This document shows, in pieces, positions 1 through 64,000 of a stretch of 64,000 nucleotides of DNA (position 1 is the first letter of the stretch; the number at the start of each line of letters is the position of its first letter). The translations under genes were made by a program, and so were the position numbers. The stretch is from Prevotellaceae bacterium UBA1720 (GTDB lineage: Bacteria; Bacteroidota; Bacteroidia; Bacteroidales; Bacteroidaceae). A model generated the notes under the pieces. It did not search any database. It had not been told where the DNA came from and saw only the letters and a program-made list of their open reading frames with translations. Where the stretch lies: contig DCIS01000122.1 of assembly GCA_002317475.1 (NCBI GenBank), forward strand, positions 7,881-71,880. Reading direction: 5' to 3'.

Positions 1-348
1 TACCTCTGTGAGGCAAAGACGATTGGCATAAGGTAGGGCCTCTTTGTAAACACTTGCACCACCGATAATGTAGATGTCTTCATTGGGCGCACACGAATTC
101 AAAGCCTCCTCCAAGGATGCAAAAACCTCAGCTCCAGGAATGGTTGTATGCTGTCGAGTTAATACCACGTTACGGCGATTAGGAAGAGGTCCCTTGGGGA
201 AAGATTCAAAAGTGAGCCTACCCATGATGATGGTATGTCCAGTAGTGAGCGTGCGGAAACGCTTCATATCATCGGGCAACCAATAGATGAGTTTGTTATG
301 ATTGCCAATAGCCAAATTCTCCGCAACAGCAGCAATTAATGTAATCAT
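1..348 (-). CDS. folA: dihydrofolate reductase (C-terminal part cut by window edge)
   Basis: Absent from the ORF track because it runs off the left edge. Minus-strand translation from the ATG at 348 gives MITLIAAVAENLAIGNHNKLIYWLPDDMKRFRTLTTGHTIIMGRLTFESFPKGPLPNRRNVVLTR..., a classic DHFR N-terminus. Its start overlaps the stop of the upstream regulator gene (ATGA). Confidence 0.85.
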   Translation of the reverse strand, partial: MITLIAAVAENLAIGNHNKLIYWLPDDMKRFRTLTTGHTIIMGRLTFESFPKGPLPNRRNVVLTRQHTTIPGAEVFASLEEALNSCAPNEDIYIIGGASVYKEALPYANRLCLTEV

Positions 349-806
349 TGTGGGATGGGCATTTGACGCTTTATGGCCTCATTGAATGATATTATAGTCT
401 CAGAACGCTGAATGCCCATTGGCTGCAACTGTCCGTGAATAATACTCAAAAGATGATGATTGTCACGTGCATAAATCTTCAGAAACATATCATAGTCACC
501 AGTTGTGAAATGGCACTCAACGACTTCTGGAATCTTTTTTAGACACTCCACTACACGAGAACAGTCTGTGGGATCCTTCAGGAAGATACCAACAAATGCA
601 CATGTGCTGTAGCCGATCATTTCGGGATCAAGCGTAAACTCCGAACCTTTAATAATACCCAACTGGGTGAGTTTCTGTATACGCTGATGTATTGCTGCAC
701 CTGACACGTCACACACACGTGCTACCTCAAGGAAGGGGATGCGGGCATTATCTGCAATAATAGAAAGAATCTTGCGATCCAACTCGTCAATATTAGGTTG
801 TGTCAT
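345..806 (-). CDS. Lrp/AsnC family transcriptional regulator
   Basis: 153 aa with an N-terminal HTH (LDRKILSIIADNARIPFLEVARVCDVSGAAIHQRIQKL) and a C-terminal RAM/AsnC_trans_reg-like domain. ATG confirmed at 806. Confidence 0.9.
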   Translation of the reverse strand: MTQPNIDELDRKILSIIADNARIPFLEVARVCDVSGAAIHQRIQKLTQLGIIKGSEFTLDPEMIGYSTCAFVGIFLKDPTDCSRVVECLKKIPEVVECHFTTGDYDMFLKIYARDNHHLLSIIHGQLQPMGIQRSETIISFNEAIKRQMPIPQ

Positions 807-827
807 AATATATTGAATTTATGAAAG

Positions 828-835
828 CAAAGTTA
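828..835 (-). promoter_or_regulatory. Bacteroidetes -7 box TAACTTTG
   Basis: TAnnTTTG match about 22 nt upstream of the regulator ATG at 806. Confidence 0.5.
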
Positions 836-933
836 CAAATTAACAATAAAACAACCAAACATTATTGCAAAATAAAACCAAAAGCTGCCGCAGAAAGATA
901 AAATCTTAAGTCAAGAACCCAAAATACTAAACA

Positions 934-966
934 GAAAAAAGCGGTGATATATCATTATACCACCGC
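934..966 (-). terminator. rho-independent terminator of the exbB-exbD operon
   Basis: The minus strand reads GCGGTG-gtataatgatatat-CACCGC followed by TTTTTTCTG. Confidence 0.6.
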
Positions 967-988
967 CTAATTTTATGATTGGAGTAAA

Positions 989-1444
989 TTATTTACCCTT
1001 GCTTGTTGCAGAATAGTTCAACTTGAGTGCATAAGACTTACGCAGCACCTCTTTGATATCGGTGATGATACCCATCTGAGTATTAACATCAGCCTTAATA
1101 GAGATGACCTGACGAGTCTGGTCCTGCATTCCCTGACGCTCCTGTGCAACGAAGTCCATTACCTCACGAGGATCAGCATAACGATCGTTAAGCTGAATAC
1201 GAGTACCGGTACCAAACTGACCACGGAGTGCGTCTGTTGGAGGACCAACGTAGATATAAGAAACATCAGACTTGTGCTCAAGTTTTTCCAACTGAGTACC
1301 CTGAGGAGTGCTCAACTTCACCTTAAGTGTAACCTCACGCATGGTTGTTACCATCATGAAGAAGAACAAGATGGTGAAGATCAAGTCGGGCAGAGATGAG
1401 GTACTCAACTCCGGCATCTCGCGGCTTCCTTTTTTCTTTGCCAT
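989..1444 (-). CDS. exbD: biopolymer transporter ExbD/TolR
   Basis: Start trimmed to the ATG at 1444 (MAKKKGSREMPELSTSSLPDLIFTILFFFMMVT). This is the typical ExbD N-terminus with a single TM. Confidence 0.85.
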   Translation of the reverse strand: MAKKKGSREMPELSTSSLPDLIFTILFFFMMVTTMREVTLKVKLSTPQGTQLEKLEHKSDVSYIYVGPPTDALRGQFGTGTRIQLNDRYADPREVMDFVAQERQGMQDQTRQVISIKADVNTQMGIITDIKEVLRKSYALKLNYSATSKGK

Positions 1445-1454
1445 AGTTCTATAA

Positions 1455-2075
1455 TTACTGTGAAAGTTTTGAATAATCGATAGGTTCTGCCTCAGAAATC
1501 TTCTGAGGATAGATGGTACGAATTGCACCCTGTTGATCCTCACTCAAAGCAGAGAAGGGTTTACCTGCGAAGAGCTTCTTACTCTTCTCGTCACGCACAT
1601 CATTGTATGCCTTTACGAGTGCATCCTGTACTGCGAAGTATGCAGCGTATGGTGTACCACGGTCAGACTGGAGTGAGATGACATGCTTCTCGGCGCACTG
1701 CTGAAGATCGCTCAAGCCAGGTACTCTCTGCAGAGTCATCTCAGGACCTTGATCCTCACCGGGGTGAGGCATACCCATGATGAACTTCTTACACATGTCA
1801 CACAACAGTTCCATATCGGCAGGGTTGGATGAATCCAACTTCTGACCACCGCTGATCATAATCTTACCAACAGAGTTGATACTTACCTTGAAGATGTTCC
1901 TCTCGTTGATCTGAACTGCAGTATTCTCCTGGTTTTCAGGTGGGGGCGGCAGACGACGGGTAAGACCCTTGTCTGAGTCCATTGAAGTGGTCACCAGGAA
2001 GAAGATGAGCAGCATGAATGAGATATCCGCGGTAGAACTGGTGTTCAGTCCTGGCATCTTTTTCTTACTTGCCAT
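1455..2075 (-). CDS. exbD: biopolymer transporter ExbD/TolR (second copy)
   Basis: MASKKKMPGLNTSSTADISFMLLIFFLVTTSM... shows the ExbD signature. It lies in the same operon as the exbB-like gene. Confidence 0.85.
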   Translation of the reverse strand: MASKKKMPGLNTSSTADISFMLLIFFLVTTSMDSDKGLTRRLPPPPENQENTAVQINERNIFKVSINSVGKIMISGGQKLDSSNPADMELLCDMCKKFIMGMPHPGEDQGPEMTLQRVPGLSDLQQCAEKHVISLQSDRGTPYAAYFAVQDALVKAYNDVRDEKSKKLFAGKPFSALSEDQQGAIRTIYPQKISEAEPIDYSKLSQ

Positions 2076-2191
2076 ATCTCGAAGTAGTTATTAGTTCTTT
2101 GATTCTTTCTTCCATCCTATCTGGTGCAAGTATAAAACGCCGTTCATACTTGCCACCCGATAAGAATAGAAAATATGTGTTTGGAAGATCC

Positions 2192-2587
2192 TTAATTCTT
2201 GTTACCAAGCTTGTAAATGATACCAGTAGCACAACCGATAACAGCAATGATAGCCAAAATGGTCAGTGCATAGATGGTATAGCAATAGCCGTCAGCAAGT
2301 GCCTCGTCACCCTCACCACCAGCTACGAGGCTGAAGATGAAGTAAAGTACGAATGTTGCAACTACGGCTGCAATAACACGAATCAAACCCCAATCCTTAT
2401 TCCTCACTGACATTACTGCATTTGCAAGCATACCAATTACCATGATAGCGCCATATGCGTACATGCCGTACATGAGAATATCAGTACCAGTGTCCTCCGC
2501 GCCGAGCACGAAGCAGAGCACAAGCAACAAGATTGCCAAGCCCAGCAAGGTCCACATGGTCAATTTTGATATTAACTGAGTCTTCAT
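2192..2587 (-). CDS. small integral membrane protein, function unknown
   Basis: 131 aa with about 4 hydrophobic helices, sitting between exbB and exbD in the same orientation. ATG at 2587. Confidence 0.55.
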   Translation of the reverse strand: MKTQLISKLTMWTLLGLAILLLVLCFVLGAEDTGTDILMYGMYAYGAIMVIGMLANAVMSVRNKDWGLIRVIAAVVATFVLYFIFSLVAGGEGDEALADGYCYTIYALTILAIIAVIGCATGIIYKLGNKN

Positions 2588-2625
2588 ATTTTATTATTAT
2601 TAATAATGTGGGGCAATGTTATTTC

Positions 2626-3483
2626 TTACTTCTTGCACTTGGGAGACTTAACGCAAATCTCGAGAAGCTCCTGAGCAGTCTCCTCCATTGAGCAGGTGAT
2701 AGCCTCAACGCGAGAAAGGATGTAGTTGTAGAACAACTGCAGAATAAGAGCAACAACGATACCGAAGATGGTGGTAATCAAAGCGACCTTCATACCGCCG
2801 GCAACAACGGTTGGGCTGATATCACCAGCAGCCTGGATGTCATCGAATGCCTGAACCATACCGATTACAGTACCCAAGAATCCCAGAGAGGGAGCCATAG
2901 CGATGAACAAGGTGATCCAAGAGCAGTTCTCCTCAAGGTAAGTGCCCTGTACCTCAGCCTCCATGTTGATAGTACGCTCGATAGTAGCGATATCATTCAT
3001 ATCATCGCTGTTAAGAGCAACGAGTGCCTTCTTGCAAACCTTAGCGATAGTGCTACGGCTAGCCTGGCAGTAAGCGATAGCCTCGTCAATCTGGTTAGCA
3101 GCAACATACTCAGCAACCTTGCTGCAGAACTTGCGACGATCACCAGCAGCGAGTGAAAGGTAAACAATACGCTCAATACAGAGAGCCAAACCGAGAACGA
3201 GTGCGATAGCAACCAATGCCATGAAACCAGCACCACCCTCGATGAACTTCTCCTTCAGTACCTTGTGGATACCAGCGCTTTCTTCCTCTGTAGCGCCTTC
3301 AGCGGGAGCAGCAGCCTCCTCCTCAGCGGGAGCGGGAGCCTCAGCAGCAACAGAATCCTGATCCTCAGTAGCAGCAGAATCTACAACCTCAGTAGCAGGT
3401 GCTTCATCCTGAGCCATTACATTGCTTGTCATACCGAATGAGCAGACAAGAGCCATCGCAACAATTGCAAATAACTTTTTCAT
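2626..3483 (-). CDS. exbB: MotA/TolQ/ExbB proton-channel family protein
   Basis: 285 aa with a signal peptide, an acidic Ala/Glu-rich linker, then the conserved ExbB core (APSLGFLGTVIGMVQAFDDI...GGMKVALITTIFGI). Confidence 0.9.
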   Translation of the reverse strand: MKKLFAIVAMALVCSFGMTSNVMAQDEAPATEVVDSAATEDQDSVAAEAPAPAEEEAAAPAEGATEEESAGIHKVLKEKFIEGGAGFMALVAIALVLGLALCIERIVYLSLAAGDRRKFCSKVAEYVAANQIDEAIAYCQASRSTIAKVCKKALVALNSDDMNDIATIERTINMEAEVQGTYLEENCSWITLFIAMAPSLGFLGTVIGMVQAFDDIQAAGDISPTVVAGGMKVALITTIFGIVVALILQLFYNYILSRVEAITCSMEETAQELLEICVKSPKCKK

Positions 3484-3585
3484 TTTTGTGTGTAATTTTA
3501 AAGATTATTAATTATTGTTTTTTCTTATTTTCTCGTTTTTCATGTCATCCCTCTCGGGAATCACTGAGGTCAGCACTTACCTCTG

Positions 3586-3673
3586 CGGAGAGAGGGGGAT
3601 TCGAACCCCCGATACGCTTTTGGCGTATACACGCTTTCCAGGCGTGCCTCTTAAGCCACTCGAGCATCTCTCC
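3586..3673 (-). tRNA. tRNA-Ser (anticodon GGA)
   Basis: 88-nt cloverleaf on the minus strand: acceptor GGAGAGA/TCTCTCC plus discriminator G, anticodon stem CACGC/GCGTG with loop CTGGAAA, a long variable arm, and T-arm GGGGGTTCGAATCCCCC. Confidence 0.9.
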
Positions 3674-3856
3674 TTCACTTTCATCAGCAATTTCGAAGTC
3701 TCGCTCGGCCTTCTGTGCTCTAAATCGGGTGCAAGTTACAAAAAAATTATGACTTGCACACCAATTCCGATACAAATATATCTATTTTTTTGTTGAAAAC
3801 CACTATATAGGGCGAAAAAGTTTCATCTTTTGCCTAATTTTCTTTCTATTTTGCCT

Positions 3857-4639
3857 CTAAACTGCGTTTATAGCGGGAAAAATGCGCCGTGCATTGCACG
3901 TTGTGACATCTTCCACCTCTGCCAGAGAAACTTGATAGATTTCAGATAACTTTTGCGCCACAAGTCTTACGTACGAACTCTCATTACGCTTCCCTCTGTT
4001 GGGTACAGGAGCAAGGTATGGACTATCCGTCTCCAAGACAATTCGTTCAAGAGGGACATCCCGAAGTGCATCTGGCAGTATGGCTTTTTTGTAAGTCAAC
4101 ACGCCTCCTATCCCGAGCACAAATCCGTCGAAAGAGAGCAACTCGCGCGCTTCTTCTGCATTGCCACCAAAACAGTGAAACACACCTGTCAAACCATCCT
4201 TTCGGTGTGCATTCATGATATCCACCAGTTCTTTCTGTGCAGAGCGGGAGTGTATCATCAACGGTAGACCAAGGTCTCTTGCCCATTCTATCTGCATCTC
4301 AAAAGCGTCAAGCTGCTGCGTTTTGCGCGAATCATCCCAGTAGAAGTCCAGTCCGACCTCACCTACAGCAACATAAGGGTGATTAGGCACCAATAGCAAC
4401 CGATGCATACGTTCGAGGACTTGGAGATAGTCATCCTCGAGATCAGTGGGATGTAGCCCCATCATGGGGTAACAGTAACCAGGGTGTGCCTGGCAAAGTG
4501 CCATCATCAGGGGGATAGTCTCCTCGTTGACATTGGGCAGCAGTATCTTTTCCACCCCAGCCTCACGGGCACGCAATACCACTTCATCACGATCTTCAGC
4601 AAATTCGGGGCCGTATATATGACTATGAGTGTCTATCAT
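3857..4639 (-). CDS. TatD family metal-dependent hydrolase
   Basis: MIDTHSHIY... is the HxH motif at the N-terminus. The 260-aa length and conserved ETDSPYLAP motif match TatD/YchF-type DNases. Confidence 0.9.
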   Translation of the reverse strand: MIDTHSHIYGPEFAEDRDEVVLRAREAGVEKILLPNVNEETIPLMMALCQAHPGYCYPMMGLHPTDLEDDYLQVLERMHRLLLVPNHPYVAVGEVGLDFYWDDSRKTQQLDAFEMQIEWARDLGLPLMIHSRSAQKELVDIMNAHRKDGLTGVFHCFGGNAEEARELLSFDGFVLGIGGVLTYKKAILPDALRDVPLERIVLETDSPYLAPVPNRGKRNESSYVRLVAQKLSEIYQVSLAEVEDVTTCNARRIFPAINAV

Positions 4640-4682
4640 ACGATCATACAGTTGATTAACAAAGGAAACTTTTGGTTGAAAC

Positions 4683-5657
4683 TTATGACTTACGATTCAT
4701 GAGTCTTTGAGCAATTTCGGCAAGCACAACCTTTCGTTTCTCCGGTAGCTTTACAGCAGACAGATACTGCATAGCCTCCTTATAATAGGCATCCATGAGG
4801 TTTTGTGCGAGAGCAGGCACGCCAATCTCATTGTACAATGCTGTCACGGCAGCTATCTTATCCTCAGCCACAGGGCTTTCTGCATCAATCCATCGCTGCA
4901 ACTCGTTACGTTGTTCCGGATTAGCCAAACGCAGAGCGTTGATCAGCATATATGTCTTCTTGTTGCACATGATGTCGCCACCAATCTTCTTGCCGAAGGT
5001 CTTGAAGTCGCCATACACATCCAGATAATCGTCCTGCAACTGGAACGCAAGACCTAGTTTCTCGCCGAAATGATACAGCGCCTCCACATCTTCACTTGGG
5101 GCATCAGCCAGAATAGCTCCCATCTTCAGCGCGCAAGCCAAGAGGACTGAAGTCTTCAAGCGAATCATCTCGATATACTCCTCCTCTGTCACATCATTGC
5201 GAGTCTCGAAATCAATATCATACTGCTGCCCTTCATCAATCTCGATGGCCGTCTGGGTGAAAAGTTGAACGATTGCGGGAATATGTGCAGTATCACAAGT
5301 GGCCACTCGTTGCATTGCCAGCACCAGCATGTTGTCACCACTGAGAATAGCAGTATTGTCATTCCACTTCTTGTGTACGGTCTGATTACCACGACGCACA
5401 TCTGCTCTGTCCATCAAGTCGTCATGCAGAAGGGTGAAATTATGGTAAGTCTCCAGTCCAATGGCGGGCATTAATGCCTTTTCCACATCTTCGCGATAAA
5501 GATTGTAGGCCAAAAGAACCAAGACAGGACGAATACGCTTGCCACCCAGCGAGAGAACATAGTCAATGGGGGCATACAATCCTCTGGGTTCACGATCTTG
5601 GGGTAGTGCTTCGATGGCACGAGCCACCATCTGCTGCAATTCTTCGAGTCTATACAT
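4683..5657 (-). CDS. polyprenyl diphosphate synthase family protein
   Basis: 324 aa with both aspartate-rich motifs (LLHDDLMD and QLQDDYLD). Confidence 0.9.
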   Translation of the reverse strand: MYRLEELQQMVARAIEALPQDREPRGLYAPIDYVLSLGGKRIRPVLVLLAYNLYREDVEKALMPAIGLETYHNFTLLHDDLMDRADVRRGNQTVHKKWNDNTAILSGDNMLVLAMQRVATCDTAHIPAIVQLFTQTAIEIDEGQQYDIDFETRNDVTEEEYIEMIRLKTSVLLACALKMGAILADAPSEDVEALYHFGEKLGLAFQLQDDYLDVYGDFKTFGKKIGGDIMCNKKTYMLINALRLANPEQRNELQRWIDAESPVAEDKIAAVTALYNEIGVPALAQNLMDAYYKEAMQYLSAVKLPEKRKVVLAEIAQRLMNRKS

Positions 5658-5673
5658 AATAATATATAAATGA

Positions 5674-5745
5674 AGGGTTATGAGGTTATGAGGTAATAGA
5701 GGGTTATGAGGTAATGAGGCAATAGAGGGTTATGTAGAAGGGTTT
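5674..5745. repeat. imperfect 8-9 bp tandem repeat (GGTTATGAG / GTAATAGAG units)
   Basis: The run gaagggttatgaggttatgaggtaatagagggttatgaggtaatgaggcaatagagggttatgtag lies directly upstream of the polyprenyl synthase start. Confidence 0.7.
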
Positions 5746-5818
5746 TTAGAACAAAGATAGGCTACCCCGAGAGCAGCCTATCCTATTATCTTATAATGTA
5801 TTTCCTGATTGCCAAGTA

Positions 5819-6532
5819 TTACTGCAAGCGGAACATTACGGGCAAGTTGAAGTATGAACGTACGGTACGAGTACCCTGACGTGCGGGCTTCCACTTTGGC
5901 ATCATCTTGATGACACGAGTAGCCTCCTTTGACAGATCCTCATCGGGTGAGCGGGTAATCTGTACATTACCGATCGAACCGTCCTTCTCAACGACGAACT
6001 TCACCATTACACGACCCTGGATACCCTGATCCTGAGCACGTGAAGGATACTTGATGTGGTCATACAACCACTTGTACAATGCCTCATCACCACCGGGGTA
6101 AGATGCCATAACCTCAGGTACCTCGAGGATTCGGTTATCATCAACCTCATCAACTACAGGACCAGCAGAAACAGCGGGACCAACCACACTGGGAGCACCA
6201 GTACCCTCAGTACCGATGATTACCTGGTTAACCTCCTCAGAAGTCTCGATCTTCTCTTCCTTGATCTCAACCTCGTCCTCCACAATCTGGAGCACCTCGG
6301 GGGTAACATTGTTATTTACTACAGGAGCGGCAGGCTGCTGCTCTTCCTGTATTGTCACAGGAATCATGTCCTCGTCCTGAGGAACAGACTCATAGATAAT
6401 CTCTTCTTCCTCGATCTTGGGGTCTCTCCAGGTTCTTTCCAGAATGAAGAAACACGCAGCACCAGCGAAGCACAAACCTGCGAGGAAACCCGTAGACTTG
6501 CCGTTGAAGAGGTTCGTTGAAATAGTGTTCAT
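5819..6532 (-). CDS. tonB: energy transducer TonB
   Basis: N-terminal TM, a Pro/Glu-rich spacer, and a C-terminal TonB domain (YPSRAQDQGIQGRVMVKFVVEKDGSIGNVQITRS). Confidence 0.85.
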   Translation of the reverse strand: MNTISTNLFNGKSTGFLAGLCFAGAACFFILERTWRDPKIEEEEIIYESVPQDEDMIPVTIQEEQQPAAPVVNNNVTPEVLQIVEDEVEIKEEKIETSEEVNQVIIGTEGTGAPSVVGPAVSAGPVVDEVDDNRILEVPEVMASYPGGDEALYKWLYDHIKYPSRAQDQGIQGRVMVKFVVEKDGSIGNVQITRSPDEDLSKEATRVIKMMPKWKPARQGTRTVRSYFNLPVMFRLQ

Positions 6533-6569
6533 AGTATATTATGTTTTTTCGTTTTTCTTGTATTCGGGA

Positions 6570-6577
6570 CAAATTTA
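6570..6577 (-). promoter_or_regulatory. -7 box TAAATTTG
   Basis: TAnnTTTG match about 38 nt upstream of the tonB ATG at 6532. Confidence 0.45.
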
Positions 6578-6684
6578 GCACATTTTTTTTATTCGACCTT
6601 GCATTTTGCCCCTTTTTTTTCTCTTTCAGGCACATTTTTGCCAAATAGAGAGCAAAAGTTATGCTTTATATACTAAAAATAATG

Positions 6685-6692
6685 TAACTTTG
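6685..6692 (+). promoter_or_regulatory. -7 box TAACTTTG
   Basis: 28 nt upstream of the ATG at 6720; supports the trimmed porQ start. Confidence 0.5.
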
Positions 6693-6719
6693 GGCATTCA
6701 ATTGAAACCAGACAGACAG

Positions 6720-7697
6720 ATGAGACGCTTTTACATTCTTATACATTTACTCTTGGCCAGTTCTATTGCTGCACTTGCTCAGGAGAGCAGAAGCGTCTTC
6801 AACTTCCTGTCACTTTCTTCAGCCTCTCATGCCGTAGCATTAGGTGGCCGTAATATCTCCGTTATCGAGGACGACCTTTCCCTCACTTTCCAGAATCCAG
6901 CCCTGCTGAGTAGTGTATCTGACAACAGCATGAACCTGAACTTCCTGACCTATATGAAGGGAAGCAAGATGGGCAGTGCAGCCTTCAGCAAGATTGCAGG
7001 TAAGCGTGGCACATGGGGAGTCAACGCGCAGTTTGTGGGTTACGGCAGTATCAAGGAAACCTTGGAAACGGGACAGGTCATAGGCGACACACAAGCTCTG
7101 GACATGGCTATCAGCAGTATGTATAGCTACAATATGTCAGACCATTGGGCTGGTGGTGTCTCTGGCAAGTTCATCTATTCCAAATATGCCGGATACAATT
7201 CAGTAGCCTTGGCTGTAGACCTTGGCGTCAACTATTACGATTTGGAGAAAGACCTCTCTTTTTCTGCCGTTTTCGCCAACCTTGGTGGACAAGTGAAGGC
7301 TTTCGGTGATGAACACGAGAAGTTGCCTTTTGACCTCGCCGTTGGTGTTACCAAAGGCATTGCCCATGCTCCCATTAAGGTATCAGTGACCTTCAACGAT
7401 CTGACTCGCTGGAGCAAGGATTATTTCTATACTGATGGCGAGGAACCCAGTTTTGGCCGTATTTTCATGAACCACCTCAACCTGGGTGCCGAACTGCGCC
7501 CCACTGATCGTACCTACATCGCACTCGGATATAATTTCAGAAGGGCCAGCGAAATGAAAGCTGCAGGTTCTTCACATGCTGCAGGTCTGACTTGCGGAGC
7601 AGGTATCATGCTGAATCGCTTCAAGTTGGGCGTAGCCTATGCCAAGTACCACGTCAGCGCTCCCAGCCTGTCTCTCAGCGTAGGATACAGCCTATAA
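6720..7697 (+). CDS. porQ: outer-membrane beta-barrel protein, probably T9SS PorQ
   Basis: Start trimmed to the ATG at 6720 ([21 protein letters not shown] signal peptide). It has the [17 protein letters not shown] motif and alternating beta-strand patterns. Position upstream of cmk-ispH matches the P. gingivalis porQ neighbourhood as I recall it. Confidence 0.6.
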
Positions 7698-7728
7698 TCG
7701 TCTAACATTCAATACGCATTATACATTT

Positions 7729-8415
7729 ATGAAAAAGATCACAATAGCCATTGACGGACATTCATCATGTGGCAAGAGTACCATGGCCAAGGACCTGGCT
7801 CGCGAGTTGGGCTATGTCTATATCGATACAGGCGCCATGTACCGTGCCGTAACCCTCTTCAGCATCCAAAAGGGCTTGTTCACCGAAGAAGGCATTGATA
7901 CCGAGACCCTTCGTCAGAAGATGGGCGAGATCACCATCAGTTTCAAGTTCAACCCAGAGACTGGTCGCCCTGACACCTATCTTAACGGTGAGCGCGTGGA
8001 AGATCGCATACGCACGATGGAGGTTTCCAACAAGGTCAGCCCTATCGCAGCCCTGGACTTCGTTCGTGAGGCAATGGTTGCCCAACAGCAGGAAATGGGC
8101 AAGGGTGGTGGCATCGTGATGGATGGTCGTGACATTGGCACTACCGTCTTCCCCAATGCCGAACTGAAGATCTTTGTAACAGCCTCTGCCGAGGTACGTG
8201 CACAGCGTCGTTATGACGAACTCACCGCCAAAGGCGAAACATGTGATTTCCAAGAGATTCTGCTTAACGTACAGGAGCGTGACCGTATTGACAGCACCCG
8301 TGCCGTAAGTCCTCTGCGCCAAGCTGATGACGCCATCGTGCTGGACAACAGTAACATCACCATCCCCGAGCAGAAGGAGTGGTTGCTGGAACAAGTGAAG
8401 AAGATCATCGGATAA
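7729..8415 (+). CDS. cmk: cytidylate kinase
   Basis: [19 protein letters not shown] is the P-loop; 228 aa. Confidence 0.95.
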
Positions 8416-8419
8416 GGGT

Positions 8420-9292
8420 ATGATCATAGAGATAGACCAAGGATCGGGTTTCTGCTTCGGCGTAACGCGTGCTATCAGCAAGGCTGAGGAGGAGTTGACT
8501 GGCGGCAAGACACTCTACTGCCTGGGAGATATCGTACACAACGGACAGGAGTGCAACCGTTTACAGCAACTTGGCCTTAAGACCATCGAGCACGAGGAAT
8601 TTGACAACCTGCATGACGAGACCGTCCTGCTGCGTGCTCATGGCGAACCTCCACATACCTATCAGGTGGCACAGGAGAACAATATAGAGATTGTAGACGC
8701 TACATGCCCCGTAGTACTGCATCTGCAAGAGCGTATCAAGCGTGAGTTCGACACTGACCTGGATCACAACAAGCAGATTGTCATCTTCGGGAAGAATGGT
8801 CATGCTGAGGTACTTGGCCTAGTAGGACAGACCAATGGCACCGCTATCGTCATTGAGAAACCCGAGGAGGTAGAGAAGCTTGATTTCAATCGCGACATCT
8901 ACCTCTATTCCCAGACCACCAAGTCACTGGACGGATTTCGCCTCGTGGTGGAACTCATCAAGCAAAACATCCACCCCTCTGCCACCTTCCAGTACTACGA
9001 TACCATTTGTCGTCAGGTAGCCAATCGTATGCCCCATATCCGCGATTTCGCTTCGCGCCACGACGTGGTGCTGTTTGTATGTGGCAAGAAAAGCAGTAAT
9101 GGCAAGGCCCTCTTCGAGCAGTGCCAGCAAGCCAATCCCCACTCCTATATGATAGACGCAGCCAGCGAGATAGATACCCGCTGGCTGGATGGTTATGACT
9201 CGGTAGGCATTTGTGGTGCCACCAGTACGCCCAAATGGTTAATGGAGGAGTGCAAAGTACGCATCGAGCAGTTGCTTGGCTGCCACAAATGA
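8420..9292 (+). CDS. ispH: 4-hydroxy-3-methylbut-2-enyl diphosphate reductase
   Basis: 290 aa with conserved GFCFGV, VDATCP and GATSTP Cys/motif positions. Confidence 0.95.
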   Translation: MIIEIDQGSGFCFGVTRAISKAEEELTGGKTLYCLGDIVHNGQECNRLQQLGLKTIEHEEFDNLHDETVLLRAHGEPPHTYQVAQENNIEIVDATCPVVLHLQERIKREFDTDLDHNKQIVIFGKNGHAEVLGLVGQTNGTAIVIEKPEEVEKLDFNRDIYLYSQTTKSLDGFRLVVELIKQNIHPSATFQYYDTICRQVANRMPHIRDFASRHDVVLFVCGKKSSNGKALFEQCQQANPHSYMIDAASEIDTRWLDGYDSVGICGATSTPKWLMEECKVRIEQLLGCHK

Positions 9293-10336
9293 CGTCTTCT
9301 GTCCCTCCAGTACAGTCTTTTCCTGAGCCACCAGCATATCGCTGATCGTTGGGTTCTGGAAGAAACTGTTTCTCAGCTGTTCATTGATGCTTTCGTACAT
9401 CCAGTACTTGGCCTGCTCGTTTCGGCGGTGCTCGAAGTACCCATTCTCCTTTACGAAGTCAATGTACTTGTATATCATGTCCCACACTTCCTTGATGCCA
9501 TATCCGTAGAAGCCGCTGTAAGTCAGCACCTGGGGCAACCAACCACTGTCTGGCATGGGGAAAAGATGAAGGGCATTGCGGAACTGTGTGGCTGCCAACT
9601 GACACTTGTCTACATTGTTACCGTCACACTTGTTGATCACAATGCCATCAGCCATCTCCATGATACCACGCTTGATACCCTGCAGTTCATCACCTGTTCC
9701 TGCCAACTGAATGAGCAGGAAGAAGTCCACCATCGAGTGGCAAGCCGTTTCACTTTGACCCACACCTACCGTCTCTACGAATATCTTGTCGTAACCTGCT
9801 GCTTCACAGAGGATAATGGTCTCACGAGTCTTACGGGCTACACCACCCAACGAACCAGCAGAGGGACTGGGACGAATGAACGAATCGGGATGTATAGAGA
9901 GTTTCTCCATGCGAGTCTTGTCACCCAGGATACTGCCTTTTGTCCTTTCCGAACTGGGGTCAATGGCCAACACGGCCAGTTTGCCACCATATTCCTTCAA
10001 CACATGTATGCCAAACTCATCGATGCTGGTGCTCTTACCTGCTCCTGGTACACCACTGATACCTATGCGTACAGACTTGCCGCTATAGGGCAGACACTTC
10101 TCGATAACCTCTTGAGCCACAGCCTGATGTTCGGGATTGGTACTCTCCACCAGGGTCACGGCCTGACCCAGGATAGAGGCATTGCCCTGCAGGATTCCCT
10201 CGATGTAGTCATTGGCAGTGAGGCGCCGACGTGCAAAGCGTCCACGCTTCATATAGGGATTGACAATTGAGGGCTGCTCCACGCCGCTATTCACGACCAG
10301 ACCAGCATATTCTGATGAATTTTCGGGATGTTCCAT
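9239..10336 (-). CDS. meaB: methylmalonyl-CoA mutase-associated GTPase MeaB/ArgK
   Basis: GISGVPGAGKST Walker A, a DxxG motif and NKCD. I prefer the ATG at 10336 (TAATG overlap with the upstream stop) over the alternative ATG at 10366. Confidence 0.88.
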   Translation of the reverse strand: MEHPENSSEYAGLVVNSGVEQPSIVNPYMKRGRFARRRLTANDYIEGILQGNASILGQAVTLVESTNPEHQAVAQEVIEKCLPYSGKSVRIGISGVPGAGKSTSIDEFGIHVLKEYGGKLAVLAIDPSSERTKGSILGDKTRMEKLSIHPDSFIRPSPSAGSLGGVARKTRETIILCEAAGYDKIFVETVGVGQSETACHSMVDFFLLIQLAGTGDELQGIKRGIMEMADGIVINKCDGNNVDKCQLAATQFRNALHLFPMPDSGWLPQVLTYSGFYGYGIKEVWDMIYKYIDFVKENGYFEHRRNEQAKYWMYESINEQLRNSFFQNPTISDMLVAQEKTVLEGQKTSFVAAKQLLDAYFALLH

Positions 10337-11421
10337 TATTGTTCGACTTTTACATTGATGACACATTTTGAGCGTTGGGGATCATTGGTGATGAGCAATA
10401 CCCTGGGACGGTTCTTGGCCTTCTTCAGGAACTTCTCGTTCACCGACACCTTCAACTTGGTGCTCTTGCCAGACTCAATCACACGATGGTCCAGACTGAC
10501 GGAAAGGGCTTGGTTGAACACCTGGATTGAACGTATTTCCAGAGCATCCTGTCCCTCGTTACTGACGGTCAGTTCCATCTTCATCTTCTTCCTCTCCTTC
10601 TCAGTCAACGTGGTGAAATCCAGCTCCTCTGTCGAGAACTTGATCTGCGGTGCCTTGGCCAACTGTTCCTCCGTGAGTTTCGAGAAGTCGGGCAACAAGA
10701 CGGCAGAGACCAGTATCTCGTTCGCCTCGCTCACCTTGTCACCTGGATAGCGACTCAGGAAGATACGTGTCTGGTTCAAGCCCAATGTACGCAGTTTCTC
10801 ACTGTCCAGTATCAGGCGTACCTTACCCGACCTTCCACCAGCAATCACCTCGGGCACACACTGCATCGTAAGGTAGTCGGGCAAGTGCATCAGCTCAGGG
10901 CGATAGGGGTCACGCTCCAGGTTAGCCACCTGAAACTCCGCTATAGGCTGGTCTCCTCGGTTCACATTATCATACTCAATATAGTTGGCATTCAGCCTCA
11001 GGCTACCCAGGTCAATGGGGAAATCATCAGCGAAATCCAGCAACTCTGTCACCACGCGACCTTCCATGGAGAGGTAAGTAGGTTCCTGGCTATCAGAGGT
11101 GTATACGGCCAGTTCCTTGTAGAAGGTGCCCAGCATCTTGGCATCATACACGGCCGTGATCAGGCCCGTCTTGCCAGGTTCGATGCTACCCTTGGTCCAT
11201 TCCACAGTCGTACAGCCACAAGAAGGGATAACCTTCTGTATCTCAAATGCCTTCTTACCCTTGTTCTTGAATGCAAAATTCACGATTTTGGGTTTCTGAA
11301 AGAGTATCTCCCCCACCCTTACCCGTGAGGTTTCAGCTACAAAGTTCGTCTGTGCGAAGGTCAGCGTAGCCGCCATATACAGCCCCAGACAAACCATTAT
11401 TCTATATATCCAATTCTTCAT
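10336..11421 (-). CDS. DUF1573 domain-containing secreted protein
   Basis: Signal peptide, then repeated Ig-like modules with the DUF1573-type pattern (F.F.N.G..PL.I..V..SCGCT). Confidence 0.7.
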   Translation of the reverse strand: MKNWIYRIMVCLGLYMAATLTFAQTNFVAETSRVRVGEILFQKPKIVNFAFKNKGKKAFEIQKVIPSCGCTTVEWTKGSIEPGKTGLITAVYDAKMLGTFYKELAVYTSDSQEPTYLSMEGRVVTELLDFADDFPIDLGSLRLNANYIEYDNVNRGDQPIAEFQVANLERDPYRPELMHLPDYLTMQCVPEVIAGGRSGKVRLILDSEKLRTLGLNQTRIFLSRYPGDKVSEANEILVSAVLLPDFSKLTEEQLAKAPQIKFSTEELDFTTLTEKERKKMKMELTVSNEGQDALEIRSIQVFNQALSVSLDHRVIESGKSTKLKVSVNEKFLKKAKNRPRVLLITNDPQRSKCVINVKVEQ

Positions 11422-11450
11422 TTCCGTGCCAGAATATTACAATACATCTG

Positions 11451-11458
11451 CAAAATTA
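11451..11458 (-). promoter_or_regulatory. -7 box TAATTTTG
   Basis: 30 nt upstream of the ATG at 11421. Confidence 0.45.
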
Positions 11459-11504
11459 CAAAAAGAAAGGCAATTCCCAAAATCTCACACCTTAAAAACA
11501 CACG

Positions 11505-11594
11505 AATTGTTAGTTAGTTAGGTTAGATGAGCAAGGCACACCTACGGATTTGCTGAAAGAGAGGGGATAAACTAACCTAACTAACTAACAAATT
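11505..11594. repeat. TTAG-motif inverted pair, unit 1 (about 90-bp hairpin)
   Basis: AATTGTTAGTTAGTTAGGTTAG (11505-11526) and CTAACCTAACTAACTAACAAATT (11572-11594) are reverse complements apart from one missing T. The loop is 45 nt. Confidence 0.9.
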
Positions 11595-11688
11595 ATAATT
11601 TATTTTCTCTATCTATATACTCCCCTGTTCGTCACCCCCATGCATCATCTCTATCTACTTCCCCACACATACACAGAAAAAAAATAGC

Positions 11689-11780
11689 AATTTGTTAGTT
11701 AGTTAGGTTAGTTGTTAGACACAGGGTGGATGCACAAGAGGCACGCGCTCTGAGGACCTAACCTAACTAACTAACAAATT
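11689..11780. repeat. TTAG-motif inverted pair, unit 2 (about 92-bp hairpin)
   Basis: AATTTGTTAGTTAGTTAGGTTAG (11689-11711) and its perfect reverse complement (11758-11780). The loop is about 46 nt and unrelated to the unit 1 loop. Confidence 0.9.
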
Positions 11781-11792
11781 ACACTATACATA

Positions 11793-12794
11793 TCATTTGT
11801 GCCCTACCGTACGCATACCTGCCTCCAGACGGCGGATAAGGTCGCGCTTATCTGTAGAAGGAGAGAATACAAATCCTTCAATTACAGATAGTTGACCATC
11901 GTCCTCCTGCCAAGCATAGCTGACGAAAGGCCCACCCATTGCACCATTGCGCATCTGCCAAAGACCACGTAGTTCGGTAATCATCTTGCCATCCTGAGCA
12001 CGCTTGCTGAGCCATACAACGGGTTTTTCTTGCTCCCAAACCGTCTCAACCCACTGATCGGGACGACTGCCTGGGATGTTTTCAGCCAACACAGAGTCGC
12101 GAAGATGAACCAGGTCCTCGAGGGTTGGGCACTGAGGGTTGAACGATGCAGGAACGCGGTAATACACGAAGTTCAACTGCTTCTCGTTGGTACGCGAACT
12201 AGCCCAGAAACAATCCTTACCCTGCTTCACATAGGCTATCTCCTCGGGCAGGAGTCCGTCAAGACCATATTTCTGCAGGGCCGTACGCACCTTCTTGCTA
12301 TGATGGCGTTTGAAGGTGGATTGTATCATACTGAACTGGTGATCAAGGAGTACCTGGCGAACCTTCTCGGCATTCAGGCGAATATACGTCTGCAGCGAGG
12401 CAATGTCCGGAGCACTCAGCAAAGCCTGGATTTGTGGTTTGGCATCTACATCGTAGGCCAATTGCAACTGAGCATCTGCCTGACCATGGACAATCTTCAC
12501 CAGCAACTTGCTATGCATCTTCAGCATCTCGCCCTTGTAGATAGACAGGGGTACACGCGAGACACGAAAAAATCGTTCAGACTGGTTCAAACCAGGGATA
12601 TCACACTCCAGGATTTCCTTCAACGTATCCTTCAATTCACTGGCCATCACCTCCTTATCCAGTACCAGCAACACCTCACAAGGCTGACCAATGGAACTGG
12701 CTGTGGGCGATTTACGTTCACCCGATGAGGATTTCGTGCATGCCAAGAGACTCAAGGAGGCCACAATGGCTAAAAGGATGCGAAGGTATCTCAT
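11793..12794 (-). CDS. lipoprotein of unknown function (possibly DUF4837 family)
   Basis: Start trimmed to the ATG at 12794 (MRYLRILLAIVASLSLLAC lipobox); the ORF-track start at 12803 is a TTG. The family assignment is from memory only. Confidence 0.55.
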   Translation of the reverse strand: MRYLRILLAIVASLSLLACTKSSSGERKSPTASSIGQPCEVLLVLDKEVMASELKDTLKEILECDIPGLNQSERFFRVSRVPLSIYKGEMLKMHSKLLVKIVHGQADAQLQLAYDVDAKPQIQALLSAPDIASLQTYIRLNAEKVRQVLLDHQFSMIQSTFKRHHSKKVRTALQKYGLDGLLPEEIAYVKQGKDCFWASSRTNEKQLNFVYYRVPASFNPQCPTLEDLVHLRDSVLAENIPGSRPDQWVETVWEQEKPVVWLSKRAQDGKMITELRGLWQMRNGAMGGPFVSYAWQEDDGQLSVIEGFVFSPSTDKRDLIRRLEAGMRTVGHK

Positions 12795-12900
12795 AACAAT
12801 CAAAAAGATTAGTGATCAATATTTACCCAATAGTGTTCAACTTAGTTTGACTTCTTTCCATCTACAATGCAGGTTTCGCACGTTCTTTTTTACCTGTTTT

Positions 12901-13021
12901 CTACGTACAGCCTACGTATAGCCTACGTACAGCCTACGTACAGCCTACGTAAACGTACGGTGTTTGTACGGTGATTGTACGGTGATTGTACGGTGTTTGT
13001 ACGTATATAGTACGATGTCTC
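12901..13021. repeat. 11-bp phased TACG-core tandem array A
   Basis: CTACGTACAGC x4-5, then TACGGTG(A/T)TTG x4, then TACGTATATAG/TACGATGTCTC. TAC starts fall at 12902, 913, 924, 935, 946, 956, 967, 978, 989, 13000, 13011. Confidence 0.9.
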
Positions 13022-13084
13022 AACGTAAAGAACAGCGTCACCACACTTGCGATGCTTTTTATCTATAACTGAAAACTGGCATTT

Positions 13085-16000
13085 TTATTTTGCAGGACTG
13101 ATCCTAAGATTGCTCGTGTAAGCACGGAACTCCGGGGCATAGAGGCACTCGATGGTGGTGATTCCGGCACTATACTGACCGGGGCGCTCCACGAGGATAT
13201 CCTCCTCAAGTACATAGGTTCCCTTAGGCATACGTTCGATGTAATAGTCTGTACTGCTGTCTCTTACGGAGCGATAGAAGGCCAAGCCGTTACTATACGA
13301 ATAGCCCGAATACTTGAGAGTGGGTTCGCAAGCTGCAGGACGTGGAGCACGCAGCATCACGTACTCATAATCACGCTTGGCGGTGATGACGTAGCGCACG
13401 TGAACACGGTCACCCATACGCATCTCTCCACCCTGGTTGGTCTTGGACAGACTGATCTCACGACGGATGTTGATGTCCTGCCAAGTGGCTGAAACACTGT
13501 CTATCTGCTGTTCAAACTCGGCATAGACGGCACCCCAACTCTCACCCTTACTACGCTTCGTGATGGTCAGTTTCTGGGCAGAAGGCACGCTGATCTCGCT
13601 CTTCAGATACCCCTTACGGTTATCAGGCGAGGTGAGACGCTGGGTATGGCCCTCACCCTTTACATCCAATACATCTTGAGCCTCATCCTGCACGTCTTCC
13701 ATACCAGCCGTGAGCAGAGCATAAACGGCATCAACGGTGTTGGCAGGTGTGTCCCAATCCGTGGTACGCTTCTCCATCAAAAGCCATTGACGCAGACCTT
13801 GCCACAATTCGGTAGCCTCTGGACGAGTCTGCTGTACAGCCTCCATAATCTGGGTGTGGATGCGTATCTTGCAGTCAATGCAGGTGAAACTGCCACTGGG
13901 ATAGTCGATGCAGCGACCTGTCTCGGGTGTACCCACCAGGTACTTCTCCACGCCATCCATCAGACGGTTCGTAGCACGGTTCTTGTCCTGCAACTTGAGT
14001 ACGATAGCAGCCTGAGCACGATCCTCAATCTTCCAGTCATCAGCCACCTTGGAGAGTTCCTTCAAGAGGCGTTTCTCATTGCTATCCAACGACTTACCCA
14101 TCAAGGTAACGACATACAGATGGTCGAGGACGGAGGTGTTGATGTACGAATCCTTGTCCAAACGACTACGCAGGTACTTGATGCCCAGGTCTATCATCTC
14201 CTGCAGTTCGGCATCATCCGAATGTGTCAGATTGTACAGGCGAGCCATGCGATACATCACCTCACGTGTCAGGTATGTACTGCCCAAGAAACCAGGGCAC
14301 CATGAGAAGGAACCATCGACATTCTGCAACTGCTTCACCTTATTAAATACGTACGCGCACGACTCCTTCAGCGAATCAGCATCCACCTTGAGCACCTTGT
14401 CCAGATCCTTGACCGTACCACAGAGGTGCTGGGTAAGACTGAGGGCATAGAAAGAGGTGGTGAGGGTGACAACATCCTCATACTTAGGCTGATACAACGA
14501 TGGCAGAGCCTGCAAAGCGCACCAGATGGGATGAGTGGTATACTCCACGGTAAGCTTTCGCTGTGTGGCATCCTTGGGGAAGAGTTGGCTGAGGTCATAG
14601 TTCGTTGTGCCTTGCTTCATCAGCGTGATAGCCTTGCTCTTGGTCAGCACTTCGCGATCAGAGAGAACGGGCAAGAGACGTTGCTCACCATCACTGCAGG
14701 TCTGACCATCAGCCTTCCAACGACAAACCAATGAGCGATACTTATCAACTGCCTCATAATCAAAGAAGAAGACGGTATCTTGCATGGCCTTGAGACTGAA
14801 CTCCACCTTCTTGCGAAGCAGCACCTTCTCGGTCTCTTCGTCCATGATCTCGAAGATAGCCGTGCCATGCTCTGTCACCTCGGGGTCAATATTCTGTATG
14901 GTTGCTGTCAGTACAGCCTTATCACCAACACGTAGGAAACGAGGCAGATACAACTGAGCCATCAAGGATTTCTGTGCCACGATGCTCTCGTCCAGATTGC
15001 CAATCATCAAGTCCTTGGTATGAGCCAAGCCTAGGAAATGCCAACGAGTAAGACTCTCGGGCAGGGTGAAATCAAGGGTCACCTCGCCCTGCTCATTCGT
15101 ACGAAGCTGGGGATAGAAGAAGGCCGTCTCGTTGAAGTTTGTACGCAAGGCAGACCAATCCACGTTTTCATCCTTCTCAGCATTTGCTACGATATCGAGT
15201 CCAGCAATACGGCCCTGCAGCGCATCATCCGTAGAAGTTATGGTCAGTCCCTCAAATTCACGCATTGCAGGAGCCTGTGCCTGTGTCGAATACGAAATCT
15301 CATGCTCGGGTATAGCAAGACTATTGGTATTGGCTTTTTTAAGTACTCTACCAACTGCTCCACGTAAACGCATATTAGTAGAGCCATCCGTGAAATAGAT
15401 GTCCAGACCTTTACGTCCCCCATCGGGACGGAAATAATCGTCATTCAGACGGCTCATCTCCCAAGTGTATAACTTCTTGTACTTCAGATCAAAACTACCA
15501 TAGCACTGAGAGGGATATTCATTGTTTGTCCAGGGTGAACGACCATAATAGTAATAGGAACGTGAGAGCCTGAGGTTCAGACGGTTCTGCACGAAAGCAT
15601 CCAGCGAGGCATCATAGAGCGTAGCCAAGAGGTTGGCTTGAGCAGGAGTGCCGTCAGGACGGGCAATCCGGAGCGACCACTTCTCATGCTGACCAGGTTG
15701 CAGTTTGTCACGGAAGGTAGTCCAGTGCATCTTCAACTGATTGTCAGGTTGTTCCAGTTCCAGACTTCTGCGCTCACTATGCAGCACGCCATCCTTCACG
15801 AAAAAGACTGCCAGACAAGCATCCTTGTCCATACTCTCCTCGTAGGGAATGGTGATCTTAGTCACTTCGTTGGAGAGGTTAACCAACTGATCCTGATAGA
15901 CTTGCTTGTGGGTTGAGACTACATAGTAGAGGGAAACATCCTTCAGCGAAGTGCCCAGCTGAACCTCAATGGGACGCTCCTTCGTGAACTTTCTCGTAGG

Positions 16001-18547
16001 CATATAGAACCAGAACGTGGTATCAACGGGCAGACTGTTGTCAGCCATAGAGAAGAGCACCATTCGTTGCTCCGAACGAGCCGTATCACCCTTCACGATT
16101 GCCTCTGCATAGAGGGTATAAGCACCAGATGGAACGGACTTCAGTCCTTCGGGAACCTGCTGTTTATGGCTCTCCAAGGTGGTAGTAAACACGGACTCTG
16201 TGCCTCGCTTCAAGGTGACACGCACATCACCCTTTACATCCTTACCTAAAGCATCGTAAAGTTCAATCAACCAAGGGTTTAGACGGTCCTTGTCCTGCAA
16301 ATCACGCACGTCAACAGACATACGCAAGGGGGTAGAGCAGAGCGAAGCAGAGGAAGAGCCCTCTTGTGTCTCGCCATTGTCGTTGAGCACATTGACATAC
16401 AAGGTCACCCAACGTCCAAAGAGTAGCTCCTCCTTGGTTAAAGTCTTAGGCACGCTGATGGTGAAGCGTCCCTCGTCATCCGTCCAAAGCGTATCACAAT
16501 CAACAGGTTCTTGTCGATCATACAGCATGCTACTCCTTGTCCACCCGTTACTCCATCGATAACTTCCCGTTACACGAGCTTTTCGGACAGGCACACCAGC
16601 ATAGGTCAAGGCACGACCTGAGAAGATGATAGAATCACCTAACTTTGGCTCGTCCATCTTCACCTCAAAGGTGGGACGCTTGTATTCCTCCACACGCAAT
16701 TCCTTGTATCCACCACGAATGACTATGCCTGTGTTTGCACTTTCAACCTCAAGGCTATAGTCACCCAACTTAACCGACTTAGGCAAAGGCAAAGAGACCG
16801 ATACACAGCCAAACTCATCCGTAACAAGGGTGGTATCAACGAGCGTTTTGCTATTGGGATCAAGCAGTTCCAGTTTGATATGCTTTCCCACCAAGGTCTC
16901 TGCATCCCAGCCTCGCTGACCATACAACACGATGGAAGCCTGGATGGTCTGACCCGGACGATAGATGCCTCGGTCAGTATTGATCGCACAATGCCATTCC
17001 TGTGTTTTGTCATTCTCGTCCATTGGACGATTACCATAGGCATACAATGACATATTGGGGTAAAAGTTGTCCTCTCCCTGATGGAAGGAAACCACAGAAC
17101 GACGACTCTGCTTGCTGGCAATCAGCACGATACCACGTTCATCTGTAACAAGTGTACTGCGCAATGTGTCTGGGTTCTGACGATTGGTGGGCATCCACTC
17201 CACCTTCACCTCAACACCCGGCATAGGTTTTCCTGAAAGGGCATCCACGATAGTCACACGCGTATCCATACCTAATGGCGTACAAACGGGCTTGAGACGG
17301 GAAGTACGGAGAAGCATCTTCACGGGTTCAGTCTTCTCCTTCAGCTTTATAGGGGTCTGATAATCAGCCACAATCAGGAAACGACCAAACTCTTCCACCC
17401 TATACTTGAGGGTGTCTTTGTAGAGCATGAAGGGTGACTCGTTTGCGTCAGTCTTCAACTGTAGTTTCTTGACCAGACGCATCCCTTTCAACTTGCCTTT
17501 CAGTTCTTTAGACGAAAGTTGTTCGAACTGCTGAACCTCCTCCTCACTCAACTCATCATTCAAGCGATATATACTAAACGTACAGGAATTTACATTGCGA
17601 CGCGTAATCTCAATTTCCCCCTCCTGGTCAGGATGGAGAATTTGCAAGGCTGTGACTCGGAACTCAGGCTCCATCTGGCGTAGCATGTCGTTGTAAATCG
17701 AACCTCTGTCCTTGTATTTCTTTAAGTTTTCATACAAGGGTTTCAGTTTGTCGTAGCGTGACTTGCGTACCTCTGCGGCATAACATTCATCCCATCCTTC
17801 TCTGTCATCCCACATATTCAACCAGCGTTGCATGGCTTGCGCGCTGACATCCAGATCATCATACTCACGCGAAATACGCTCCCAGGATGCCTTTTTCTGG
17901 TCCTTGAAACTCAATTGATTGACAGAATCCATCTCCAGGCAGAAACAAGCCTCGCGCATATTCTGAGACTTATAGAAGGCAATCATATCGGCAAAGGTTG
18001 GCAAGGGGTAGCTTGACGTAAGTTCTTTGGACTCAGACGATTTACTCTCAAACACGTGTCGATAGGAATCCAGACTTTGATGCATGGCATTCCAAACCAC
18101 GGAAAGCATATTGTTGCCAAAGATGGCGTCATCCTTACCCTTTGTGACCAATGGCACCCAGTCATTCGTGGGCATGTGATATAAGAGGTCAAGGTCTTGC
18201 AAAGCGTCGGAGAAATTGCGGCGTGAAGCCACGATATAGTCGCGCTGACTCCACTCCTGCATGCTGTCCTGGGGAGCTAAGGTAAGCTGATTGCGCGACT
18301 GCGAACGAGAGGTACGAAGACTGTACATACGTCCCAAAGCCGTGGCATACATGGCACGCTCCTCGGGCGTTTTAGCCTCCTGTTTCATACGCTCCAACTG
18401 GGGTAACAGAACGAAAATACTGTCAGGATGAATCTCTTCCTGAGCAATACATTGTTGCAACCAATCAGCCAACTTGCGTCCCTCGTTCTTGGCAAAAAGA
18501 GAGGTAAATGACGCTAACATCAATATAAAAATGACTATGCGTTTCAT
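13085..18547 (-). CDS. alpha-2-macroglobulin family protein (MG2/A2M domains), apparently thioester-less
   Basis: About 1820 aa. Start trimmed to the ATG at 18547 (MKRIVIFILMLASFTSLFA signal peptide). A2M-type motifs are present (TRWHFLGLAHT, DGSFSWCPGF). I found no CxEQ thioester motif by eye. Confidence 0.85.
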   Translation of the reverse strand: MKRIVIFILMLASFTSLFAKNEGRKLADWLQQCIAQEEIHPDSIFVLLPQLERMKQEAKTPEERAMYATALGRMYSLRTSRSQSRNQLTLAPQDSMQEWSQRDYIVASRRNFSDALQDLDLLYHMPTNDWVPLVTKGKDDAIFGNNMLSVVWNAMHQSLDSYRHVFESKSSESKELTSSYPLPTFADMIAFYKSQNMREACFCLEMDSVNQLSFKDQKKASWERISREYDDLDVSAQAMQRWLNMWDDREGWDECYAAEVRKSRYDKLKPLYENLKKYKDRGSIYNDMLRQMEPEFRVTALQILHPDQEGEIEITRRNVNSCTFSIYRLNDELSEEEVQQFEQLSSKELKGKLKGMRLVKKLQLKTDANESPFMLYKDTLKYRVEEFGRFLIVADYQTPIKLKEKTEPVKMLLRTSRLKPVCTPLGMDTRVTIVDALSGKPMPGVEVKVEWMPTNRQNPDTLRSTLVTDERGIVLIASKQSRRSVVSFHQGEDNFYPNMSLYAYGNRPMDENDKTQEWHCAINTDRGIYRPGQTIQASIVLYGQRGWDAETLVGKHIKLELLDPNSKTLVDTTLVTDEFGCVSVSLPLPKSVKLGDYSLEVESANTGIVIRGGYKELRVEEYKRPTFEVKMDEPKLGDSIIFSGRALTYAGVPVRKARVTGSYRWSNGWTRSSMLYDRQEPVDCDTLWTDDEGRFTISVPKTLTKEELLFGRWVTLYVNVLNDNGETQEGSSSASLCSTPLRMSVDVRDLQDKDRLNPWLIELYDALGKDVKGDVRVTLKRGTESVFTTTLESHKQQVPEGLKSVPSGAYTLYAEAIVKGDTARSEQRMVLFSMADNSLPVDTTFWFYMPTRKFTKERPIEVQLGTSLKDVSLYYVVSTHKQVYQDQLVNLSNEVTKITIPYEESMDKDACLAVFFVKDGVLHSERRSLELEQPDNQLKMHWTTFRDKLQPGQHEKWSLRIARPDGTPAQANLLATLYDASLDAFVQNRLNLRLSRSYYYYGRSPWTNNEYPSQCYGSFDLKYKKLYTWEMSRLNDDYFRPDGGRKGLDIYFTDGSTNMRLRGAVGRVLKKANTNSLAIPEHEISYSTQAQAPAMREFEGLTITSTDDALQGRIAGLDIVANAEKDENVDWSALRTNFNETAFFYPQLRTNEQGEVTLDFTLPESLTRWHFLGLAHTKDLMIGNLDESIVAQKSLMAQLYLPRFLRVGDKAVLTATIQNIDPEVTEHGTAIFEIMDEETEKVLLRKKVEFSLKAMQDTVFFFDYEAVDKYRSLVCRWKADGQTCSDGEQRLLPVLSDREVLTKSKAITLMKQGTTNYDLSQLFPKDATQRKLTVEYTTHPIWCALQALPSLYQPKYEDVVTLTTSFYALSLTQHLCGTVKDLDKVLKVDADSLKESCAYVFNKVKQLQNVDGSFSWCPGFLGSTYLTREVMYRMARLYNLTHSDDAELQEMIDLGIKYLRSRLDKDSYINTSVLDHLYVVTLMGKSLDSNEKRLLKELSKVADDWKIEDRAQAAIVLKLQDKNRATNRLMDGVEKYLVGTPETGRCIDYPSGSFTCIDCKIRIHTQIMEAVQQTRPEATELWQGLRQWLLMEKRTTDWDTPANTVDAVYALLTAGMEDVQDEAQDVLDVKGEGHTQRLTSPDNRKGYLKSEISVPSAQKLTITKRSKGESWGAVYAEFEQQIDSVSATWQDINIRREISLSKTNQGGEMRMGDRVHVRYVITAKRDYEYVMLRAPRPAACEPTLKYSGYSYSNGLAFYRSVRDSSTDYYIERMPKGTYVLEEDILVERPGQYSAGITTIECLYAPEFRAYTSNLRISPAK

Positions 18548-18568
18548 AGATTTTGAATTTTGTCGACG

Positions 18569-18576
18569 CAAAGTTA
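18569..18576 (-). promoter_or_regulatory. -7 box TAACTTTG
   Basis: 22 nt upstream of the ATG at 18547; supports the trimmed A2M start. Confidence 0.5.
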
Positions 18577-18605
18577 TCAATTTTTCATCATAACACCTAA
18601 AAAAC

Positions 18606-18658
18606 GAATTCACAAAAAATTCACAAATGCAAAATGGAATTCACAAAAAATTCACAAA
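18606..18658. promoter_or_regulatory. two 22-bp direct repeats GAATTCACAAAAAATTCACAAA
   Basis: Copies at 18606-18627 and 18637-18658, 31 bp apart. Each contains ATTCACAAA twice. They sit between the divergent A2M and 18803 genes. Confidence 0.5.
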
Positions 18659-18746
18659 CGGCATTTATCTTACTGTTTATCAAGCGTTTACAAAAACGAC
18701 AAATAAACTGCTTCTTTTTTACCTTTTCTATATCAAAAAAAAGTAT

Positions 18747-18754
18747 TATCTTTG
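18747..18754 (+). promoter_or_regulatory. -7 box TATCTTTG
   Basis: 49 nt upstream of the ATG at 18803. Confidence 0.45.
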
Positions 18755-18762
18755 TACCTAAA

Positions 18763-18784
18763 TAACCTAACTAACTAACAAATT
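18763..18784. repeat. TTAG-motif copy (R orientation)
   Basis: TAACCTAACTAACTAACAAATT lies between the predicted -7 box (18747-18754) and the ATG at 18803, so it would fall within the 5' UTR. Confidence 0.85.
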
Positions 18785-18802
18785 ACGTACTTTTACCGTA
18801 AA

Positions 18803-20521
18803 ATGAGAATAAAAATGTTGAATAGAAGAACCGTTTTGCTGCTGATGATGATGCTACTCACGCTGACAACAAACATCATAGCACAGCCCTCTTTCAGTGG
18901 TTACCCAATAGCAGAGGAAAGTGCCTGGTGCTGGTTTGCCGATCCTCGTGCCACTCATTATGAAAATGCAGCAGGCACCATCAATATGTCTTACATCGGC
19001 TACATAGATGTACATGGCAACATCAAAGCCACGCAATACAACTTCCTGACGGGTGAAAAACATGATGTGCTGGTGCGCAGTTATTTTCAGCCCGATGACC
19101 ACAACAATCCAACGTTTCTTGTCTTGCCCGACGAGCGCGTACTGATCATCTATAGTCGACATACTGACGAGCCTGCCTTCTACTACCGTATCTCTCAAGC
19201 ACCAGGTGATATCACCCGACTTGGTGAGGAGCATTGCTTGAAGACGCAGAACAACACCACCTATCCTTCACCCTTCCTGATGGGCGATGACCCCACGCAT
19301 TGGTATCTCTGCTGGCGAGGCATCTCGTGGCATCCCACCATTGCACGCCTCACCCTGCCTGACGAGCAGGACAATGTACGCTTTGACTGGGGACCCTATC
19401 AGATGGTACAGAGTACCGGTGCCCGTCCATACGCCAAATATTACAGCAACGGAAAGGACAAGTTGTACATGACCTACACTACGGGACACCCTGACAACGA
19501 GCAACCCAATTGGCTCTATTTCAACGTTATCAACATCAACAAGGGAGGCGAACCAACGCTCTCGGATATTAAGGGCAACCAACTCTCCACCATCAAGAAC
19601 GGACCTTTCCGTGTGAGTAAGAGCGAGGAGTACAAGCAGACTTACCCCTTGAGTATTGTGGATGCCCCCAAGGACCTTCGCGACTGGGTATGGCAGATTG
19701 CCTTGGACAAGGAAGATCACCCCTGCATAGCCATGGTAAAAATCAATGGTGGCAAGAACCAGCACGAATATTACTATGCCAAATGGACAGGCGAGGGATG
19801 GCGACTCACGGACCTGGCTGATGGTGGAGGCAAGTTCCACATGAGCAATACCGAGCACTGCTACAGTGGTGGCGAAGCACTTGACCCTCAGAATCCTAAT
19901 ATCATCTACCTCTCCATCCCTACAGACGGCATGAACGGTCGTGTGTATGAGATATGGAAGTACACCCTCAATAACAACGGGCAGATTATCAACAAAGAGC
20001 AGATAACGAAGAACAGTTACAAGAATAATGTTCGCCCCTATGTGCTTCCCAACAGTCAAGGTTCTCCTCTTCGCCTCTGCTGGATGAATGGCGAGTACCA
20101 GTACTGGTTAGTACGCAAGGGTTACCCCATGGGATACCCAACAAGGGTGATGGGAGATTATCAACTACAGCCCAGGGGGAGTAAGAAGGGTTGGACGTAC
20201 AGCGTAACCATTAAAATGGACACCGAGCATTACGAGGGCGAACTCATCAAGTTGTCCAAGTATTGCTCTATCCATCTGGATGCCAGTACGCTAAAGCCTT
20301 ACGTTCTGCTCAATGGAAAGCGTTATGACAGTACCAATCAGTTGCTTTCCAGTGACAATTGGGCAAACAACAGTACGGGTACGACCAGCGACAACTGGCC
20401 CACAAAGCTTCAGCAATGGCAACTCACCCTACGCCAAGAAGGCTCATGTTTGTGGATACTGCGCGATGGCTTTGTTGACCAAGTCATTCCTTTGAAGAAG
20501 AAACTGAAAATCAAAAAGTAA
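18803..20521 (+). CDS. secreted beta-propeller protein, probably BNR-4 repeat family
   Basis: Signal peptide, then AWCWFADPRA and DDHNNPTFLVLPDERVLIIYSRH motifs that I associate with BNR_4 proteins. An alternative ATG exists at 18815. Confidence 0.55.
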   Translation: MRIKMLNRRTVLLLMMMLLTLTTNIIAQPSFSGYPIAEESAWCWFADPRATHYENAAGTINMSYIGYIDVHGNIKATQYNFLTGEKHDVLVRSYFQPDDHNNPTFLVLPDERVLIIYSRHTDEPAFYYRISQAPGDITRLGEEHCLKTQNNTTYPSPFLMGDDPTHWYLCWRGISWHPTIARLTLPDEQDNVRFDWGPYQMVQSTGARPYAKYYSNGKDKLYMTYTTGHPDNEQPNWLYFNVININKGGEPTLSDIKGNQLSTIKNGPFRVSKSEEYKQTYPLSIVDAPKDLRDWVWQIALDKEDHPCIAMVKINGGKNQHEYYYAKWTGEGWRLTDLADGGGKFHMSNTEHCYSGGEALDPQNPNIIYLSIPTDGMNGRVYEIWKYTLNNNGQIINKEQITKNSYKNNVRPYVLPNSQGSPLRLCWMNGEYQYWLVRKGYPMGYPTRVMGDYQLQPRGSKKGWTYSVTIKMDTEHYEGELIKLSKYCSIHLDASTLKPYVLLNGKRYDSTNQLLSSDNWANNSTGTTSDNWPTKLQQWQLTLRQEGSCLWILRDGFVDQVIPLKKKLKIKK

Positions 20522-20523
20522 GT

Positions 20524-22560
20524 ATGATTGTTTGTATTGCCGAGAAACCTTCCGTAGCCAAGGATATTGCCCACGTTTTGGGGGCAAACAGTCAACATGA
20601 CGGATACATGGAAGGTAACGGATACCAAGTAACATGGACCTTTGGCCACTTGTGTGAGTTGAAGGAGCCTCACGAATATTATCCCCAATGGAAACAATGG
20701 AGTCTGGCTCAACTGCCCATGATTCCACCACGCTTTGGCATCAAGCTGAAGAATGACAAGGGTATAGAGAAACAGTTTGCCACCATCCAACGCTTGATGC
20801 AGGCTGCTGATGGTATCATCAACTGCGGTGATGCCGGACAGGAAGGAGAACTTATCCAACGCTGGGTAATGCAAAAAGCTGGTGCGAAGTGTCCCGTGAA
20901 GCGTCTGTGGATATCCTCTCTGACCGAGGAAGCCATTCGTGAAGGTTTTCAGAACCTCAAGGATCAGATTGAGTATCAGAGTCTTTACGAGGCTGGACTC
21001 TCACGTGCTATTGGTGACTGGACCCTGGGCATGAACGCCACACGCCTCTATACCTTGAAATACAGACAAGGACAAGGGCAAGTACTCTCCATTGGTCGTG
21101 TACAGACCCCAACCCTGGCACTGATTGTACGTCGACAACAGGAAATCGAGAACTTCGTACCTCGTCAGTCGTGGTTGCTCTCCACCCTCTATCGTGATGT
21201 CAAATTCTCTGCTATCATGCGTGATGAGGATGCTGAGGCTGAGGAGGCAAGCGAGATAGCCGAAGCTGCCAAGCAAGGCAAGACAATCAAGTCTAAAGGT
21301 CCAATTTACAAGCTGTTGGAATATGCCACAGAGCAAGAGGGAAAGGATACACTTGAGACCATTAAGGACAACCCCTTTACCGTTCTATCCGTTACGAAGA
21401 AGAAAGGCACCGAGACACCTCCACGCCTCTATGACCTGACCAGTTTGCAGGTAGATTGCAACAGAAAGTATGGTTTTAGTGCAGACACAACGCTCAACCT
21501 CATCCAGAGTCTTTACGAGAAGAAGTTCACCACCTACCCCCGTGTGGACACCACGTTCCTTCCTGATGATGTCTATCCCAAATGTCCGCAGATCATGAAC
21601 GGACTGTATGTCACCAAGCAGGCTGGAGTGCCCCTCTATGCCGACTTGGTACGTCCCTTAGGTGGCAAGGCTTTGAAAAAGAGCAAGAAAATCTTCGACA
21701 ACACCAAGGTAACGGACCACCATGCCATCATCCCCACTGGTGTAGCCCCACAGAACCTCACCGACATGGAGTGGCAGGTATTCGACCTCGTGGCTCGTGC
21801 CTTCATCGCTGCCTTCTATCCCGATTGCCTGTTTGAGATTACCACAGTGATTGGCGAGGTGGAGAAGAAGGACGGTAAAACTGAAACCACAGACACACAG
21901 TCCGCCACACCCGGAAAGGTACTGTTCCGTGTGAATGGACGTGTCATCACAGACGAAGGCTGGAAGGTGGTATTCAAGAAGAAAGAGACCACACAGAACG
22001 CTCAGTCCACCCCTGAGAATGAGGATGATAATGCCACTCAGGAGAAGGATGGTGTGCTTCCTGTGTTCGTCAAAGGCGAGTCTGGTCCACATATCCCCTC
22101 TCTCAACGACAAATGGACGACTCCACCCAAGCCCTACACCGAGGCAACCCTGCTACGTGCTATGGAGACGGCAGGACGCTTTGTGGATGATGAAGAACTG
22201 CGTGATGCCATGAAGGAGAATGGCATTGGTCGTCCCTCCACGCGTGCTGCCATTATCGAGACACTGTTCCGTCGTCATTACATACGTCGTGAACGCAAAT
22301 CGATCTGTGCCACACCAACAGGCGTCGAACTGATTGGTCTCATTCGTGAGGAATTATTGAAAAGCGCCGAACTGACGGGCATCTGGGAGAAAAAACTACG
22401 CCAGATTGAGAGTCGCCAATATGATGCTCGCACATTCATCGACGAACTCAAGCAGATGGTCTCGGACATTGTCATTCAAGTTTTGAGCGACAACTCCAAC
22501 CGTCGTGTGCCAACAGAACCAGAAGAGACTAAGGAGAAGGGTAAAAAGAAGAAAGGTTAA
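20524..22560 (+). CDS. topB: DNA topoisomerase III
   Basis: Toprim N-terminus MIVCIAEKPSVAKDIA, GYQVTWTFGHL, and the active-site region TYPRVDT; 678 aa. Confidence 0.9.
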   Translation: MIVCIAEKPSVAKDIAHVLGANSQHDGYMEGNGYQVTWTFGHLCELKEPHEYYPQWKQWSLAQLPMIPPRFGIKLKNDKGIEKQFATIQRLMQAADGIINCGDAGQEGELIQRWVMQKAGAKCPVKRLWISSLTEEAIREGFQNLKDQIEYQSLYEAGLSRAIGDWTLGMNATRLYTLKYRQGQGQVLSIGRVQTPTLALIVRRQQEIENFVPRQSWLLSTLYRDVKFSAIMRDEDAEAEEASEIAEAAKQGKTIKSKGPIYKLLEYATEQEGKDTLETIKDNPFTVLSVTKKKGTETPPRLYDLTSLQVDCNRKYGFSADTTLNLIQSLYEKKFTTYPRVDTTFLPDDVYPKCPQIMNGLYVTKQAGVPLYADLVRPLGGKALKKSKKIFDNTKVTDHHAIIPTGVAPQNLTDMEWQVFDLVARAFIAAFYPDCLFEITTVIGEVEKKDGKTETTDTQSATPGKVLFRVNGRVITDEGWKVVFKKKETTQNAQSTPENEDDNATQEKDGVLPVFVKGESGPHIPSLNDKWTTPPKPYTEATLLRAMETAGRFVDDEELRDAMKENGIGRPSTRAAIIETLFRRHYIRRERKSICATPTGVELIGLIREELLKSAELTGIWEKKLRQIESRQYDARTFIDELKQMVSDIVIQVLSDNSNRRVPTEPEETKEKGKKKKG

Positions 22561-22634
22561 TCTCAAAACCAAGAAAAAAGGACGTTCATAACAGTCAAGA
22601 CAATAAAATTGAGGTTCGCGCGTTTTATTAAGGT

Positions 22635-24674
22635 ATGAAAAAAAGTATTCTATATATAGTATTTGGCCTTTTTTGCCTCAACATGCTCCTTTCAGGGTGT
22701 GGGGCAGACCAGAATGTAAAAAAGGGTGATGCCTTCTTTGCCATAGGTGAGTACTTTGATGCCAGCGCCGAATACAAGAAGGCTTTCTCGCGCACCCCGA
22801 CAAAGGAAAAAGAGAAACGTGGCGAACGTGCCTGGAAATTGGCAGAATGCTATCGTCATATCAACTATACTGCTAAGGCTGTCGGAGCCTACCAGAATGC
22901 CGTTCGCTATCACTACCCTGACAGTTCTGCCGTCTTCTATCTGGCACAGATGCAACACAAGCAAGGAGAGTACAAGTCTGCCATCAAGAACTACCAACTA
23001 TTCCTGGACTCCGTTCCCGATCATGAACTGGCAAAAAATGGTTTACGGGGTGCGCAGATGGCAACAGAGTGGAAAGATAATCCCACAATGTACACGGTCA
23101 AGAAGATGGCACTATTCAATGGCAGACGTGCCGACTTCTCTCCCACCCTATACGGTGATGATTGGGACGAGATTGTCTTCACCACCAACAGAAACCAGGT
23201 CACAGGCGATGAGGAGAGTGGTATCACAGGCACCAAGAGTGGCGATTTCTGGCACTCGAAGAAAGACGAAAACGGCAACTGGACACAGCCCGAAACTCTG
23301 GAAGGTGACATCAATTCCGAATACGACGAGGGAGCAAGTTGCCTTTCCCCTGACGGCAAGACAATGTACTTCACCCGCTGTTCGTACGACCCTGATTATC
23401 CACGTTATGCCGAGATATTCACTAGTCAGCGTAGCGATGCTTCCTGGAGCAAGCCACAGCGACTCGAGATTACACGTGATACACTCTCGCTCTACGCCCA
23501 TCCCGCCGTTTCACCTGATGGGAAGTGGCTATACTTCGTGAGCAATATGGAAGGTGGTATGGGTGGACTGGACATCTGGCGTATTGCCATTGGTGATCAC
23601 GGTCTTGGTGGTGTTGAGAACCTTGGTGCTCCCATCAACAGTGCGGGTGATGAGATGTTCCCAACCTTCCGTCCCAACGGCGATTTGTATTTCTCCAGCA
23701 ATGGTCATCCTGGTATGGGTGGACTTGACCTTTTCTGTGCCAAACCCGATCAGGATTCGGCTCACGTGTGGCGTAGGATTGAGAACCTGAAGTATCCCAT
23801 GAACAGTAGTGGCGATGATTTCGGTATGACCTTTGAAGGTGTCTACAACCGTGGTTTCTTCAGTTCCAACCGTGGTGATAGCCGTGGCTGGGATCACATC
23901 TACAGTTTCGAATGTCCTGAAATCGTACAGACCATCAAAGGTTGGGTGTACGAGAAGGATGGCTATGAACTGCCTGAGGGTTTAGTATATATGGTGGGTA
24001 ACGACGGTACAAACCTGAAATTGAGCGTCAAGGGTGACGGTTCGTTTACCCAGGTAGTCAAACCAGGTGTAGACTACATCCTATTGGGTACCTGCAAGGG
24101 CTACCTCAACCACAAAGAGGAAGTCCATATCGATACGACTTTGGTTAGCGAAGAGGTGATACTGCAATTCCCCTTGCCAAGCCTCTCGGCCCCTGTTCTG
24201 GTGCGCAATGTATTCTATGCCTTTGATAGTGCAGAGGTACTGGAGACGAGTACCACAGCCCTCGACTCACTGGTGGACCTCCTCAACGAGAACCCAAATA
24301 TCACCATCGAACTCTCCAGTCATTGTGACTATCGTGGACGTGATGAGTACAACCTAAGCCTCAGTCAACGCCGAGCAGAGAGCGTGGTGAAATACCTCAT
24401 CGCTCATGGTATCCCACAAGATCGCCTCACCCCCGTAGGCTATGGTGAGTCTCGCCCCAAGTTGGTGACACGCAAGATGGCCGAGCAGAACGCTTTCCTA
24501 CACGAGGGTGACACGCTTACCGAGGCATTCATCCTGAAGATTGAAGACAAAGACAAGCAGGAGATATGCAATGCCTATAATCGTCGTACCGAGTTCCGTG
24601 TACTACGAACCACTTATGGCATGGACCTCCCCGACTCTATGAACACCCAACTGGAAGCAACAAAAGAAGAATAA
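22635..24674 (+). CDS. OmpA family protein with TPR and TolB-like beta-propeller repeats
   Basis: Lipoprotein-type signal peptide, a TPR segment, repeated SPDGK..YF.S motifs, and a C-terminal OmpA domain (NVFYAFDSAEV...NLSLSQRRAESVVKYL). Confidence 0.85.
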   Translation: MKKSILYIVFGLFCLNMLLSGCGADQNVKKGDAFFAIGEYFDASAEYKKAFSRTPTKEKEKRGERAWKLAECYRHINYTAKAVGAYQNAVRYHYPDSSAVFYLAQMQHKQGEYKSAIKNYQLFLDSVPDHELAKNGLRGAQMATEWKDNPTMYTVKKMALFNGRRADFSPTLYGDDWDEIVFTTNRNQVTGDEESGITGTKSGDFWHSKKDENGNWTQPETLEGDINSEYDEGASCLSPDGKTMYFTRCSYDPDYPRYAEIFTSQRSDASWSKPQRLEITRDTLSLYAHPAVSPDGKWLYFVSNMEGGMGGLDIWRIAIGDHGLGGVENLGAPINSAGDEMFPTFRPNGDLYFSSNGHPGMGGLDLFCAKPDQDSAHVWRRIENLKYPMNSSGDDFGMTFEGVYNRGFFSSNRGDSRGWDHIYSFECPEIVQTIKGWVYEKDGYELPEGLVYMVGNDGTNLKLSVKGDGSFTQVVKPGVDYILLGTCKGYLNHKEEVHIDTTLVSEEVILQFPLPSLSAPVLVRNVFYAFDSAEVLETSTTALDSLVDLLNENPNITIELSSHCDYRGRDEYNLSLSQRRAESVVKYLIAHGIPQDRLTPVGYGESRPKLVTRKMAEQNAFLHEGDTLTEAFILKIEDKDKQEICNAYNRRTEFRVLRTTYGMDLPDSMNTQLEATKEE

Positions 24675-24680
24675 GAAAAA

Positions 24681-24709
24681 TGAATAATGGGGTCTGACCC
24701 CGTTATTCA
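24681..24709. repeat. 29-bp palindromic element, copy 1
   Basis: TGAATAATGGGGTCTGACCCCGTTATTCA lies 7 nt after the ompA-family stop. It is the exact reverse complement of the copy at 26400-26428. Confidence 0.9.
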
Positions 24710-24748
24710 CAAACAATAGCCCTTTACCCCATAAAACTCCATTCAAAC

Positions 24749-25546
24749 ATGAAACAATATCAAGACCTACTGCGCCGCATATTAGACGAAGGCACCTTGA
24801 AGGGTGACCGTACTGGAACTGGTACCCTCAGTATCTTTGGTCATCAGATGCGATTCAATCTACAAGAAGGTTTCCCCTTGCTCACTACAAAGAAGGTACA
24901 CCTCAAGAGTATCATCTACGAATTGCTATGGTTCCTACAAGGCAACACGAATGCCAAGTGGTTGCAGGAACGCGGCGTGCGTATCTGGAATGAATGGGCT
25001 GACCCAGAAACAGGAGACTTGGGTCATATCTATGGTTATCAATGGCGCTCGTGGCCTACTTACGATGGAGGTTTCATTGACCAGATACAGCAAGCTGTTG
25101 ATACCATCAAGAAGGACCCCAACTGTCGTCGTATCATCGTAAGTGCCTGGAATGTGGCAGACATTGACAATATGAACCTGCCTCCCTGCCATGCTTTCTT
25201 TCAGTTCTATGTGGCAAATGGCAAACTCTCCCTACAGCTCTATCAGCGTAGTGCCGACACCTTCCTGGGCGTGCCTTTCAACATTGCATCCTATGCCCTC
25301 CTGTGCATGATGATGGCTCAGGTTTGCGGTCTGGAACCCGGAGAATTCATCCATACTACGGGTGACACTCACATCTATACGAACCACATGGAACAGGTTC
25401 AGCTGCAACTCACCCGCGAGCCTCGTCCCCTGCCTAAGATGATTCTCAATCCTGAGGTAAAGAGCATCTTCGACTTCAAATACGAGGACTTCACTTTGGT
25501 TGACTATGATCCCTATCCCGCTATCAAAGGTGTAGTGAGTGTATAA
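24749..25546 (+). CDS. thyA: thymidylate synthase
   Basis: [22 protein letters not shown]...PPCH motif; 265 aa. Confidence 0.97.
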
Positions 25547-26827
25547 ATGGAACTTCCTGTTGATTTCTGCCAACTGATACGCCAGCAATACGGTGATGAA
25601 ACTGCCGAGAAACTCTTTGAAGGTCTCTCGGAAGAACCTTCTGTGTCTATTCGCTTAAATCCATCGAAATTCAAGGAAAGCCTACCCACTAGCTTCTCTC
25701 TTGAGAAAGCGGAACTTGTTCCATGGTGTCCTGATGCTTACTACCTGAATGAGCGTCCCACCTTCACTTTCGACCCACTCTTCCATGCAGGTGTCTATTA
25801 TGTGCAGGAGGCAGGCAGTATGTATCTGGCAGAGATGTTACGCCAGTTCATGCCCAAGGACCACCCTCTCATAGCCCTTGATCTTTGTGCCGCTCCTGGT
25901 GGCAAGAGTACATTGTTGCGCTCCCTATTACCTGAAGGCAGTCTCTTGGTGAGCAATGAACCTATGCCTAAGCGTGCACAGGTACTGGCAGAGAATATCA
26001 CGAAGTGGGGACATCCCGCTTGTGTCGTGACACGCAATTATCCCGCAGATTTCTCTCCTTTCGTTGAACAGTTTGACCTGCTCGTGACCGATGTGCCTTG
26101 TAGTGGTGAAGGCATGTTTCGCAAGGACGAAGGTGCCATACGCGATTGGAGCCTTGAGAATGTCGAGACCTGTTGGCATCGTCAACGCGATATCCTCTCC
26201 GACATCTGGCCTACCCTACGTTCTGGTGGACTGCTTATCTATAGCACTTGTACCTTCAACCGTTTTGAGGACGAGGAGAATGTAGCGTGGATAGCGAAAG
26301 AGTTAGGTGCAGAGATTCTGGCAGACCGTCATTTCCTCCCCGGTCGTGACCGTGGCGAAGGTTTCTATATTGCGGCACTGAAGAAAAACGCCAAAGAAAT
26401 GAATAACGGGGTCAGACCCCATTATTCACCAACAGGGGTGGGAACATTCATTCGCAAGGAGACAAAGGACAGCGTGGTACTCTATCCTGAGGCACACGCT
26501 ACCCTAATGCAAAAGATGCAACGTAGTCTACATTGTCTGGTATGTGGTGTCGTAGAGAAGGAGAAGGGTGTGAAGGACTGGGTGCCTGCCCATGCCTACG
26601 CTATGAGTCTGGCTTATGAACGTGGCAGTTACCCCGAATACGAACTGACTTATGACAAGACCATTGCATACTTACGTCGTGAGGCTCTACGCATTGATGC
26701 GCCGAAGGGGTATGTATTGGTCACTTATCAGGGGGTACCACTTGGATTTGTCAAGAGTATCGGCAATCGTGCCAACAATCTCTACCCGCAGGAGTGGCGC
26801 ATCCGTACCACCCATATCCCAAACTAA
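25547..26827 (+). CDS. rRNA cytosine-C5 methyltransferase, RsmF/NOL1-NOP2-Sun family
   Basis: SAM-binding DLCAAPGGKST, catalytic DVPCSGEG and STCT motifs. The ATG immediately follows the thyA stop. Confidence 0.85.
   Translation: MELPVDFCQLIRQQYGDETAEKLFEGLSEEPSVSIRLNPSKFKESLPTSFSLEKAELVPWCPDAYYLNERPTFTFDPLFHAGVYYVQEAGSMYLAEMLRQFMPKDHPLIALDLCAAPGGKSTLLRSLLPEGSLLVSNEPMPKRAQVLAENITKWGHPACVVTRNYPADFSPFVEQFDLLVTDVPCSGEGMFRKDEGAIRDWSLENVETCWHRQRDILSDIWPTLRSGGLLIYSTCTFNRFEDEENVAWIAKELGAEILADRHFLPGRDRGEGFYIAALKKNAKEMNNGVRPHYSPTGVGTFIRKETKDSVVLYPEAHATLMQKMQRSLHCLVCGVVEKEKGVKDWVPAHAYAMSLAYERGSYPEYELTYDKTIAYLRREALRIDAPKGYVLVTYQGVPLGFVKSIGNRANNLYPQEWRIRTTHIPN
26400..26428. repeat. 29-bp palindromic element, copy 2, inside the rsmF-like CDS
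   Basis: TGAATAACGGGGTCAGACCCCATTATTCA is read in frame as (E)[10 protein letters not shown]. Confidence 0.9.
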
Positions 26828-26863
26828 TACCTGTGCCTGAAGAAAGAAGTATATAATATACGT

Positions 26864-26894
26864 AATTTGTTAGTTAGTTAGGTTAGTTAGTTAG
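26864..26894. repeat. TTAG-motif copy (F orientation, extended)
   Basis: AATTTGTTAGTTAGTTAGGTTAGTTAGTTAG lies 37 nt after the rsmF-like stop. Confidence 0.9.
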
Positions 26895-26936
26895 CAAGAG
26901 TACACCTCTTATCAGCGAACACTTCAATATAAAAGA

Positions 26937-26958
26937 CCCGAAGCATCTCTGCCTCGGG
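26937..26958. terminator. hairpin between the convergent rsmF-like and carB genes
   Basis: CCCGAAGCA-tctc-TGCCTCGGG forms a 9-bp stem with 1 mismatch. Flanks are T-rich on both strands. Confidence 0.45.
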
Positions 26959-26973
26959 CCTTTATATTATGGA

Positions 26974-27027
26974 TAGGTCTTTCCTAGGTTGTTCTAGGGA
27001 TTCCTAGGAGTTTCTAGGTTATCCTAG
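26974..27027. repeat. 10-bp phased CTAG array D
   Basis: (A/C)TAG cores at 26974, 984, 994, 27004, 014, 024. The array runs up to the carB stop codon (27030). Confidence 0.85.
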
Positions 27028-27029
27028 AC

Positions 27030-30000
27030 TTATGCATTATACTCCTGCCAAGACTTGATCTTGATATCCTCGAGCTTCATGGCACATACAGCCTCGATGA
27101 AGGCCTTAGCCAGACGTGCATTGGTCATCAAGGGAATGTTGTGGTCAATGGCATCACGACGAATGCGATAACCATTGGTCAACTCGCGCTTGGTCTGGTT
27201 CTTGGGGATGTTGATAATCAGGTCGAACTTATGTTCTGCAATCATGTCAATGACATTATTTGCCTGACCTTCCTCATCGGGCCATGCCACTACCTCGCAA
27301 TCCACGCCGTTGTCATTAAGGAACTTAGCAGTACCACCAGTTGCATAGATCGTGTAGCCGTTCTTCACCAACTGCTGAGCGGGCTCGAGCAACTGAACCT
27401 TTGCCTTAGCACCACCACTTGAGAGCAGGATGTTCTGCTTGGGCAACTTATAACCCGTAGCAATCAGTGAGTTAAGGATAGCCTCGTTCAGATCGTCACC
27501 CATACAACCCACCTCACCGGTAGAGCTCATGTCTACGCCCAATACAGGGTCGGCATTACTCAAACGATTGAATGAGAACTGACTGGCCTTCACACCAATA
27601 CGGTCAATATCAAACTCACTCTTCTCGGGACGGCTATAGGGAGCATCCAACATGATCTTCGTTGCCGTCTCAATGAAGTTGCGCTTCAATATCTTAGACA
27701 CGAATGGGAATGAACGAGAGGCACGGAGGTTACACTCGATCACCTTCACCTCACGGTTCTTTGCCAGGAACTGGATATTGAAAGGACCAGAGATGTTCAA
27801 CTCTGCTGCAATACGGCGAGCAATCTTCTTGATCTGACGAACGGTAGAGAAGTAGATGTTTTGTGCAGGGAAGACCATAGTAGCATCACCCGAGTGAACA
27901 CCAGCATACTCAACATGCTCAGAGATAGCGTACTCAACCACCTCACCCTTGTCGGCAACAGCGTCAAACTCAATCTCCTTGGTGTCCTGCATGAACTGGC
28001 TAACCACTACGGGGAACTCCTTGCTCACCTCAGTAGCCATACCCAGGAAGCGCTCCAACTGCTCATCATCGTAGCAGACATTCATGGCAGCACCAGAGAG
28101 CACGTATGAAGGACGAACCAGTACGGGATAACCTACCTTCTCAACGAACTCCTTGATATCATCCATTGAGGTCAAGGCACGCCAAGCGGGCTGATCAATA
28201 CCCAGTTTGTCAAGCATAGCAGAGAACTTGTCGCGGTTCTCGGCACGGTCGATATCAACAGGTGAGGTACCCAGTACAGGCACACCCTGACGATGCAACT
28301 TCATAGCCAGGTTGTTTGGAATCTGACCACCTACAGACACAATCACACCACGAGGCTGCTCCAGGTCGATGACATCGAGTACACGCTCCATGGAGAGTTC
28401 GTCAAAGTACAGACGGTCACACATATCGTAGTCAGTTGATACGGTCTCGGGGTTGTAGTTGATCATAATGGACTTGTAGCCCAACTTACGAGCGGTATTG
28501 ATAGCGTTTACTGAACACCAGTCAAACTCAACAGAAGAACCAATGCGGTAAGCACCAGAACCCAGTACGATGACCGACTTCTCATTCTTGTACCAGTCAA
28601 TGCTGTGAGCCTGAGGTTTCAGACAACGAGCCTTCCACTCCTCGGTGGTCAGGGTATCAGCATTAGTAGGCTCAACCTCACCCAGATAGGTAAAGTAAAG
28701 GTAGTTGGTCAACTCAGGATGCTCACCACCTACAGTCTCAATACGACGTACGGTAGGCAGAATGCCACGCTGTTTGCGCTCCTTACGAACCTCGAGGTTA
28801 GCCTTCTCCATGTTACCTTCGGGTTTCAGCACGAAACGAGCAATCTGGAAGTCAGAGAAACCAGCACCCTTCACTTCGCGCATCTTCTCGTCTGAGATCT
28901 CCTCAAGACTGTTGTAAGCCTGCAACTCGTGCTTCAGGTCTACAATGTGCTTCATACGACTGAGGAACCAAGGGTCAATCTTAGTCAGCTCCTCAATACG
29001 CTCGATGCTGTAACCTTCCTCCAGAGCCTGTGCAATAGCGAAGATACGAAGGTCAGTGGGGTTAGCCAACTCCTCGTCGAGGTTATCGAACTTGGTGTGA
29101 TCGTTACCCACGAAACCATGCATGCCCTGACCAATCATACGCAGACCCTTCTGCAGCATCTCCTCAAAGCTTCGACCAATACTCATGATCTCACCTACTG
29201 ACTTCATTGAAGAACCGATCAGACGGCTCACACCAGCGAACTTGGTGAGGTCCCAACGGGGAATCTTACAGATCATGTAGTCCAGAGAGGGAGCCACATA
29301 AGCACTATTGGGAGTGCCCATCTCGCCAATCTGGTCGAGGGTGTAGCCTAATGCGATCTTTGCTGCTACGAAGGCCAAGGGATAACCAGTTGCCTTTGAA
29401 GCCAAGGCAGATGAACGACTCAGACGAGCATTGATCTCGATGATACGGTAGTCGTTGGTCTGAGCGTTGAAAGCAAACTGAATGTTACACTCACCCACGA
29501 TGTTGAGGTGACGTACACAACGACGGCTGATATCCTGGAGGTACTCTACCTGCTCCTTGGTCAGAGACATGGTGGGAGCCACAACGATTGACTCACCAGT
29601 ATGAATACCCAGGGGGTCGAAGTTCTCCATTGAGGCAACGGTGAAGCAGTGGTCGTTGGCATCACGGATGCACTCGAACTCAATCTCCTTCCAGCCCTTC
29701 AATGACTCCTCAACGAGTACCTGAGGTGCAAAGGTAAAGGCACTCTCGGCAATCTCCTTGAACTTCTCCTCGGTAGGACAAACGCCTGAACCCAGACCAC
29801 CCAGTGCGTAAGCTGAACGGATCATGATGGGATAACCGATCTTACGAGCTGCTGCTACTGCATCCTCCATGTTCTCGCAAGCCTGTGACACGGGTACCTT
29901 GAGGTCCACCTTGTTCAGCTCCTTGACAAAGAGGTCACGGTCCTCGGTGTTCATGATAGCCTCGACGCTGGTACCCAGCACCTCAACACCGTACTCCTTC

Positions 30001-30317
30001 AGTACACCGCTCTGATAGAGGGCAGTACCTACGTTCAGACCCGTCTGTCCACCCCAAGCCAGCATGATGCCGTCAGGACGTTCCTTCTTGATGATCTCGG
30101 TGATGAAATGTGGAGTGATAGGCAGGAAGTAAACCTTATCAGCGATACCCTCGCTGGTCTGGATAGTAGCAATGTTGGGATTCACCAACACGCTGCTGAT
30201 GCCTTCCTCACGCAGCGCCTTCAGCGCCTGTGAACCAGAGTAATCGAACTCGCCAGCCTGGCCAATCTTCAAGGCGCCTGAACCCAATACCAGCACCTTC
30301 TTCAGTTTCTCTTTCAT
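27030..30317 (-). CDS. carB: carbamoyl-phosphate synthase large subunit
   Basis: 1095 aa with duplicated ATP-grasp halves (VLVLGSGALKIGQAGEFDYSG and VIVLGSGAYRIGSSVEFDW) and an MGS-like C-terminus. Confidence 0.97.
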   Translation of the reverse strand: MKEKLKKVLVLGSGALKIGQAGEFDYSGSQALKALREEGISSVLVNPNIATIQTSEGIADKVYFLPITPHFITEIIKKERPDGIMLAWGGQTGLNVGTALYQSGVLKEYGVEVLGTSVEAIMNTEDRDLFVKELNKVDLKVPVSQACENMEDAVAAARKIGYPIMIRSAYALGGLGSGVCPTEEKFKEIAESAFTFAPQVLVEESLKGWKEIEFECIRDANDHCFTVASMENFDPLGIHTGESIVVAPTMSLTKEQVEYLQDISRRCVRHLNIVGECNIQFAFNAQTNDYRIIEINARLSRSSALASKATGYPLAFVAAKIALGYTLDQIGEMGTPNSAYVAPSLDYMICKIPRWDLTKFAGVSRLIGSSMKSVGEIMSIGRSFEEMLQKGLRMIGQGMHGFVGNDHTKFDNLDEELANPTDLRIFAIAQALEEGYSIERIEELTKIDPWFLSRMKHIVDLKHELQAYNSLEEISDEKMREVKGAGFSDFQIARFVLKPEGNMEKANLEVRKERKQRGILPTVRRIETVGGEHPELTNYLYFTYLGEVEPTNADTLTTEEWKARCLKPQAHSIDWYKNEKSVIVLGSGAYRIGSSVEFDWCSVNAINTARKLGYKSIMINYNPETVSTDYDMCDRLYFDELSMERVLDVIDLEQPRGVIVSVGGQIPNNLAMKLHRQGVPVLGTSPVDIDRAENRDKFSAMLDKLGIDQPAWRALTSMDDIKEFVEKVGYPVLVRPSYVLSGAAMNVCYDDEQLERFLGMATEVSKEFPVVVSQFMQDTKEIEFDAVADKGEVVEYAISEHVEYAGVHSGDATMVFPAQNIYFSTVRQIKKIARRIAAELNISGPFNIQFLAKNREVKVIECNLRASRSFPFVSKILKRNFIETATKIMLDAPYSRPEKSEFDIDRIGVKASQFSFNRLSNADPVLGVDMSSTGEVGCMGDDLNEAILNSLIATGYKLPKQNILLSSGGAKAKVQLLEPAQQLVKNGYTIYATGGTAKFLNDNGVDCEVVAWPDEEGQANNVIDMIAEHKFDLIINIPKNQTKRELTNGYRIRRDAIDHNIPLMTNARLAKAFIEAVCAMKLEDIKIKSWQEYNA

Positions 30318-30362
30318 GATCTATTCTGTTTTTAGTTCTATAATTCTCTTATACCTTTTATA

Positions 30363-30398
30363 TATAAAAAAAGACGTGGGGGAAAATAACCACGTCTT
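30363..30398 (-). terminator. rho-independent terminator (minus strand)
   Basis: The minus strand reads AAGACGTGG-ttattttccc-CCACGTCTT followed by TTTTTTTATATA. Confidence 0.75.
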
Positions 30399-30405
30399 CA
30401 ATATA

Positions 30406-30522
30406 TTATATCAATAAGTCAGCAAATGAATGAAAATGGAAAAGGGAAACAGCAACACTACCACCGAGGGATGGGGTGAGCAGGAAGATGCTCTGAGTGC
30501 TTGTGAATTGTTTCTGTTCCAT
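30406..30522 (-). CDS. candidate 38-aa hydrophobic small protein
   Basis: My own translation is ATG..TAA = MEQKQFTSTQSIFLLTPSLGGSVAVSLFHFHSFADLLI. It is preceded by purine-rich AAGGTAAAGAGAAC, and the stop lies 8 nt before the terminator stem. It is below the ORF-track length cutoff. Confidence 0.25.
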   Translation of the reverse strand: MEQKQFTSTQSIFLLTPSLGGSVAVSLFHFHSFADLLI

Positions 30523-30541
30523 GTTCTCTTTACCTTGATTG

Positions 30542-30623
30542 TGAATAACGGGGTCAGACCCCATTGTTCATTTTCGTGTGCATGAATAACGGGGTCAGAC
30601 CCCATTGTTCATTTTCGCGTGCA
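30542..30623. repeat. 29-bp palindromic element, copies 3 and 4, as two tandem 41-bp units
   Basis: TGAATAACGGGGTCAGACCCCATTGTTCATTTTCG(T/C)GTGCA occurs at 30542-30582 and 30583-30623. Confidence 0.9.
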
Positions 30624-30629
30624 AAGTTA
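30622..30629 (-). promoter_or_regulatory. -7 box TAACTTTG with no annotated CDS behind it
   Basis: It points into the palindromic repeats, the small ORF and the terminator at 30363-30398. Confidence 0.35.
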
Positions 30630-30655
30630 CGACATTTATCGGGAATGTGCAAGTA

Positions 30656-31480
30656 CTATCCCAATTTTGTAGCGAGTAAATTTGTAATTTCCACAAACTG
30701 CTGCACGGAGAGTTGTTCGGGACGCTGGTTGAAGATGTCTGCAGAGAGCATCTCGGTAAAGTCCACCTGTGCCTCTCCTGCCTGCTGACGTTGGTTGTTG
30801 AGGTCAGCCAGAAGGGGACGGATATTGTTGCGCAGTGTTTTGCGACGCTGGTTGAAGGTGGTCTTCACCACACGTTTGAACAGCACCTCGTCACAACCCA
30901 GTTCCTTGACATCGTTCCTGGTCATGCGTATCACGGCAGATTTCACCTTTGGTGGAGGATTGAACACATGCTCGTGCACGGTGAAGAGGTACTCCACGTC
31001 ATACCATGCCTGGATGAGGACACTCAGAATGCCGTAAGCCTTACAACCGGGATTAGCGGTGATGCGTTCTGCCACCTCTTTCTGAATCATACCGGTACAG
31101 CAGGGGATGAGGTTCTTGTTGTCCAACATCTTGAAAAAGATCTGACTGGAGATGTTGTAGGGATAGTTGCCGGTAAGGACGAAGGGTTGTCCGTCAAACG
31201 TACGGTCCAGGTGCATCTTCAGGAAATCGTCCTCGATGATGCCCTCCTCCAGGGCGGGAAAATGCTCACGAAGGTAAGCTACAGACTCAAAGTCAATCTC
31301 AACGACTTTCAGCGTACGAGGCTTCTTGACCAGGTACTGTGTCATCACACCCATACCCGGTCCAACCTCCAGCACGGGGATATCGGGACAGGCATCCACG
31401 GTATCTGCAATGGCACTGGCTATGGATAAATCCGTCAAAAAGTGTTGTCCAAGGAACTTTTTTGGCTTAACAGTCTTCAT
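30656..31480 (-). CDS. rsmA: 16S rRNA (adenine1518/1519-N6)-dimethyltransferase
   Basis: Start trimmed to the ATG at 31480 (MKTVKPKKFLGQHFL); the ORF-track start at 31513 is a TTG inside the promoter box. VLEVGPGMG is the SAM motif. Confidence 0.93.
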   Translation of the reverse strand: MKTVKPKKFLGQHFLTDLSIASAIADTVDACPDIPVLEVGPGMGVMTQYLVKKPRTLKVVEIDFESVAYLREHFPALEEGIIEDDFLKMHLDRTFDGQPFVLTGNYPYNISSQIFFKMLDNKNLIPCCTGMIQKEVAERITANPGCKAYGILSVLIQAWYDVEYLFTVHEHVFNPPPKVKSAVIRMTRNDVKELGCDEVLFKRVVKTTFNQRRKTLRNNIRPLLADLNNQRQQAGEAQVDFTEMLSADIFNQRPEQLSVQQFVEITNLLATKLG

Positions 31481-31510
31481 CTTTCCGCTTTTTTTCGTAT
31501 TTTTGCGGTG

Positions 31511-31518
31511 CAAAGGTA
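31511..31518 (-). promoter_or_regulatory. -7 box TACCTTTG
   Basis: 31 nt upstream of the rsmA ATG at 31480. Confidence 0.5.
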
Positions 31519-31608
31519 CGCAGAAAAATTAATAATTAACAATTAATAATGAAAAATTGGTGCCTGAGTAAAACAAAATCATTCAAAACCACGGTAATAC
31601 CATAAGAA

Positions 31609-32610
31609 TTGAAAATCATTGAGAACATAGCGAAAGTACTGATTCCCCTCCTTATTGGTGGTGTCATCCTATGGTGGATGTACCGTGACATTGCCTGGGA
31701 GGATATCAGACAGGAAGTGACGACGGAGATGGACTGGACTTGGATGCTCCTTAGTCTGCCCTTTGGTATCACGGCGCAATTGTTCCGTGCCCTTCGTTGG
31801 CGTCAAGCCCTCGAACCCATGGGTGAAAAGGTACGTCGCCATACCTGTATCAACGCCATCTTCCTCAGTTATGGCAGTTCGTTGGTAGTGCCACGCGTGG
31901 GTGAGTTCCTGCGTTGCGGTGTACTGAAACGCTGGGATGGGGTCAGTTTCTCACGTGGTATTGGTACGGTAGTGACGGAGCGTGTAGTGGATGTGGTGAT
32001 GATCCTCATCCTCAGTGCCATCACGGTGTTGCTGCAGTTGCCCGTGTTCATCCGTATTGCCCGCGAGACGGGTATGTCCATGGATGGTGTGCTGAGCAGT
32101 TTCTCCCTTACGGGCTATCTGGTCACAGCGTTCTGCCTCATACTGATTGGCGGCATGACATGGTGGGCCAGTCGTAAGTTTGACTTCCTGAGCAAGGTGC
32201 ATGGCATGTTCCAGGAACTCAAGACGGGCCTTTTCAGCATCCGTTATATCCGCAAACGCTGGCTCTTCATTGCCTACTCCCTGGGTATCTGGATCAGCTA
32301 TTTCCTGCATTTCTACCTCACGTTCTACTGCTTCACGTATACGGCACATCTCGGGCTCAACGTGGCACTCGTAGCTTTCGTCGTAGGTACGTTTGCCGTA
32401 CTCGTGCCCACGCCCAATGGTGCTGGTCCCTGGCATTTCGCGGTGAAGACGGTACTGATGCTCTATGGCGTCAGTCAGGTCAGCGGAGCCATGTTTGCCC
32501 TCATCGTCCACACCATCCAGACCGCCCTCGTGGCCTTGCTTGGTATCTGGTCGGTGATAGCACTGGCCTTACAGACCCGCCACCCCTTGAAAAGGGATAT
32601 AACCCATTAA
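31609..32610 (+). CDS. flippase-like (UPF0104 / lysyl-PG synthase TM region) membrane protein
   Basis: 333 aa with about 8 TM helices and an RALRWRQAL motif. The only in-frame start that keeps TM1 is the TTG at 31609. Confidence 0.7.
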   Translation: MKIIENIAKVLIPLLIGGVILWWMYRDIAWEDIRQEVTTEMDWTWMLLSLPFGITAQLFRALRWRQALEPMGEKVRRHTCINAIFLSYGSSLVVPRVGEFLRCGVLKRWDGVSFSRGIGTVVTERVVDVVMILILSAITVLLQLPVFIRIARETGMSMDGVLSSFSLTGYLVTAFCLILIGGMTWWASRKFDFLSKVHGMFQELKTGLFSIRYIRKRWLFIAYSLGIWISYFLHFYLTFYCFTYTAHLGLNVALVAFVVGTFAVLVPTPNGAGPWHFAVKTVLMLYGVSQVSGAMFALIVHTIQTALVALLGIWSVIALALQTRHPLKRDITH

Positions 32611-32639
32611 TATCCATTATTTCTAAAACATAAAACACT

Positions 32640-34094
32640 ATGACAATTCAAGAACTTGATCCCCAGATTATCTGGAAGAATTTCTATCTGTTGACACAAG
32701 TACCTCGTCCAAGTGGTCACCTGGAGAAGGTACAGCAGTTCCTGCTCGACTGGGCCAAGGAGCGTGGCATTGAGGCATGGAAGGACAATGCTGAGAACAT
32801 CGTGATGCGCAAGCCCGCCACTCCCGGCTATGAGAATCGTCAGACTGCCGTACTGCAGGCTCACATGGATATGGTGCCTCAGAAGGTGGACGAGAGCAAT
32901 CATAACTTCGAGACCGACCCTATCGAGACCTACATTGATGGTGATTGGGTAAAGGCAAAGGGTACAACCTTAGGTTCGGATGACGGTATGGGTGTAGCTG
33001 CCATGATGGCTGTCTTTGAGAGCAATGACCTCGAGCACGGACCACTGGAGGCCCTCATCACGGCTGACGAGGAGACCTGCATGTATGGTGTGAACAACCT
33101 CTCGGCTGATACCTTGAAGGGTGACATCCTGCTGAACATTGACAATGAGACCATGGGCGAGTTCGTCATCGGTAGTGCTGGTGGTGTGAACATCACTGCT
33201 TCGCTGGGTTACAAGGAGGTGGAGCCCGAGCAGGGTGACGTAGCTATGAAGATTACCTTGAAGGACCTCAAGGGTGGACACTCTGGTCTGGAGATCTGCG
33301 AGGGTCGTGCCAATGCCAATAAGTTGATGGCTCGCGTCGTTCGTCAGGCTATCCAGGATGATGATGCACGTCTCTGTTCATGGCATGGTGGTAACATGCG
33401 CAATGCCATTCCCCGTACCGCTGAGGTAGTGCTGACCATCCCCGCTGAGAACCAGGACGACTTGAAGGAGTTGGTAGACTATTGCCGTGGTGTGTTCCTG
33501 GCTGAGTTCCGTGGTGTTGAGGAGGAGTTGACCCTCACCGTAGAGCCTACAGAGATGCCTAAGGGTCAGATGCCCGAGGAGATTCAGGACAACGTAGTGA
33601 ATGCCATCACGGCTTGTCATGACGGTGTGCTGCGCTATATTCCCAGCATTCCCGAGGTGGTTGAGACCAGCTCTAACCTGGGTATCATCAACATCGCTGA
33701 TGGCGAGGCTACCGTGCTGATCCTGGCACGCTCGAGCAACGAGACCATGATGGAGTACATCCAGGAGATGCAGGAGGCTTGCTTCTCGATGGCTGGCATG
33801 AAGGTGGAGTATGGTGGTCAGTATGGTGCTTGGCAGCCCAACTTCGACAGTCCCATCACCGCTACCATGGTACAGGTGCACAAGGATCTCTTTGGCGAGG
33901 ATGCCAAGGTACAGGTTTGCCACGCAGGCCTCGAGTGCTCTATCATCGGTGGTGTCTATCCCAAGATGGACCTCGTAAGCTTCGGTCCTACCCTTCGTTC
34001 GCCCCACACGCCCAACGAGCGTTGCAATATCCCCTCAGTGGCTAAGTTCTGGGTGTTCCTGAAGGAGTTGCTGAAGAATATACCGGTGAAGTAG
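32640..34094 (+). CDS. pepD: aminoacyl-histidine dipeptidase (M20 family)
   Basis: 484 aa: PRPSGHLEKVQQFLLDWAKERG, HMDMV, TTLGSDDGMGVA, DEETCMYG. Confidence 0.93.
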   Translation: MTIQELDPQIIWKNFYLLTQVPRPSGHLEKVQQFLLDWAKERGIEAWKDNAENIVMRKPATPGYENRQTAVLQAHMDMVPQKVDESNHNFETDPIETYIDGDWVKAKGTTLGSDDGMGVAAMMAVFESNDLEHGPLEALITADEETCMYGVNNLSADTLKGDILLNIDNETMGEFVIGSAGGVNITASLGYKEVEPEQGDVAMKITLKDLKGGHSGLEICEGRANANKLMARVVRQAIQDDDARLCSWHGGNMRNAIPRTAEVVLTIPAENQDDLKELVDYCRGVFLAEFRGVEEELTLTVEPTEMPKGQMPEEIQDNVVNAITACHDGVLRYIPSIPEVVETSSNLGIINIADGEATVLILARSSNETMMEYIQEMQEACFSMAGMKVEYGGQYGAWQPNFDSPITATMVQVHKDLFGEDAKVQVCHAGLECSIIGGVYPKMDLVSFGPTLRSPHTPNERCNIPSVAKFWVFLKELLKNIPVK

Positions 34095-34109
34095 AAGACC
34101 CTCCCCCCG

Positions 34110-34136
34110 CCCTCCCTACCACTTCGTTAGGGAGGG
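34110..34136 (+). terminator. hairpin after pepD
   Basis: CCCTCCCTA-ccacttcgt-TAGGGAGGG forms a perfect 9-bp stem. No clear T-run follows. Confidence 0.4.
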
Positions 34137-34154
34137 AGTAGATACAATTTGACT

Positions 34155-34299
34155 GTAGGAAATTCTAGGTGGTCCTAGGAAATTCTAGGGAATCCTAGAG
34201 AATCCTAGGTAATCCTAGGTGGTCCTAGGTGGTCCTAGGTGGTCCTAGGTAGTCCTAGGTAATCCTAGGGAAATCCTAGAGAATCCTATATAATCCTAA
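34155..34299. repeat. 10-bp phased CTAG array E (about 15 units)
   Basis: CTAG-type cores at 34155, 165, 175 ... 265, then 276, 286, 296. The core units are GGTCCTAGGT and AATCCTAGGT. Confidence 0.95.
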
Positions 34300-34300
34300 C

Positions 34301-34330
34301 AAGGGTACTCACGAGAGTGTGGGTACCCTT
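34301..34330. repeat. GGGTACCC-core hairpin module
   Basis: AAGGGTACTCACGAGAGTGTGGGTACCCTT is related to AAAGGGTACTCACACGGGTACCCTTT at 43289-43314. Confidence 0.7.
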
Positions 34331-34350
34331 ATTATTATAGTAATTATAGT

Positions 34351-34374
34351 AATTTGTTAGTTAGTTAGGTTAGG
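34351..34374. repeat. TTAG-motif copy (F orientation)
   Basis: AATTTGTTAGTTAGTTAGGTTAGG. Confidence 0.9.
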
Positions 34375-34451
34375 TTGTTAGTATGAAATGCACTGAGGGC
34401 TGAGCCTCTTGCGTTGTTAGTATGCAATGCACTGAGGGCTGAGCCTCTTGC
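34374..34451. repeat. 2 x 39-bp tandem direct repeat
   Basis: GTTGTTAGTATG(A/C)AATGCACTGAGGGCTGAGCCTCTTGC occurs twice. A third partial unit, GTTGTTAC, overlaps the stop of the 34456 gene. Confidence 0.9.
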
Positions 34452-34455
34452 GTTG

Positions 34456-36120
34456 TTACTTTGCCCCCATGACTTCGGTGGTTTTCTTCAGATATTTCTC
34501 TGTGAGTTTGATCACCTGGTTACGCGTCTTCTCGGCTTCTTTTGAGAGGTAGCCATACTTTCCAATCAAGGCAAGGTGGTGGTTGTTTTGCTTGTTGAAG
34601 AACTCCAGCAAAGACTTGTAGATCTCTTTTTCCAGTTTGGGTTGTGTGGTCAGACCGTATGTCTTTGCGAGCTTGATGAGTTCCTTGATCTGTTTGTCCA
34701 GTTGCGTGTTCTGCTGGTATATCTGCTTGAAGTAGATGTCCATGCTGCTCCATTTCCTCACTTTGCTGGAGCCATTGAGGATGATGGTCTTCTCGTTTTG
34801 TGTGCCAATCATTTTATACAAGTCCTCAGTGAGGTCTATGTTCTGCCCGACTGCCATGCTCTTCGCCTCTATGGTTGCTTTCTGCTCAGGGGTGAGCTTT
34901 TCGAATGGGTCACTTGATGCACGAGATGCCTCTGGGTCATAAACTATTGCCACATCTCCTTCATCATTTATTGCAACAGTATCAGGAATGTAGACATCGT
35001 CATCAATGTAGACACCGTCATCAATGTAGACACCGTCGGGAACTAAGACTGTATCGGCAATCCAAACGTCCTCATCATACTCATCATACTCGTCATACTC
35101 CTCATCATCCTCATAGCCTCCAGTCAGCTCCACGTCGTCATTCTCATGGCCAAGGAAGAAGCTCCGGTGCGATTTGCGACGTAGGCGTGCCTGGTAGTCG
35201 TTGTCGCCTTCGTAGTAGCCGTTGTGGGTGGTGATGCGGTAGGTCTCACCGGGTATCATGTCGATGTTGGTCCATAGTTTGCAGAGCGAACCATCAGGCA
35301 TCACGGTACGGATACGTCCTGCCATAGGTTTGTCGATGTCTACCGTTACACCAAACTGATGGTTCCTTGACACGGGCATGGGGAGCACGTCGTTGTGCGT
35401 CTTCATGTACTCTTTCAGCACAGAGTATTGGTCGGTCATCATCGACAGTTCGGTCATACGGTCGTAGGTATCAGCCACATAGAAGATGTAGAGCGAGTCG
35501 TTGAGGTCGTAGCCCACACGTCCGTCCAGACGGAAGGTGCTGCTCGAGCTTTCCATGCTCCTCTCGTAGAGGTCAGGGCGGAGCGAGGTGATCTTGTAGA
35601 TATCGCCCTCTACCGTGCCTGTTTCGTCTACTCGTTCCCACACGATGGCGTAGGCATCACGCAGTTGTGGATTATCGGGGTTCTTGCAGCACATGAGCCA
35701 CATCGTCTGCTTGGAATTGGTGCGCAGGTTCAGACGGTTGACTCGCTGAGAATCCTTGGTGGGAACGGTGAGTTGGAACAGGTCCTCCTTGCCTGGAGTG
35801 ATGAGCAGGAACTGGTAGCTCTTGGGCTCGTCCTGTAGAAAACTCTTGCCCACGGCCAGCAGTTCAGGGCTGTTTATACCACACTTGAAGTGGTCGATCT
35901 GCTGACGCGACTCTATGATTCCCGTGTTGGGGTTGCGGTTCACCTCGAAGTGGCGGTTCATGCTGTTTCCGTATTCGAGGTCAATAGCGTTCAGGGCATC
36001 CATCACGTGGATGGGGTATGGACTGTTGTCGGTACTTGCTTTGCGCGTCTTGGGTGTCTGTGCGCTGACTGTGGTTGCGAGGCTGCATGCGATGAGCAGC
36101 AAAAGGAATATTTTTTTCAT
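34456..36120 (-). CDS. secreted protein of unknown function with an acidic D/E/Y-rich repeat region
   Basis: Signal peptide MKKIFLLLLIACSLATTVSAQ, an EDDEEYDEYDEYDED stretch, and three in-frame 18-bp tandem repeats (34989-35042) encoding D(D/G)VYID. It is the last gene of the ECF sigma operon. Confidence 0.7.
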   Translation of the reverse strand: MKKIFLLLLIACSLATTVSAQTPKTRKASTDNSPYPIHVMDALNAIDLEYGNSMNRHFEVNRNPNTGIIESRQQIDHFKCGINSPELLAVGKSFLQDEPKSYQFLLITPGKEDLFQLTVPTKDSQRVNRLNLRTNSKQTMWLMCCKNPDNPQLRDAYAIVWERVDETGTVEGDIYKITSLRPDLYERSMESSSSTFRLDGRVGYDLNDSLYIFYVADTYDRMTELSMMTDQYSVLKEYMKTHNDVLPMPVSRNHQFGVTVDIDKPMAGRIRTVMPDGSLCKLWTNIDMIPGETYRITTHNGYYEGDNDYQARLRRKSHRSFFLGHENDDVELTGGYEDDEEYDEYDEYDEDVWIADTVLVPDGVYIDDGVYIDDDVYIPDTVAINDEGDVAIVYDPEASRASSDPFEKLTPEQKATIEAKSMAVGQNIDLTEDLYKMIGTQNEKTIILNGSSKVRKWSSMDIYFKQIYQQNTQLDKQIKELIKLAKTYGLTTQPKLEKEIYKSLLEFFNKQNNHHLALIGKYGYLSKEAEKTRNQVIKLTEKYLKKTTEVMGAK

Positions 36121-36123
36121 GTC

Positions 36124-36855
36124 TTATTTCTGTGCAGTTTGTTCGATGTTGTATTTTGAGATTTCCAGCTCCAGCTCCATCCACTTCAGGTAGGCCTCGT
36201 TGGCTTGTTTCTTCATGAGTGCCAGTTCCTCCTTGGTGTAGCGGAGGTTCTCGGGACGTGTGATGGGGATATCGCTCTCGCTGAGCAGCAGAGGTTCACG
36301 TTTGGTGAGGACCTCGGGCTGAGGGTCTTGGGATGCAAGGGTTTGATCTGCCTGTAGGGTTGGGGCTTCTACGATCTCCTCTGCCTGGGTGGGAGTAGCC
36401 GCGGTGTTTGTTGCTTCCTCGGCCACGTGCGCCTTCTGCTTTTGGGGTGCAGGGGTGGATGCCTGGGCTATGAGGGTGGGTTGCGCGATGCGACTTGTCG
36501 CATCGAACAGAGGGGTATCTGTGCCTTCTTCCTCCGCTTTCGTGCCTTCTTCCTCCACCTTCGTGCTGTCTGGTTTTACCTCTGCGATTTGCTTCCCTGC
36601 TGGGGTTTCAATGACATTGTCCTTGGGTGGCGTGAGGAAGATGACCAGCACGGCAGCTACGCAGGCTGCGGCTACCCAGGGCCATATCGTCGCGATGCGC
36701 TTACGAGCAGGTTGGTTCACCTCCTTTTCCACGCGCTGCATGAGTCGGGCATTGAGGGTAGGTGGCATCTGAGGACACGCCATCTCCTCCTCGCGGATAG
36801 CCTCCCTAAGGTTGGCATCCTGGTTGAGTAAGTCTTTCAGTTTGTCCTCGTTCAT
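36124..36855 (-). CDS. putative anti-sigma factor (single-pass membrane protein)
   Basis: Its ATGA start overlaps the sigma gene stop. It has a short cytoplasmic N-terminus, one TM (IWPWVAAACVAAVLVIFL) and a low-complexity periplasmic part. The call rests on position and architecture only. Confidence 0.5.
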   Translation of the reverse strand: MNEDKLKDLLNQDANLREAIREEEMACPQMPPTLNARLMQRVEKEVNQPARKRIATIWPWVAAACVAAVLVIFLTPPKDNVIETPAGKQIAEVKPDSTKVEEEGTKAEEEGTDTPLFDATSRIAQPTLIAQASTPAPQKQKAHVAEEATNTAATPTQAEEIVEAPTLQADQTLASQDPQPEVLTKREPLLLSESDIPITRPENLRYTKEELALMKKQANEAYLKWMELELEISKYNIEQTAQK

Positions 36856-37403
36856 GTTCGTAGGGTGTTAATGATTTTACAGAGTTTCTTGCGTGTTCGG
36901 CTGAGCCGTGATGCGATGGTGGTGGGGATGGACTGGGTGACGAAGGCTATCTCCTTGAGGCTCATCTCGTCGTAGTAGAACATCGTGATGATGGCTTGCT
37001 CGTCAGGTGGCAGGTGGTGTATGGCTGCGCGGATGAGTTGTACCACCTCCTGGTTGGGCCGCCCCAGTGTCTCCTCGACCTCTGCCTCCGTGATGGCCTC
37101 GTAGCTGTTGTCGCCATCGTCCAGGTAGATCATCCTCTGCCGCTTTCGCCTGAGGTGTGTGATGCACTCGTTGTAGGCTATGCGCAGGAGCCAGGTCTTG
37201 AAGGTGGAGCGTTCTGCGTCATACGTATTGATGTGCTGGAACACCTTGATGAAGACGTCCTGGTACACCTCCTCGGCATCCTCCACGGGGGAAATCATGC
37301 GTGCCACCTGAGCCCAGACCATACGGCCATATCGCTCCAGCGCCTGCTGTTGTGCCTGTGGACTTTGTTTCCTCAGTCCGGCTATGATTTCCGTTTCTTC
37401 CAT
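36852..37403 (-). CDS. RNA polymerase ECF-type sigma-70 factor
   Basis: 183 aa. Region 2 is DAEEVYQDVFIKVF...FKTWLLRIAYNECI and region 4 is SLKEIAFVTQSIPTTIASRLSRTRKKL. Confidence 0.9.
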   Translation of the reverse strand: MEETEIIAGLRKQSPQAQQQALERYGRMVWAQVARMISPVEDAEEVYQDVFIKVFQHINTYDAERSTFKTWLLRIAYNECITHLRRKRQRMIYLDDGDNSYEAITEAEVEETLGRPNQEVVQLIRAAIHHLPPDEQAIITMFYYDEMSLKEIAFVTQSIPTTIASRLSRTRKKLCKIINTLRT

Positions 37404-37438
37404 CCGTTGTTTTTGAGGTCTTCTATCTGTATATACGA

Positions 37439-37446
37439 CAAAGCTA
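37439..37446 (-). promoter_or_regulatory. -7 box TAGCTTTG
   Basis: 36 nt upstream of the ECF sigma ATG at 37403. Confidence 0.45.
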
Positions 37447-37491
37447 CGCCAAACATTGCACCGTTGGCGAAAAAAACAGAAAAAATATAGT

Positions 37492-37514
37492 AATTTGTTA
37501 GTTAGTTAGGTTAG
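37492..37514. repeat. TTAG-motif copy (F orientation)
   Basis: AATTTGTTAGTTAGTTAGGTTAG lies 45 nt beyond the sigma-gene -7 box. Confidence 0.9.
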
Positions 37515-37539
37515 TTGTGGGTGGGTGTGAAATTTTTAT

Positions 37540-37691
37540 TTAACATGAATGGCCGCTCAGCGTGTCGAAGACCGATGCTTCGCTCGAAAGGGCAGAAGAA
37601 CAACGAAAACAACATTCTTTGGCTCACATGCTACGCAGTCAAGTGGTAACCGAGCGGTTGATATTGTTGCTATTGTTGCCATTCATGTTAA
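37540..37691. other. long-range inverted repeat / candidate structured RNA
   Basis: TTAACATGAATGGC (37540-37553) pairs perfectly with GCCATTCATGTTAA (37678-37691). The pairing is extended by CGCTC (37554-58) with GAGCG (37652-56), plus an internal CGAAG/CTTCG hairpin. Confidence 0.35.
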
Positions 37692-37711
37692 TATCATCAA
37701 GTTCTCACCAT

Positions 37712-38347
37712 CTATTCCTTATAGTTGTTTTGGTGGTCCTGCAGTTCCTTGTCGGTCATCTTTACATAGTGTGAGAGGAGGTAGACGGGGGCAGAGCTGC
37801 CGTTGGCGTTGGCACGAGTGGCAATGTTCTGGGTAAGCCACATGGAGTTCTCCTGGAAGAAAATAACCTGAATGATGCGGGATGCCTCGGGAGATGCTGT
37901 GACAAGCGCATTCGTGGGCACCTGTGGGTAGACGTCGATGACATCATAGTCGGAATGGTATGCCCAGTTCAGGTGATGCTTGACGTTACCGGGCAAGGCA
38001 CCGGAGAAGGTGAACAGGGTGAGGGTGGAGTCTGTGTCAAAGTAGTAGTCGTAGGGACTGGCACCTATCATATCCTGGTAATAGTCCACGGTCTTGGGTG
38101 TGCCATCTGCCTTGATCTCGTAGCCCTCTTTGTACTTCCATCCCTTGCCCACCAGGGCTTTCTTCACCGCCTGGGCATCACGAAACACACCTCGGGGTAT
38201 GTATAGCATTCTGCCATCCTCGGCGAGGGGGAACTTGGATTCTTTCCAGTTTGAATCGTTAAAGGCGTCATCCTCGGGAAACTCCTCACAGCTGGTGGCC
38301 AGCACACTCGTAAGCGCCATTAGCGCCATAAACAGATATTTTTTCAT
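37712..38347 (-). CDS. lipoprotein, unknown function
   Basis: MKKYLFMALMALTSVLATSC lipobox; 211 aa. Confidence 0.7.
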   Translation of the reverse strand: MKKYLFMALMALTSVLATSCEEFPEDDAFNDSNWKESKFPLAEDGRMLYIPRGVFRDAQAVKKALVGKGWKYKEGYEIKADGTPKTVDYYQDMIGASPYDYYFDTDSTLTLFTFSGALPGNVKHHLNWAYHSDYDVIDVYPQVPTNALVTASPEASRIIQVIFFQENSMWLTQNIATRANANGSSAPVYLLSHYVKMTDKELQDHQNNYKE

Positions 38348-38445
38348 CTTGTTTTAGTTTTCGGTAGTTGTGGTTTTAGTATGAGTTTAATAAAACCTTC
38401 ACACGAAAGCCACAAGAACCAGTTTTTGATTCTTTTTATTCCTTT

Positions 38446-38943
38446 TCATTCCTTGCCCTCTTGCTCGAAGTAGAAGGTGTAGAAGGTGTCACCGGCCTGG
38501 AGGCCTACGGTGAGGTAGCGAGCATCAGAGAGGTTAGGCTGGAAGGTGACATCGAGGATGCCTTCCTCCTGGACCTTGGCGGTGCACAAGTCGCACTGGA
38601 GGGTGTACATGTCCATTTTGACAGAATCGGGGGATTCCTCCCAGGTATTGTCTCCCCACAATGTGCCTCCGTGGGTTACCTCTACGATCTTGCTATTCTC
38701 GTCCAAATAGCGTATGTGGGTCAGCCAGAAACCCTGGTAGTTCTTGCATCGGAAGGTAAGCGTTCCACCCTGCTGAGGCACCACGTAGGTGTGCTGCCCA
38801 TTGTGCTTGCTCGTCTGGTAATTGGTGTCGGCCCACTTCATAGGATCCCAGTCCCCGTCTTCTGCGCAGGAGTCACAACCCGTCAGCCACGTCATCGTCA
38901 TGGCCAAAAGGAGGAAAAATAGCATTCGTTTCATGTGATTCAT
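38446..38943 (-). CDS. lipoprotein, unknown function
   Basis: Start trimmed to the ATG at 38943 (MNHMKRMLFFLLLAMTMTWLTGC lipobox), 27 nt downstream of a -7 box. Confidence 0.7.
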   Translation of the reverse strand: MNHMKRMLFFLLLAMTMTWLTGCDSCAEDGDWDPMKWADTNYQTSKHNGQHTYVVPQQGGTLTFRCKNYQGFWLTHIRYLDENSKIVEVTHGGTLWGDNTWEESPDSVKMDMYTLQCDLCTAKVQEEGILDVTFQPNLSDARYLTVGLQAGDTFYTFYFEQEGKE

Positions 38944-38969
38944 CGTGTATTGTTCATGTATTAACCGCA

Positions 38970-38977
38970 CAAAGGTA
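38970..38977 (-). promoter_or_regulatory. -7 box TACCTTTG
   Basis: 27 nt upstream of the ATG at 38943. Confidence 0.45.
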
Positions 38978-39022
38978 GGGATTATTGCAAACACGGGCAA
39001 GAAAAATGTAATAAAATATCTT

Positions 39023-39045
39023 AATTTGTTAGTTAGTTAGGTTAG
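39023..39045. repeat. TTAG-motif copy (F orientation), left arm of an inverted pair
   Basis: AATTTGTTAGTTAGTTAGGTTAG pairs with 39184-39206. Confidence 0.9.
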
Positions 39046-39060
39046 TTTAACAGCTTAGAG

Positions 39061-39160
39061 ACAACGTACATTGCACGTACAGACACCGTATAACCTACGT
39101 ATGGACACCGTAAGTGTACGTAGGCTGTACGTAGGCTGTACGTAGGCTGTACGTATAATC
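39061..39160. repeat. 11-bp phased TACG-core array B
   Basis: Contains GTACGTAGGCT x3 (TACG at 39117, 128, 139, 150). This is the reverse complement of the CCTACGTACAG unit of array A. GACACCGTA is the reverse complement of the TACGGTGTC unit in arrays A and C. Confidence 0.9.
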
Positions 39161-39181
39161 GCTGGCAGAAAATATACCCCG

Positions 39182-39208
39182 ACCTAACCTAACTAACTAA
39201 CAAATTAC
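39182..39208. repeat. TTAG-motif copy (R orientation)
   Basis: ACCTAACCTAACTAACTAACAAATTAC is identical over 27 nt to 43403-43429 and to the copy ending at 11782. Confidence 0.9.
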
Positions 39209-39289
39209 TATTTTTTATGTAGAATATATGGGAAGACTAGAATGTCCAATAAACACCTTATATATAAGAAAGAAAAAATAATAATTTAT

Positions 39290-39312
39290 AATTTGTTAGT
39301 TGTTAGTGTTAG
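39290..39312. repeat. degenerate TTAG-motif copy (F orientation)
   Basis: AATTTGTTAGTTGTTAGTGTTAG lies 10 nt upstream of the -7 box at 39323. Confidence 0.7.
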
Positions 39313-39322
39313 TTTTTATGCG

Positions 39323-39330
39323 TACCTTTG
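39323..39330 (+). promoter_or_regulatory. -7 box TACCTTTG
   Basis: 56 nt upstream of the ATG at 39386. Confidence 0.45.
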
Positions 39331-39385
39331 CGAATGAAGTAATGCTGAGCCTACACTGCGGGGCTTGGGAAAAAGGGAAAAATAC

Positions 39386-40120
39386 ATGAAACTATCTGAA
39401 AATGAGAGAGAAACATTCGTGAACATCTACTGCATGGAGTGGGTGAACATGAATCCACGCAATCTAACACGCCTGAAGATTGTGAACGACATGACACCAC
39501 TTTTTGAGGATTTCAGCACGCTAAACCCCGCTTTCGTCGACTTTTTCTACAATTATGAGGACCGCCGACTGGTTTTTGCAGCCCTTCATTTCATGGCTGA
39601 CAATGAGCTGGAGCGCCTCTTGGGCATTAACCCCATCATGCACGATTACCTTGATAACCTGCAGTGTACCAACGAGTTACTCAACGACACCGTACACTTT
39701 TACTCCTACGACGAAGGGAAGCAAGGGGATGCTGAGGAGCATGCCGACCACATGATGTCAACCCTGCTGAGCGTACAAAACCACCTGGCTTTGGGTGCTG
39801 AGATGGGCCTGGAAGGCAGAAGAATGGGTGTGTATGATGCCATGGTGGGAGTTTTCTCTATCACCATTGACGTACGCATCGTGCGTGCCGCCAAGGAACT
39901 GAACACCTGGCTGCTTGACATCACCTACCCCTACCAGGACAACAAGAGGATGCTGGAAGAGGTGTCGACCCGCATCGAGGAACTGAGCGAGAAGTATGGC
40001 TTCGAGTTCAACGAACGACTGACCCCACCCCTCATCGTGAATGAAGTGATGAACTGGGACGAAGGGACGCTGCGAGGGCTGTACATAGAACTGAAGATGC
40101 ACTTCGAGCACAAGCTGTAA
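39386..40120 (+). CDS. hypothetical protein (244 aa)
   Basis: ATG at 39386 (the ORF-track start at 39365 is a TTG) with a -7 box 56 nt upstream. I recognise no family. Confidence 0.6.
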   Translation: MKLSENERETFVNIYCMEWVNMNPRNLTRLKIVNDMTPLFEDFSTLNPAFVDFFYNYEDRRLVFAALHFMADNELERLLGINPIMHDYLDNLQCTNELLNDTVHFYSYDEGKQGDAEEHADHMMSTLLSVQNHLALGAEMGLEGRRMGVYDAMVGVFSITIDVRIVRAAKELNTWLLDITYPYQDNKRMLEEVSTRIEELSEKYGFEFNERLTPPLIVNEVMNWDEGTLRGLYIELKMHFEHKL

Positions 40121-40182
40121 CCCCCCAACATCGTTCATCGCTTAATAACTCCACCCCCCCTCTCTATATATAAATAAGGTAT

Positions 40183-40671
40183 ATGCGTAGACCCAAGACC
40201 ATAAAGTTGGAAACCGAAGACTGTCCCCAGAAGAGAACGGCCGGGGCACCCCGTGCCGAGCTGTTCTGCAACGAGGAGGCCAGGGAGCAGTTTCATGCCT
40301 TTGTGGGACGTGTGATGAAGGAGGTCTACCAGGAGAAGTACCACGGATATGTGGTTGGCCAGCAGGTAGCCTATCGTGTGGAGGGGGCTGCCATGATGTT
40401 CCTGGTACTGACGGAAAAGGGGTTGATCAACAAGGACCGTACGGTACACTCCTTCTGCAAAGAGCTGACCAAATGCGTCACCTCGCTGGGCTATCCACCC
40501 ACCGTGATACCTAACAGATGCCATGTGGGGCCGAAAATCAACGAATATACCCATGCCCAGGAAAAGCGTATCATCATCACCGGGGAACTGAGCGAGAAGA
40601 CCAGCCCCTCTCATCAGGAATGCTACACTTTCCTACACCGTTTCTACGAATTGCTGTGCGAAAAACTATGA
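40183..40671 (+). CDS. hypothetical protein (162 aa)
   Basis: ATG at 40183 and a basic N-terminus (MRRPKTIKLE). I recognise no family. Confidence 0.55.
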   Translation: MRRPKTIKLETEDCPQKRTAGAPRAELFCNEEAREQFHAFVGRVMKEVYQEKYHGYVVGQQVAYRVEGAAMMFLVLTEKGLINKDRTVHSFCKELTKCVTSLGYPPTVIPNRCHVGPKINEYTHAQEKRIIITGELSEKTSPSHQECYTFLHRFYELLCEKL

Positions 40672-40674
40672 TTC

Positions 40675-40772
40675 AGGTACATTAATACCCTGTTCCAAGG
40701 TACAATAATCCGTTTTCAGGTACAATAATTCCCCCCCGAGGTACACTAATTATTCTCTCAGGTACAACAATT
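40675..40772 (+). promoter_or_regulatory. five iteron-like direct repeats AGGTACAnTAAT
   Basis: AGGTAC starts fall at 40675, 40698, 40718, 40739, 40760 (spacing 23/20/21/21 bp). The set ends about 30 bp upstream of the -7 box of the primase-helicase gene. Confidence 0.7.
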
Positions 40773-40803
40773 CCCATTATTTGGAAGGCCTTATTTTAGG
40801 TCG

Positions 40804-40811
40804 TAACTTTG
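40804..40811 (+). promoter_or_regulatory. -7 box TAACTTTG
   Basis: 61 nt upstream of the ATG at 40872, just downstream of the five AGGTACA repeats. Confidence 0.5.
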
Positions 40812-40871
40812 CATTGCAGTTCGGGCAACAACGCCTTGAACAGCAAAGTAATTTCCTAAAACATTATCACT

Positions 40872-43247
40872 ATGGGAAAAACTATCTTCGCTGCACTCTT
40901 GCAGCACAACGCAGCCGGAAAGGCTGAACCAATGACCCGCGAGAACTTCTACGCTCAGGTGAGAAGTACAAAGGTCGAGAGAGTAATCAACGCCATTGAG
41001 AGCGAGCAGGAAGGGGCTGACCTGAGACCCCTGAAGAACCTCTTGCCCGCTGTTCAGTACATGGCACAGTATCCAACAGACGGTCATCGCCCCAAGAAGG
41101 ATGACTCGAAGCCTACAGGCCTCTGCATGCACGACTTCGACCACCTGGAGATGGACGTAACAGCATTCTTCGAGGGAAAGGTTCGTCCCTTGGCAGACAC
41201 CCTGCACCTGGCACTGGCTCACATCACACCCAGTGGCAAAGGCCTTCGACTGGTCACACAGATGATGGCAGGAGAGAGCATCGAGGAGTGTCAGCACCGT
41301 GTAGCCAACCTTCTGGGCATCAGTGACTTCAAGGACGAGCACGTGAAGGACATCTGCCACCTCTCCTACCTGGTATGCGAGAGCTACATCCTCTACATCA
41401 ACGAACCTCTGCTCTTTGACATCGAGGCTGAGGAGGTCATCGAGGCTGAGAAGGATGAGGACATCGAGGACGCCGTGATCGTGGAGGACAGCGAGGAGGA
41501 TGAGGTGCGTACAAAACACCCCATCGAAGAGGCTGAGGAGGCTGAGGAGTGTCACGACCTGGTGCCCGTAGAGGTGCCCGAGGAGCCCATGTACGAAGGT
41601 GTCTTCCCCCTGCGCACCATCGTGAAGAAGCTGGAGGAGCGCATTGCCACACAAGGCCTTGTGCAGGTGGGTGAGCGCAACGTGAAGCTCTATACCATGA
41701 CCATACACATGCGTGCCCTCGTGCAGGACAACTTCCAGCAGCTCTACAACCTCCTCGCACCCCTCTTCCTGGAGCGTGGCATCAAGGACGATGAGATTCG
41801 CCAGACCATCGGTTCGGCACTGGGACAGCGTCAGAAGCATCCCGGACGTATCACCGCCCTGATTCAGGGCATCCTTTCGGAGATGCAGGTGATGAAGGGC
41901 TCGGGCGAGACGGATATGCAGTTGCCTCCCATGCCAGCCCTGCCTCCCTTCCTGGAGATGCTCACCTCGCTCTTCCCCGAACGTATGAAGGCTCCTGTGG
42001 TACTGGCCTCACTGCCTATGCTGGGCACGCTGGCAACGGGTGTACGCCTCAGAAGCAATGATGAGGAGAAGCCTGCCTCGCTCACCTTCATCGTGCATGT
42101 AGCAGCCCCAGCAGCCAGCGGTAAGGGATACGTCAGCGTGTTGAAGCGTCGTCTGCTAGGATGCCTTGCCGAGCAGGACAATCGTGAACTGGAGGCCATG
42201 GAGAAGGAGCGTAACGCCAACCGTCAGAAGGGTGCCAACGAGCGTAAGAAGATGGGCAAGCACAAGCTGCGCCTCGTGGCTGCCAACGCCACTATGGCTT
42301 CACTCTACCAGCAGATTGCCGATAGTGAGGGTGAGCATATCATACTCTGTACAGACGAGATACGCGACATCCTGAAGACCTCTGCCTCGGCCTACACCAA
42401 CTTCCAGGAAATCCTGCTCCACTCCTTCCACAACGAGGAGGTAAGCAAGAGCACCGTAGGCGACGCTACCTCGACCATGCGCAAGGAGGTCTTCCTGAAC
42501 TCCGTGACCTGCGGCACACCAGGTGTCACCATGCAGTTCTTCAAGAACGCCGAGGATGGACTCGTCACGCGTACCCTCTTCATCACCCTGCCTTCATCAC
42601 TGGGCGAGAAGTGTCCCAAGTTCAACAAGCCTAACGACAAGCAGCAGGCATGGATAGACGAGGTGACCGAGAGTCTGCAGCAAGAGGTAGGATACTGCGA
42701 CCTGCCCGTACTGGAGGCTGCCATCGATGACTTCACGGAGAAGGCTCGTCTGCGCTACCTGATGGACGATGATGACGTCATGGCCACCTTCTCACACCGT
42801 AGTGCCGACATAGGCCTGCGTGCCGGAGTACTCTTCTGGCTGCTCGAAGGCAGACCTCAGGACCTCTGCAAGAAGAAGGCACCCAAGCACCTGAGCAAGG
42901 CTGCACAGCGTGTCGTCGACCTCGCCCTCTGGGTAGCCAAGTATTGCCAGATGATGCAGTACACCCTCTTCGGACAGCAAGCCAGCGAGCAGATCTCGGC
43001 AGCCAGCATCAAGAGCTACAAGACGCAGCAGCAGAGCATCTACGACGAACTGCCCAATGAGTTCACCACCTCGCAGATCAATGATGCACGCTTCAAGATG
43101 GGACTCAAGCCTACCTCCAACCCCAGCGTGACAGCAGGTCGTTGGGCAGCACAGAACTGGATTGCCAAGCAAGCCAATGGACGCACCTGGGTGAAGCTCT
43201 TCCCCACCTCTCAGCACGCCATTCAGGCCACGATGGAGGTAGCGTAG
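40872..43247 (+). CDS. primase-helicase-like protein (VirE/BT4734-like N-terminal domain plus DUF3987-like P-loop domain)
   Basis: The N-terminus has NLLPAVQY..GLCMHDFDHLE..ITPSGKGLRLV, which resembles the Bacteroides VirE_N pattern (LPAFTPSG / IDIDK / SPSGKGLK). The middle has VHVAAPAASGKGYV, which is Walker A-like. Family names are from memory. Confidence 0.65.
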   Translation: MGKTIFAALLQHNAAGKAEPMTRENFYAQVRSTKVERVINAIESEQEGADLRPLKNLLPAVQYMAQYPTDGHRPKKDDSKPTGLCMHDFDHLEMDVTAFFEGKVRPLADTLHLALAHITPSGKGLRLVTQMMAGESIEECQHRVANLLGISDFKDEHVKDICHLSYLVCESYILYINEPLLFDIEAEEVIEAEKDEDIEDAVIVEDSEEDEVRTKHPIEEAEEAEECHDLVPVEVPEEPMYEGVFPLRTIVKKLEERIATQGLVQVGERNVKLYTMTIHMRALVQDNFQQLYNLLAPLFLERGIKDDEIRQTIGSALGQRQKHPGRITALIQGILSEMQVMKGSGETDMQLPPMPALPPFLEMLTSLFPERMKAPVVLASLPMLGTLATGVRLRSNDEEKPASLTFIVHVAAPAASGKGYVSVLKRRLLGCLAEQDNRELEAMEKERNANRQKGANERKKMGKHKLRLVAANATMASLYQQIADSEGEHIILCTDEIRDILKTSASAYTNFQEILLHSFHNEEVSKSTVGDATSTMRKEVFLNSVTCGTPGVTMQFFKNAEDGLVTRTLFITLPSSLGEKCPKFNKPNDKQQAWIDEVTESLQQEVGYCDLPVLEAAIDDFTEKARLRYLMDDDDVMATFSHRSADIGLRAGVLFWLLEGRPQDLCKKKAPKHLSKAAQRVVDLALWVAKYCQMMQYTLFGQQASEQISAASIKSYKTQQQSIYDELPNEFTTSQINDARFKMGLKPTSNPSVTAGRWAAQNWIAKQANGRTWVKLFPTSQHAIQATMEVA

Positions 43248-43288
43248 AAGGAAAGAAAGGGCGAAAAGCACGAAGGGATGAAAGAATG

Positions 43289-43320
43289 AAAGGGTACTCA
43301 CACGGGTACCCTTTTGTTTT
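43289..43320 (+). terminator. rho-independent terminator after the primase-helicase gene
   Basis: AAAGGGTAC-tcacacgg-GTACCCTTT followed by TGTTTT. Confidence 0.65.
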
Positions 43321-43328
43321 AGGAAGAC

Positions 43329-43401
43329 CTAGAAAGCCTAGGAAAGCCTAGGAAAGCCTAGGAAGTCCTAGATAATCCTAGATAATCCTAGATAATCCTA
43401 A
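43329..43401. repeat. 10-bp phased CTAG array F
   Basis: GAAAGCCTAG x3, then GATAATCCTA x3. CTAG cores fall at 43329, 338, 348, 358, 368, 378, 388, 398. The array runs directly into the TTAG motif. Confidence 0.9.
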
Positions 43402-43402
43402 T

Positions 43403-43429
43403 ACCTAACCTAACTAACTAACAAATTAC
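43403..43429. repeat. TTAG-motif copy (R orientation)
   Basis: ACCTAACCTAACTAACTAACAAATTAC lies 7 nt from the gntR-family stop. Confidence 0.9.
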
Positions 43430-43435
43430 GGTTTT

Positions 43436-43795
43436 TTATTTGCTTTCCTCAAACAACTGCTGCTCAAGTTCTTCCTTGGTGATTTCGAGCAACTCCACCT
43501 CATTCCTGAGTTGAGGGAGGAGTTCGTCGAAGAAGGCTTTGCGACGCTGATTCTTGATGCGACGAAGGGCTGTGGCGGCTACGAAATAGCCTACACCTCG
43601 CTTGTTCTGGATAATCTCGGAGAGCGTCATGCGCTCGTAGGCACGCACCACGGTGTTAGGATTGACCTCCAGTTGCACAGCCATCTCGCGAACAGACGGG
43701 ATCATCTCTCCCGCCTTCAGTTCGCCTCGTATGATTTTCTCGCCTATATAGTCCACTATCTGCATGAACACAGGGCGCGGTTCGATAAATTTCAT
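43436..43795 (-). CDS. GntR family (YtrA-like) transcriptional regulator
   Basis: 119 aa: GELKAGEMIPSVREMAVQLEVNPNTVVRAYERM winged HTH. Confidence 0.9.
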   Translation of the reverse strand: MKFIEPRPVFMQIVDYIGEKIIRGELKAGEMIPSVREMAVQLEVNPNTVVRAYERMTLSEIIQNKRGVGYFVAATALRRIKNQRRKAFFDELLPQLRNEVELLEITKEELEQQLFEESK

Positions 43796-43810
43796 AAGCA
43801 GAGCTGTGAA

Positions 43811-44878
43811 TTAGATGTTCTTGATTTTATTGCGCAACCAGGCAGCAGCCATACCATTGAAGACCAGCAGAATAGCAGACTGAACCATCCAACCCTCCAT
43901 CGACATCCAGCACCAGGGACCTTCACCACGGAAGATGGCAATCGCATAGTCAAGGGGACGGGCAAACCATTGGAGATCAAGGTCGAAGAAATGCAGAATA
44001 AACAGCACACAGATGTAAATCAGCACATACATCAAGGCGCGACCTTCCCAAGTGCTAAAGAAGCGCTTACCTGCCTTACGGATGAAAAATGCCGTAGCAA
44101 CCACCATTATCCAGAGGGTAGTCTGGAGGAAGCTTACCATCTTCAAGCCAAAGGCCAGCAGAGGATAGGCGCTCCAGTCGGCAATCCACAAGGGATGATA
44201 GGTGAAGTGTATGTTGCTTGTTCCAAACATCGTGGTCGAGATGTAGGGCATAACACTCTCTATCATGTAGGGATTGGTGGATTCGTTAAAGCGATAGGGA
44301 TTGGTGGGAACGCCCGTCTCATACATACCCCAGAGATTATTACTATATAGAGCACCCTCTGGAGCGTAGGAAAAATTAGTCCCCAGCACGTCTGCGGTCA
44401 GTCCTGGCAAATGATCCACAAACATACCCTGAATGGCCAGCAGACCATAGTGCAGATCGCCCACGGCCAAGCCATAGAACAGACAGGAAATCAGTTTGAT
44501 AGCATAGCATCCTGCCAACAGTACAAGAAGGTCAGCCCAGAGATTCATACACTTCTCGCCCGCAGTAGCAGGGAGCAGACGATAGGAGGATGAAGTTCTT
44601 TTATTAGTGAATTTCATATAGGCCATCATGCACATGAAACCCACTAAAATGATTAGATAGAAACTATTTACAGGGTGGTTGTATGTGCCATAGAGCGACG
44701 AGAGCTTATGGACCTTCAAACCATGACCATTCTCAAATAGCCAATTGATATAACAAACATAACTGTTGCTGGTGAGAAACTGATGCAAGGCATACATCGC
44801 CCAAAGGAACCAGATAGGACCGTGCAGAATATCGTGCTTTGTAAGCGCCATAACGCGCTGAAAACTATTATTTTTCAT
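43811..44878 (-). CDS. polytopic membrane protein (probable permease partner of the ABC ATPase)
   Basis: Start trimmed to the ATG at 44878 (MKNNSFQRVMALTK). It has multiple TM helices and sits between the ABC ATPase and the GntR regulator. Confidence 0.65.
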   Translation of the reverse strand: MKNNSFQRVMALTKHDILHGPIWFLWAMYALHQFLTSNSYVCYINWLFENGHGLKVHKLSSLYGTYNHPVNSFYLIILVGFMCMMAYMKFTNKRTSSSYRLLPATAGEKCMNLWADLLVLLAGCYAIKLISCLFYGLAVGDLHYGLLAIQGMFVDHLPGLTADVLGTNFSYAPEGALYSNNLWGMYETGVPTNPYRFNESTNPYMIESVMPYISTTMFGTSNIHFTYHPLWIADWSAYPLLAFGLKMVSFLQTTLWIMVVATAFFIRKAGKRFFSTWEGRALMYVLIYICVLFILHFFDLDLQWFARPLDYAIAIFRGEGPWCWMSMEGWMVQSAILLVFNGMAAAWLRNKIKNI

Positions 44879-44892
44879 CGTATGTGGTTGTT

Positions 44893-45720
44893 TTAATTGT
44901 TTGCTAATAGACTTTTGAACATTTCGCTTTGCTCCATGCAAGCCACAAAGAGCATCTTGATATCCACGGGCATCTCCTCACCCAGCGCGTTTCGAACGAT
45001 ACCCACTCTGCCATTCACCGTCTCACGGCTGTAGAGAGGCTCATCACCATCCTCCAACTGACCAAAGCAGAGCTTCTCACCAATCTCAGCCATGGTGGCA
45101 GACAGCACTACCTGCTTGCTCTTCAGAATAACGAGTGCATCGAGCAGATCCTCCACATCGTCTACCAAATGGGTGGAGATAATGATGGTGCGATCCTCGT
45201 TGGCATGTGCGGCAACAAGTTGGCGAAAGACCATCTTCGAGGTGATATCCAGACCGTTGGTGGGTTCGTCCATCAACAGATAGCGCGTGTTGCAAGCCAG
45301 AGCCAGTGCAATCATCGCCTTACGGGCATTACCCTGTGAAAGCGAACTGATCTTTGCCTCGGCATCTACTCCCAGTTTCTCTGTAATCTCCTCAAAGTAC
45401 GCCATATCAAACTTGGGATACAACTGTGCAAAGTAGTTTGCAACCTTGCGTGCACTCTCCTTCTTGTAGGCACACTCATCGGTCATCAGATAGAGATCCT
45501 GCAGCAAAATCAGCGACTTCTCGTGCGAGGCCATGCCGTCAATCTCAGACGTTCCTTCTCCCTTGAGCAGACCAGCAATGATGCCCATCAGCGTCGTTTT
45601 GCCCACTCCATTCTCGCCCAGCAAACCATAGATGTGCCCTTCTGGCAACTGCAGACTAACGTCCTCCAATACCTTGCGTGAGGGTCTGTAACTGAATTGT
45701 AAATTAGTGATTGAAATCAT
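44893..45720 (-). CDS. ABC transporter ATP-binding protein
   Basis: GENGVGKTT Walker A, LSQGNARK signature, LLMDEPTNGLD Walker B. Confidence 0.92.
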   Translation of the reverse strand: MISITNLQFSYRPSRKVLEDVSLQLPEGHIYGLLGENGVGKTTLMGIIAGLLKGEGTSEIDGMASHEKSLILLQDLYLMTDECAYKKESARKVANYFAQLYPKFDMAYFEEITEKLGVDAEAKISSLSQGNARKAMIALALACNTRYLLMDEPTNGLDITSKMVFRQLVAAHANEDRTIIISTHLVDDVEDLLDALVILKSKQVVLSATMAEIGEKLCFGQLEDGDEPLYSRETVNGRVGIVRNALGEEMPVDIKMLFVACMEQSEMFKSLLANN

Positions 45721-45797
45721 ATCCTTATGTGTTTAAACTTTCAACGGAAACATCCGCAATTACTACTATTTAACTGTACTATTTCAATAGAACAGTG

Positions 45798-45805
45798 CAA
45801 AGGTA
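45798..45805 (-). promoter_or_regulatory. -7 box TACCTTTG
   Basis: 78 nt upstream of the ABC ATPase ATG at 45720. Confidence 0.4.
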
Positions 45806-46023
45806 TGTCTTTTCATATTATCCACCAAGAAAACTAGCAGAAATTATTCCTCGTTAACATAATTTTAACACTCTCAAGCTTCATCTTCCCGCTTACACCT
45901 TATTATATTAAGGGCGCTGTCGAGCAAAAAGATATAGTTTTCATCATTTTTAGGTTACAAGTTTGGTTATCAGCACATTTATTCGTAATTTTACACCACG
46001 AACGAACTAATACAACGAATAAC

Positions 46024-48600
46024 ATGGCAAAACACGCTCTACGCAAGGCAATAATGCTGGCAGCACTGGTTTTCTGCTCATTAAGCAGCCAGGCGCAACC
46101 CAAGGAGGTAAGCATCGATATTGATGCCAAACAACCCTCAGGACTCATTGACCCAATGATCTACGGTCAGTTGTTTGAACACATCTATTTCTCGGCCAAC
46201 AATGGTGTGTGGCAGGAACTCATCCAGGAACGCTCCTTCGAACCAGAGCACTACCCCGGCATTCATCCCAGAGATGGTTATTTCGATGGTTGGTTTATGG
46301 ATGACGAACAGGTGCTTCACTCCCCTACTCGCTACGAACAACCCCTGAAAATCACCACCGTAGACACCGACGACTATGACATCACGATGGACGTAAACTG
46401 GCGTGCCTATCGTCTGGCCCGACGTGCCTGGAGTGGCGGTTTGCTGGACATACGTTTTGCCTTCAAGAACGGCGAAGCTGACCAACCCTACTTCTTCCGC
46501 ATACACAATCCCTACTATGAGGTGCGCACACTGAACGTAGGTCAGACCGAGGCCATGCGTCAGAACGAGCAGATGAACGCAGCACGCCGTGCCATGCAGC
46601 AACAGAGCACCGATCCCGATTTCTCCATCGCCCAGATGACAGAGAAGGAAGTGGCTGGCTTTGGTGGACGAATGCGTAAGATGAACACCCTTGAGGCATT
46701 GGTAAGCAAGGTGGCTAACGCACAGCAGATCAACGAGAAACAGGAGTGGCACAAGTTGCGCATACAGTGTCGTGGTGGTCAGACAAAGGTGTTCTGGGAC
46801 GGCAAGCAGATACTCTCACAGAGCAAGATGGCACAGAAGGGAAAGAACGATATAACCTTCTGGGTGAACTATACCGAGGCGACCTACAAGAATATCAAGG
46901 TATGCTCAGCAGACGGCAAGATGGTATACTTTGAAGGTACCCCAGAGGACGTGAAGATACCCCAGGTAGCTCCTCAATGGGAGAGTTTTGGCAATGCCAA
47001 GTTTGAACTGGTAAAGGGTGAAGATGAAGGCGATGTAGTCAACATGAACTATGCCCAGCAAATCAGTGCCACACAGAAGAGCGGACTGAGACAAGGTCCC
47101 CAGAACATCATCAAAGGAGAGAAATACATCGGCTATATCTACGCCAAGGGTGGTGGTCAACTGAGTGTGGAACTACAAGGTGGAGGCAAGGCTGTGGCTC
47201 GACAGACACTTGGCATACCTGGCAACAAATGGAAGAAATACGCCATCGAACTGACTTCTGCCAGTTATAGCGGCAAGGGCGAATTTGCCATCTGTGTGGA
47301 GAATGGAACAGTACTGGTGGACGAGGTGAGCCTCACCACACAGACAGGTAAGAACCTTGGAGGTTTCCGTCCTGACATCTACGATGCCGTGAAGGATCTT
47401 CATCCTACTTGCTTGCGTTGGCCTGGAGGTGGCTATGCGGCACAGTATGACTGGAAATGGGGCGTAGGCCCTCAGGAGCAGCGCAGACGCTGGGATCACT
47501 GGATGTGGATGGACTACGACCAGAACTGCTTCGGTACGGACGAGTTTATCCGCTTCTGCCGTGAGGTGAACAGTGAACCCGTCATCGTGGTCAGCGTAGG
47601 TTTTGAACGTCCCGAGGAGGAGTTTGACTCCTTGTTGCAGAATGCCGTGAACTGGCTACGCTATTGCAACGAACCCGCTACAGGTGAATGGGGTGCAAAG
47701 CGCGCAAAGAACGGTCATCCCGAACCTTACAACGTGAAATACTGGGAGATAGACAACGAGATGTGGGAGATGGGTATCGAACGCTATGAGCGTTGCGTAC
47801 GTGAATATTCCACAGCTATGCGTGCCCTCTTCCCTGACATTAAGATCATTGCCTGTGGTGGTTTCCAGGAGGACGAGCAGTTCATCAAGCGCTCAGGCAA
47901 CTACTTCGACTACATGAGTCTGCACCATTACGAACAGCAGGGTGGCTATGCCACTGGTCCCCAACGTCTGGGTCAGCAGTATGACCGTTATGCAAAATGG
48001 TTCAGCGAGGGTCCCAATCCCAACATCAAACTCTTCATCTCGGAATGGAACCTGAACAGCATTGACTGGCGTACGGGCCTCTTTGCCGGTGGTTTCCTGA
48101 ATATGTGTGAGCAGAAGGACGTCGTAGCTATGGGTGCAGCAGCACTCTTCATCCGTCGTACCGACTCACCCGACTGGAACAATGCCTTCATCAACTTCGA
48201 CTACAAGGATCTCTTCGTAGCCCCTAATTATCAAGTTACCAACCTCTGGATGGACCACTTCTCAAAGTACCGCCTTGCCTACACGGGTAACACCGAGGAG
48301 ATTAGCGTGACTACCACCATGAGCGAGGATGCACGCGAAGTGATCGTCAAGGTGGTAAACCCCACAGACAAGCCTTATCGCCTCATCACAAAGGGCAACT
48401 GGAACAGTCTGACCTCTGCCGAATACGACTACTATGCTCCTGGTGACCTAATGAAGGCAAACAGCATGGAAAACAAGAACGCCGTAGCCCTGAAGCACCT
48501 CAAGCCCACCCTGCAGGACAACCAAGCCACCCTGGACGTTGAACCCTACTCTGCCGGTGTGATGACACTGAAAATGAATCGCGTAGAGATAGTAAAATAG
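46024..48600 (+). CDS. GH51-type alpha-L-arabinofuranosidase with extra N-terminal lectin-like/CBM domains
   Basis: PSGLIDPMIYGQLFEHI, LRWPGGGYAAQYDWKWGVGP, YWEIDNEMW (acid/base Glu), FISEWN. A segment of about 300 aa lies between the first motif and the catalytic barrel. Confidence 0.8.
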   Translation: MAKHALRKAIMLAALVFCSLSSQAQPKEVSIDIDAKQPSGLIDPMIYGQLFEHIYFSANNGVWQELIQERSFEPEHYPGIHPRDGYFDGWFMDDEQVLHSPTRYEQPLKITTVDTDDYDITMDVNWRAYRLARRAWSGGLLDIRFAFKNGEADQPYFFRIHNPYYEVRTLNVGQTEAMRQNEQMNAARRAMQQQSTDPDFSIAQMTEKEVAGFGGRMRKMNTLEALVSKVANAQQINEKQEWHKLRIQCRGGQTKVFWDGKQILSQSKMAQKGKNDITFWVNYTEATYKNIKVCSADGKMVYFEGTPEDVKIPQVAPQWESFGNAKFELVKGEDEGDVVNMNYAQQISATQKSGLRQGPQNIIKGEKYIGYIYAKGGGQLSVELQGGGKAVARQTLGIPGNKWKKYAIELTSASYSGKGEFAICVENGTVLVDEVSLTTQTGKNLGGFRPDIYDAVKDLHPTCLRWPGGGYAAQYDWKWGVGPQEQRRRWDHWMWMDYDQNCFGTDEFIRFCREVNSEPVIVVSVGFERPEEEFDSLLQNAVNWLRYCNEPATGEWGAKRAKNGHPEPYNVKYWEIDNEMWEMGIERYERCVREYSTAMRALFPDIKIIACGGFQEDEQFIKRSGNYFDYMSLHHYEQQGGYATGPQRLGQQYDRYAKWFSEGPNPNIKLFISEWNLNSIDWRTGLFAGGFLNMCEQKDVVAMGAAALFIRRTDSPDWNNAFINFDYKDLFVAPNYQVTNLWMDHFSKYRLAYTGNTEEISVTTTMSEDAREVIVKVVNPTDKPYRLITKGNWNSLTSAEYDYYAPGDLMKANSMENKNAVALKHLKPTLQDNQATLDVEPYSAGVMTLKMNRVEIVK

Positions 48601-48608
48601 GGAAAAGC

Positions 48609-48723
48609 CTAGGAATACCTAGGAAAGACCTAGGAAGGTCTAGGAAGGTCTAGGAATACCTAGGAACACCTAGAAAATCCTAGCAAATCCTAGTAAACCC
48701 TAGTAAACCCTAGAGAATCCTAG
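48609..48723. repeat. 10-bp phased CTAG array G (12 units)
   Basis: CTAG cores at 48609, 619, 630, 640 ... 720. The array begins 9 nt after the GH51 stop and precedes the terminator. Confidence 0.95.
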
Positions 48724-48736
48724 ACACAAACAAAAA

Positions 48737-48760
48737 CAGCCCTTGCAAATGCAGGGGCTG
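48737..48760. terminator. bidirectional rho-independent terminator
   Basis: CAGCCCTTGC-aaat-GCAGGGGCTG has T-runs on both strands (CTCTTTTA on plus, TTTTTGTTTG on minus). Confidence 0.7.
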
Positions 48761-48795
48761 CTCTTTTATATATATACTATAATGTACGCGCGAGA

Positions 48796-49368
48796 TTACT
48801 GTGCTGTGGTAGTAGCAGTACCCGAGAAGGTTGCCTGATACTTTCTGCCACCTACATAGAAGTCGATGTAGCTGAGGCTGAGAGTCTTCTCATTGACAGT
48901 ACCCAGCAAGCAAGCCATATCCATCTCTGCAGCAGTACCATTAACGGTGCAGGTACCACCAGTGTAGTAAGCCTCTTTGTCGATACCCACCTTACCAGTA
49001 CCGGGGTTGTAGTTGGTGTTGAATGAGAAGTTGCTGATGGTGTTGTTGCCAACCTTGAATTCACCCAAGGTAACGGTTACAACAGAGTCTGCTGCTGAGC
49101 AGATAGCACCAGCGGTAATAGAAGCAGTAGCAGATGCCTTGTCGTCCTCGTAATAAACACCCTCGGCAGAATCATACTTGTAAGAATCTACGTTCAGTGT
49201 ACCGGTGTAAGCATACTGTGTACCACCATTGTTGGTAAGCATATTACCGATAACCTCAGTCACGATAGGGAGCAGGGTATTCAGTATATCACTATCACAA
49301 CTGGTTGTTGTCAGACCCATGCCAGCAAGACCCAGCACTACACACACTTTCTTAAAATACTTTTTCAT
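48796..49368 (-). CDS. lipoprotein, unknown function
   Basis: MKKYFKKVCVVLGLAGMGLTTTSC lipobox; 190 aa, Thr/Gly-rich. Confidence 0.7.
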   Translation of the reverse strand: MKKYFKKVCVVLGLAGMGLTTTSCDSDILNTLLPIVTEVIGNMLTNNGGTQYAYTGTLNVDSYKYDSAEGVYYEDDKASATASITAGAICSAADSVVTVTLGEFKVGNNTISNFSFNTNYNPGTGKVGIDKEAYYTGGTCTVNGTAAEMDMACLLGTVNEKTLSLSYIDFYVGGRKYQATFSGTATTTAQ

Positions 49369-49403
49369 CTTTGTATATTATTTAGTTGTTGTTGTTTTCG
49401 CTG

Positions 49404-49411
49404 CAAAGTTA
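49404..49411 (-). promoter_or_regulatory. -7 box TAACTTTG
   Basis: 36 nt upstream of the ATG at 49368. Confidence 0.5.
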
Positions 49412-49480
49412 GTCATTTTCACCTTTCCATGCAAAAAGCATCTACGTTTTTTTACTTTTATTCAGCGTATAGCAATAAAA

Positions 49481-49508
49481 GAGGGCACGAAGTCGCCTTC
49501 GTACCCTC
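49481..49508 (-). terminator. rho-independent terminator of the mutAB operon
   Basis: The minus strand reads GAGGGTACGAAG-gcga-CTTCGTGCCCTC followed by TTTTATTGC. Confidence 0.65.
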
Positions 49509-49532
49509 ATGAATTATCGTCTTGATTTCTGC

Positions 49533-49566
49533 AACCTAACCTAACTAACTAACTAACTAACAAATT
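49533..49566. repeat. TTAG-motif copy (R orientation, extended)
   Basis: AACCTAACCTAACTAACTAACTAACTAACAAATT lies between the mutB stop (49613) and its terminator, so it would be in the 3' UTR. Confidence 0.9.
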
Positions 49567-49612
49567 GCAGTATTTTAGGGAAGAATTGCAGATGGTCAAA
49601 TCGAGGAAATGC

Positions 49613-51781
49613 TTACTCCTTGTCGAGCAGGATGTTCATGATCTCGCAAGCAGCCTTTGCTACGCTGGTACCAGGACCGAAGATAGCAGCTACGCCAGCC
49701 TGATAGAGGAAGTCGTAGTCCTGAGCGGGAATTACACCACCAGCGATAACCATGATGTCCTCACGACCGAGCTTCTTCAACTCGTCGATAAGTTGAGGAA
49801 TCAGAGTCTTATGACCAGCAGCCAGAGAAGAAGCACCAACTACGTTGACATCGTTCTCAACTGCCTGACGAGCAGCCTCAGCGGGAGTCTGGAACAAGGG
49901 ACCCATATCCACGTCGAAACCACAGTCTGCATAACCTGTTGCTACAACCTTGGCACCACGGTCGTGACCGTCCTGACCCATCTTAGCAACCATGATACGA
50001 GGACGACGGCCTTCAGCCTTTGCAAACTCCTCGGTCAACTGACAAGCCTTCTCGAAGTCGCTGTCATTCTTTGATTCACTGCTATACACGCCTGAAATAG
50101 TTCTGATTACTGCCTTGTAACGACCTACGATAGCCTCGCAAGCGTCACTGATCTCACCCAAAGTAGCACGGTGACCAGCTGCGATTACAGCGAGGTCGAG
50201 CAGGTTGTTAGCGCTCTTCTTGCCCTCGTTGAACTCGCGTACACACTCGGTGATAGCCACCAAGTCCTTCTTCACCTGTGCCTCATCACGGTTAGCCTTG
50301 AGCTCCTTGAGAGCAGCCTCCTGCTGGAGACGTACAGCGGTGTTGTCGATCTCGAGGATATCGATGGGATCCTCGTGCTCGAGACGATACTTGTTGGTAC
50401 CAACGATGGTCTGAACACCTGAGTCGATACGAGCCTGGGTACGAGCAGCTGCCTCCTCGATACGCATCTTGGGCAGACCTGTCTCGATAGCCTTAGCCAT
50501 ACCACCGAGCTTCTCGATCTCCTGGATGTGAGACCATGCCTTCTCGTAAAGCTCCTGAGTCAACTTCTCAACATAGTAAGAACCTGCCCATGGATCGATA
50601 TGCTTGCAGACCTGAGTCTCGTTCTGGATGTAGATCTGGGTGTTTCGTGCGATACGAGCAGAGAAGTCAGTAGGAAGTGCAATAGCCTCGTCGAGTGCGT
50701 TGGTGTGGAGTGACTGGGTGTGACCCAGGACTGCAGCCATAGCCTCGATACAGGTACGACCTACATTGTTGAAGGGATCCTGCTCGGTCAGAGACCAACC
50801 TGAGGTCTGAGAGTGGGTACGCAGAGCCATTGACTTGGGGTTCTTAGCACCGAAGCTCTTCACGATCTTTGCCCACAACAGACGACCAGCACGCATCTTG
50901 GCAATCTCCATGAAGTGGTTCATACCGATAGCCCAGAAGAATGACAGACGGGGTGCGAAAGCATCTACGTCGATACCTGCGTTGATACCTGCACGGAGGT
51001 AATCCATACCATCAGCCAAGGTGTAAGCCAACTCGATGTCAGCAGTAGCACCTGCCTCCTGCATGTGGTAACCAGAGATAGAGATGCTGTTGAACTTAGG
51101 CATCTTCTGGCTGGTGTACTCGAAGATATCAGCAATGATCTTCATTGAGAATGCAGGTGGATAGATATAGGTGTTACGTACCATGAACTCCTTCAAGATA
51201 TCGTTCTGGATAGTACCAGCCATCTCCTCGAGCTTAGCGCCCTGCTCAAGACCTGCGTTGATGTAGAATGCCAATACGGGCAATACACCACCGTTCATGG
51301 TCATAGACACAGACATCTTGTTCAAGGGAATACCTGCGAAGAGCACCTTCATGTTCTCGAGTGAGCAAATAGACACACCGGCCTTACCTACATCACCAAC
51401 TACACGCTGGTTGTCGGGGTCATAACCACGATGGGTAGGGAGGTCGAATGCAACTGACAGACCCTTCTGACCTGAAGCCAGGTTACGACGGTAGAATGCG
51501 TTAGACTCCTCAGCAGTAGAGAAACCAGCATACTGACGGATGGTCCATGGACGGAAGGGGTACATCATGCTATAGGGGCCACGAAGGAAGGGAGGGATAC
51601 CAGCAGCAAAGTCAAGGTGCTCCATGCCTTCCAGGTCCTCTTTGGTATAAACGGGCTGAACATCAATCTGCTCGGGAGTTCTCCAGTTGGCAGTAATACC
51701 AGCCTCTTTTTGCCATGCCTGGCCATTCTTTGCCTCAATACCGGCAAAGATATCTATCTGATTAAATTGTTTACGTGCCAT
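49613..51781 (-). CDS. mutB: methylmalonyl-CoA mutase large (alpha) subunit
   Basis: 722 aa: [30 protein letters not shown], and a C-terminal B12-binding domain ([14 protein letters not shown]). Confidence 0.96.
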
Positions 51782-51783
51782 AA

Positions 51784-53628
51784 TTAGATTCCGAGTTTAG
51801 AATTATACTCCTGAAGAGTACCAAGCTGATTAGACTTAACATTAATATAATTCTCGATACCAGCAGCCTTCAGATCCTCTGTACAAGCGGGAGCACCAGC
51901 AACAACGAACATTGCACGGCCATTCAGGTACTTGTAAGCGGGGATAGCGTACTCAGCATACTCGTCATCACTTGAACAGATGACAACGATGTCTGCACCT
52001 GCCTCCAGAGCCTTGTCAACACCCTCCTCAACAGTGGGGAAGCCGAGGTTGTCGATTACCTTGTAACCAGCAGCAGCCAGGAAGTTGCAAGAGAACTGAG
52101 CACGAGCCTGACGCATAGCCAGGTTACCAATGGTCAGCATGAAGGCAACGGGTACCTTAGCAGCCTTCTCGGTAGTGAGACGCAAGTTCTCGAAGTCGCT
52201 TGCCAGACGAGCGGGCTTCAGAGCAGCAATCTCGCCAGCCTCGCCACAGCAGCAGCAAGGAGCAACGGGCTGCTTGCCTTCGCTCTTCTCGGTGAAGTTG
52301 GGGAACTGGTTGGTACCCAACAGGAACTCACGACGCTTGCCAGCATTAGCATGACGAGCAGCGTTGGTATCGTTTACTACGGTCTGGATGTTACCAGCGA
52401 GAGCCTCCTTCAGGAAGCCACCCTTCTCCTCAACATCGAGGAAGAGCTTCCAAGCCTGCTCAGCGAGAGCCTTAGTCAGAGTCTCCAGGAAGTATGAACC
52501 ACCAGCAGCATCAACGATGCGACCAAAATGGCACTCCTCCTTCAACAGCAACTGCTGGTTGCGAGCAATACGCTCTGCAAACTCTGTGGGAGCCTCATAG
52601 GGCTCGTCGAAGGGAGTAACAACGATACTCTCAACGCCACCCAAAGCAGCAGACATAGCCTCAGTCTGGCTACGGAGCATATTTACATAGCTGTCGAATA
52701 CGGTCTGGTTATAGGTAGTGGTGATGGCACAAACGTGCATCTTAGCACTCTCCTTGCAAGCGGTGTACTGGCTAACAATCTGTGCCCACAACATACGTGC
52801 AGCACGAACCTTAGCAATCTCCATGAAGTAAACACCGTTGATACCCAGGTTGAACTTGATGTTCTGAGCAGCCAACTCGGGAGCTACACCAGCCTCGGTC
52901 AATGCAGCCATGTACTCATTACCCCAAGCCAAAGCGTAACCCAGGTCCTGATAGCTGTATGCACCAGCATTGGTCAAAGTGTAAGCGTTAACAGCAACTG
53001 CACGGAACTTGGGATACTCAGCAAGTACCTCAACCAACTCCTTAGCGGTAGCGATAAGTTCTGAACGATCCTTACCCTTGCTGATAATCTTCTCGATGGG
53101 GTCGAAATTGATGCTACCTGCAATAGCCTCCTTCTTGTAACCCTTCTCCTGGAAGTAAGCCACGAGGATCTTTGCCAACTCAAGGCTCTTGCACTGGCAA
53201 GTCTTGAAGTTCAGCTCCACGCACTCAGCATAGATGCCCTCTAAAAGGGTTGCAATGTACTCTGCGCTAACCTTCTCAGCAGGAATAACGAAACCCAGAC
53301 CGTCAACACCCTTGTTCAGGATGTCCAAAGCCTTCTCGTTAGCTGCCTTGGGGCAATCGCACACGATGTCCTGACGGACATACCACTCGTTGTCAGCGGT
53401 CTTATTGCCGCGAACATAGGGGAACTCGCCTGGAAGGGCGTTAACGATAGCCAGATTCTCAACATCCTCCTTGCGGTAGAATGGTTCCATGCTGAAGCCT
53501 TCGTTGGTTCTCCAAACCATTTTCTTCTGATAGTCTGCACCCTTGAGGTCTACCTCAATCTTGTCGCGCCATTCCTGGGCTGAGGGAGCAGTAAAGTCAG
53601 AAAAAAGTCTCTCTTTACTATCTGCCAT
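51784..53628 (-). CDS. mutA: methylmalonyl-CoA mutase small (beta) subunit
   Basis: 614 aa, mutase-like but lacking the DxHxxG cobalamin motif. It lies directly upstream of mutB. Confidence 0.88.
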
Positions 53629-53699
53629 AATTTAATAAAAATTATATAATGTGATTCTCTCTATCTTTTGGCTAGGGGGCTCATCGCCCAAAAAGCATG

Positions 53700-53707
53700 C
53701 AAAGTTA
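53700..53707 (-). promoter_or_regulatory. -7 box TAACTTTG
   Basis: 72 nt upstream of the mutA ATG at 53628. Confidence 0.45.
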
Positions 53708-53844
53708 CTCAATTTTCCTCTCACAGCAAAACTTTTTTCACAAAAAGGATGCGTCAAGAACCGCATTGACACCTTCTTTTTGCAAATTGAACAAGATAAT
53801 TCAAAATTATCCCTTATACACCCCTTGATTTCACATTTTTTCAC

Positions 53845-53852
53845 TAATTTTG
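53845..53852 (+). promoter_or_regulatory. -7 box TAATTTTG
   Basis: 81 nt upstream of the ATG at 53933. Confidence 0.4.
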
Positions 53853-53932
53853 TGCAACAATTGTGCGCTACCATCCCCACACGGATACAGCCCAACAAAA
53901 AAAAGAGAAACAATCATACAAACATATTCTAT

Positions 53933-55645
53933 ATGGAATGGCTTAAGACTTTATTCACAGACACAGACGGGGTAGGACACATCGTGCTGCTCTATGCCCT
54001 TGTCATTGCTGTAGGTATTTTCCTGGGGCGCCTGAAGATTGGCGGCAAGAAGAACGGCATAGCCCTGGGTGTAACCTTCGTGCTGTTTGCCGGCATCGTA
54101 GCCGGACATTTCGGCTTCACAGGCACAACCAACGTGCTTACCTTTATACAGGATTTCGGATTGATCCTATTCGTATACTGTATCGGCCTACAAGTAGGTC
54201 CTGGTTTCGTAAGCAGTTTCAAGGAGGGTGGCATCAAGATGAATATGATCGCCATTGGTATCGTAACCTTGAACGTAATCTTCTGTATCAGCCTTTATTT
54301 CCTTATATTTTATAAGGGAGGAAGCATTACTGGCGAGAACAGCAGCAATCTGGCCATGATGGTGGGTGTGCTTTGTGGTGCCATCACCAATACACCTGGT
54401 CTGGGTGCTGCCAACGAGGCTTGTAACACCATTTTCGGTGACGCAGCTCCCACCATTGCCAACGGCTATGCTTGTGCCTATCCCCTTGGCGTTGTGGGCA
54501 TTATCCTTGCAACTATTGCTATCCGTTACATCACCGGTACTTCGCTGAAGAAGGAGCAGGAAGCCATAGAGCAGGAAAAAGCAGCCAACCCTCATGCTAC
54601 ACCTCATCGTATGACCGTGGCAGCACGTAATCCTTACCTTTTAGGCAAGAGCATCCTGCAAGTACGTCAGTTCCTGGGTCGTGACTTTGTATGTAGCCGT
54701 ATTTTACAGAACGGCCATGTCAGCATCCCCAACCGTGACACGGTTCTCGGCGAGGGAGACGAGATGTACATCACCTGCGCTGAGGCTGACGCTGAGGCCA
54801 TCAAGGCCTTTATCGGCCCCGAGGAACAGGTGGAATGGGAGGAACAGGATGTGCCCATGGTTAGCAAGCACGTCTTAGTGACACAGCCCGCGGTAAATGG
54901 AAAGACACTGGGCGAGTTACACTTCAGCAGCGTATATGGTGTGAATGTGACCCGTATCCGTCGTGGAGATTTGAACCTCTTTGCAGAAAGCAACCTTCGT
55001 CTGCAGATTGGTGACCGTCTCGTAGTCGTTGGACCTGAGGATGCTGTTGATCGCATAGCAGCCAAGATGGGCAACAGTGTAAAGAAACTCGATCACCCCA
55101 ACCTGGCAGCCATCTTCATTGGTGTGTTTGTAGGTATCATCTTCGGTGCAATACCTATTGCTCTGCCAGGTGTTCCTACTCCTGTCAAATTGGGTTTGGC
55201 AGGTGGACCTCTGTGTATCGCCATTGCTATTGGTGCATACGGATACAAGTTCAAGATCAACGCTTACACCACCACCAGTGCCAACCTCATGCTACGTGAG
55301 ATGGGTCTGGCTCTCTTCCTGGCCAGCGTGGGTATCAAGGCTGGTGCCAACTTCGTCAATACGGTAGTCGAGGGTGATGGACTGACCTACGTATGGTGTG
55401 GTTTCATCATCACCGTACTTCCTATCCTCATCATGGGATTCATTGCCAAGAAATTCCTCAAACTGAACTACTGCACCCTGATGGGCCTCATCGCGGGTTC
55501 TACTACCGACCCACCTGCACTGGCCTTTGCTAACCAAACCGCTGGTAATGAAGCACCTGCAGTAGGCTATTCGACGGTATACCCCTTGAGCATGTTCCTA
55601 CGTATCCTCACAGCACAACTCATCATCCTACTGCTCTGCTCATAA
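53933..55645 (+). CDS. YidE/YbjL (AAE, aspartate:alanine exchanger) family transporter with two TrkA-C domains
   Basis: Start trimmed to the ATG at 53933 ([10 protein letters not shown]). It has a duplicated TM domain flanking RCK_C-like segments ([24 protein letters not shown] / [23 protein letters not shown]). Confidence 0.85.
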
Positions 55646-55655
55646 GAGGAGGAAG

Positions 55656-55676
55656 CTAACTAACTAACTAACAAAT
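55656..55676. repeat. TTAG-motif copy (R orientation, variant)
   Basis: CTAACTAACTAACTAACAAAT lies 11 nt after the transporter stop and 28 nt before the dgt ATG. Confidence 0.8.
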
Positions 55677-55704
55677 CCTGTATTTTGTAGATAAAGAAAC
55701 GTAC

Positions 55705-57057
55705 ATGAACTGGGAGCAACTACTTTCCACACAACGACTGGGTATGGAAAACCAGCCAACAAGGGCTGATGACCGCACTGAATTTCAGCGTGATTATGAC
55801 CGTCTGATCTTCTCCGCACCATTCCGTCGTCTTCAGAACAAAACACAGGTATTTCCTCTTCCTGGAAGCATCTTTGTGCACAACCGACTGACACATTCGC
55901 TGGAGGTAAGTAGTGTGGGCCGTTCGTTGGGCAACGATGTTAGCAGAATTCTCTTGCAGAAACACCCCTGGCTCTACAATACCCACCTCACAGAACTGGG
56001 CAGCATCGTGTCAGCAGCCTGTCTGGCTCATGACATGGGTAATCCTCCCTTTGGGCATAGTGGAGAACGGGCTATTGGTACATACTTCTCGGAAGGTGCA
56101 GGTCAGTGGCTCAAGGACTACGTTTGCGAAGAGACTGGCGATTCCCTGACACCCGAGCAATGGCAAGACTTGATACACTTTGAGGGTAATGCCAATGCTT
56201 TCCGTCTGCTTACCCACCATTTTAATGGCCGGAGAAAGGGCGGTTTCGTAATGACCTACTCTACCCTGGCCAGCATTGTGAAGTACCCTTTCACCAGCGA
56301 TTTAGCAGGTTCTCATCGAAAGTTTGGATTTTTCCGTTCAGAGATAGAAGACTACAAGCTAATCGCAGAGACCCTGGGTCTGAAGAAACTTGAGGCACCC
56401 GAAGGCAGCATCCGTTATGCGCGTCATCCCTTGGTTTATCTGGTAGAAGCAGCTGATGACATCTGTTACGAAATCATGGATATTGAAGATGCCCACAAAC
56501 TAAAAATCCTCACAGAAGAAGAGACCAAAGATTTGCTTCTGGGATTCTTTGAAGGGGAGCAACTGAATCACATCAAAGCACGACTGGAAAGCGTAGAGGA
56601 CATCAACGAACAGGTGGTTTACCTGCGCAGCGTGGCCATCAACTGTCTGGAAGGCGAATGTGTGAATGTCTTCGTAGAGAACGAAGAGGCCATCCTCAAT
56701 GGCACTTTCGAAGGTTCGCTCATCGACCACATTTCCGAACATCCTCGCAAGGCCTACAAAACCTGCGAGGCAACATCGTATGACAGAATCTATCACTCTA
56801 AGAATGTAATTGACATTGAGATTGCCGGTTTCAAAGTCATCACAGAGTTGACAGACCTGATGATGCATGCCGTGACACATAGTGACAGAGCCTACTCCCA
56901 GCTACTTATCAATCGCGTCTCCACACAATACGAAATCCTTGCCCCAACTCTGTATGAGCGTATAATGGCCGTACTGGATTACATCTCGGGCATGACTGAC
57001 GTCTTCGCCCTTGACCTCTATCGCAAGATCAATGGCATGACTCTACCAAACGTATAA
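55705..57057 (+). CDS. dgt: dGTPase-like triphosphohydrolase (HD domain)
   Basis: DRTEFQRDYDRLIFSAPFRRLQNKTQVFP, RLTHSLEV, LAHDMGNPPFGH. Confidence 0.9.
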   Translation: MNWEQLLSTQRLGMENQPTRADDRTEFQRDYDRLIFSAPFRRLQNKTQVFPLPGSIFVHNRLTHSLEVSSVGRSLGNDVSRILLQKHPWLYNTHLTELGSIVSAACLAHDMGNPPFGHSGERAIGTYFSEGAGQWLKDYVCEETGDSLTPEQWQDLIHFEGNANAFRLLTHHFNGRRKGGFVMTYSTLASIVKYPFTSDLAGSHRKFGFFRSEIEDYKLIAETLGLKKLEAPEGSIRYARHPLVYLVEAADDICYEIMDIEDAHKLKILTEEETKDLLLGFFEGEQLNHIKARLESVEDINEQVVYLRSVAINCLEGECVNVFVENEEAILNGTFEGSLIDHISEHPRKAYKTCEATSYDRIYHSKNVIDIEIAGFKVITELTDLMMHAVTHSDRAYSQLLINRVSTQYEILAPTLYERIMAVLDYISGMTDVFALDLYRKINGMTLPNV

Positions 57058-57152
57058 TGACCGTATAAACAACGTACAAACAACGTACAAACAACGTATA
57101 AACAACGTATGTATACGTACACTATACGAAGGCTGTACGGTGTCTGTACGGT
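57050..57152. repeat. 11-bp phased ACGT-core array C
   Basis: AACAACGTACA/AACAACGTATA units, then GTACGGTGTCT. ACG starts fall at 57050, 061, 072, 083, 094, 105, 115, 126, 137, 148. The first unit overlaps the dgt stop. Confidence 0.9.
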
Positions 57153-57219
57153 GTTGAATTCATCGCCGCACACAAGAAAACAGAATGCTTTATTGCAAAA
57201 ACCGAGCGTTTTCCCCCTA

Positions 57220-58344
57220 TCAAACTGACGCAACAGTTTGAACCGCAAACACCTCTGTCAAGTAGTCATCCAGCGACACGCCCTCCATCTTCATGAAGAC
57301 CGAGCGAGCCGTCTTTACTGTACCAAATCCCGCCTCCAAGGAATCAGCCACCACCATAACCTTTCCCGACTTAATCAAGCGTTTTAACTCCTCTATACGG
57401 TAAGTATTCAGGTATTCGTGCGTGTCATTATATCCTTGGCTTCGTACACACTGCAGCAGCAAGTGACGATTTAACCCTGTTTCTGTACACAGTTGGTCAC
57501 GGTTGAAGGTGCTTTGCGTCCAGCGTTCCCTATGGTTCTGCATCCAGAATTCCACCCTTAGAAAGTGTTGACGGTTAGCCTCGTTAAAGTCCTCACGTTC
57601 AGCCTGTTCAATCTGTTCTTCAGAAGGTTCCTCTGACACAGTTTCGATAGTAGGTTTGGGCAGACCCATAGCCATATTCTCCAACGTGCGATAGGCCAGG
57701 TATGCATTTAGCATCGTAAATGCCACAAGGAAGGCAATCAGGAGTTCGGGCATGTAGTGTATAGTGCAAGCCAGATACAGGATTACAATGATAACCAAAG
57801 CCGTACAATATCCCCCAACATAGGCAGGAACATTGGTACTATGAGCCAAACGGTGCGGCAAGCGTAATACGTTGATAACATAATAGATACTCAGCCCAAT
57901 AGCCACGACCCTCAACAACACATCTACATTGTAAGGAGGTTTTAGCAGGTCATAGAAATTATGTACGGTCTTCATCTCCATCCCTAAAGCCCAAAGTACA
58001 GCATACACCGTAAACAGCACGATGGCTGGTAAGGCATACTTCACCATACGTTCCATCTGCAAATAGGCAGGCATAGGTACACTCAACGGGTAGATACTCT
58101 GCAAGAAACTCGTAGCTGTCAGCGTGAGCAACATCAAAGGGTGAAACATACCTGGCTGACCCTCAACAATATCCTGACTAAAGGGCGCACAAAAAGCCAG
58201 AACAAAACCGAAGATGGCATTAATCCAGGTCAGGGCCAGATACTGTACCTTATAACGTGCATACAAACCTAATACCGTAGCCAACACAATGTGGGCTGTA
58301 GCACTAACAGTAAATATGATGAGAAAGACTTGCGCAGTTATCAA
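57220..58344 (-). CDS. membrane protein with a C-terminal AraC-type HTH-like domain
   Basis: About 7 TM helices, then ...FNRDQLCTETGLNRHLLLQCVRSQGYNDTHEYLNTYRIEELKRLI. The start is uncertain (TTG at 58344, no nearby ATG). Confidence 0.55.
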   Translation of the reverse strand: MITAQVFLIIFTVSATAHIVLATVLGLYARYKVQYLALTWINAIFGFVLAFCAPFSQDIVEGQPGMFHPLMLLTLTATSFLQSIYPLSVPMPAYLQMERMVKYALPAIVLFTVYAVLWALGMEMKTVHNFYDLLKPPYNVDVLLRVVAIGLSIYYVINVLRLPHRLAHSTNVPAYVGGYCTALVIIVILYLACTIHYMPELLIAFLVAFTMLNAYLAYRTLENMAMGLPKPTIETVSEEPSEEQIEQAEREDFNEANRQHFLRVEFWMQNHRERWTQSTFNRDQLCTETGLNRHLLLQCVRSQGYNDTHEYLNTYRIEELKRLIKSGKVMVVADSLEAGFGTVKTARSVFMKMEGVSLDDYLTEVFAVQTVASV

Positions 58345-58382
58345 GGTTAATAGGTATTACAATGAAATTATGAAAATGCCTA

Positions 58383-58390
58383 CAAAGATA
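58383..58390 (-). promoter_or_regulatory. -7 box TATCTTTG
   Basis: 39 nt upstream of the TTG at 58344. Confidence 0.4.
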
Positions 58391-58561
58391 CTTTTATTTA
58401 TTCAACTATGCAAATATGTTTGGGATTATCTTTCACACAACACAACATATCGTGGTTCAAATCAAATCACGTTGTATTTGGAAAGAATCGTTTTCCACCT
58501 TAGCCAACAAGAAGAATAAGACAGAAATTACAGATACGAATTATTTACATTTATAATTCTA

Positions 58562-59281
58562 TTATTTTGCTGTGTTTTGACGTTTCTGCTGAGCCTCTTT
58601 TGAAAGTTGTTCCACCTTCATTTGCACAACACGAACATCCTCAACTGGGCGATCATTTTGGTCCGTCTTAACAGCTTGAATTTTTCCAACAATATCCAAC
58701 CCCTCAATAACTTCACCAAAGACCGTATAAGTTCCATCAAGATGGGGAGTGCCACCATACTGCAGATAGTCCTCATACATCTGGGAGGTCATCTCTACCC
58801 CATTCTCCTCAAGACGCGCACGAGCCTGTTTGAGCGAGGCTGGACCAAACGACTTGCCCCAGACAATATAAAACTGACAACCACTGCTGCGCATCTCTGG
58901 ATTGACGTCGTCACCCTCTCGGGCAGCTGCCAAGGCACCACGCAAATGATGGTAGTAGGGAATGCGAAACTCTGCAGGAATGGTATACCCCACATCTCCT
59001 TCACCCAACAACACACCAGGTTTAGCATCACGACTATCAGGATCACCGCCTTGAATCATAAAATCCTTGATGACACGATGAAAGAGGGTACCATCATAGA
59101 ATCCCTTTTCTACCAATTTCAGGAAGTTATCACGATGTTTGGGAGTATCGTCAAGTAAGGCTACTCGTATCACCCCTGCAGTAGTCTCAATTCGAACCAC
59201 ACTACGTTTCTCTTTCTTCTTTGCTTGACTGACAGCAAAGGGAACTACCATCAGTATGAACGCCAACAAAATCTTTCGCAT
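58562..59281 (-). CDS. peptidylprolyl isomerase (cyclophilin type)
   Basis: ATG at 59281 (MRKILLAFILMVVPFAVSQA). FHRVIKDFMIQGGDP is the cyclophilin signature. Confidence 0.92.
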   Translation of the reverse strand: MRKILLAFILMVVPFAVSQAKKKEKRSVVRIETTAGVIRVALLDDTPKHRDNFLKLVEKGFYDGTLFHRVIKDFMIQGGDPDSRDAKPGVLLGEGDVGYTIPAEFRIPYYHHLRGALAAAREGDDVNPEMRSSGCQFYIVWGKSFGPASLKQARARLEENGVEMTSQMYEDYLQYGGTPHLDGTYTVFGEVIEGLDIVGKIQAVKTDQNDRPVEDVRVVQMKVEQLSKEAQQKRQNTAK

Positions 59282-59355
59282 AATCAAAAGTGTTAGAAAA
59301 TGGTTTTTCGAGATGAAGGCAGCTTATTACCCTCAAGCTCTTATATCATTCGGTG

Positions 59356-59363
59356 CAAAGATA
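59356..59363 (-). promoter_or_regulatory. -7 box TATCTTTG
   Basis: 75 nt upstream of the PPIase ATG at 59281. Confidence 0.4.
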
Positions 59364-59530
59364 GGAAAAAATCCCCACCAAAGCAAACAATACCCTGATA
59401 AAAGCGTAAAATAGCAGAGAATCACATGATTTACAATGATTTTCCGGGAGTCAATACATGCTAAACGGCAACTAATTTTAGAGTCAAAAACAAGGCTCAG
59501 AAAACTTTTTTGAAGATTTTTGCTGAAAAG

Positions 59531-59550
59531 TGTGGAGAATTGTGGGGAAT
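59531..59550 (+). promoter_or_regulatory. probable MraZ operator (direct TGTGGRGAAT repeats)
   Basis: TGTGGAGAAT TGTGGGGAAT lies directly upstream of the mraZ -7 box, with a degenerate third unit TGCTGAAAAG at 59521-30. Confidence 0.5.
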
Positions 59551-59554
59551 TTTG

Positions 59555-59562
59555 TAACTTTG
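59555..59562 (+). promoter_or_regulatory. -7 box TAACTTTG (dcw/mraZ promoter)
   Basis: 33 nt upstream of the mraZ ATG, preceded by TTTG and the GTGGG-type repeats. Confidence 0.5.
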
Positions 59563-59594
59563 AACCCGAAATAACCATTTAATTAGGAACACGC

Positions 59595-60047
59595 ATGCGT
59601 TTCACAGGAAATATTGATGCAAAAACAGACCAAAAGGGAAGGGTTTTCCTACCTGCTGCCTTCAGAAAGATTCTGATGACAAACAGCGTGGAAGGTCTCA
59701 TTCTCAGACGTGATGTTTTTCAGCAGTGCCTGGTAATCTACCCGTTGAATGTCTGGAACGAGATGGTGGACAGCATCACCCAGCACACGAATCCCTTTGA
59801 CCGACGTGGCAGAGAGAACCTGAGGCGTTTCGTGGCCGACTCAGAAAGTGTGTCAATGGACAGTGACGGTCGTATACTCATACCTCGCCGATACCTACAA
59901 GCTGTGGGCATAGAGCAGGAAGTGAGATTCATCGGCATGGACAACACCATTGAGGTTTGGAACAGACAGGCTGCTGACAATCTGCTGAATGAGACAGAAG
60001 ATTTTGCCGACAGCATCGAAGGAATGATGAACCCCATGGCATTCTAA
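59595..60047 (+). CDS. mraZ: transcriptional regulator MraZ
   Basis: MRFTGNIDAKTDQKGRVFLPAAFRK and a second SpoVT-AbrB half, DSDGRILIPRRY. Confidence 0.95.
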   Translation: MRFTGNIDAKTDQKGRVFLPAAFRKILMTNSVEGLILRRDVFQQCLVIYPLNVWNEMVDSITQHTNPFDRRGRENLRRFVADSESVSMDSDGRILIPRRYLQAVGIEQEVRFIGMDNTIEVWNRQAADNLLNETEDFADSIEGMMNPMAF

Positions 60048-60079
60048 GAGTCCCCACACGAACAAGTAACCAAGACTTT

Positions 60080-60994
60080 ATGGCAGAAAACTACCACAAA
60101 CCCGTACTCCTACACGAGACCGTGGACGGATTAAACATACGTCCCGATGGCATCTATGCCGACATGACCTTCGGCGGAGGTGGTCACAGCAGGGAGATTC
60201 TGAGCCGTCTGGGCACAGAAGGACACCTGTTCAGTTTCGACCAGGACCTTGATGCTATGGCAGGAGCATTCGATGACGAACGCTTCACCTTCGTCAGGAG
60301 CAACTTCCGGTTCCTTCAGAACTGGATGGAGTACTATGATGTGGAGGGTGTAGATGGCATCATGGCCGATTTAGGTGTGAGCAGTCATCACTTGGATGCC
60401 GGCGAGAGAGGTTTTTCCTTCAGATATGACGCACCGCTGGATATGCGCATGAACCAACGAGGTAAGTTGACTGCAGAGCAAATCATCGCAGAATACAGCG
60501 AAGAACAGTTGGCAGACATTCTGTACTTATACGGAGAGATGAAGAACAGTCGCAGGTTGGCTTCAACAATCGTAAAGGCTCGTCAACAAGGCGAGATCAA
60601 AACTACAGGACAATTGGCCGACCTGGTACGCCCACTATTAGGTCGTGACCGCGAGAAGAAAGATCTCGCAAAAGTGTTTCAAGCCCTGCGTATAGAGGTG
60701 AACGGAGAGATGAAGGCTCTCAGACAGATGCTGAACGCAGCAATCGAGGTTCTGAAACCAGGAGGCAGGCTGGTGGTATTGACCTACCACTCACTGGAGG
60801 ACCGTATGGTGAAGAACATCATGAAGAGCGGGAACGCAGAAGGCAAGAGTGAGCAAGACTTCTTCGGTAATTGCCTCTCCCCCCTTCGTCCATTAGGCAA
60901 AGTGATAATTCCGAGCGCCGAGGAACAGAGCGAAAACCCTAGAAGCCGAAGTGCAAAGTTACGCATCGCAGAAAAAGTTGAGATACAAAAATAG
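60080..60994 (+). CDS. rsmH: 16S rRNA (cytosine1402-N4)-methyltransferase
   Basis: HKPVLLHETVDGL..DMTFGGGGHS..DLGVSSHHLD. Confidence 0.95.
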   Translation: MAENYHKPVLLHETVDGLNIRPDGIYADMTFGGGGHSREILSRLGTEGHLFSFDQDLDAMAGAFDDERFTFVRSNFRFLQNWMEYYDVEGVDGIMADLGVSSHHLDAGERGFSFRYDAPLDMRMNQRGKLTAEQIIAEYSEEQLADILYLYGEMKNSRRLASTIVKARQQGEIKTTGQLADLVRPLLGRDREKKDLAKVFQALRIEVNGEMKALRQMLNAAIEVLKPGGRLVVLTYHSLEDRMVKNIMKSGNAEGKSEQDFFGNCLSPLRPLGKVIIPSAEEQSENPRSRSAKLRIAEKVEIQK

Positions 60995-61020
60995 AATTAC
61001 GCACATCAAGACGACATAAC

Positions 61021-61692
61021 ATGATCAGAACAGAGGAAAGAAACGAACTGGAGAACGAAGCGCTTCTCGACAGCATCCTTGAGGTAACAACCGGCAAGGA
61101 GGAAGAGAAGGCCGATGTCCAAGATGTGCCCGTGGAGGATAAGATGGAGGACCTGACGCTTGCAGAGGACGAAAACATCCCTGAAGAGGAAACCGATAGC
61201 AGCGAGGAAGGACTTTCCGAAGAGGAAGAAGAGGAAGAAACCATAGAAGAGAAAAGTCCAAAACAGAAAAAAGAGGAAGAAAAGTCCTTCAGGATGAAGA
61301 GACTGCTACGCAAAGCCCTACGCGAAGACGATGGCGAGGGAGGCAATCTGAAAGACATGTTTAACGACATGCAGATTAGTGGTGAATGGCTGAAACGCCA
61401 TTGGACATTCCTCCTTCTGGTATTCGTCTGTATGCTAGTTTTTGTAACCAACCGTTACCAAGCACAACAAGAGATCATCGAGGAAGCCAGACTAAAACAA
61501 GAACTGAACGATTGGAGATTTATCTGGTTGACACAATTCAGCGAACTGACTCGCAGTAGCCGACAAAGTTTCATCGAGGAGAGTCTGAAACAACGAGGTG
61601 ACAGCACATTAAAACCCAGCAAGGTGGCACCATTCATATTAAAAGTTGAAGGCAAGAAAGAAAATGGCAAATACAAACAAGACAAACAATAA
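61021..61692 (+). CDS. ftsL: FtsL-like cell-division protein with a long acidic N-terminal extension
   Basis: dcw position between rsmH and ftsI, a single TM (WTFLLLVFVCMLVFVTN) and a Glu-rich N-terminus. Confidence 0.6.
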   Translation: MIRTEERNELENEALLDSILEVTTGKEEEKADVQDVPVEDKMEDLTLAEDENIPEEETDSSEEGLSEEEEEEETIEEKSPKQKKEEEKSFRMKRLLRKALREDDGEGGNLKDMFNDMQISGEWLKRHWTFLLLVFVCMLVFVTNRYQAQQEIIEEARLKQELNDWRFIWLTQFSELTRSSRQSFIEESLKQRGDSTLKPSKVAPFILKVEGKKENGKYKQDKQ

Positions 61693-63877
61693 GACAGCGA
61701 ACTCCCAGAATAAGGGTAAGGCTGAATGGAAGAATCTGGGAGCAAAGCGCTTCAAGTGGTTCTTCCTGATTGCTTGCGCTGCCGGTATTGCCATCCTGCT
61801 GACTGCCGCCAAAAGCATGGTCATGGAGAAGGACTACTGGGAAGGTGTGCGCAAACGTTTCACCCGAAACAACCAAACAATCCAGGCTGAACGTGGTAAC
61901 ATCTACGACTGCAACGGTAAACTGCTCGTTGGTAGCATCCCCGTATACCGTCTATATATCGACTTCAAGGTTTACGGTCCTGACTCAGCAGCCAATGCCA
62001 AGGTGCAGAAGTGGCGTAACGAAGAGTTTGACGCAAAGCGTGACAGCATTTGCGAGGGACTGCATGAAATATTCCCCGAATACAGCACCCAATGGTTTAA
62101 GGACAGACTACAGAAAGGTCGCGACAAACAACGAACCTGCCAGATATACCCCTATCCCGTCTCTTTCGAGAAGTACAAGAAATGTCAGAAGTTGCCCTTG
62201 TTGCGTGAACCTATTCTGAGAGGTGGTTTTCATGGAGACAGAATCGTACAGCGAGCAAAACCTTACGGAAGTCTGGCAAGTCGCCTATTGGGAACACTAG
62301 AACGCGATTCAGATCGTGTGCCCAAGAACGGTATCGAATGGCTGTGTGATTCTGTGTTGCGCGGCAAGGACGGAATAAGCCATCGCACGAAGATGCGTAA
62401 TGCTAATGTCAGTCTAACCGACGAGGCCCCAATTGATGGACAGGATGTAGTAACAACCATTGATGTAGACTTACAGGACGCTGCCGAAAAGGCTATTCGT
62501 GCCCAGGTTGAGAACTTGAATGCCGAGATGGGTGTAGTCATCGTGATGGAGGCCGCAACTGGTGACGTCAAAGCCATGGTCAATCTGGGCAAAGGTAGTG
62601 ATGGCAAATACTACGAAATGATGAACTACGCCATTTCCAAACGCATGGAGCCAGGATCTACATTCAAGACTGCCAGCATCATGGTGGCACTAGAGGATGG
62701 AGTAATCACGCCCGAGACAATGGTAGAGACTGGCAATGGCCTTCATATCATGCATGGAGCGAAGATGAAGGACTGGAGTTATGGTGGTAGAGGTGGTTTT
62801 GGTCTGATTGATGTAAAAACCGTGATGGAACAGAGTTCGAATATCGGCGTAAGCCGCCTTATTGACGACCATTACGGCAGTAATCCCACGAAATTCGTTG
62901 ATGGACTGAAGCGTGTTGGTGCAGGCATCGACTTGGACATTCCTTTCAAGGGATCGCAGAATCCTCGCATGAAACGCCCCGGTGATGCCACCTGGTCCAA
63001 GACCACCCTGGCATGGATGAGTATTGGATACGAGTCGTTATTGCCACCCATCAGCACATGTACATTCTACAATGGCATCGCAAACAACGGCAAACTGGTT
63101 CGTCCACGATTCGTAAAAGCAATCATGCAGGACGGCATAGTGACAGAGGAACGTCCCGTGGAGATACTACGCGATAAGATGTGCTCCGACAAGACCCTGA
63201 AACAGATACGCGACATTCTGGAGAATGTAGTGAGTGCCCCCAACGGTACAGGCAAGAAGGCTCGTTGCCAATTCCGCGTATGTGGCAAGACGGGTACGGC
63301 CCAGATTGCCTCTGGCAGAGGTGGTTATAGAAATGGCCAGGTGGAATATCTCATCAGTTTCTGTGGATTCTTCCCCGCCGAAGCACCTAAATACACCTGT
63401 CTGGTTTGCATACAGAAGAAAGGACTTCCTGCGTCAGGAGGTGGTCACTGCGGTCCCGTATTCAAGGAAGTGGCACAGTTTGTAATGGCAACAGGCATGA
63501 ACCACCGTAATCCCTCCATGGCAGCTGATTCGACTAGCGTAATGATACCAGAGATGGCAAACGGTAATATCCAGGAAACCATCAATTCACTTCAGTCTTT
63601 GGGTATTAAAGCCCCCAAAACTACGTCTTCACCCAGTCCCACCTGGGGCGTCTGCGAGCAGAACAGCACAGGTATCAGCCTCACACCACAATCCACCACA
63701 GCCGGTGAAGTGCCCAACGTTATAGGCATGGGAGCTCGTGACGCTGTTTTTGCCCTACAAAGTGCAGGGATGAAAGTTGACATCAACGGTGCTGGACAAG
63801 TGACCAAACAAAGCATTGAGGGTGGCACTCAGGCAAAGGCAGGAACAAGAATTCGTCTAACCCTTGAGCAGAAATAG
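61664..63877 (+). CDS. ftsI: penicillin-binding protein 3 (transpeptidase) with a C-terminal PASTA domain
   Basis: ATG at 61664 (the ORF-track start at 61646 is a TTG). STFK active site, SSN, and KTGT motifs are present. The C-terminus is VPNVIGMGARDAVFALQSAGMKV. Confidence 0.9.
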   Translation: MANTNKTNNKTANSQNKGKAEWKNLGAKRFKWFFLIACAAGIAILLTAAKSMVMEKDYWEGVRKRFTRNNQTIQAERGNIYDCNGKLLVGSIPVYRLYIDFKVYGPDSAANAKVQKWRNEEFDAKRDSICEGLHEIFPEYSTQWFKDRLQKGRDKQRTCQIYPYPVSFEKYKKCQKLPLLREPILRGGFHGDRIVQRAKPYGSLASRLLGTLERDSDRVPKNGIEWLCDSVLRGKDGISHRTKMRNANVSLTDEAPIDGQDVVTTIDVDLQDAAEKAIRAQVENLNAEMGVVIVMEAATGDVKAMVNLGKGSDGKYYEMMNYAISKRMEPGSTFKTASIMVALEDGVITPETMVETGNGLHIMHGAKMKDWSYGGRGGFGLIDVKTVMEQSSNIGVSRLIDDHYGSNPTKFVDGLKRVGAGIDLDIPFKGSQNPRMKRPGDATWSKTTLAWMSIGYESLLPPISTCTFYNGIANNGKLVRPRFVKAIMQDGIVTEERPVEILRDKMCSDKTLKQIRDILENVVSAPNGTGKKARCQFRVCGKTGTAQIASGRGGYRNGQVEYLISFCGFFPAEAPKYTCLVCIQKKGLPASGGGHCGPVFKEVAQFVMATGMNHRNPSMAADSTSVMIPEMANGNIQETINSLQSLGIKAPKTTSSPSPTWGVCEQNSTGISLTPQSTTAGEVPNVIGMGARDAVFALQSAGMKVDINGAGQVTKQSIEGGTQAKAGTRIRLTLEQK

Positions 63878-63942
63878 CCTCATACCTTATTAATATATAT
63901 AGGAACATAAATACGATTCAAACAGATAATTCAAATATCGAC

Positions 63943-64000
63943 ATGAAACTGCTTCATCTTACAGCAAATACCCACCCCATCCAAATCAAGGGAAATCAGG
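63943..64000 (+). CDS. murE: start of the next dcw gene, probably murE (truncated by window edge)
   Basis: The ATG at 63943 gives MKLLHLTANTHPIQIKGNQ. The call rests on conserved dcw gene order only. Confidence 0.4.
   Translation, partial: MKLLHLTANTHPIQIKGNQ

Follow-up and report, generated by a model that had tools for sequence, protein, structure and literature searches.

The REP/BIME and REPIN-RAYT elements of Enterobacteria and Pseudomonas are short (20-40 nt), numerous and strictly extragenic repeats in both orientations, and the (TTAG)n repeat described here, from an uncultured Bacteroidales of the elephant or horse gut, is like them in these respects. As with REP/BIME, inverted doublets are frequent, the sites include the 3' ends of genes and the gaps between operon genes, the repeat is lineage-specific, and it takes part in mosaic combinations of intergenic elements. 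However, the REP unit is an imperfect palindrome whose hairpin is recognised by a Y1/HUH RAYT protein, whereas a single (TTAG)n unit has no hairpin or palindrome. In contrast to REPINs, the spacers of the (TTAG)n doublets are unrelated to each other, so the doublet is not the replicating unit, and no RAYT gene was seen in the ~76 kb around the repeats.

Other systems share part of this pattern. In the neisserial mosaic elements (dRS3 and RS), 20-bp conserved repeats punctuate variable intergenic segments, and dRS3 has short inverted ends and serves as a phage integration target. Mycobacterial MIRUs, of 40-100 bp, are inserted where the stop and start codons of operon genes would otherwise overlap; they follow the direction of transcription and carry small coupling ORFs. 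The junction of a permease gene and an HD gene in our locus resembles the MIRU setting, with a unit between genes which overlap elsewhere (in the related locus L102), but the (TTAG)n unit closes all frames, and it has no sequence relationship to dRS3 or MIRUs. MITEs such as Correia/NEMIS (Neisseria) and RUP (Streptococcus pneumoniae) are likewise intergenic, have inverted ends that form long hairpins, and can give neighbouring genes terminators and promoter parts. RUP and the 155-bp Correia element also carry stops in all six frames (PMC2229807). MITEs are 100-155 bp long, conserve their interiors, and have terminal inverted repeats as well as target-site duplications, whereas the conserved (TTAG)n unit is a single arm of ~40 nt. 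The TAACTGA heptamer direct repeats occur in Beggiatoaceae, Cyanobacteria and five Bacteroidetes, with a suggested post-transcriptional role (PMC4679880). They too are short stop-rich tandem units in patchy lineages, almost always intergenic and often a few nt upstream of start codons, and (CTAA)n contains TAACTAA, one mismatch from TAACTGA. But these heptamers form pure tandem arrays of variable length with no unique flanks, whereas in our repeat a fixed (TTAG)3 core sits within conserved unique flanks (A-tract, AATTTG and GGTTAG), and whole units are scattered in both orientations.

The initial annotation had suggested a REP/BIME- or MITE-like element. As a functional analogy this stands, for the repeat is dispersed, extragenic and lineage-specific, sometimes forms inverted pairs and lies in mosaic intergenic regions. 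Membership in either family fails, because the single unit has no palindrome or hairpin, the interiors of its pairs are unrelated, and the target duplication at the one clean site is at most 1 nt.

The window, that is, the whole stretch of 64,000 nt that was analysed, was searched with a profile built from the copies, and it turned out that 14 sites are present (Table 1), of which 12 are strong, the one at 55656 is weaker and the one at 39290 is degenerate. Seven copies are in the F (+) and seven in the R (-) orientation. The 14 copies in 44 kb listed in the initial annotation were thus all recovered, with coordinates agreeing to 1-3 nt. Such a number is far above the chance expectation: TTAGTTAGTTAG with at most one mismatch gives 29 overlapping matches in the window against 0.12 expected, and the 23-mer AATTTGTTAGTTAGTTAGGTTAG with at most three mismatches gives 12 against 0. 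Nine of the 14 copies are exact 23-mers (chance expectation 0), and the 23-nt core is nearly unchanged in 9-12 copies, in line with the near-invariant core described earlier. The density is about one copy per 4.6 kb in the window, compared with zero in ~30 kb of flanking sequence.

The unit of ~40 nt consists of an A-tract, YGT, AATTTG, (TTAG)3-5 and GTTAG, or more fully 5'-A6-8 T(A)n(G/C)T - AATTTG - (TTAG)3-5 - GTTAG(KT)-3'. The 5' flank (A-tract and YGT) is conserved and informative to about -17, which bears out the A-tract noticed before, and the 3' end is ragged. One strand of the unit has TAG in all three frames and the opposite strand has TAA in all three, so the unit can survive only between genes. 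Closure of six frames is automatic with at least three TTAG units and is found in 13 of the 14 copies; the claim that every copy stops all six frames does not hold for the remaining one. All 14 copies are intergenic by metagenome gene calls and ORFs, as had been noted, but this result is partly tautological, since six-frame stops are impossible inside a CDS.

Table 1. Copies of the (TTAG)n repeat and associated boxes and hairpins in the window
Feature	Position	Strand	Description
Copy 1	11504..11526	+	GAATTGTTAGTTAGTTAGGTTAG; inverted pair 1 with 11572-11594
Copy 2	11572..11594	-	Exact 23-mer; partner in pair 1, 91-bp hairpin unit
Copy 3	11689..11711	+	Exact 23-mer; arm of pair 2
Copy 4	11758..11780	-	Exact 23-mer; starts 12 nt past DUF4837 stop codon; 5' arm of pair-2 hairpin on DUF4837 gene strand
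Copy 5	18762..18784	-	Ends ...GGTTAT; on plus strand fills 5' UTR of BNR_4 gene (ATG at 18803)
Copy 6	26864..26894	+	Extended (...GGTTAGTTAGTTAG); starts 36 nt past rsmF stop; upstream of bidirectional hairpin
Copy 7	34351..34373	+	Exact 23-mer; GGGTACCC hairpin on one side, 39-bp tandem repeat beginning GTTGTTAG on the other
Copy 8	37492..37514	+	Exact 23-mer; on minus strand followed by T-tracts, then TAGCTTTG box of ECF sigma gene
Copy 9	39023..39045	+	Exact 23-mer; arm of pair 3 (184 bp)
Copy 10	39184..39206	-	Exact 23-mer; other arm of pair 3, whose interior holds 11-bp TACGTA-type arrays
Copy 11	39290..39312	+	Degenerate AATTTGTTAGTTGTTAGTGTTAG; ends 10 nt before TACCTTTG box, 244-aa gene
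Copy 12	43405..43427	-	Exact 23-mer; starts 8 nt past GntR stop codon; downstream on same strand 10-bp CCTAGG arrays, then hairpin
Copy 13	49536..49566	-	Five TTAG units; starts 46 nt past mutB stop; ends 27 nt from terminator hairpin
Copy 14	55656..55677	-	GATTTG(TTAG)4 C; in 59-nt spacer between Asp-Al_Ex permease gene and HD gene
-7 box TAATTTTG	11451..11458	-	DUF1573 gene; 46 nt from copy 1
-7 box TAGCTTTG	37439..37446	-	ECF sigma gene; 46 nt from copy 8
-7 box TACCTTTG	38970..38977	-	165-aa gene; 46 nt from copy 9
TATCTTTG box	18747-18754		BNR_4 gene
Bidirectional hairpin	26935-26960		Downstream of copy 6
GGGTACCC hairpin	34301-34330		Beside copy 7
Hairpin	43289-43314		Downstream of copy 12
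Terminator hairpin	49481-49508		Downstream of copy 13

The repeat is natural. Four independent metagenome assemblies contain these copies with 99.7-100% identity (JGI 3300001598 from Asian elephant faeces, JGI 3300020112 and two Logan assemblies), and diverged copies occupy orthologous sites in at least two related species, which excludes an engineered stop linker or cassette. It is also restricted to one clade. The exact 21-mer has no match in the GTDB representatives (185,579 reference genomes) or in viral contigs, and the metagenome contig search returned only unrelated low-GC or microsatellite matches. For the 10-mer AATTTGTTAG, the counts are 12 in the window and one in ~1.5 Mb (80 related carB loci). 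Searching all relatives with the profile, we found copies in four loci only (L007, L096, L099 and L101), and their density differs, for example one copy in 23 kb of L007 versus six in the corresponding stretch of the window. The copy between rsmF and carB (copy 6) is kept in three species, with orthologues in L099 and L007 and the same order of stop, motif, hairpin and array.

Two comparisons of filled and empty sites indicate that the unit is inserted DNA, with the polarity at each site read from a single outgroup. In L102 the permease/HD spacer is absent altogether and the stop and start codons overlap (TAATG), while at this position L101 and the window have a spacer of 47-59 nt that includes the unit and its T-rich flank; the L101 unit is an orthologous, diverged copy of that at 55656. 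The target duplication at this single clean site is at most 1 nt. The second site is the copy which the initial annotation had correctly placed between a -7 box and the ATG at 18803: from the conserved TATCTTTG box to the ATG there are 29 nt in L100, which lacks the copy, and 48 nt including the unit in the window. Flank subtypes are common to copies that are not orthologous, such as ATAAAACCGTTAATTG upstream of DUF4837 in L096 and ATAAAAAACCGTAATTTG after GntR in the window (43427), and copies flank DUF4837 at differing positions in two species. Such sharing across species points to a copy-and-paste spread, and copying into gene boundaries would leave no target duplication or one of at most 1 nt. 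Presence/absence polymorphism was not seen among the strains compared, which are all at least 99.7% identical. No transposase, RAYT or reverse transcriptase gene was found in the window or its flanks (~76 kb of genome), and we know of no mechanism that moves a 40-nt unit without a hairpin and without terminal inverted repeats; we infer that a dedicated enzyme provides the mobility.

The positions of the inserted copies suggest what they may do. The three promoter-facing copies, defined as those in R orientation relative to the gene start, are all followed by a canonical Bacteroidota TAnnTTTG box at a distance of exactly 46 nt (45 nt between). It had been noted before that three copies lie about 45 nt beyond -7 boxes; the three copies are confirmed, but the distance is exactly 46 nt and the copies are upstream of the boxes. 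The spacers are similar only over their first ~21 nt, which are rich in T, and the resulting 5' UTRs are 19-28 nt long. Assuming that transcription starts ~7 nt past the -7 box, the T-tract flank would cover roughly -40 to -59 and the core roughly -60 to -82, and the flank may act as an UP-like or insulating upstream element, which would account for the invariant distance. The insulator idea raised earlier fits the copy positions and gains support from this exact register.

Two other explanations bear on the same evidence. A selfish or neutral interspersed repeat would spread and decay with no host role, and its sites would be those where insertion is tolerated (AT-rich, next to stop codons, terminators and promoters). 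Precedents are RUP and the 155-bp Correia element, with six-frame stops, intergenic restriction and no proven function (PMC2229807), and the orthologous copies drift between species roughly at the divergence of their neighbours: the window has (TTAG)4 at 55656 where L101 has TTGGTTGTTAGTTAG, the unit order of the rsmF copy differs in three species, and copies turn over around DUF4837. The exact 46 nt to three independent -7 boxes with otherwise unrelated spacers is hard to obtain without selection (an estimated chance of roughly 1e-4 if distances are free over ~100 nt), and the rsmF-carB copy with its 5' flank AAAATAGTAATTTGTTAG is kept in L007 although the flanking genes are only ~75% identical, so we consider a purely selfish repeat unlikely. 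The second is a binding site of a dedicated clade-specific DNA-binding protein (for example a roadblock/insulator or a class-I-type activator), with selection and not recent spread keeping the copies identical. This would explain the near-invariant core, the consensus conserved between the window species and L007, and the fixed register upstream of three promoters, and the adjacent A-tract could bend DNA; the nine identical cores could likewise come from strong binding-site selection and not from recent spread. Against it, the genes beside the copies have unrelated functions, many copies are found at the 3' ends of genes or within 5' UTRs, the density differs greatly among relatives, a copy may have anything from 3 to 5 TTAG units, flank subtypes common to non-orthologous sites speak for duplication, and a candidate protein was not identified. 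We regard such a site as rather improbable.

The repeat occurs as pairs and as single copies. There are three head-to-head (F...R) pairs with predicted hairpin stems of 20-25 bp and folding energies of -31 to -46.5 kcal/mol (z -4.6 to -9.4); the value for pair 3 is -80 kcal/mol (z -8.8). Head-to-head units may pair into a stem with T-rich flanks just outside. On the minus strand of pair 2, the sense strand of DUF4837, eight T residues (U8 in RNA) begin 4 nt (GCTA) past the predicted stem, much as in a long-loop intrinsic terminator. In the other arrangements the tail is weaker or missing, and pair 3 lies between divergent genes, so a terminator is not obviously needed there. Besides, four copies lie in 3' regions, 8-46 nt past a stop codon and upstream of a terminator hairpin. 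For instance, copy 13 lies between the mutB stop codon and its hairpin, as had been claimed. A unit just past a stop codon or before a start codon might free ribosomes in any frame ahead of the next start or of the terminator hairpin. Read in its C/A-rich orientation, the unit may provide an unstructured, G-free leader, which would suit translation initiation without Shine-Dalgarno sequences in Bacteroidota.

The copies might instead act at the RNA level, where (UUAG)n copies in 3' UTRs would be sRNA seeds or platforms for RRM-type RNA-binding proteins, with (CUAA)n copies in 5' UTRs as their targets. The sRNAs would be multicopy or derived from 3' UTRs, and the (UUAG)n copies are G/U-rich. 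Several F copies are followed 27-140 nt downstream by a terminator hairpin, like the Bacteroides small RNAs FopS and GibS, which have a single-stranded 5' seed and then a terminator (PMC11697453); R copies lie 18-27 nt before two start codons, and the transcripts of F and R copies would share 23 nt of perfect complementarity. But the F copies have no canonical TAnnTTTG promoter (TAATTTG is one base short of the box), the orientation of single copies relative to transcription is mixed, and the three copies upstream of promoters are DNA probably untranscribed in the relevant sense. Rfam, too, returns nothing at E values up to 1. An RNA-level role is very doubtful.

Accumulation by biased uptake in natural transformation is another explanation, as for the Neisseria DUS and the Haemophilus and other Pasteurellaceae USS. 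Like these, the repeat is a short, non-palindromic, clade-specific motif whose dialect differs slightly from species to species, and it has an AT-rich flank and some inverted pairs at gene ends; inverted pairs of DUS/USS serve as terminators. A ComEC-like gene lies 1.3 kb left of the window, but it is not diagnostic, as ComEC homologues are widespread in bacteria. At 23-40 nt, however, the motif is much longer than known uptake signals; it is 4-5 times less dense than DUS/USS and has no copy in the ~30 kb of flanks. It is never found in coding DNA, and whole units with variable flank subtypes at new sites or between formerly overlapping genes mean insertion and not point mutations. An uptake sequence is extremely unlikely.

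The repeat could also be a target or att site for site-specific recombination or integrating elements, comparable to the Neisseria dRS3 or to the sites of REP-targeting insertion sequences. The direct copies at 39184-39206 and 43405-43427, identical at 33 of 35 nt including the flank, bracket a 4.2-kb block with a DUF3987/BT4734-N primase-like gene and orphan genes, and the relative L102 has a similar VapE-type island that is mobile. Yet where 14 copies share 44 kb, chance alone would put two direct copies 4 kb apart, the block has no integrase or recombinase gene, and the source of the copies would be left unexplained, which leaves this reading hardly any probability.

In conclusion, our tentative preference is for natural, clade-restricted, non-palindromic interspersed repeats of ~40 nt, which may have been copied and pasted into gene boundaries and kept there as boundary punctuation. 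It is best read as a REP- or MITE-like repeat with a structure of its own, reused as terminator arm, T-tract/UP element and all-frame stop. Its four putative roles, as terminator, promoter element, ribosome release site and leader, are deduced from sequence, and the repeat probably helps to end transcription and translation at gene boundaries.

The repeat forms a family of 14 copies in the window, as the initial annotation had described with coordinates that were reproduced to within 1-3 nt. A profile built from the copies returned 14 sites over the 64 kb and nothing more (12 strong, 55656 weaker and 39290 degenerate), with 7 on the plus strand and 7 on the minus strand. With at most one mismatch, TTAGTTAGTTAG gave 29 overlapping matches in the window against 0.12 expected from dinucleotide-preserving shuffles, and the 23-mer core AATTTGTTAGTTAGTTAGGTTAG gave 12 matches with at most three mismatches against 0 expected; the exact 23-mer accounts for 9 of the 14 copies. 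Each copy had been said to stop translation in six frames, which holds for 13 of the 14 (TAG in the three frames of one strand and TAA in the three frames of the other) and fails for one. This closure is automatic once a copy has at least three TTAG units.

To locate the copies relative to genes, we used a map of metagenome gene calls on near-identical contigs, ORFs and Pfam matches. It turned out that all 14 copies are intergenic and none lies in a CDS, in agreement with the earlier claim, a result that is partly tautological because a six-frame-stop sequence is impossible inside a CDS. Intergenic regions of at least 50 bp make up 9% of the window (5,774 nt). Of the approximately 13 that measure at least 180 bp between 11 and 56 kb, 9 hold one copy or more. 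No copies were found at the two ends of the window (the first 11.5 kb and the last 8 kb) or in a further 12 kb beyond it. DNA uptake sequences differ in this respect, being present about once per kb and also within genes, whereas (TTAG)n has 14 copies in 64 kb, 0 in CDS and 0 in about 30 kb of flanks. Outside the window, about 1.3 kb to the left of its first position, is a ComEC-like competence-domain gene (PF03772). It gives a weak context for uptake, and for this uncultured organism we regard an uptake sequence as very improbable.

The repeat is natural. The DNA of the window, copies included, is present at 99.7-100% identity in four independent assemblies (JGI 3300001598, JGI 3300020112, Logan SRR1221442 and Logan SRR5323905), the first of which is an Asian elephant faeces metagenome (PMC4160196). 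BLAST of the 42-nt unit against the PLSDB plasmids gave only marginal Arsenophonus and Borreliella matches and no sign of a vector or cassette. The suspicion of an artificial origin raised at first can be dropped. The only match of a literature search for the motif sequence string was an unrelated peanut paper. Candidatus Minthosoma caballi is among the nearest reference genomes by CarB, which belong to uncultured Bacteroidales of horses and other herbivores. Several near-identical contigs break off within or next to a copy, as L097 does at ...GTAATTTG, and assemblers stop this way at genuine repeats. As a practical effect, motif copies break short-read metagenome assemblies of the clade.

When all copies were aligned in one orientation, conservation reached about 17 nt 5' of AATTTG, through an A6-8 tract followed by T(A)n(G/C)T, which makes the unit about 40 nt rather than 23. 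The 3' end is ragged, with GGTTAG, then KT and in some copies also TG-TTAG, and the TTAG count is mostly 3. A single unit forms no hairpin (45-49 nt folded on either strand; 0 to -1.6 kcal/mol, z -0.4 to +1.1). The initial annotation had proposed a search of Rfam, and no copy matched a family, whether gathering thresholds or a limit of E up to 1 were applied; a role at the RNA level, as a seed or target or as a platform for an RRM protein, seems highly improbable. Three other candidates were rejected. The unit carries TAATTTG, one base short of the -7 box TAnnTTTG, which is absent from it while canonical boxes are found elsewhere; YC dimers are almost absent from the C-rich strand, against a Rho utilisation site; and the IHF consensus is unmatched.

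Positions of motif copies and neighbouring features (window coordinates unless a locus is named)
Feature	Position	Strand	Remarks
Pair 1	11504/11594	+/-	11504 faces DUF1573
Pair 2	11689/11780	+/-	
Pair 3	39023/39206	+/-	39023 faces a 165-aa ORF
Copy	26864		3 TTAG, then 2 more after GTTAG
Copy	37492		faces ECF sigma gene
Degenerate copy	39290		
Copy	43427		
Copy	49536		5 TTAG
Copy	55656		4 TTAG
Tandem array	12901-13018		
Tandem array	26974-27027		
Tandem array	34156-34298		
Tandem array	39115-39155		
Tandem array	43320-43400		
Tandem array	48608-48724		
Tandem array	57049-57154		
Hairpin terminator	34301-34330	+	
Hairpin terminator	43289-43314	-	
Hairpin terminator	48737-48760	+	
Hairpin terminator	49481-49508	-	
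Second dispersed repeat	30542-30623 and 24689-24701		GAATAACGGGGTCAGACCCCATTGTTCA with GGGGTCAGACCCC hairpin
11-bp repeat	18607-18658		AATTCACAAAA, 4.9 times
Block between direct copies	39184-43427		4.2 kb
Shine-Dalgarno-like sequence	55646-55655		GAGGAGGAAG
ComEC-like gene	L089 12140-13384		near-identical contig
Island	L102 1078-5527		4.4 kb
Different inverted pair	L096 1190-1335		ACAGTTAACAATAAG ... CTTATTGTTAACTGT
MITE-like element	L012 72-220 and 22179-22300		arms TTTTGACACAGATTACGCAGATTTCACAGAT

Some of the copies are arranged as three head-to-head pairs, whose spacers (45, 46 and 138 nt) have no mutual similarity, and 7 copies are unpaired, or 8 with degenerate 39290. The pairs fold into stems of 20-25 bp with -31 to -46.5 kcal/mol (z -4.6 to -9.4), and the fold of pair 3 has -80 kcal/mol (z -8.8). 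The layout puts the A/T tracts outside the stem and so allows for a T-rich tail on either strand. On the minus strand, pair 2 (-41.6 kcal/mol) has U8 (T8 in DNA) 4 nt (GCUA) past the predicted stem, and pair 1 has U5 (T5) about 8 nt past the core stem; on the plus strand, the T-rich stretch of pair 1 is interrupted and pair 2 has no U-run. On the strand of the DUF4837 gene, the 5' arm of pair 2 begins 12 nt past the stop codon, which puts the pair where a terminator of this gene would be. The hairpin arm of paired units may terminate transcription, most clearly in pair 2. The stems are A/U-rich with loops of 45-138 nt, a non-canonical terminator geometry, and a terminator scan requiring loops of 3-8 nt called none of the pairs. 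An invertible promoter between the arms of pair 3 was rejected, as neither TAnnTTTG nor TTTG is found inside on either strand. Where the window has two (TTAG)n pairs, the related locus L096 has a different inverted pair 3' of the DUF4837 stop codon, about 110 nt apart.

Four copies lie 8-46 nt past a stop codon (DUF4837, rsmF, GntR and mutB), each with the A-tract toward the gene and a terminator hairpin downstream of the copy. In the C/A-rich orientation, two copies are 18 and 27 nt ahead of start codons (BNR_4 and the HD phosphohydrolase gene), and three farther copies face gene starts. A unit between a stop codon and a terminator, or before a start codon, would stop ribosomes in all frames, and it might also provide an unstructured, G-free leader. 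Ahead of the three farther genes (copies 11504, 37492 and 39023), the canonical Bacteroidota -7 boxes TAATTTTG, TAGCTTTG and TACCTTTG each begin exactly 46 nt past the core end; the register was first put at about 45 nt, and its exact value is 46 nt in three of three. By our own estimate, the chance of three identical distances is roughly 1e-4 if they are free over about 100 nt. Canonical -7 boxes precede 12 genes in the window, and 3 of these 12 predicted promoters have the register. The three 45-nt spacers are alike only over the first 21 nt or so, which are T-tracts belonging to the unit; after these they carry -33-like TTTG, TTTC or CTTG, and the remainder is unrelated. The 5' UTRs downstream of the boxes have a typical length of 19-28 nt. 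If transcription starts about 7 nt past the -7 box, the core would occupy roughly -60 to -82 and the T-tract roughly -40 to -59. The latter is where an UP element would sit, and the T-tract may serve as an UP-like or insulating element. Some copies thus appear to be under positional constraint. Two simpler rules of orientation were rejected: the GC skew is monotonic across the window while copy orientations are mixed, which speaks against a tie to replication, and the share of single copies whose A-tract end points toward the nearer gene, 5 of 7, lacks significance.

Besides, the intergenic regions hold other repeats. Several tandem arrays start at or just past a stop codon and are of two kinds, one of 10-bp period with CCTAGG and one of 11-bp period with TACGTA or GTAC; the 10-bp period with palindromic CTAG also gives TAG in all six frames. 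The array class is kept in relatives with type and length changed: at the carB stop codon, the CCTAGG array of L099 is longer, and in L096 an array of the CCTAGG kind takes the place of the TACGTA arrays of the window. Four strong hairpin terminators, of which three have GGGTAC...GTACCC stems, are central in convergent intergenic regions and probably act bidirectionally. The second small dispersed repeat has two tandem 41-bp copies 3' of carB and one copy between a 679-aa gene and thyA, and the 11-bp repeat spans the predicted start of a 1842-aa ORF.

The motif has a narrow distribution. The exact 21-mer had no match in 185,579 GTDB representative genomes or in viral contigs, and an exact-pattern scan of JGI metagenome contigs gave 4 matches, all unrelated chance, low-GC or microsatellite sequences. 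In 80 related carB loci, which sum to about 1.5 Mb, there is one occurrence of the 10-mer AATTTGTTAG, versus 12 in the window, and an all-variant profile found copies among the relatives in four loci only (L007, L096, L099 and L101), which represent two or three related species. At the rsmF-carB site, a copy is shared by the window, L099 (about 88-92% nucleotide identity) and L007 (about 75-85%), with the common order stop codon, motif, hairpin, CCTAGG array and carB stop codon. The unit reads AATTTG TTAG TTAG TTAG GTTAG TTAG TTAG in the window, GATTTG TTAG TTG TTAG TTAG in L099 and AATTTG TTAG GTTG TTAG TTAG TTAG in L007. That the copies are protein-binding sites held identical by selection is, in our judgement, improbable.

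Two sites indicate how copies arrive, with polarity resting on one outgroup per site. The permease and HD genes are separated in the window by a 59-nt spacer that contains (CTAA)4CAAATCC and a T-rich flank, and in L101 by one of 47 nt, where the copy (CTAACTAACAACCAACAAATCC) is decayed. In the outgroup L102 there is no spacer and stop and start codons overlap as TAATG. Comparison of the empty site CATAATGAAC with the filled CATAA[insert]ATGAA gives at most 1 nt duplicated at this single, old site. Most simply, a unit of about 47 nt, counting its T-rich flank, would have been inserted between two translationally coupled genes and have duplicated 1 nt at most, as judged from one outgroup. In the BNR_4 leader, the distance from the TATCTTTG box to the ATG is 48 nt in the window, with the unit in place of GATACCC, and 29 nt from the identical box in L100. 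Between the permease stop codon and the motif there is also a Shine-Dalgarno-like sequence, at which L101 has only G, a 9-nt difference; the organism should not use Shine-Dalgarno sequences.

L096, whose DUF4837 protein is 87% identical, has no (TTAG)n pair 3' of the gene and has a variant unit directly before the ATG. The 5' flank of this variant (ATAAAACCGT) matches window copy 43427, a different locus, and such flank subtypes common to non-orthologous sites suggest that the whole unit of about 40 nt gets copied. Pfam and NCBIfam scans of motif-flanking and orphan ORFs (about 76 kb readable) found no transposase, RAYT, integrase or reverse transcriptase. Generally, these sequence comparisons fit a clade-specific interspersed repeat that would have spread by copy and paste and been tolerated only between genes. 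Such a repeat could be purely selfish or neutral, which we consider unlikely; the 46-nt register in three copies and the retention of the rsmF copy with its flank in L007 favour co-option as boundary punctuation.

Direct motif copies, with 33 of 35 nt identical including flank, bracket a block of two orphan genes and a DUF3987/BT4734-N primase-like gene. The block could be an integrated element with the motif as its att site, or a coincidence, and for the family as a whole an att or target site has very little probability. In L102, mutA and the Asp-Al_Ex permease gene, only 22 nt apart in the window, are separated by an island of VapE-like/DUF5906, DUF6078 and orphan genes.

Among known families, REP/BIME and Correia-type MITEs are the closest functionally, being extragenic, with inverted doublets, mosaic intergenic regions and possible promoter or terminator parts. 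The original likening to these elements therefore stands for function and fails for palindrome, conserved interior and target duplication. Like REP, (TTAG)n is numerous, extragenic, found in both orientations and arranged in inverted doublets; unlike the REP unit, an imperfect palindrome with a stem-loop, a single unit is unstructured. A REPIN doublet replicates as a unit and has related spacers, whereas the three pair spacers are unrelated. MITEs have terminal inverted repeats, a conserved interior and target-site duplications of 2-10 bp, whereas (TTAG)n forms arms in three places with unrelated interiors and, at its single, old empty site, at most 1 nt. With no hairpin, terminal inverted repeats or target duplication, the usual REP-RAYT and DDE-MITE models are excluded as tested. 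A different element in the related species of L012 looks like a true MITE with a conserved interior, and the repeat families of the clade are thus lineage-specific. The motif also resembles the TAACTGA intergenic heptamer repeats in being stop-rich (PMC4679880), and six-frame stops with intergenic restriction are already known from RUP and the 155-bp Correia element (PMC2229807). We therefore class (TTAG)n as not a categorically new system.

In conclusion, our favoured though tentative reading, to which we give somewhat less than an even chance, is that the repeat has been co-opted as boundary punctuation, serving as terminator arm, UP-like or insulating T-tract, all-frame stop and G-free leader. 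A bolder version, which we hold improbable, takes the unit as the mark of a clade-specific boundary-punctuation system in Shine-Dalgarno-less Bacteroidota. A putative enzyme, neither a classical DDE transposase nor hairpin-dependent, would install and homogenise the units, and a cognate DNA- or RNA-binding protein would insulate promoters, block read-through and free ribosomes in every frame. If true, this would be a mobile, self-propagating regulatory module of an undescribed kind.

Much work exists on the small dispersed intergenic repeats of Proteobacteria and Firmicutes and, to our knowledge, hardly any on those of Bacteroidales, the dominant gut order. A non-palindromic unit without target duplication raises the question of its copying mechanism. 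As far as we know, UP-like elements and insulators are poorly defined upstream of Bacteroidota promoters, and the 46-nt register gives a concrete hypothesis for the architecture there. Besides, a unit now parting genes that overlap in a relative shows how repeats can rewire operons.

Follow-up and report, generated by a model that had tools for sequence, protein, structure and literature searches.

In Proteobacteria, REP, BIME and REPIN elements consist of a single imperfect palindrome of 20-40 bp, are associated with a RAYT transposase and bind gyrase, IHF and Pol I; REP stem-loops also protect the upstream cistron. Arrays read by ribbon-helix-helix proteins (the 11-bp iterons of R1 parC, the omega heptads and the 8-bp MetJ boxes) occur once or a few times per replicon, beside the genes that they control. 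Two other classes are made up of short repeated words: long simple-sequence repeats with units of 5-11 nt, described as intergenic, sporadic and usually of period 7 (Mrazek et al. 2007, as summarized in PMC4679880); and the TAACTGA direct repeats of marine Beggiatoaceae, cyanobacteria and a few Bacteroidetes, for which a post-transcriptional role has been proposed (MacGregor 2015, PMC4679880).

The DNA analysed here, a stretch of 64,000 nt referred to as the window, is part of contig C79 in a MAG of rumen Prevotella type (2.62 Mb, 188 contigs, 47.6% G+C, 68% complete) and contains four tandem arrays of the palindrome CTAG with a period of 10 bp. As with the REP-type elements, dozens to hundreds of non-coding copies are dispersed in the genome, mostly just past genes and between convergent genes (79 arrays of at least three units, none of them inside a called gene and four in divergent junctions); the repeats are palindromic, predicted to form hairpins and probably transcribed with the upstream gene; and the family sequence varies among related species. 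The REP/BIME comparison drawn in the original prediction is apt for niche and copy number. The CTAG arrays differ, however, in that each is a tandem series of 10-bp units, in which a 6-bp palindromic core alternates with a freely varying spacer, and in that no RAYT accompanies them. The ribbon-helix-helix operators and centromeres are similar in having 4-12 contiguous units of 7-11 bp with a conserved core, but the roughly 80 CTAG arrays occur at unrelated gene 3' ends and have no known partner protein. With the long simple-sequence repeats, as PMC4679880 summarizes them, and with the cyanobacterial STRR heptamers, the CTAG arrays share an intergenic location, a sporadic phylogenetic occurrence and short head-to-tail units, of a length that is not a multiple of three, repeated beyond chance. 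Unlike those repeats, the CTAG units are not 'simple', since they combine an invariant core with a match of 37-41% at the last spacer positions, a period of 10 and a stop-anchored position. The likeness to TAACTGA lies in a short word repeated in tandem in intergenic DNA, dispersed, gene-oriented and phylogenetically patchy. TAACTGA is, however, a non-palindromic 7-nt word found mostly a few nucleotides upstream of start codons (PMC4679880), whereas the CTAG unit is 10 nt long, has a palindromic core and lies a few nucleotides past stop codons: in tandem junctions, 17/23 arrays are within 15 nt of the stop and 0/23 within 15 nt of the start. Nothing on tandem CTAG or CCTAGG arrays, in Prevotella or elsewhere, was found in full-text literature searches, and the two palindromic-core families (CTAG and CTATAG), their stop anchoring and the swap of cores between siblings appear to be new details.

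All four arrays in the window were recovered by TRF as period-10 repeats (26974-27027, 5.3 copies; 34156-34288/98, 13.2 copies; 43320-43400; and 48608-48724), and direct reading confirms the positions at which they were first noticed. The array that was reported initially, array 2 (34155-34299, plus strand), consists of 12 intact cores and three decayed units, where direct reading shows TGTAGG at the 5' end and both CCTATA and CCTAAC at the 3' end; the total of about 15 units is as originally counted, and the 10-bp period is broken by one 11-bp step. It lies 61-70 nt downstream of a pepD-like stop codon (34092-34094), and the intervening DNA contains a hairpin, CCCTCCC...GGGAGGG (34110-34136, plus strand), that is paired in the minimum-free-energy fold. 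Because a terminator-like hairpin of 13 pairs followed by ATTATTATAG (34301-34330, plus strand) comes directly after the array, array 2 is located between the stop codon and the terminator. Further repeats occupy the junction at 34334-34458: a TTAG motif, a 9-bp ATTATAGTA repeat and 2.2 copies of a 39-bp unit (97% identical), each unit with a GAGGGCTGAGCCTC hairpin. The 39-bp series runs up to the stop codon of the gene at 34456 on the minus strand, and the junction as a whole is a mosaic of five repeat types.

Array 1 (26974-27027, minus strand; five intact cores, A-rich on the minus strand) begins 2 nt past the carB stop (27030), and the intrinsic terminator hairpin of carB (26933-26962, minus strand; dG about -21.7, then TTATATTG) follows 21 nt past it. 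Array 4 (48608-48724, plus strand; 12 units, plus strand A-rich) begins 8 nt past the GH51 stop (48600), and 13 nt past its end is a terminator hairpin, CAGCCCTTGCAAATGCAGGGGCTG, then CTCTTTTAT (48737-48760, plus strand), which is common to the convergent gene. Array 3 (43320-43400, plus strand; 7-8 units, plus strand A-rich) instead follows the terminator hairpin of a primase-like gene (43290-43313). Our own gene calls, a crude ORF-based set of 1840 genes genome-wide, reproduce the six convergent junctions originally counted in the window: one gene overlap, four junctions with CTAG arrays, and one (57057/57220) with an 11-bp array.

The 79 arrays contain 561 of the 1615 CTAGs in the genome (35%), a word that is otherwise depleted more than tenfold (observed/expected 0.16 for the whole genome, 0.086 within coding sequence and 0.18 in non-coding DNA once the arrays are set aside). 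The strict 10-bp phasing with rare slips that had been proposed from the window extends to the genome, where 391 of 444 single core-to-core steps measure exactly 10 bp and the rest are slips of one base (29 of 9 bp, 24 of 11 bp); when the distances from each CTAG to the next are plotted as a histogram, the main spike is at 10 (401 cases), with a lesser one at 20. A reversed-pattern control gave 0 matches in every genome searched. Thus the four window arrays are real and far above chance, and by TRF, the spacing histogram and the reversed control the head-to-tail arrangement of the family exceeds chance as well. When the arrays are oriented, their unit reads C(0.75) C T A G G(0.77) A(0.85) A(0.70) N N, or (C)CTAG(G)AA with 2-3 free bases at a period of 10. 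Between neighbouring units, identity is 1.0 in the core but 0.37-0.41 at the final two bases of the spacer (positions 8-9). Conservation of the core exceeds that of these final positions at least 20-fold, and the core has been lost from only about 8% of internal units. The units are therefore not the near-identical ones of simple-sequence repeats, and TRF matches within arrays are 65-90%.

Identical spacers are found in 9.6% of within-array pairs compared to 1.6% of pairs between arrays, a sixfold difference, which indicates that the arrays grow by internal duplication; the alternative TRF periods of 20 and 30 bp also show that duplication often proceeds in multi-unit blocks. An odd/even lag pattern in spacer identity is apparent on counts too small for interpretation. 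Array size is modal at 5-6 units, and arrays of two units are few (about 10). At the array flanks no shared motif, conserved sequence or target duplication was found, and nothing therefore points to a mobile element with defined ends. Decayed cores fall into three classes of similar frequency (ATAG/CTAT, TTAG/CTAA and CCAG/CTGG), which rules out a directional, VSP-like decay from CTAGG to CCAGG.

Array length was compared at one locus. MAG contigs C15 (1-5612) and C154 (3452-9076) align over 5.6 kb at 86.7% identity and may represent either a duplicated region or a second related population in the same bin. In these 87%-identical locus copies the array is in the same place, after the same gene, with 8 versus 9 units and different spacers. 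Four other independent assemblies have arrays that are 100% identical; they come from the same clone and are uninformative on polymorphism. The alternative first offered, that the arrays are slippage-prone VNTRs, is weakened: spacer sharing does reveal local duplication and the two locus copies differ by one unit, but the spacers have mostly diverged. Placement also departs from that of contingency-locus VNTRs in a promoter or reading frame, as the arrays come after stop codons and none is in a gene.

These observations bear on the main rival to the reading that we favour, namely selfish or neutral expansion only, in which palindromic-core arrays self-expand through hairpin slippage, spread by molecular drive and are tolerated only just past stop codons with no function for the cell. 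Ongoing duplication, as seen in the within-array sharing of spacers, speaks for this explanation, as does the presence in the genome of several hundred further short tandem arrays with periods of 7-11. On the other hand, duplication copies whole units, yet conservation of the core exceeds that of the final spacer bases at least 20-fold; CTAG is retained in the arrays despite its depletion everywhere else; arrays of two units are few and the mode is 5-6; and one locus has kept its array across 13% sequence divergence.

The original prediction tied the arrays to convergent transcription, having seen one at every open convergent junction of the window. Genome-wide, the enrichment at such junctions is confirmed: of 60 TRF-defined arrays, 33 are in convergent, 23 in tandem and 4 in divergent junctions, against expectations of 9.8, 38.3 and 11.9 from junction counts (p=5e-15) and of 11.5, 34.3 and 14.3 from intergenic length (p=7e-12). 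The claim for every junction holds within the window but not beyond it, since only about 38 of 173 open convergent junctions (22%) have a CTAG array in the genome as a whole; the window's 4/5 is therefore a local excess, or luck.

Convergence, moreover, is not the rule that governs where arrays lie; proximity to a stop codon is. In tandem junctions the arrays start at a median of 3 nt past the upstream stop and end at a median of 72 nt before the next start, and in convergent junctions the nearer stop is at a median of 7 nt from the array. Eight ORFs terminate within their own array, seven of them on a TAG of the array itself. Arrays are also present in operon-like tandem junctions, 21-44 nt ahead of the next start. 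Genes with arrays on both sides (contigs C1 and C59) encode ordinary housekeeping and surface proteins.

The same rule was found in a replication set of about 100 loci, which were retrieved by pattern from MAGs of other Bacteroidales species. Array-bearing junctions in this set are 75 tandem, 23 convergent and 5 divergent (n=103), compared to 150, 31 and 55 among the array-free junctions of the same loci (p=1e-4), and with 75/103 array junctions tandem there, and 23/60 here, convergence is not what governs the arrays. The median distance is 6 nt to the stop versus 44 nt to the start, and in tandem junctions 50/75 arrays are near the stop versus 3/75 near the start. Some arrays in relatives do lie ahead of start codons, in the T-rich orientation. 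A single CTAG array (L058, 4837-4940) follows the stop rule in a cultured type strain, Hoylesella timonensis DSM 22865, where the upstream 221-aa ORF stops on a TAG inside the array; the presence of an array in this strain makes it usable as an experimental system.

This placement suggests that the arrays are part of the message. Separate hairpin-plus-T terminators follow arrays 1, 2 and 4, while array 3 is just past a terminator; judged from such sequence features, the arrays lie mostly between a stop codon and a separate terminator and so should be transcribed. They do not resemble intrinsic terminators themselves, because in the usual orientation their spacers are A-rich and canonical terminators come separately after arrays 1, 2 and 4. 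At the carB junction a relative with 95% amino-acid identity (G119) has the homologous terminator and the same convergent gene but no array; an unrelated 38-nt spacer occupies the place of array 1. In 41 of 54 clearly oriented arrays, and in 23/28 of those in tandem junctions, the strand with A-rich spacers coincides with the sense strand of the gene nearest upstream; A exceeds T in the sense strand of 65% of tandem intergenic DNA in this genome as background, and the excess in arrays is marginal (p=0.07-0.12). Genes upstream of arrays have a slightly higher codon bias, a proxy for expression (p=0.004).

As RNA, the arrays are predicted to fold into a beaded rod of 6-bp CCUAGG helices parted by 4x4 A-rich loops, with z-scores of -6.6 and -4.9 relative to shuffled controls; a two-unit hairpin is estimated at -7.6 kcal/mol as RNA and -4.4 as DNA. 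The resemblance to REP-type stem-loops is confined to these predicted core-core hairpins, as the spacers are unpaired and no covariation backs the fold. In particular, the bases on either side of CTAG do not covary (a T at -1 does not go with an A at +5), which leaves pairing beyond the 4-6-nt core unsupported. An Rfam scan of the window identified only a tRNA and no match to a known RNA family. A Rho loading site, with YC dinucleotides every 10 nt, was judged unlikely, since C is about as frequent as G and strong structure is predicted.

The arrays could also act as DNA. According to this alternative, one core per helical turn would make the DNA curved or anisotropically flexible, or would offer gyrase or a nucleoid protein a lattice on one face, and so ease or mark supercoils where transcription units end. 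The threefold enrichment at convergent junctions is in line with it, and so are a conserved 7-8-bp motif that resembles an iterated binding site and, by analogy, the established binding of gyrase to REP/BIME elements. Curvature, which had been anticipated from the phasing, is predicted by a wedge model with assumed parameters: the ratio of end-to-end to contour length is 0.71-0.93 for arrays versus 0.95-0.98 for shuffles, and the curvature remains below that of an ideal A5N5 array.

Phase, however, is not preserved in related arrays. Upstream of pepD, two species of the genus (G086 and G018) have CCTAGG arrays of period 10, whereas three others (G121, G117 and G066), whose flanks are 93-97% identical to those of G086, have CTATAG arrays of period 9 at the same site (comparison loci L244-L250, from G086, G121, G117, G066, G018, G128 and G024). 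The five-unit CTAGG pattern has 17 matches in G086 and 0 in G121 and G117. The CTATAG sister family (core plus 3-nt spacer, period 9) is found in 54/178 species of the genus and is absent from the source genome, where other stop-anchored arrays have a period of 7. These sequence comparisons argue against helical phasing as a conserved property of the arrays, so the principle of one unit per helical turn is not upheld, and the predicted curvature is not matched by a period of 10 in the sister family at the orthologous site. The sister family, the 7-bp stop-anchored arrays and the stop anchoring itself together argue that helical phasing is incidental. The presence of TAG in all frames on both strands, which had been pointed out for the 10-bp arrays, is an arithmetic consequence of a palindromic CTAG at that period; a six-frame stop wall is ruled out as a common principle because the 9-bp family has TAG in one frame only. 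A supercoil sink would, in addition, not be expected to be anchored within a few nucleotides of stop codons or to avoid the 15 nt before starts, nor to sit mostly in tandem junctions in other species; the patchiness of the arrays among near-identical species and their scatter on the gene tree (below) are unlike a conserved topoisomerase or nucleoid function, and no candidate protein was found. We consider a DNA-level role unlikely.

The distribution of the arrays is narrow and uneven. Arrays of at least five units occur in 33/179 species of the genus and in 0/16 genomes from other families of the order. In a scan of all GTDB species, arrays were chiefly found in MAGs of rumen Prevotellaceae and of Bacteroidales, among them bins assigned to Alloprevotella and Muribaculaceae, and the public records with the same arrays are from rumen and herbivore-gut Prevotellaceae. 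Matches in other phyla are perfect single-word repeats, each with its own unit. Among 2.9 million viral contigs only 14 have arrays of at least five units, and most of these are perfect simple repeats, which rules out a phage origin.

Turnover among close relatives is rapid. The five nearest relatives have zero arrays of three units; four of them share 95-97% amino-acid identity in carB and 88-94% in pepD, and the fifth (G009) 87% in pepD. Absence from closely related strains had been named in the original prediction as grounds for doubt if no positional pattern was found; the arrays are indeed missing from these five relatives, and the positional pattern is present. Mapped onto a pepD tree of 108 species, presence in the 23 positive ones requires 20 changes, which is not below the number for shuffled labels. 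Orthologous junctions in other species have unrelated 7-9-nt arrays, and in one species (L155, G144) two inverted ATAATTC heptamer arrays past the carB stop flank a short spacer and form a long hairpin. By these comparisons, arrays are gained, lost and core-swapped quickly between sibling species, and such rapid gain and loss between near-identical species means that no array is indispensable. What is observed directly is a dispersed, fast-turnover family set by a short palindromic core, a fixed period and stop anchoring.

Neutral expansion is consistent with this patchiness: with the empty nearest relatives, with a tree no better than shuffled labels and with the unrelated arrays at orthologous junctions. 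It fits neither the conservation of the core nor the fact that one core is shared by about 80 unlinked loci, given that the slippage arrays of other phyla each have their own perfect unit. For these reasons we regard neutral expansion alone, although it is the main rival, as rather doubtful.

That about 80 unlinked loci per genome have the same core is also an argument for a strain-variable trans factor (an RNA- or DNA-binding protein, a hairpin transposase or an R-M-linked protein) that would write, mobilise or read the arrays, with a specificity for CCTAGG or CTATAG depending on the sibling. Sibling species with different palindromic cores, even at the same site, are in keeping with such a factor, as are cores that are restriction-type palindromes on a word avoided elsewhere in the genome, the occurrence of arrays across genera (Alloprevotella and Muribaculaceae MAGs) and the under-representation of very short arrays. 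The genome does encode a 373-aa protein with a Y1 (IS200-like) transposase domain (G000:C158:4547-5665; L163:1357-2478), the only Y1_Tnp gene present, but no CTAG array is near this RAYT-like gene on C158, and its homologues are found in 10/178 species of the genus, only two of them array-positive. A RAYT/REPIN mechanism is ruled out by this lack of flanking arrays and of co-distribution. The flanks of the arrays, with no conserved sequence or target duplication, and the near absence of arrays from viral contigs also count against a trans factor, which we consider improbable. A more specific form of the idea is that, in sibling rumen Prevotella, a strain-specific factor installs or needs palindrome arrays behind stop codons, either as a mobile hairpin with switchable specificity or as a 3' UTR regulon read at CUAG; this we rate as unlikely.

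Two other repeats in the window are distinct from the CTAG family. The 11-bp TACGTA/GTACGG arrays occur at 12901-13018, 39115-39155 and 57049-57154 and at about 60 other loci in the genome, usually as composites of CTACGTACAGC, then GTACGGTGTTT, with a unit identity of 85-100%. The original prediction called the one at the sixth convergent junction related to the CTAG arrays, but the 11-bp arrays are not stop-anchored (medians 81 and 198 nt), have no orientation bias and are distributed over convergent, tandem and divergent junctions (11, 35 and 7) at background level, with no convergent enrichment. They are a separate family, possibly MITE-like. The second is the TTAG motif, a six-frame-stop motif of the GTTAGTTAG type, of which 13 of 18 genome copies are on the window's contig (window 11505-55676). 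It adjoins three window arrays, while genome-wide only 3/79 arrays have one within 200 bp; a composite element with this motif is ruled out, as the motif is nearly private to one contig.

Taken together, we favour the reading that the arrays are lineage-specific, dispersed tandem repeats with a palindromic core that occupy a REP-like niche, are prone to form hairpins and probably serve as a barrier or insulator at the RNA level, and we give it a probability of roughly 40%. Arrays would arise and grow by slipped-strand or unequal exchange, with the 6-8-nt core as the register, and hairpins between neighbouring cores (6-bp stem, 4-nt loop) would favour slippage. Because CTATAG and CCTAGG arrays share a 6-nt palindrome and a minimal-loop spacer, a single-strand (hairpin) logic is favoured, and the helical phasing of the DNA would be a by-product of unit length that is not itself selected. 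Arrays would persist only where they are harmless and would be transcribed with the upstream gene, mostly in the A-rich-spacer orientation, into a rod of 6-bp helices with A-rich internal loops. Such a rod would most likely impede 3'-to-5' exonucleases or serve as an insulator guarding the upstream cistron, as REP stem-loops do; a function of this kind, for example a REP-like role at 3' ends, is suggested by analogy. Among the observations that count against the RNA model are the inability of the A-rich spacers to pair together, the lack of covariation, the merely marginal orientation bias, the location of array 3 past a terminator, the arrays ahead of start codons in relatives and the rapid gain and loss between near-identical species. 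The reading also gives no account of the spread of the same core to about 80 unlinked loci.

The arrays mark the 3' ends of genes and, because several ORFs end inside them, call for caution in gene calling. Little is known about what makes up and shapes bacterial intergenic DNA beyond the REP model of enterobacteria, and bacteria of the Prevotella type are dominant in the rumen and in many gut communities. The CTAG family provides an unusually clean handle on such DNA, in that a fixed 4-8-nt core is built on a shunned word, its position is defined by stop codons, and siblings differ in both presence and core. It makes testable how repeats are born and dispersed, whether they act on mRNA ends and whether a trans factor sets their sequence.

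Follow-up and report, generated by a model that had tools for sequence, protein, structure and literature searches.

In the pri-rep-ori modules of SaPI/PICI satellites and in iteron plasmids, the initiator gene lies beside phased direct iterons, and a primase-like protein, PrmN1, is also encoded by the Bacteroides mobilisable transposon NBU1; NBU elements carry a tyrosine integrase, mob/oriT functions and a tRNA attachment site. Primase-helicases of the archaeo-eukaryotic (AEP) type, including the BT4734-like and DUF3987 proteins (Iyer 2005; Kazlauskas 2018, PMC5862659), typically occur on mobile elements that as a rule encode integrases, and the att repeats of these elements derive from tyrosine or serine integrases and lie mostly in tRNA genes (PMC5862659). 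A further relevant system is that of REP sequences and their RAYT proteins (Nunvar et al. 2010, PMC2817692; Bertels and Rainey 2011, PMC3116915), whose hallmarks are inverted flanking repeats, co-variation of repeat and gene, slower-evolving neighbours, and a repeat found only where a RAYT occurs (PMC2817692).

The locus considered here is a 4.4-kb module of three genes (A, B and C) on the chromosome of a Prevotella-type herbivore-gut bacterium not yet in culture, lying within the 64,000-nucleotide stretch that was analysed (the window). We give a probability of roughly one half to the reading that 39021–43429, with a core at 39277–43434, is an integrated, self-contained accessory element, an integrase-less iteron-type replicon whose end motif is its own. 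Like the AEP primase-helicases, protein C combines an N-terminal AEP domain with a DUF3987 P-loop ATPase, keeps the metal and nucleotide motifs, and matches phage primase-polymerase/DUF3987 proteins in its whole-chain fold; in contrast to the elements on which these usually reside, the module has neither an integrase nor a tRNA target and has two orphan partner proteins. As in SaPI/PICI and iteron plasmids, a primase/helicase initiator gene stands next to phased direct iterons, an anatomy that suggests iteron binding by the initiator as the trigger of replication. Here the array precedes the initiator gene, the module is devoid of int, xis, master repressor, packaging, capsid-redirecting, partition and mobilisation genes, and no episomal copy was seen. 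With NBU1 the module shares a Bacteroidales chromosomal setting and a primase-family gene, but not the tyrosine integrase, mob/oriT or tRNA attachment site.

The initial annotation, made from the letters alone, had described identical 27-bp direct repeats each followed by the same NN-led sequence, two predicted promoters, two genes of no recognisable family, five iteron-like repeats, a 791-aa primase-helicase of mobile-element type, a 349-aa shadow ORF and no integrase or mobilisation gene, and this anatomy was borne out throughout. The outermost left feature is a motif copy at 39021..39047 on the minus strand (TTAATTTGTTAGTTAGTTAGGTTAGTT on the plus strand, the G-direction), which pairs with the left direct 27-nt copy at 39182..39208 (plus strand, the C-direction) as an inverted doublet with a 134-bp spacer; the same G-spacer-C arrangement stands upstream of the module in loci L010, L014 and L101. 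The spacer (39048..39181) is variable, containing 3.7 units of an 11-bp tandem array (TGTACGTAGGC, 39115–39155) and showing no sequence kinship with the 314-bp spacer of L010. A degenerate G-direction copy, TAATTTGTTAG TTGTTAG TGTTAG (39283..39318, plus strand), lies just upstream of the gene A promoter, and equivalent promoter-proximal copies are found in L010, L011, L014 and L101. Bacteroides promoters have the -7 consensus TAnnTTTG, and boxes of this Bacteroidetes type are present on the plus strand for genes A and B (TACCTTTG, 39323..39330, 63 bp upstream of the A start codon) and for gene C (TAACTTTG, 40804..40811, 68 bp upstream of the C start codon). Gene C ends in a terminator, a G+C-rich hairpin followed by a T-run (43289..43314), possibly bidirectional and common to C and the gntR operon. 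Beyond it come 10-bp tandem arrays (TAGGAAAGCC and TCCTAGATAA, 43320..43400), similar arrays recurring at 26974, 34156 and 48608, and then the right direct 27-nt copy (43403..43429, plus strand), 156 bp past the stop codon of C and 6 bp away from that of gntR; nine of ten family loci have a C-direction copy no more than 160 bp from the stop codon of C.

Among the module's neighbours are an ECF sigma/anti-sigma pair and the GntR/ABC operon, several others having no recognisable family; no integrase, excisionase, mobilisation or structural gene was found in the module or among flanking genes with a family match, and no tRNA or Rfam family was found nearby. The antisense ORF of 349 aa occupies 40791–41840. 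Gene C is indeed GC-rich (57.4%, GC3 0.735, against 50.0 ± 2.6% and 0.577 ± 0.072 for other genes), as had been proposed from its codon usage; the neighbouring genes at 34456–38943 and the M20 gene also reach GC3 0.64–0.74, so that composition is a weak signal only.

Gene C (40872–43247, plus strand) encodes 791 aa, and Pfam together with an AF2 model (pLDDT 82) delimits a BT4734-like AEP primase (residues 1–187), an acidic disordered linker (188–236), a helical domain, a DUF3987 AAA+ helicase-like ATPase (about 355–660) and a C-terminal helical/winged-helix region. Matches to PF13148 DUF3987 (1.6e-11, residues 436–605) and PF08800 BT4734-like_N (5.2e-6, residues 55–135) lie above the curated cut-offs and are joined by one to PADLOC PrimPol (3.6e-7); Foldseek retrieved MCM/RuvB/ComM and, at 1e-15, phage primase-polymerase/DUF3987 proteins. 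The P-loop AAPAASGKGYV is encoded at 42103–42135, and D88, D90, H117, D160, K418, E496 and R567 are invariant. On its domains, catalytic residues, confident model and fold matches, C is predicted to be an intact replication enzyme. Upstream of it, five direct iterons of the form GGTACAnnAAT begin at 40676, 40699, 40719, 40740 and 40761 (plus strand, span 40676..40771, spacing 20–23 bp); the window contains no other instance of this 11-mer, and the array is a putative origin and/or operator for gene C. Iterons with a ACACTAAT-like core lie upstream of C in eight of nine loci compared and also in L115, being more diverged in L011 and L099, and the core is kept even where C identity falls to 27–44%.

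The two partners of C are orphans, with no family match in Pfam, NCBIfam, PHROGs or PADLOC and no detected signature of a recombinase, nuclease or transposase, HUH enzymes included. Protein A (244 aa, 39386–40120, plus strand; AF2 pLDDT 46, too low for a usable model) is all-helical with an invariant NHxxIGxxLGLx6GVYDA motif, has roughly 11 homologues among 5.8 billion clusters, and is found beside C in all nine loci with intact modules. Protein B (162 aa, 40183–40671, plus strand) always follows A and has three credible representative relatives among 1.84 billion.

The 27-mer ACCTAACCTAACTAACTAACAAATTAC matches exactly at 39182–39208 and 43403–43429, both on the plus strand, and NN plus TTTTTTAT follows directly 3' of each (TATTTTTTAT on the left, GGTTTTTTAT on the right). 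Two further exact copies are present, at 11756(+) and 34349(-). With up to three mismatches this TTAG motif occurs at 11 sites in the window, against none expected, and a looser core yields 13 sites over 44 kb, all intergenic: 11502-, 11570+, 11687-, 11756+, 18760+, 26862-, 34349-, 37490-, 39021-, 39182+, 43403+, 49534+ and 55656+. Those at 37490 and 39021 lie upstream of promoters, that at 18760 in a 5' leader, and those at 26862, 34349 and 43403 between convergent genes. Seven of the twelve intervals between consecutive copies, one of them holding methylmalonyl-CoA mutase, have ends of the same orientation, so direct-repeat flanking is not special in this window and the two 27-mers cannot be read as att sites by themselves; the caution attached to them at the outset, that the flanking repeat alone is no proof, was well placed. 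Two unoccupied inverted doublets (11502–11596 and 11687–11782) have mutually unrelated 43-bp spacers and fold as hairpins of 20–23 bp (z = -5.1 and -8.8). The seven nearest extra copies across the window, L014 and L099 are all directed away from the module.

A, B, C and the iterons form a unit that recurs in at least nine lineages of herbivore-gut Prevotellaceae, the loci being the window, L010, L011, L014, L099/L098, L100, L101, L102 and L115; a search of 185,579 species genomes turned up only six loci, a patchy distribution for what is a rare family. Gene order varies (ABC, CAB, or BA divergent from C), and each module lies between different housekeeping genes (M20/PPIase-dcw, glyoxalase/FolD-Ffh, PduO/LuxR, CysS/YhcG, PheT/SprA), with no integrase, mobilisation or phage genes beside it in the loci examined. 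Every module has on either side its lineage's own version of a motif of 25–29 nt built to a single plan, TTAxTG and three short repeats that contain stops (for example GTAATTTGTTAGTTAGTTAGG, CTTAACGTTATAATGTTATATTG, CTTAATGTCTAAATGTCTAATG, CTTAATGTAAGTTGTAAGTTG, CTTAATGTCAGTATGTCAGTCAG, CTTATTGTTAGATGTTAGATG and AATGTGATTTGTGATTTGTGA), which varies across lineages while the iteron core stays constant. Among 114 loci, the TTAG version is confined to this organism and to L010, which also bears a module; it has no match in GTDB genomes, JGI metagenomes or IMG/VR and no copy in about 1.4 Mb of loci from 80 related species, just as the L102 and L103 motifs are missing from 21-kb control loci (L024, L026) of the same module-bearing genomes. 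Across the loci examined, modules carry the motif at about ten times the density of the remaining sequence, by our own count. L014 and L099 each have one extra copy beyond the module. Because the motif tracks the module by lineage and is missing from the 80 relatives and the control loci, it appears to be a component of the element itself and not a pre-existing host target, which runs against reading the initially proposed TTAG attachment or target site as one supplied by the host. Taken together, these comparisons show a predicted replication module, composed of an AEP-primase/AAA+-helicase initiator and five phased iterons upstream of it, that is always accompanied by A and B and bracketed by a family-specific motif.

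The one close relative, L010, is homologous from 39277 to 43434. Its module lies to the same side of M20, so that this pair is explained by vertical descent and local rearrangement. The block 34376–39020, flanked by direct G-direction copies, is missing from L010, and the right-hand synteny break coincides with the 43403 copy; that the differences begin at motif copies was counted in favour of an element. A dN/dS of 0.17–0.35 between the two modules indicates purifying selection on A, B and C. Module dN is 0.12–0.21, against 0.03–0.10 for four of five dcw-side host genes (ftsL, 0.21), and dS is 0.6–1.2 for the module but ranges from at least 1 up to saturation in those genes; this fits module proteins evolving faster than host genes, and the common ancestor of the modules is possibly more recent than that of the genomes. 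Of the three possibilities initially offered, an integrated replicon, satellite or remnant, the accessory nature of the module stood: in none of 80 related species (M20 peptidase 75–95% identical) does a module lie 10 kb or less from M20. A decaying remnant did not stand, the genes being intact in at least nine lineages. Free, circular, viral or plasmid copies of this subfamily, which had been suggested as a check, were searched for and none was found; nor was a strain-level empty site, the four samples holding this organism (4/4) being 100% identical here, and contig breaks at module edges in other assemblies stem from the 10–11-bp tandem arrays and not from circles.

That the module represents the residue of a mobilisable transposon, ICE, prophage or satellite after loss of its integrase and its transfer or packaging genes would accord with the usual company of BT4734-like/DUF3987 proteins (PMC5862659) and with weak DUF3987 matches on Bacteroides/Parabacteroides plasmids and virome scaffolds. 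It is nevertheless very improbable, since intact reading frames, promoters, terminator and iterons persist in divergent lineages, integrase fragments never appear, dN/dS is well below 1 and the catalytic residues of C are invariant. The TTAG sequence could instead be a species-specific intergenic insulator, terminator or protein-binding site, an old and vertically inherited module having come to lie between two copies by coincidence. The varied intergenic contexts of the copies, the direct repeats bounding 7/12 intervals (a point counted against an element, the repeat not being exclusive to it in this genome), a genome rich in other structured intergenic repeats, the position of the L010 module relative to M20 and the matching GC3 of neighbouring genes all agree with such a host repeat. 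We nonetheless consider it unlikely, given that the G/C bracket recurs in at least nine lineages with a different motif sequence in each, and given the zero counts in the loci of 80 related species and in L102/L103 control loci and the tenfold density at modules.

About equally doubtful is a REP/RAYT-like arrangement, in which A-B-C is a single-copy resident driver that makes, maintains or moves short dispersed repeats, the flanking 27-mers being its cognate repeats. The module and motif mirror all four RAYT hallmarks (Nunvar et al. 2010, PMC2817692): the gene set lies between inverted repeats (the G-copy at 39283 and the C-copy at 43403), repeat and genes co-vary among module loci, the genes evolve faster than most of their neighbours, and the repeat is confined to unit-bearing organisms. 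The 13 copies in 44 kb, intergenic singlets and hairpin-forming doublets alike, and the outward direction of the nearest extra copies point the same way. Unlike RAYTs, however, the module genes comprise a primase-helicase and two orphans, with no IS200/IS605-type HUH or other transposase detectable in A or B, and the repeat is a run of stop-containing 4–8-nt units and not a palindrome. The doublet spacers are mutually unrelated, unlike REPIN copies, and dispersal beyond the module is documented for this genome only, of which 76 kb were inspected; L014 and L099 each have a single extra copy and L024 and L026 none in 21 kb.

If the locus is an integrated replicon with its own end motif, C would bind the conserved iterons and could fire element replication, as the initiators of pri-rep-ori modules do in phage satellites and iteron plasmids. 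The 27-nt motif would be the site at which an element-encoded function joins the element to other motif copies or releases it from them; the likeliest actors are the fast-evolving A and B, possibly with C, and a classical integrase would be missing for this reason. Recombination between 39182 and 43403 would yield a 4,221-bp circle that contains genes A, B and C, the iterons and a single copy of the motif; what stays behind would be a G-spacer-C inverted doublet of the kind seen at the two unoccupied sites. This simple model of excision between repeats fails for some members, because in the CAB-type loci L102 and L115 the motif pair, direct or inverted, encloses the iterons and C only, with A-B outside. 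Mobility in the wider family is indicated by P0025, a distant relative (24% identity): the identical protein stands in at least three different chromosomal contexts, on an integrase-less island in which the R-M cargo has been swapped and whose right end carries a motif of the same design, and on this comparison it has moved recently. The extra motif copies of this genome may then be footprints or landing pads of element activity, now found at the junctions of rearranged blocks.

The module's three forward-strand genes, A (39386–40120), B (40183–40671) and C (40872–43247), are dominated by C, a primase-helicase. As the initial annotation proposed, this 791-aa protein joins a BT4734-like N-terminal domain (PF08800, residues 55–135, 27.1 bits against a cut-off of 22.4) to a DUF3987 domain (PF13148, 44.4 bits against a cut-off of 27), and the PADLOC PrimPol model matches the same residues 55–135 at 3.6e-7. 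Proteins of this type are the mobile-element primase-helicases reviewed by Kazlauskas et al. (PMC5862659), in which the AEP catalytic motifs are defined as hhhDhD (I), sxH (II) and hD/E (III). Motif I of C reads LCMHDFDH, with D88 and D90 invariant in alignments of both eight and 20 sequences, and motifs II and III are represented by H117 (LAHITPSG) and D160, invariant among the eight closest members. Walker A residues S416 and K418 (AAPAASGKG), Walker B residue E496 and a candidate arginine finger, R567, are all invariant in 20 sequences. A confident AF2 model (pLDDT 82) comprises an N-terminal α/β domain, a disordered acidic linker (residues 188–236), a helical domain, a P-loop ATPase and a C-terminal helical/winged-helix part; Foldseek relates the ATPase to MCM subunits, SsoMCM, RuvB and ComM (E = 2e-6 to 2e-4), and the whole chain to phage primase-polymerase/DUF3987 proteins (E down to 1e-15). 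Judged by its sequence, C looks catalytically intact.

The two smaller proteins, A (244 aa) and B (162 aa), remain as orphan as they first appeared, with no match in Pfam, NCBIfam, PHROGs or PADLOC, and the proposed Pfam examination of the three proteins placed C alone in known, primase/helicase, families. The A family amounts to about 11 clusters in 5.8 billion and that of B to three credible representatives in 1.84 billion, the sole 'distant' match to B, an MBG-repeat protein, being judged spurious. A is all-helical and carries the invariant motif NHxxIGxxLGLx6GVYDA; the invariant residues are N47, H133, G137, G141, Y150 and D151 in A and one Arg in B, and the family alignment contains no conserved HUH motif in either protein. 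The structure predicted for A (pLDDT 46) was unusable for a fold search, and PDB sequence and profile searches with A and C were uninformative.

Five GGTACAnnAAT iterons, spaced 20–23 bp apart and recognised from the outset as iteron-like, are confined within the window to 40676–40771, 101–196 bp upstream of C. This is the arrangement of iteron-type replicons, in which at least three phased direct repeats lie by the initiator gene. Iterons upstream of C are kept in eight of nine family loci, and also in L115, a locus found additionally to those located through C, and a ACACTAAT-like iteron core is retained in most family loci. The two promoters predicted earlier coincide with TAnnTTTG -7 boxes at 39323 and 40804, a search for which took the place of a sigma-70 scan, dropped as unsuited to Bacteroidota. 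The GC-rich codon usage first noted for C holds (57.4% GC and a GC3 of 0.735, against 50.0% and 0.577 in other genes), but the M20 peptidase gene to its left and the neighbouring genes at 34456–38943 are likewise GC3-high (0.64–0.74), so that composition is a weak argument and was rejected as proof of foreign origin.

Homologues of C could be placed on contigs at 79, 51, 43, 37, 36, 31, 29 and 27% identity, and a search with A added L115. The three genes form a conserved unit, since homologues of A and B accompany C in the window and in L010, L011, L014, L099/L098, L100, L101, L102 and L115, in the order A-B-C, C-A-B, or B-A divergent from C. In one species the divergent A-B pair is separated from C by a 3.6-kb insertion (L001, 2759–6429) that has ORFs of 164, 173 and 851 aa and that the sister locus L002 lacks. 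L115, another CAB-type module, is preceded by 1.8 kb of intergenic DNA holding a long array of ~41-bp tandem repeats (4209–4514). The unit is flanked by ordinary housekeeping genes, which are not the same from one lineage to the next, and no recombinase, relaxase or phage gene was encountered in the flanks scanned or annotated, some proteins of which belong to no recognisable family. Distribution of the module is patchy: its subfamily is represented by six loci among 185,579 species genomes, all in uncultured Bacteroidaceae/Prevotellaceae from the guts of horses or other herbivores. Within 10 kb of M20, A, B and C are missing in 80 relatives in which M20 itself is 75–95% identical, and in the closest module-free relatives (L016 and L017) M20 is joined directly to another block. 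Conservation of the three genes at this locus in all relatives, which the initial annotation had set against its own proposal, is contradicted by these 80 relatives. The empty site that the initial annotation proposed to look for did not emerge: searches by exact protein identity for variant or empty-site strains led to four samples, all 100% identical to the window (apparent protein length differences among them are gene-calling artefacts), and a GTDB search for the p355/GntR-side neighbour retrieved no relatives.

The 27-bp direct repeats first noticed at the module's edges are exact, ACCTAACCTAACTAACTAACAAATTAC occurring at 39182–39208 and 43403–43429 and each copy being followed by two bases and then by TTTTTTAT. 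However, further exact copies are found at 11756 (+) and 34349 (−), 11 sites in the window match with up to three mismatches (0 expected), and a looser motif core occurs at 13 sites, every one intergenic, on both strands. Seven of the 12 intervals between consecutive copies, among them intervals with core genes such as methylmalonyl-CoA mutase, have same-orientation copies at both ends, and because of this the direct repeat at the module's edges carries no weight alone and does not by itself sustain a designation as attachment sites. Copies other than the four associated with the module number nine or ten and span 11.5–55.7 kb; in this genome the 13 copies fall within 44 kb, and the motif is absent from the adjoining 19 kb on the left and 12 kb on the right. 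The motif unit itself is non-palindromic, and hairpins form from inverted doublets only. Two such doublets (11502–11596 and 11687–11782), with 43-bp spacers unrelated to each other, fold as 20–23-bp hairpins; T-runs are present on their flanks. The intergenic DNA around them is too diverged from that of L016 for a clean-insertion comparison, and the doublets might act as bidirectional terminators, represent REPIN-like units or be landing sites left unoccupied. The copies between 26862 and 55677 are also polarised, all four to the left of 39.1 kb lying in one orientation (the G-direction) and all four to the right in the other (the C-direction), so that they face away from the doublet at the module's left edge. 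Outward polarity recurs in extra copies of L014 (10212) and L099 (12279); a chromosome origin or terminus was ruled out as its cause in the window, across which there is no GC-skew switch.

More telling is the behaviour of the motif across the family, in which every locus has the same bracket design with a sequence of its own. Upstream of the module lies a G-direction copy, built of TTAxTG and three stop-codon-containing units of 4–8 nt, and in nine of ten loci a C-direction copy is found within 160 bp of the C stop codon; often an additional outer motif creates an inverted doublet, with a variable spacer containing tandem repeats. The bracket co-varies with the module, the G-direction motif being GTAATTTGTTAGTTAGTTAGGTTAGGT in the window and L010, CCTTAACGTTATAATGTTATATTGTTATA in L014, CCTTAATGTCTAAATGTCTAATGTCTAAG in L101, CTTAATGTAAGTTGTAAGTTGTAAG in L102, GCTTAATGTCAGTATGTCAGTCAGTCAGC in L099 and L098, CTTATTGTTAGATGTTAGATGTTAGATG in L103, CTTATTGTTAATTGTTAGATGTTAGG in L100 and AATGTGATTTGTGATTTGTGAT in L115, with a TCAG-type motif in L114. 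Among 114 loci, including ~1.4 Mb from 80 related species, the TTAG version is restricted to loci of this organism and L010, exact scans of GTDB genomes, JGI metagenome contigs and IMG/VR gave 0 matches to it, and the motifs of L102 and L103 do not occur in 21-kb control loci of the same genomes. This restricted occurrence, with 0 TTAG copies at the 80 relatives' loci, does not fit a pre-existing host target, and fits a sequence co-evolving with the element.

The only relative with a shared neighbourhood is L010, in which M20 is followed by the module and then by the PPIase-dcw cluster. Host proteins of the two loci are 85–99% identical, except for FtsL (70%), and the corresponding values are 70% for A, 67% for B and 79–80% for C. 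The module is under purifying selection, with dN/dS of 0.17–0.35 (dS 0.6–1.2) against 0.02–0.05, where computable, in the dcw-side genes (dS 1.05 to saturated), and its dN of 0.12–0.21 compares with 0.03–0.10 in four of five dcw-side host genes and 0.21 in ftsL. Conversely, dS is only 0.15 in the last 87 codons of M20 (94.7% DNA identity). The stretch containing the M20 3' end and the downstream array (33830–34188) is 94.7% identical to L010 1–360, against ~76% for module and dcw genes (dS 0.6 to saturated) and 83–86% for the same stretch in L016–L018, and looks like a recent recombination tract beside the module. These contrasts in dN/dS and in M20 and dcw dS therefore describe a functional, fast-evolving module in a mosaic region. 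Homology with L010 extends from 39277, where a degenerate promoter-proximal motif starts, to 43434, five bases past the right copy, and the right-hand synteny break is at the 43403 copy. L010 is without the block 34376–39020, bounded by direct G-direction motifs at 34349 and 39021, and breakpoints against L016 and L018 (18.7, 26.9, 34.2 and 37.5 kb) are all motif sites. Both motif polarity and the coincidence of breakpoints with motif copies are suggestive only, because the numbers are small and intergenic DNA is expected to hold repeats and breakpoints.

The block missing between M20 and the module in L010 (34349–39047, 4.65 kb with its motifs) encodes an ECF sigma/anti-sigma operon together with proteins of 554, 211 and 165 aa, of which at least the 165-aa one is lipoprotein-like; it contains a third motif at 37490, and its GC3 (0.64–0.74) resembles that of the module. 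Other repeats in the window include 10–11-bp tandem arrays of two classes (CCTAGGAAAN-type and GTACGTAGGCT/GTACGGTG-type) at gene 3' ends and in intergenic DNA (12901–13018, 26974–27027, 34156–34298, 39115–39155, 43320–43400, 48608–48724 and 57049–57154), with a period of about a helical turn and palindromic hexamers CCTAGG and TACGTA, which are break points in other assemblies of this organism. Larger tandem duplications occupy 30542–30623 (two 41-bp units with a hairpin-like GGGGTCAGACCCC) and 34374–34458 (2.2 units of 39 bp, beginning at the 34349 motif and extending into the 3' end of the gene for the 554-aa protein).

No machinery for transfer is recognisable, as the initial annotation had noted. 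No tyrosine, serine or DDE recombinase is found in A, B, C or the family-assignable flanking genes (several flanking proteins have no family), and no PHROG match or Pfam domain in or near the module denotes relaxase/oriT, packaging or capsid functions. Rfam families are also absent in or near it, the closest tRNA being 35 kb off. In this the module differs from integrase-dependent elements (ICE, IME/NBU, prophage, PICI), which have their own recombinase, mobilisation or packaging genes and a tRNA or tmRNA target. An episomal form was sought as well, and neither subfamily searches of PLSDB, INPHARED, IMG/VR and JGI metagenome contigs nor A2 family profile scans of IMG/VR and JGI metagenomes gave a match, leaving the suggested free or circular copies unseen in these plasmid, phage, virome and metagenome sets. 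Several candidates were discarded: weak PLSDB/INPHARED matches confined to the DUF3987 domain, 4–5.5-kb 'Bacteriophage sp.' records that are unverified linear scaffolds, a 4,267-bp contig (L005) that is not a circle, its ends lying in tandem arrays, and the contig breaks at 39127/39129 and 43395, which fall in the 10–11-bp arrays at which other contigs are broken too.

Distant relatives of C are informative in this respect. The P0025 group, 24% identical to C and alike in domain architecture, resides in islands (L110–L113) with exchangeable R-M cargo (AlwI-type versus FokI-type) and an Amidase_3 gene, and an identical 771-aa primase-helicase of this type occurs in at least three chromosomal contexts. 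No integrase was seen in the island, and the range of contexts shows that integrase-less relatives have moved recently. A motif of the same design, GCGTCCAACGTCCAACGTCCAATAAA, is situated at the island's right end, ~35 nt before the junction abutting a host terminator. One island (L112) has a 160-bp palindromic insertion near this end; island small proteins considered as A/B homologues showed no homology.

We favour, at a probability of about 0.5, a small, integrase-less accessory replicon of the iteron type, bordered by its own motif. C would fire replication at the iterons, and A and B, with or without C, would join or release DNA at the motif. A 4,221-bp circle would arise if the copies at 39182 and 43403 recombined, and a doublet like those at 11.5 kb would be left behind. 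Against this count the failure to find a recombinase signature, an episomal copy or an empty site, the M20 linkage common to the window and L010, and the motif pair of CAB-type loci, which encloses C alone. Of the integrated replicon, satellite or remnant originally suggested, the replicon is thus retained in accessory form, and the remnant of a larger element is highly improbable given family-wide conservation of the minimal unit. A host repeat flanking the module by coincidence is an unlikely explanation, opposed by motif-module co-variation and by absence of the motif from relatives. Equally doubtful is a REP/RAYT-like system of driver and repeat, even though it matches hallmarks listed by Nunvar et al. 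(PMC2817692): inverted cognate repeats flank the genes, repeat and genes co-vary, and module genes evolve faster than most neighbours. An IS200/IS605-like HUH tyrosine transposase is missing, A and B being without family match, the unit is non-palindromic, and its abundance is known from 13 copies in 44 kb with none in the adjoining 19 and 12 kb.

Beyond the replicon reading, one may speculate, with low confidence, that A-B-C and its 25–29-nt motif constitute an undescribed 'driver plus dispersed repeat' system of Bacteroidota. A primase-helicase and two orphan proteins, in place of a transposase or integrase, would recognise a lineage-specific, stop-codon-rich motif and copy or recombine DNA there. 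Single motifs and hairpin doublets of fixed outward polarity would in this way be scattered over the chromosome, and would become junctions for insertion, inversion and exchange of gene blocks. The protein family and the REP/RAYT precedent are known; the three-gene unit with its motif is undescribed in the literature searched.

Primase-helicase genes like C are usually taken to be carried along by elements with an integrase. In this family, a minimal unit of three genes and iterons persists alone and relocates between lineages while under purifying selection, and it is always accompanied by an end motif of its own that changes as the unit changes. Even a conservative reading yields a new and very rare A/B family pair functionally tied to a replication initiator, and a 4.2-kb fragment testable as a replicon or vector in Prevotella-type hosts. 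If the motif is the substrate of element-encoded joining, mobility or repeat spreading would proceed without any known recombinase family, and this would account both for intergenic repeats peculiar to single species and for hot spots of rearrangement in uncultured Prevotellaceae of the gut.
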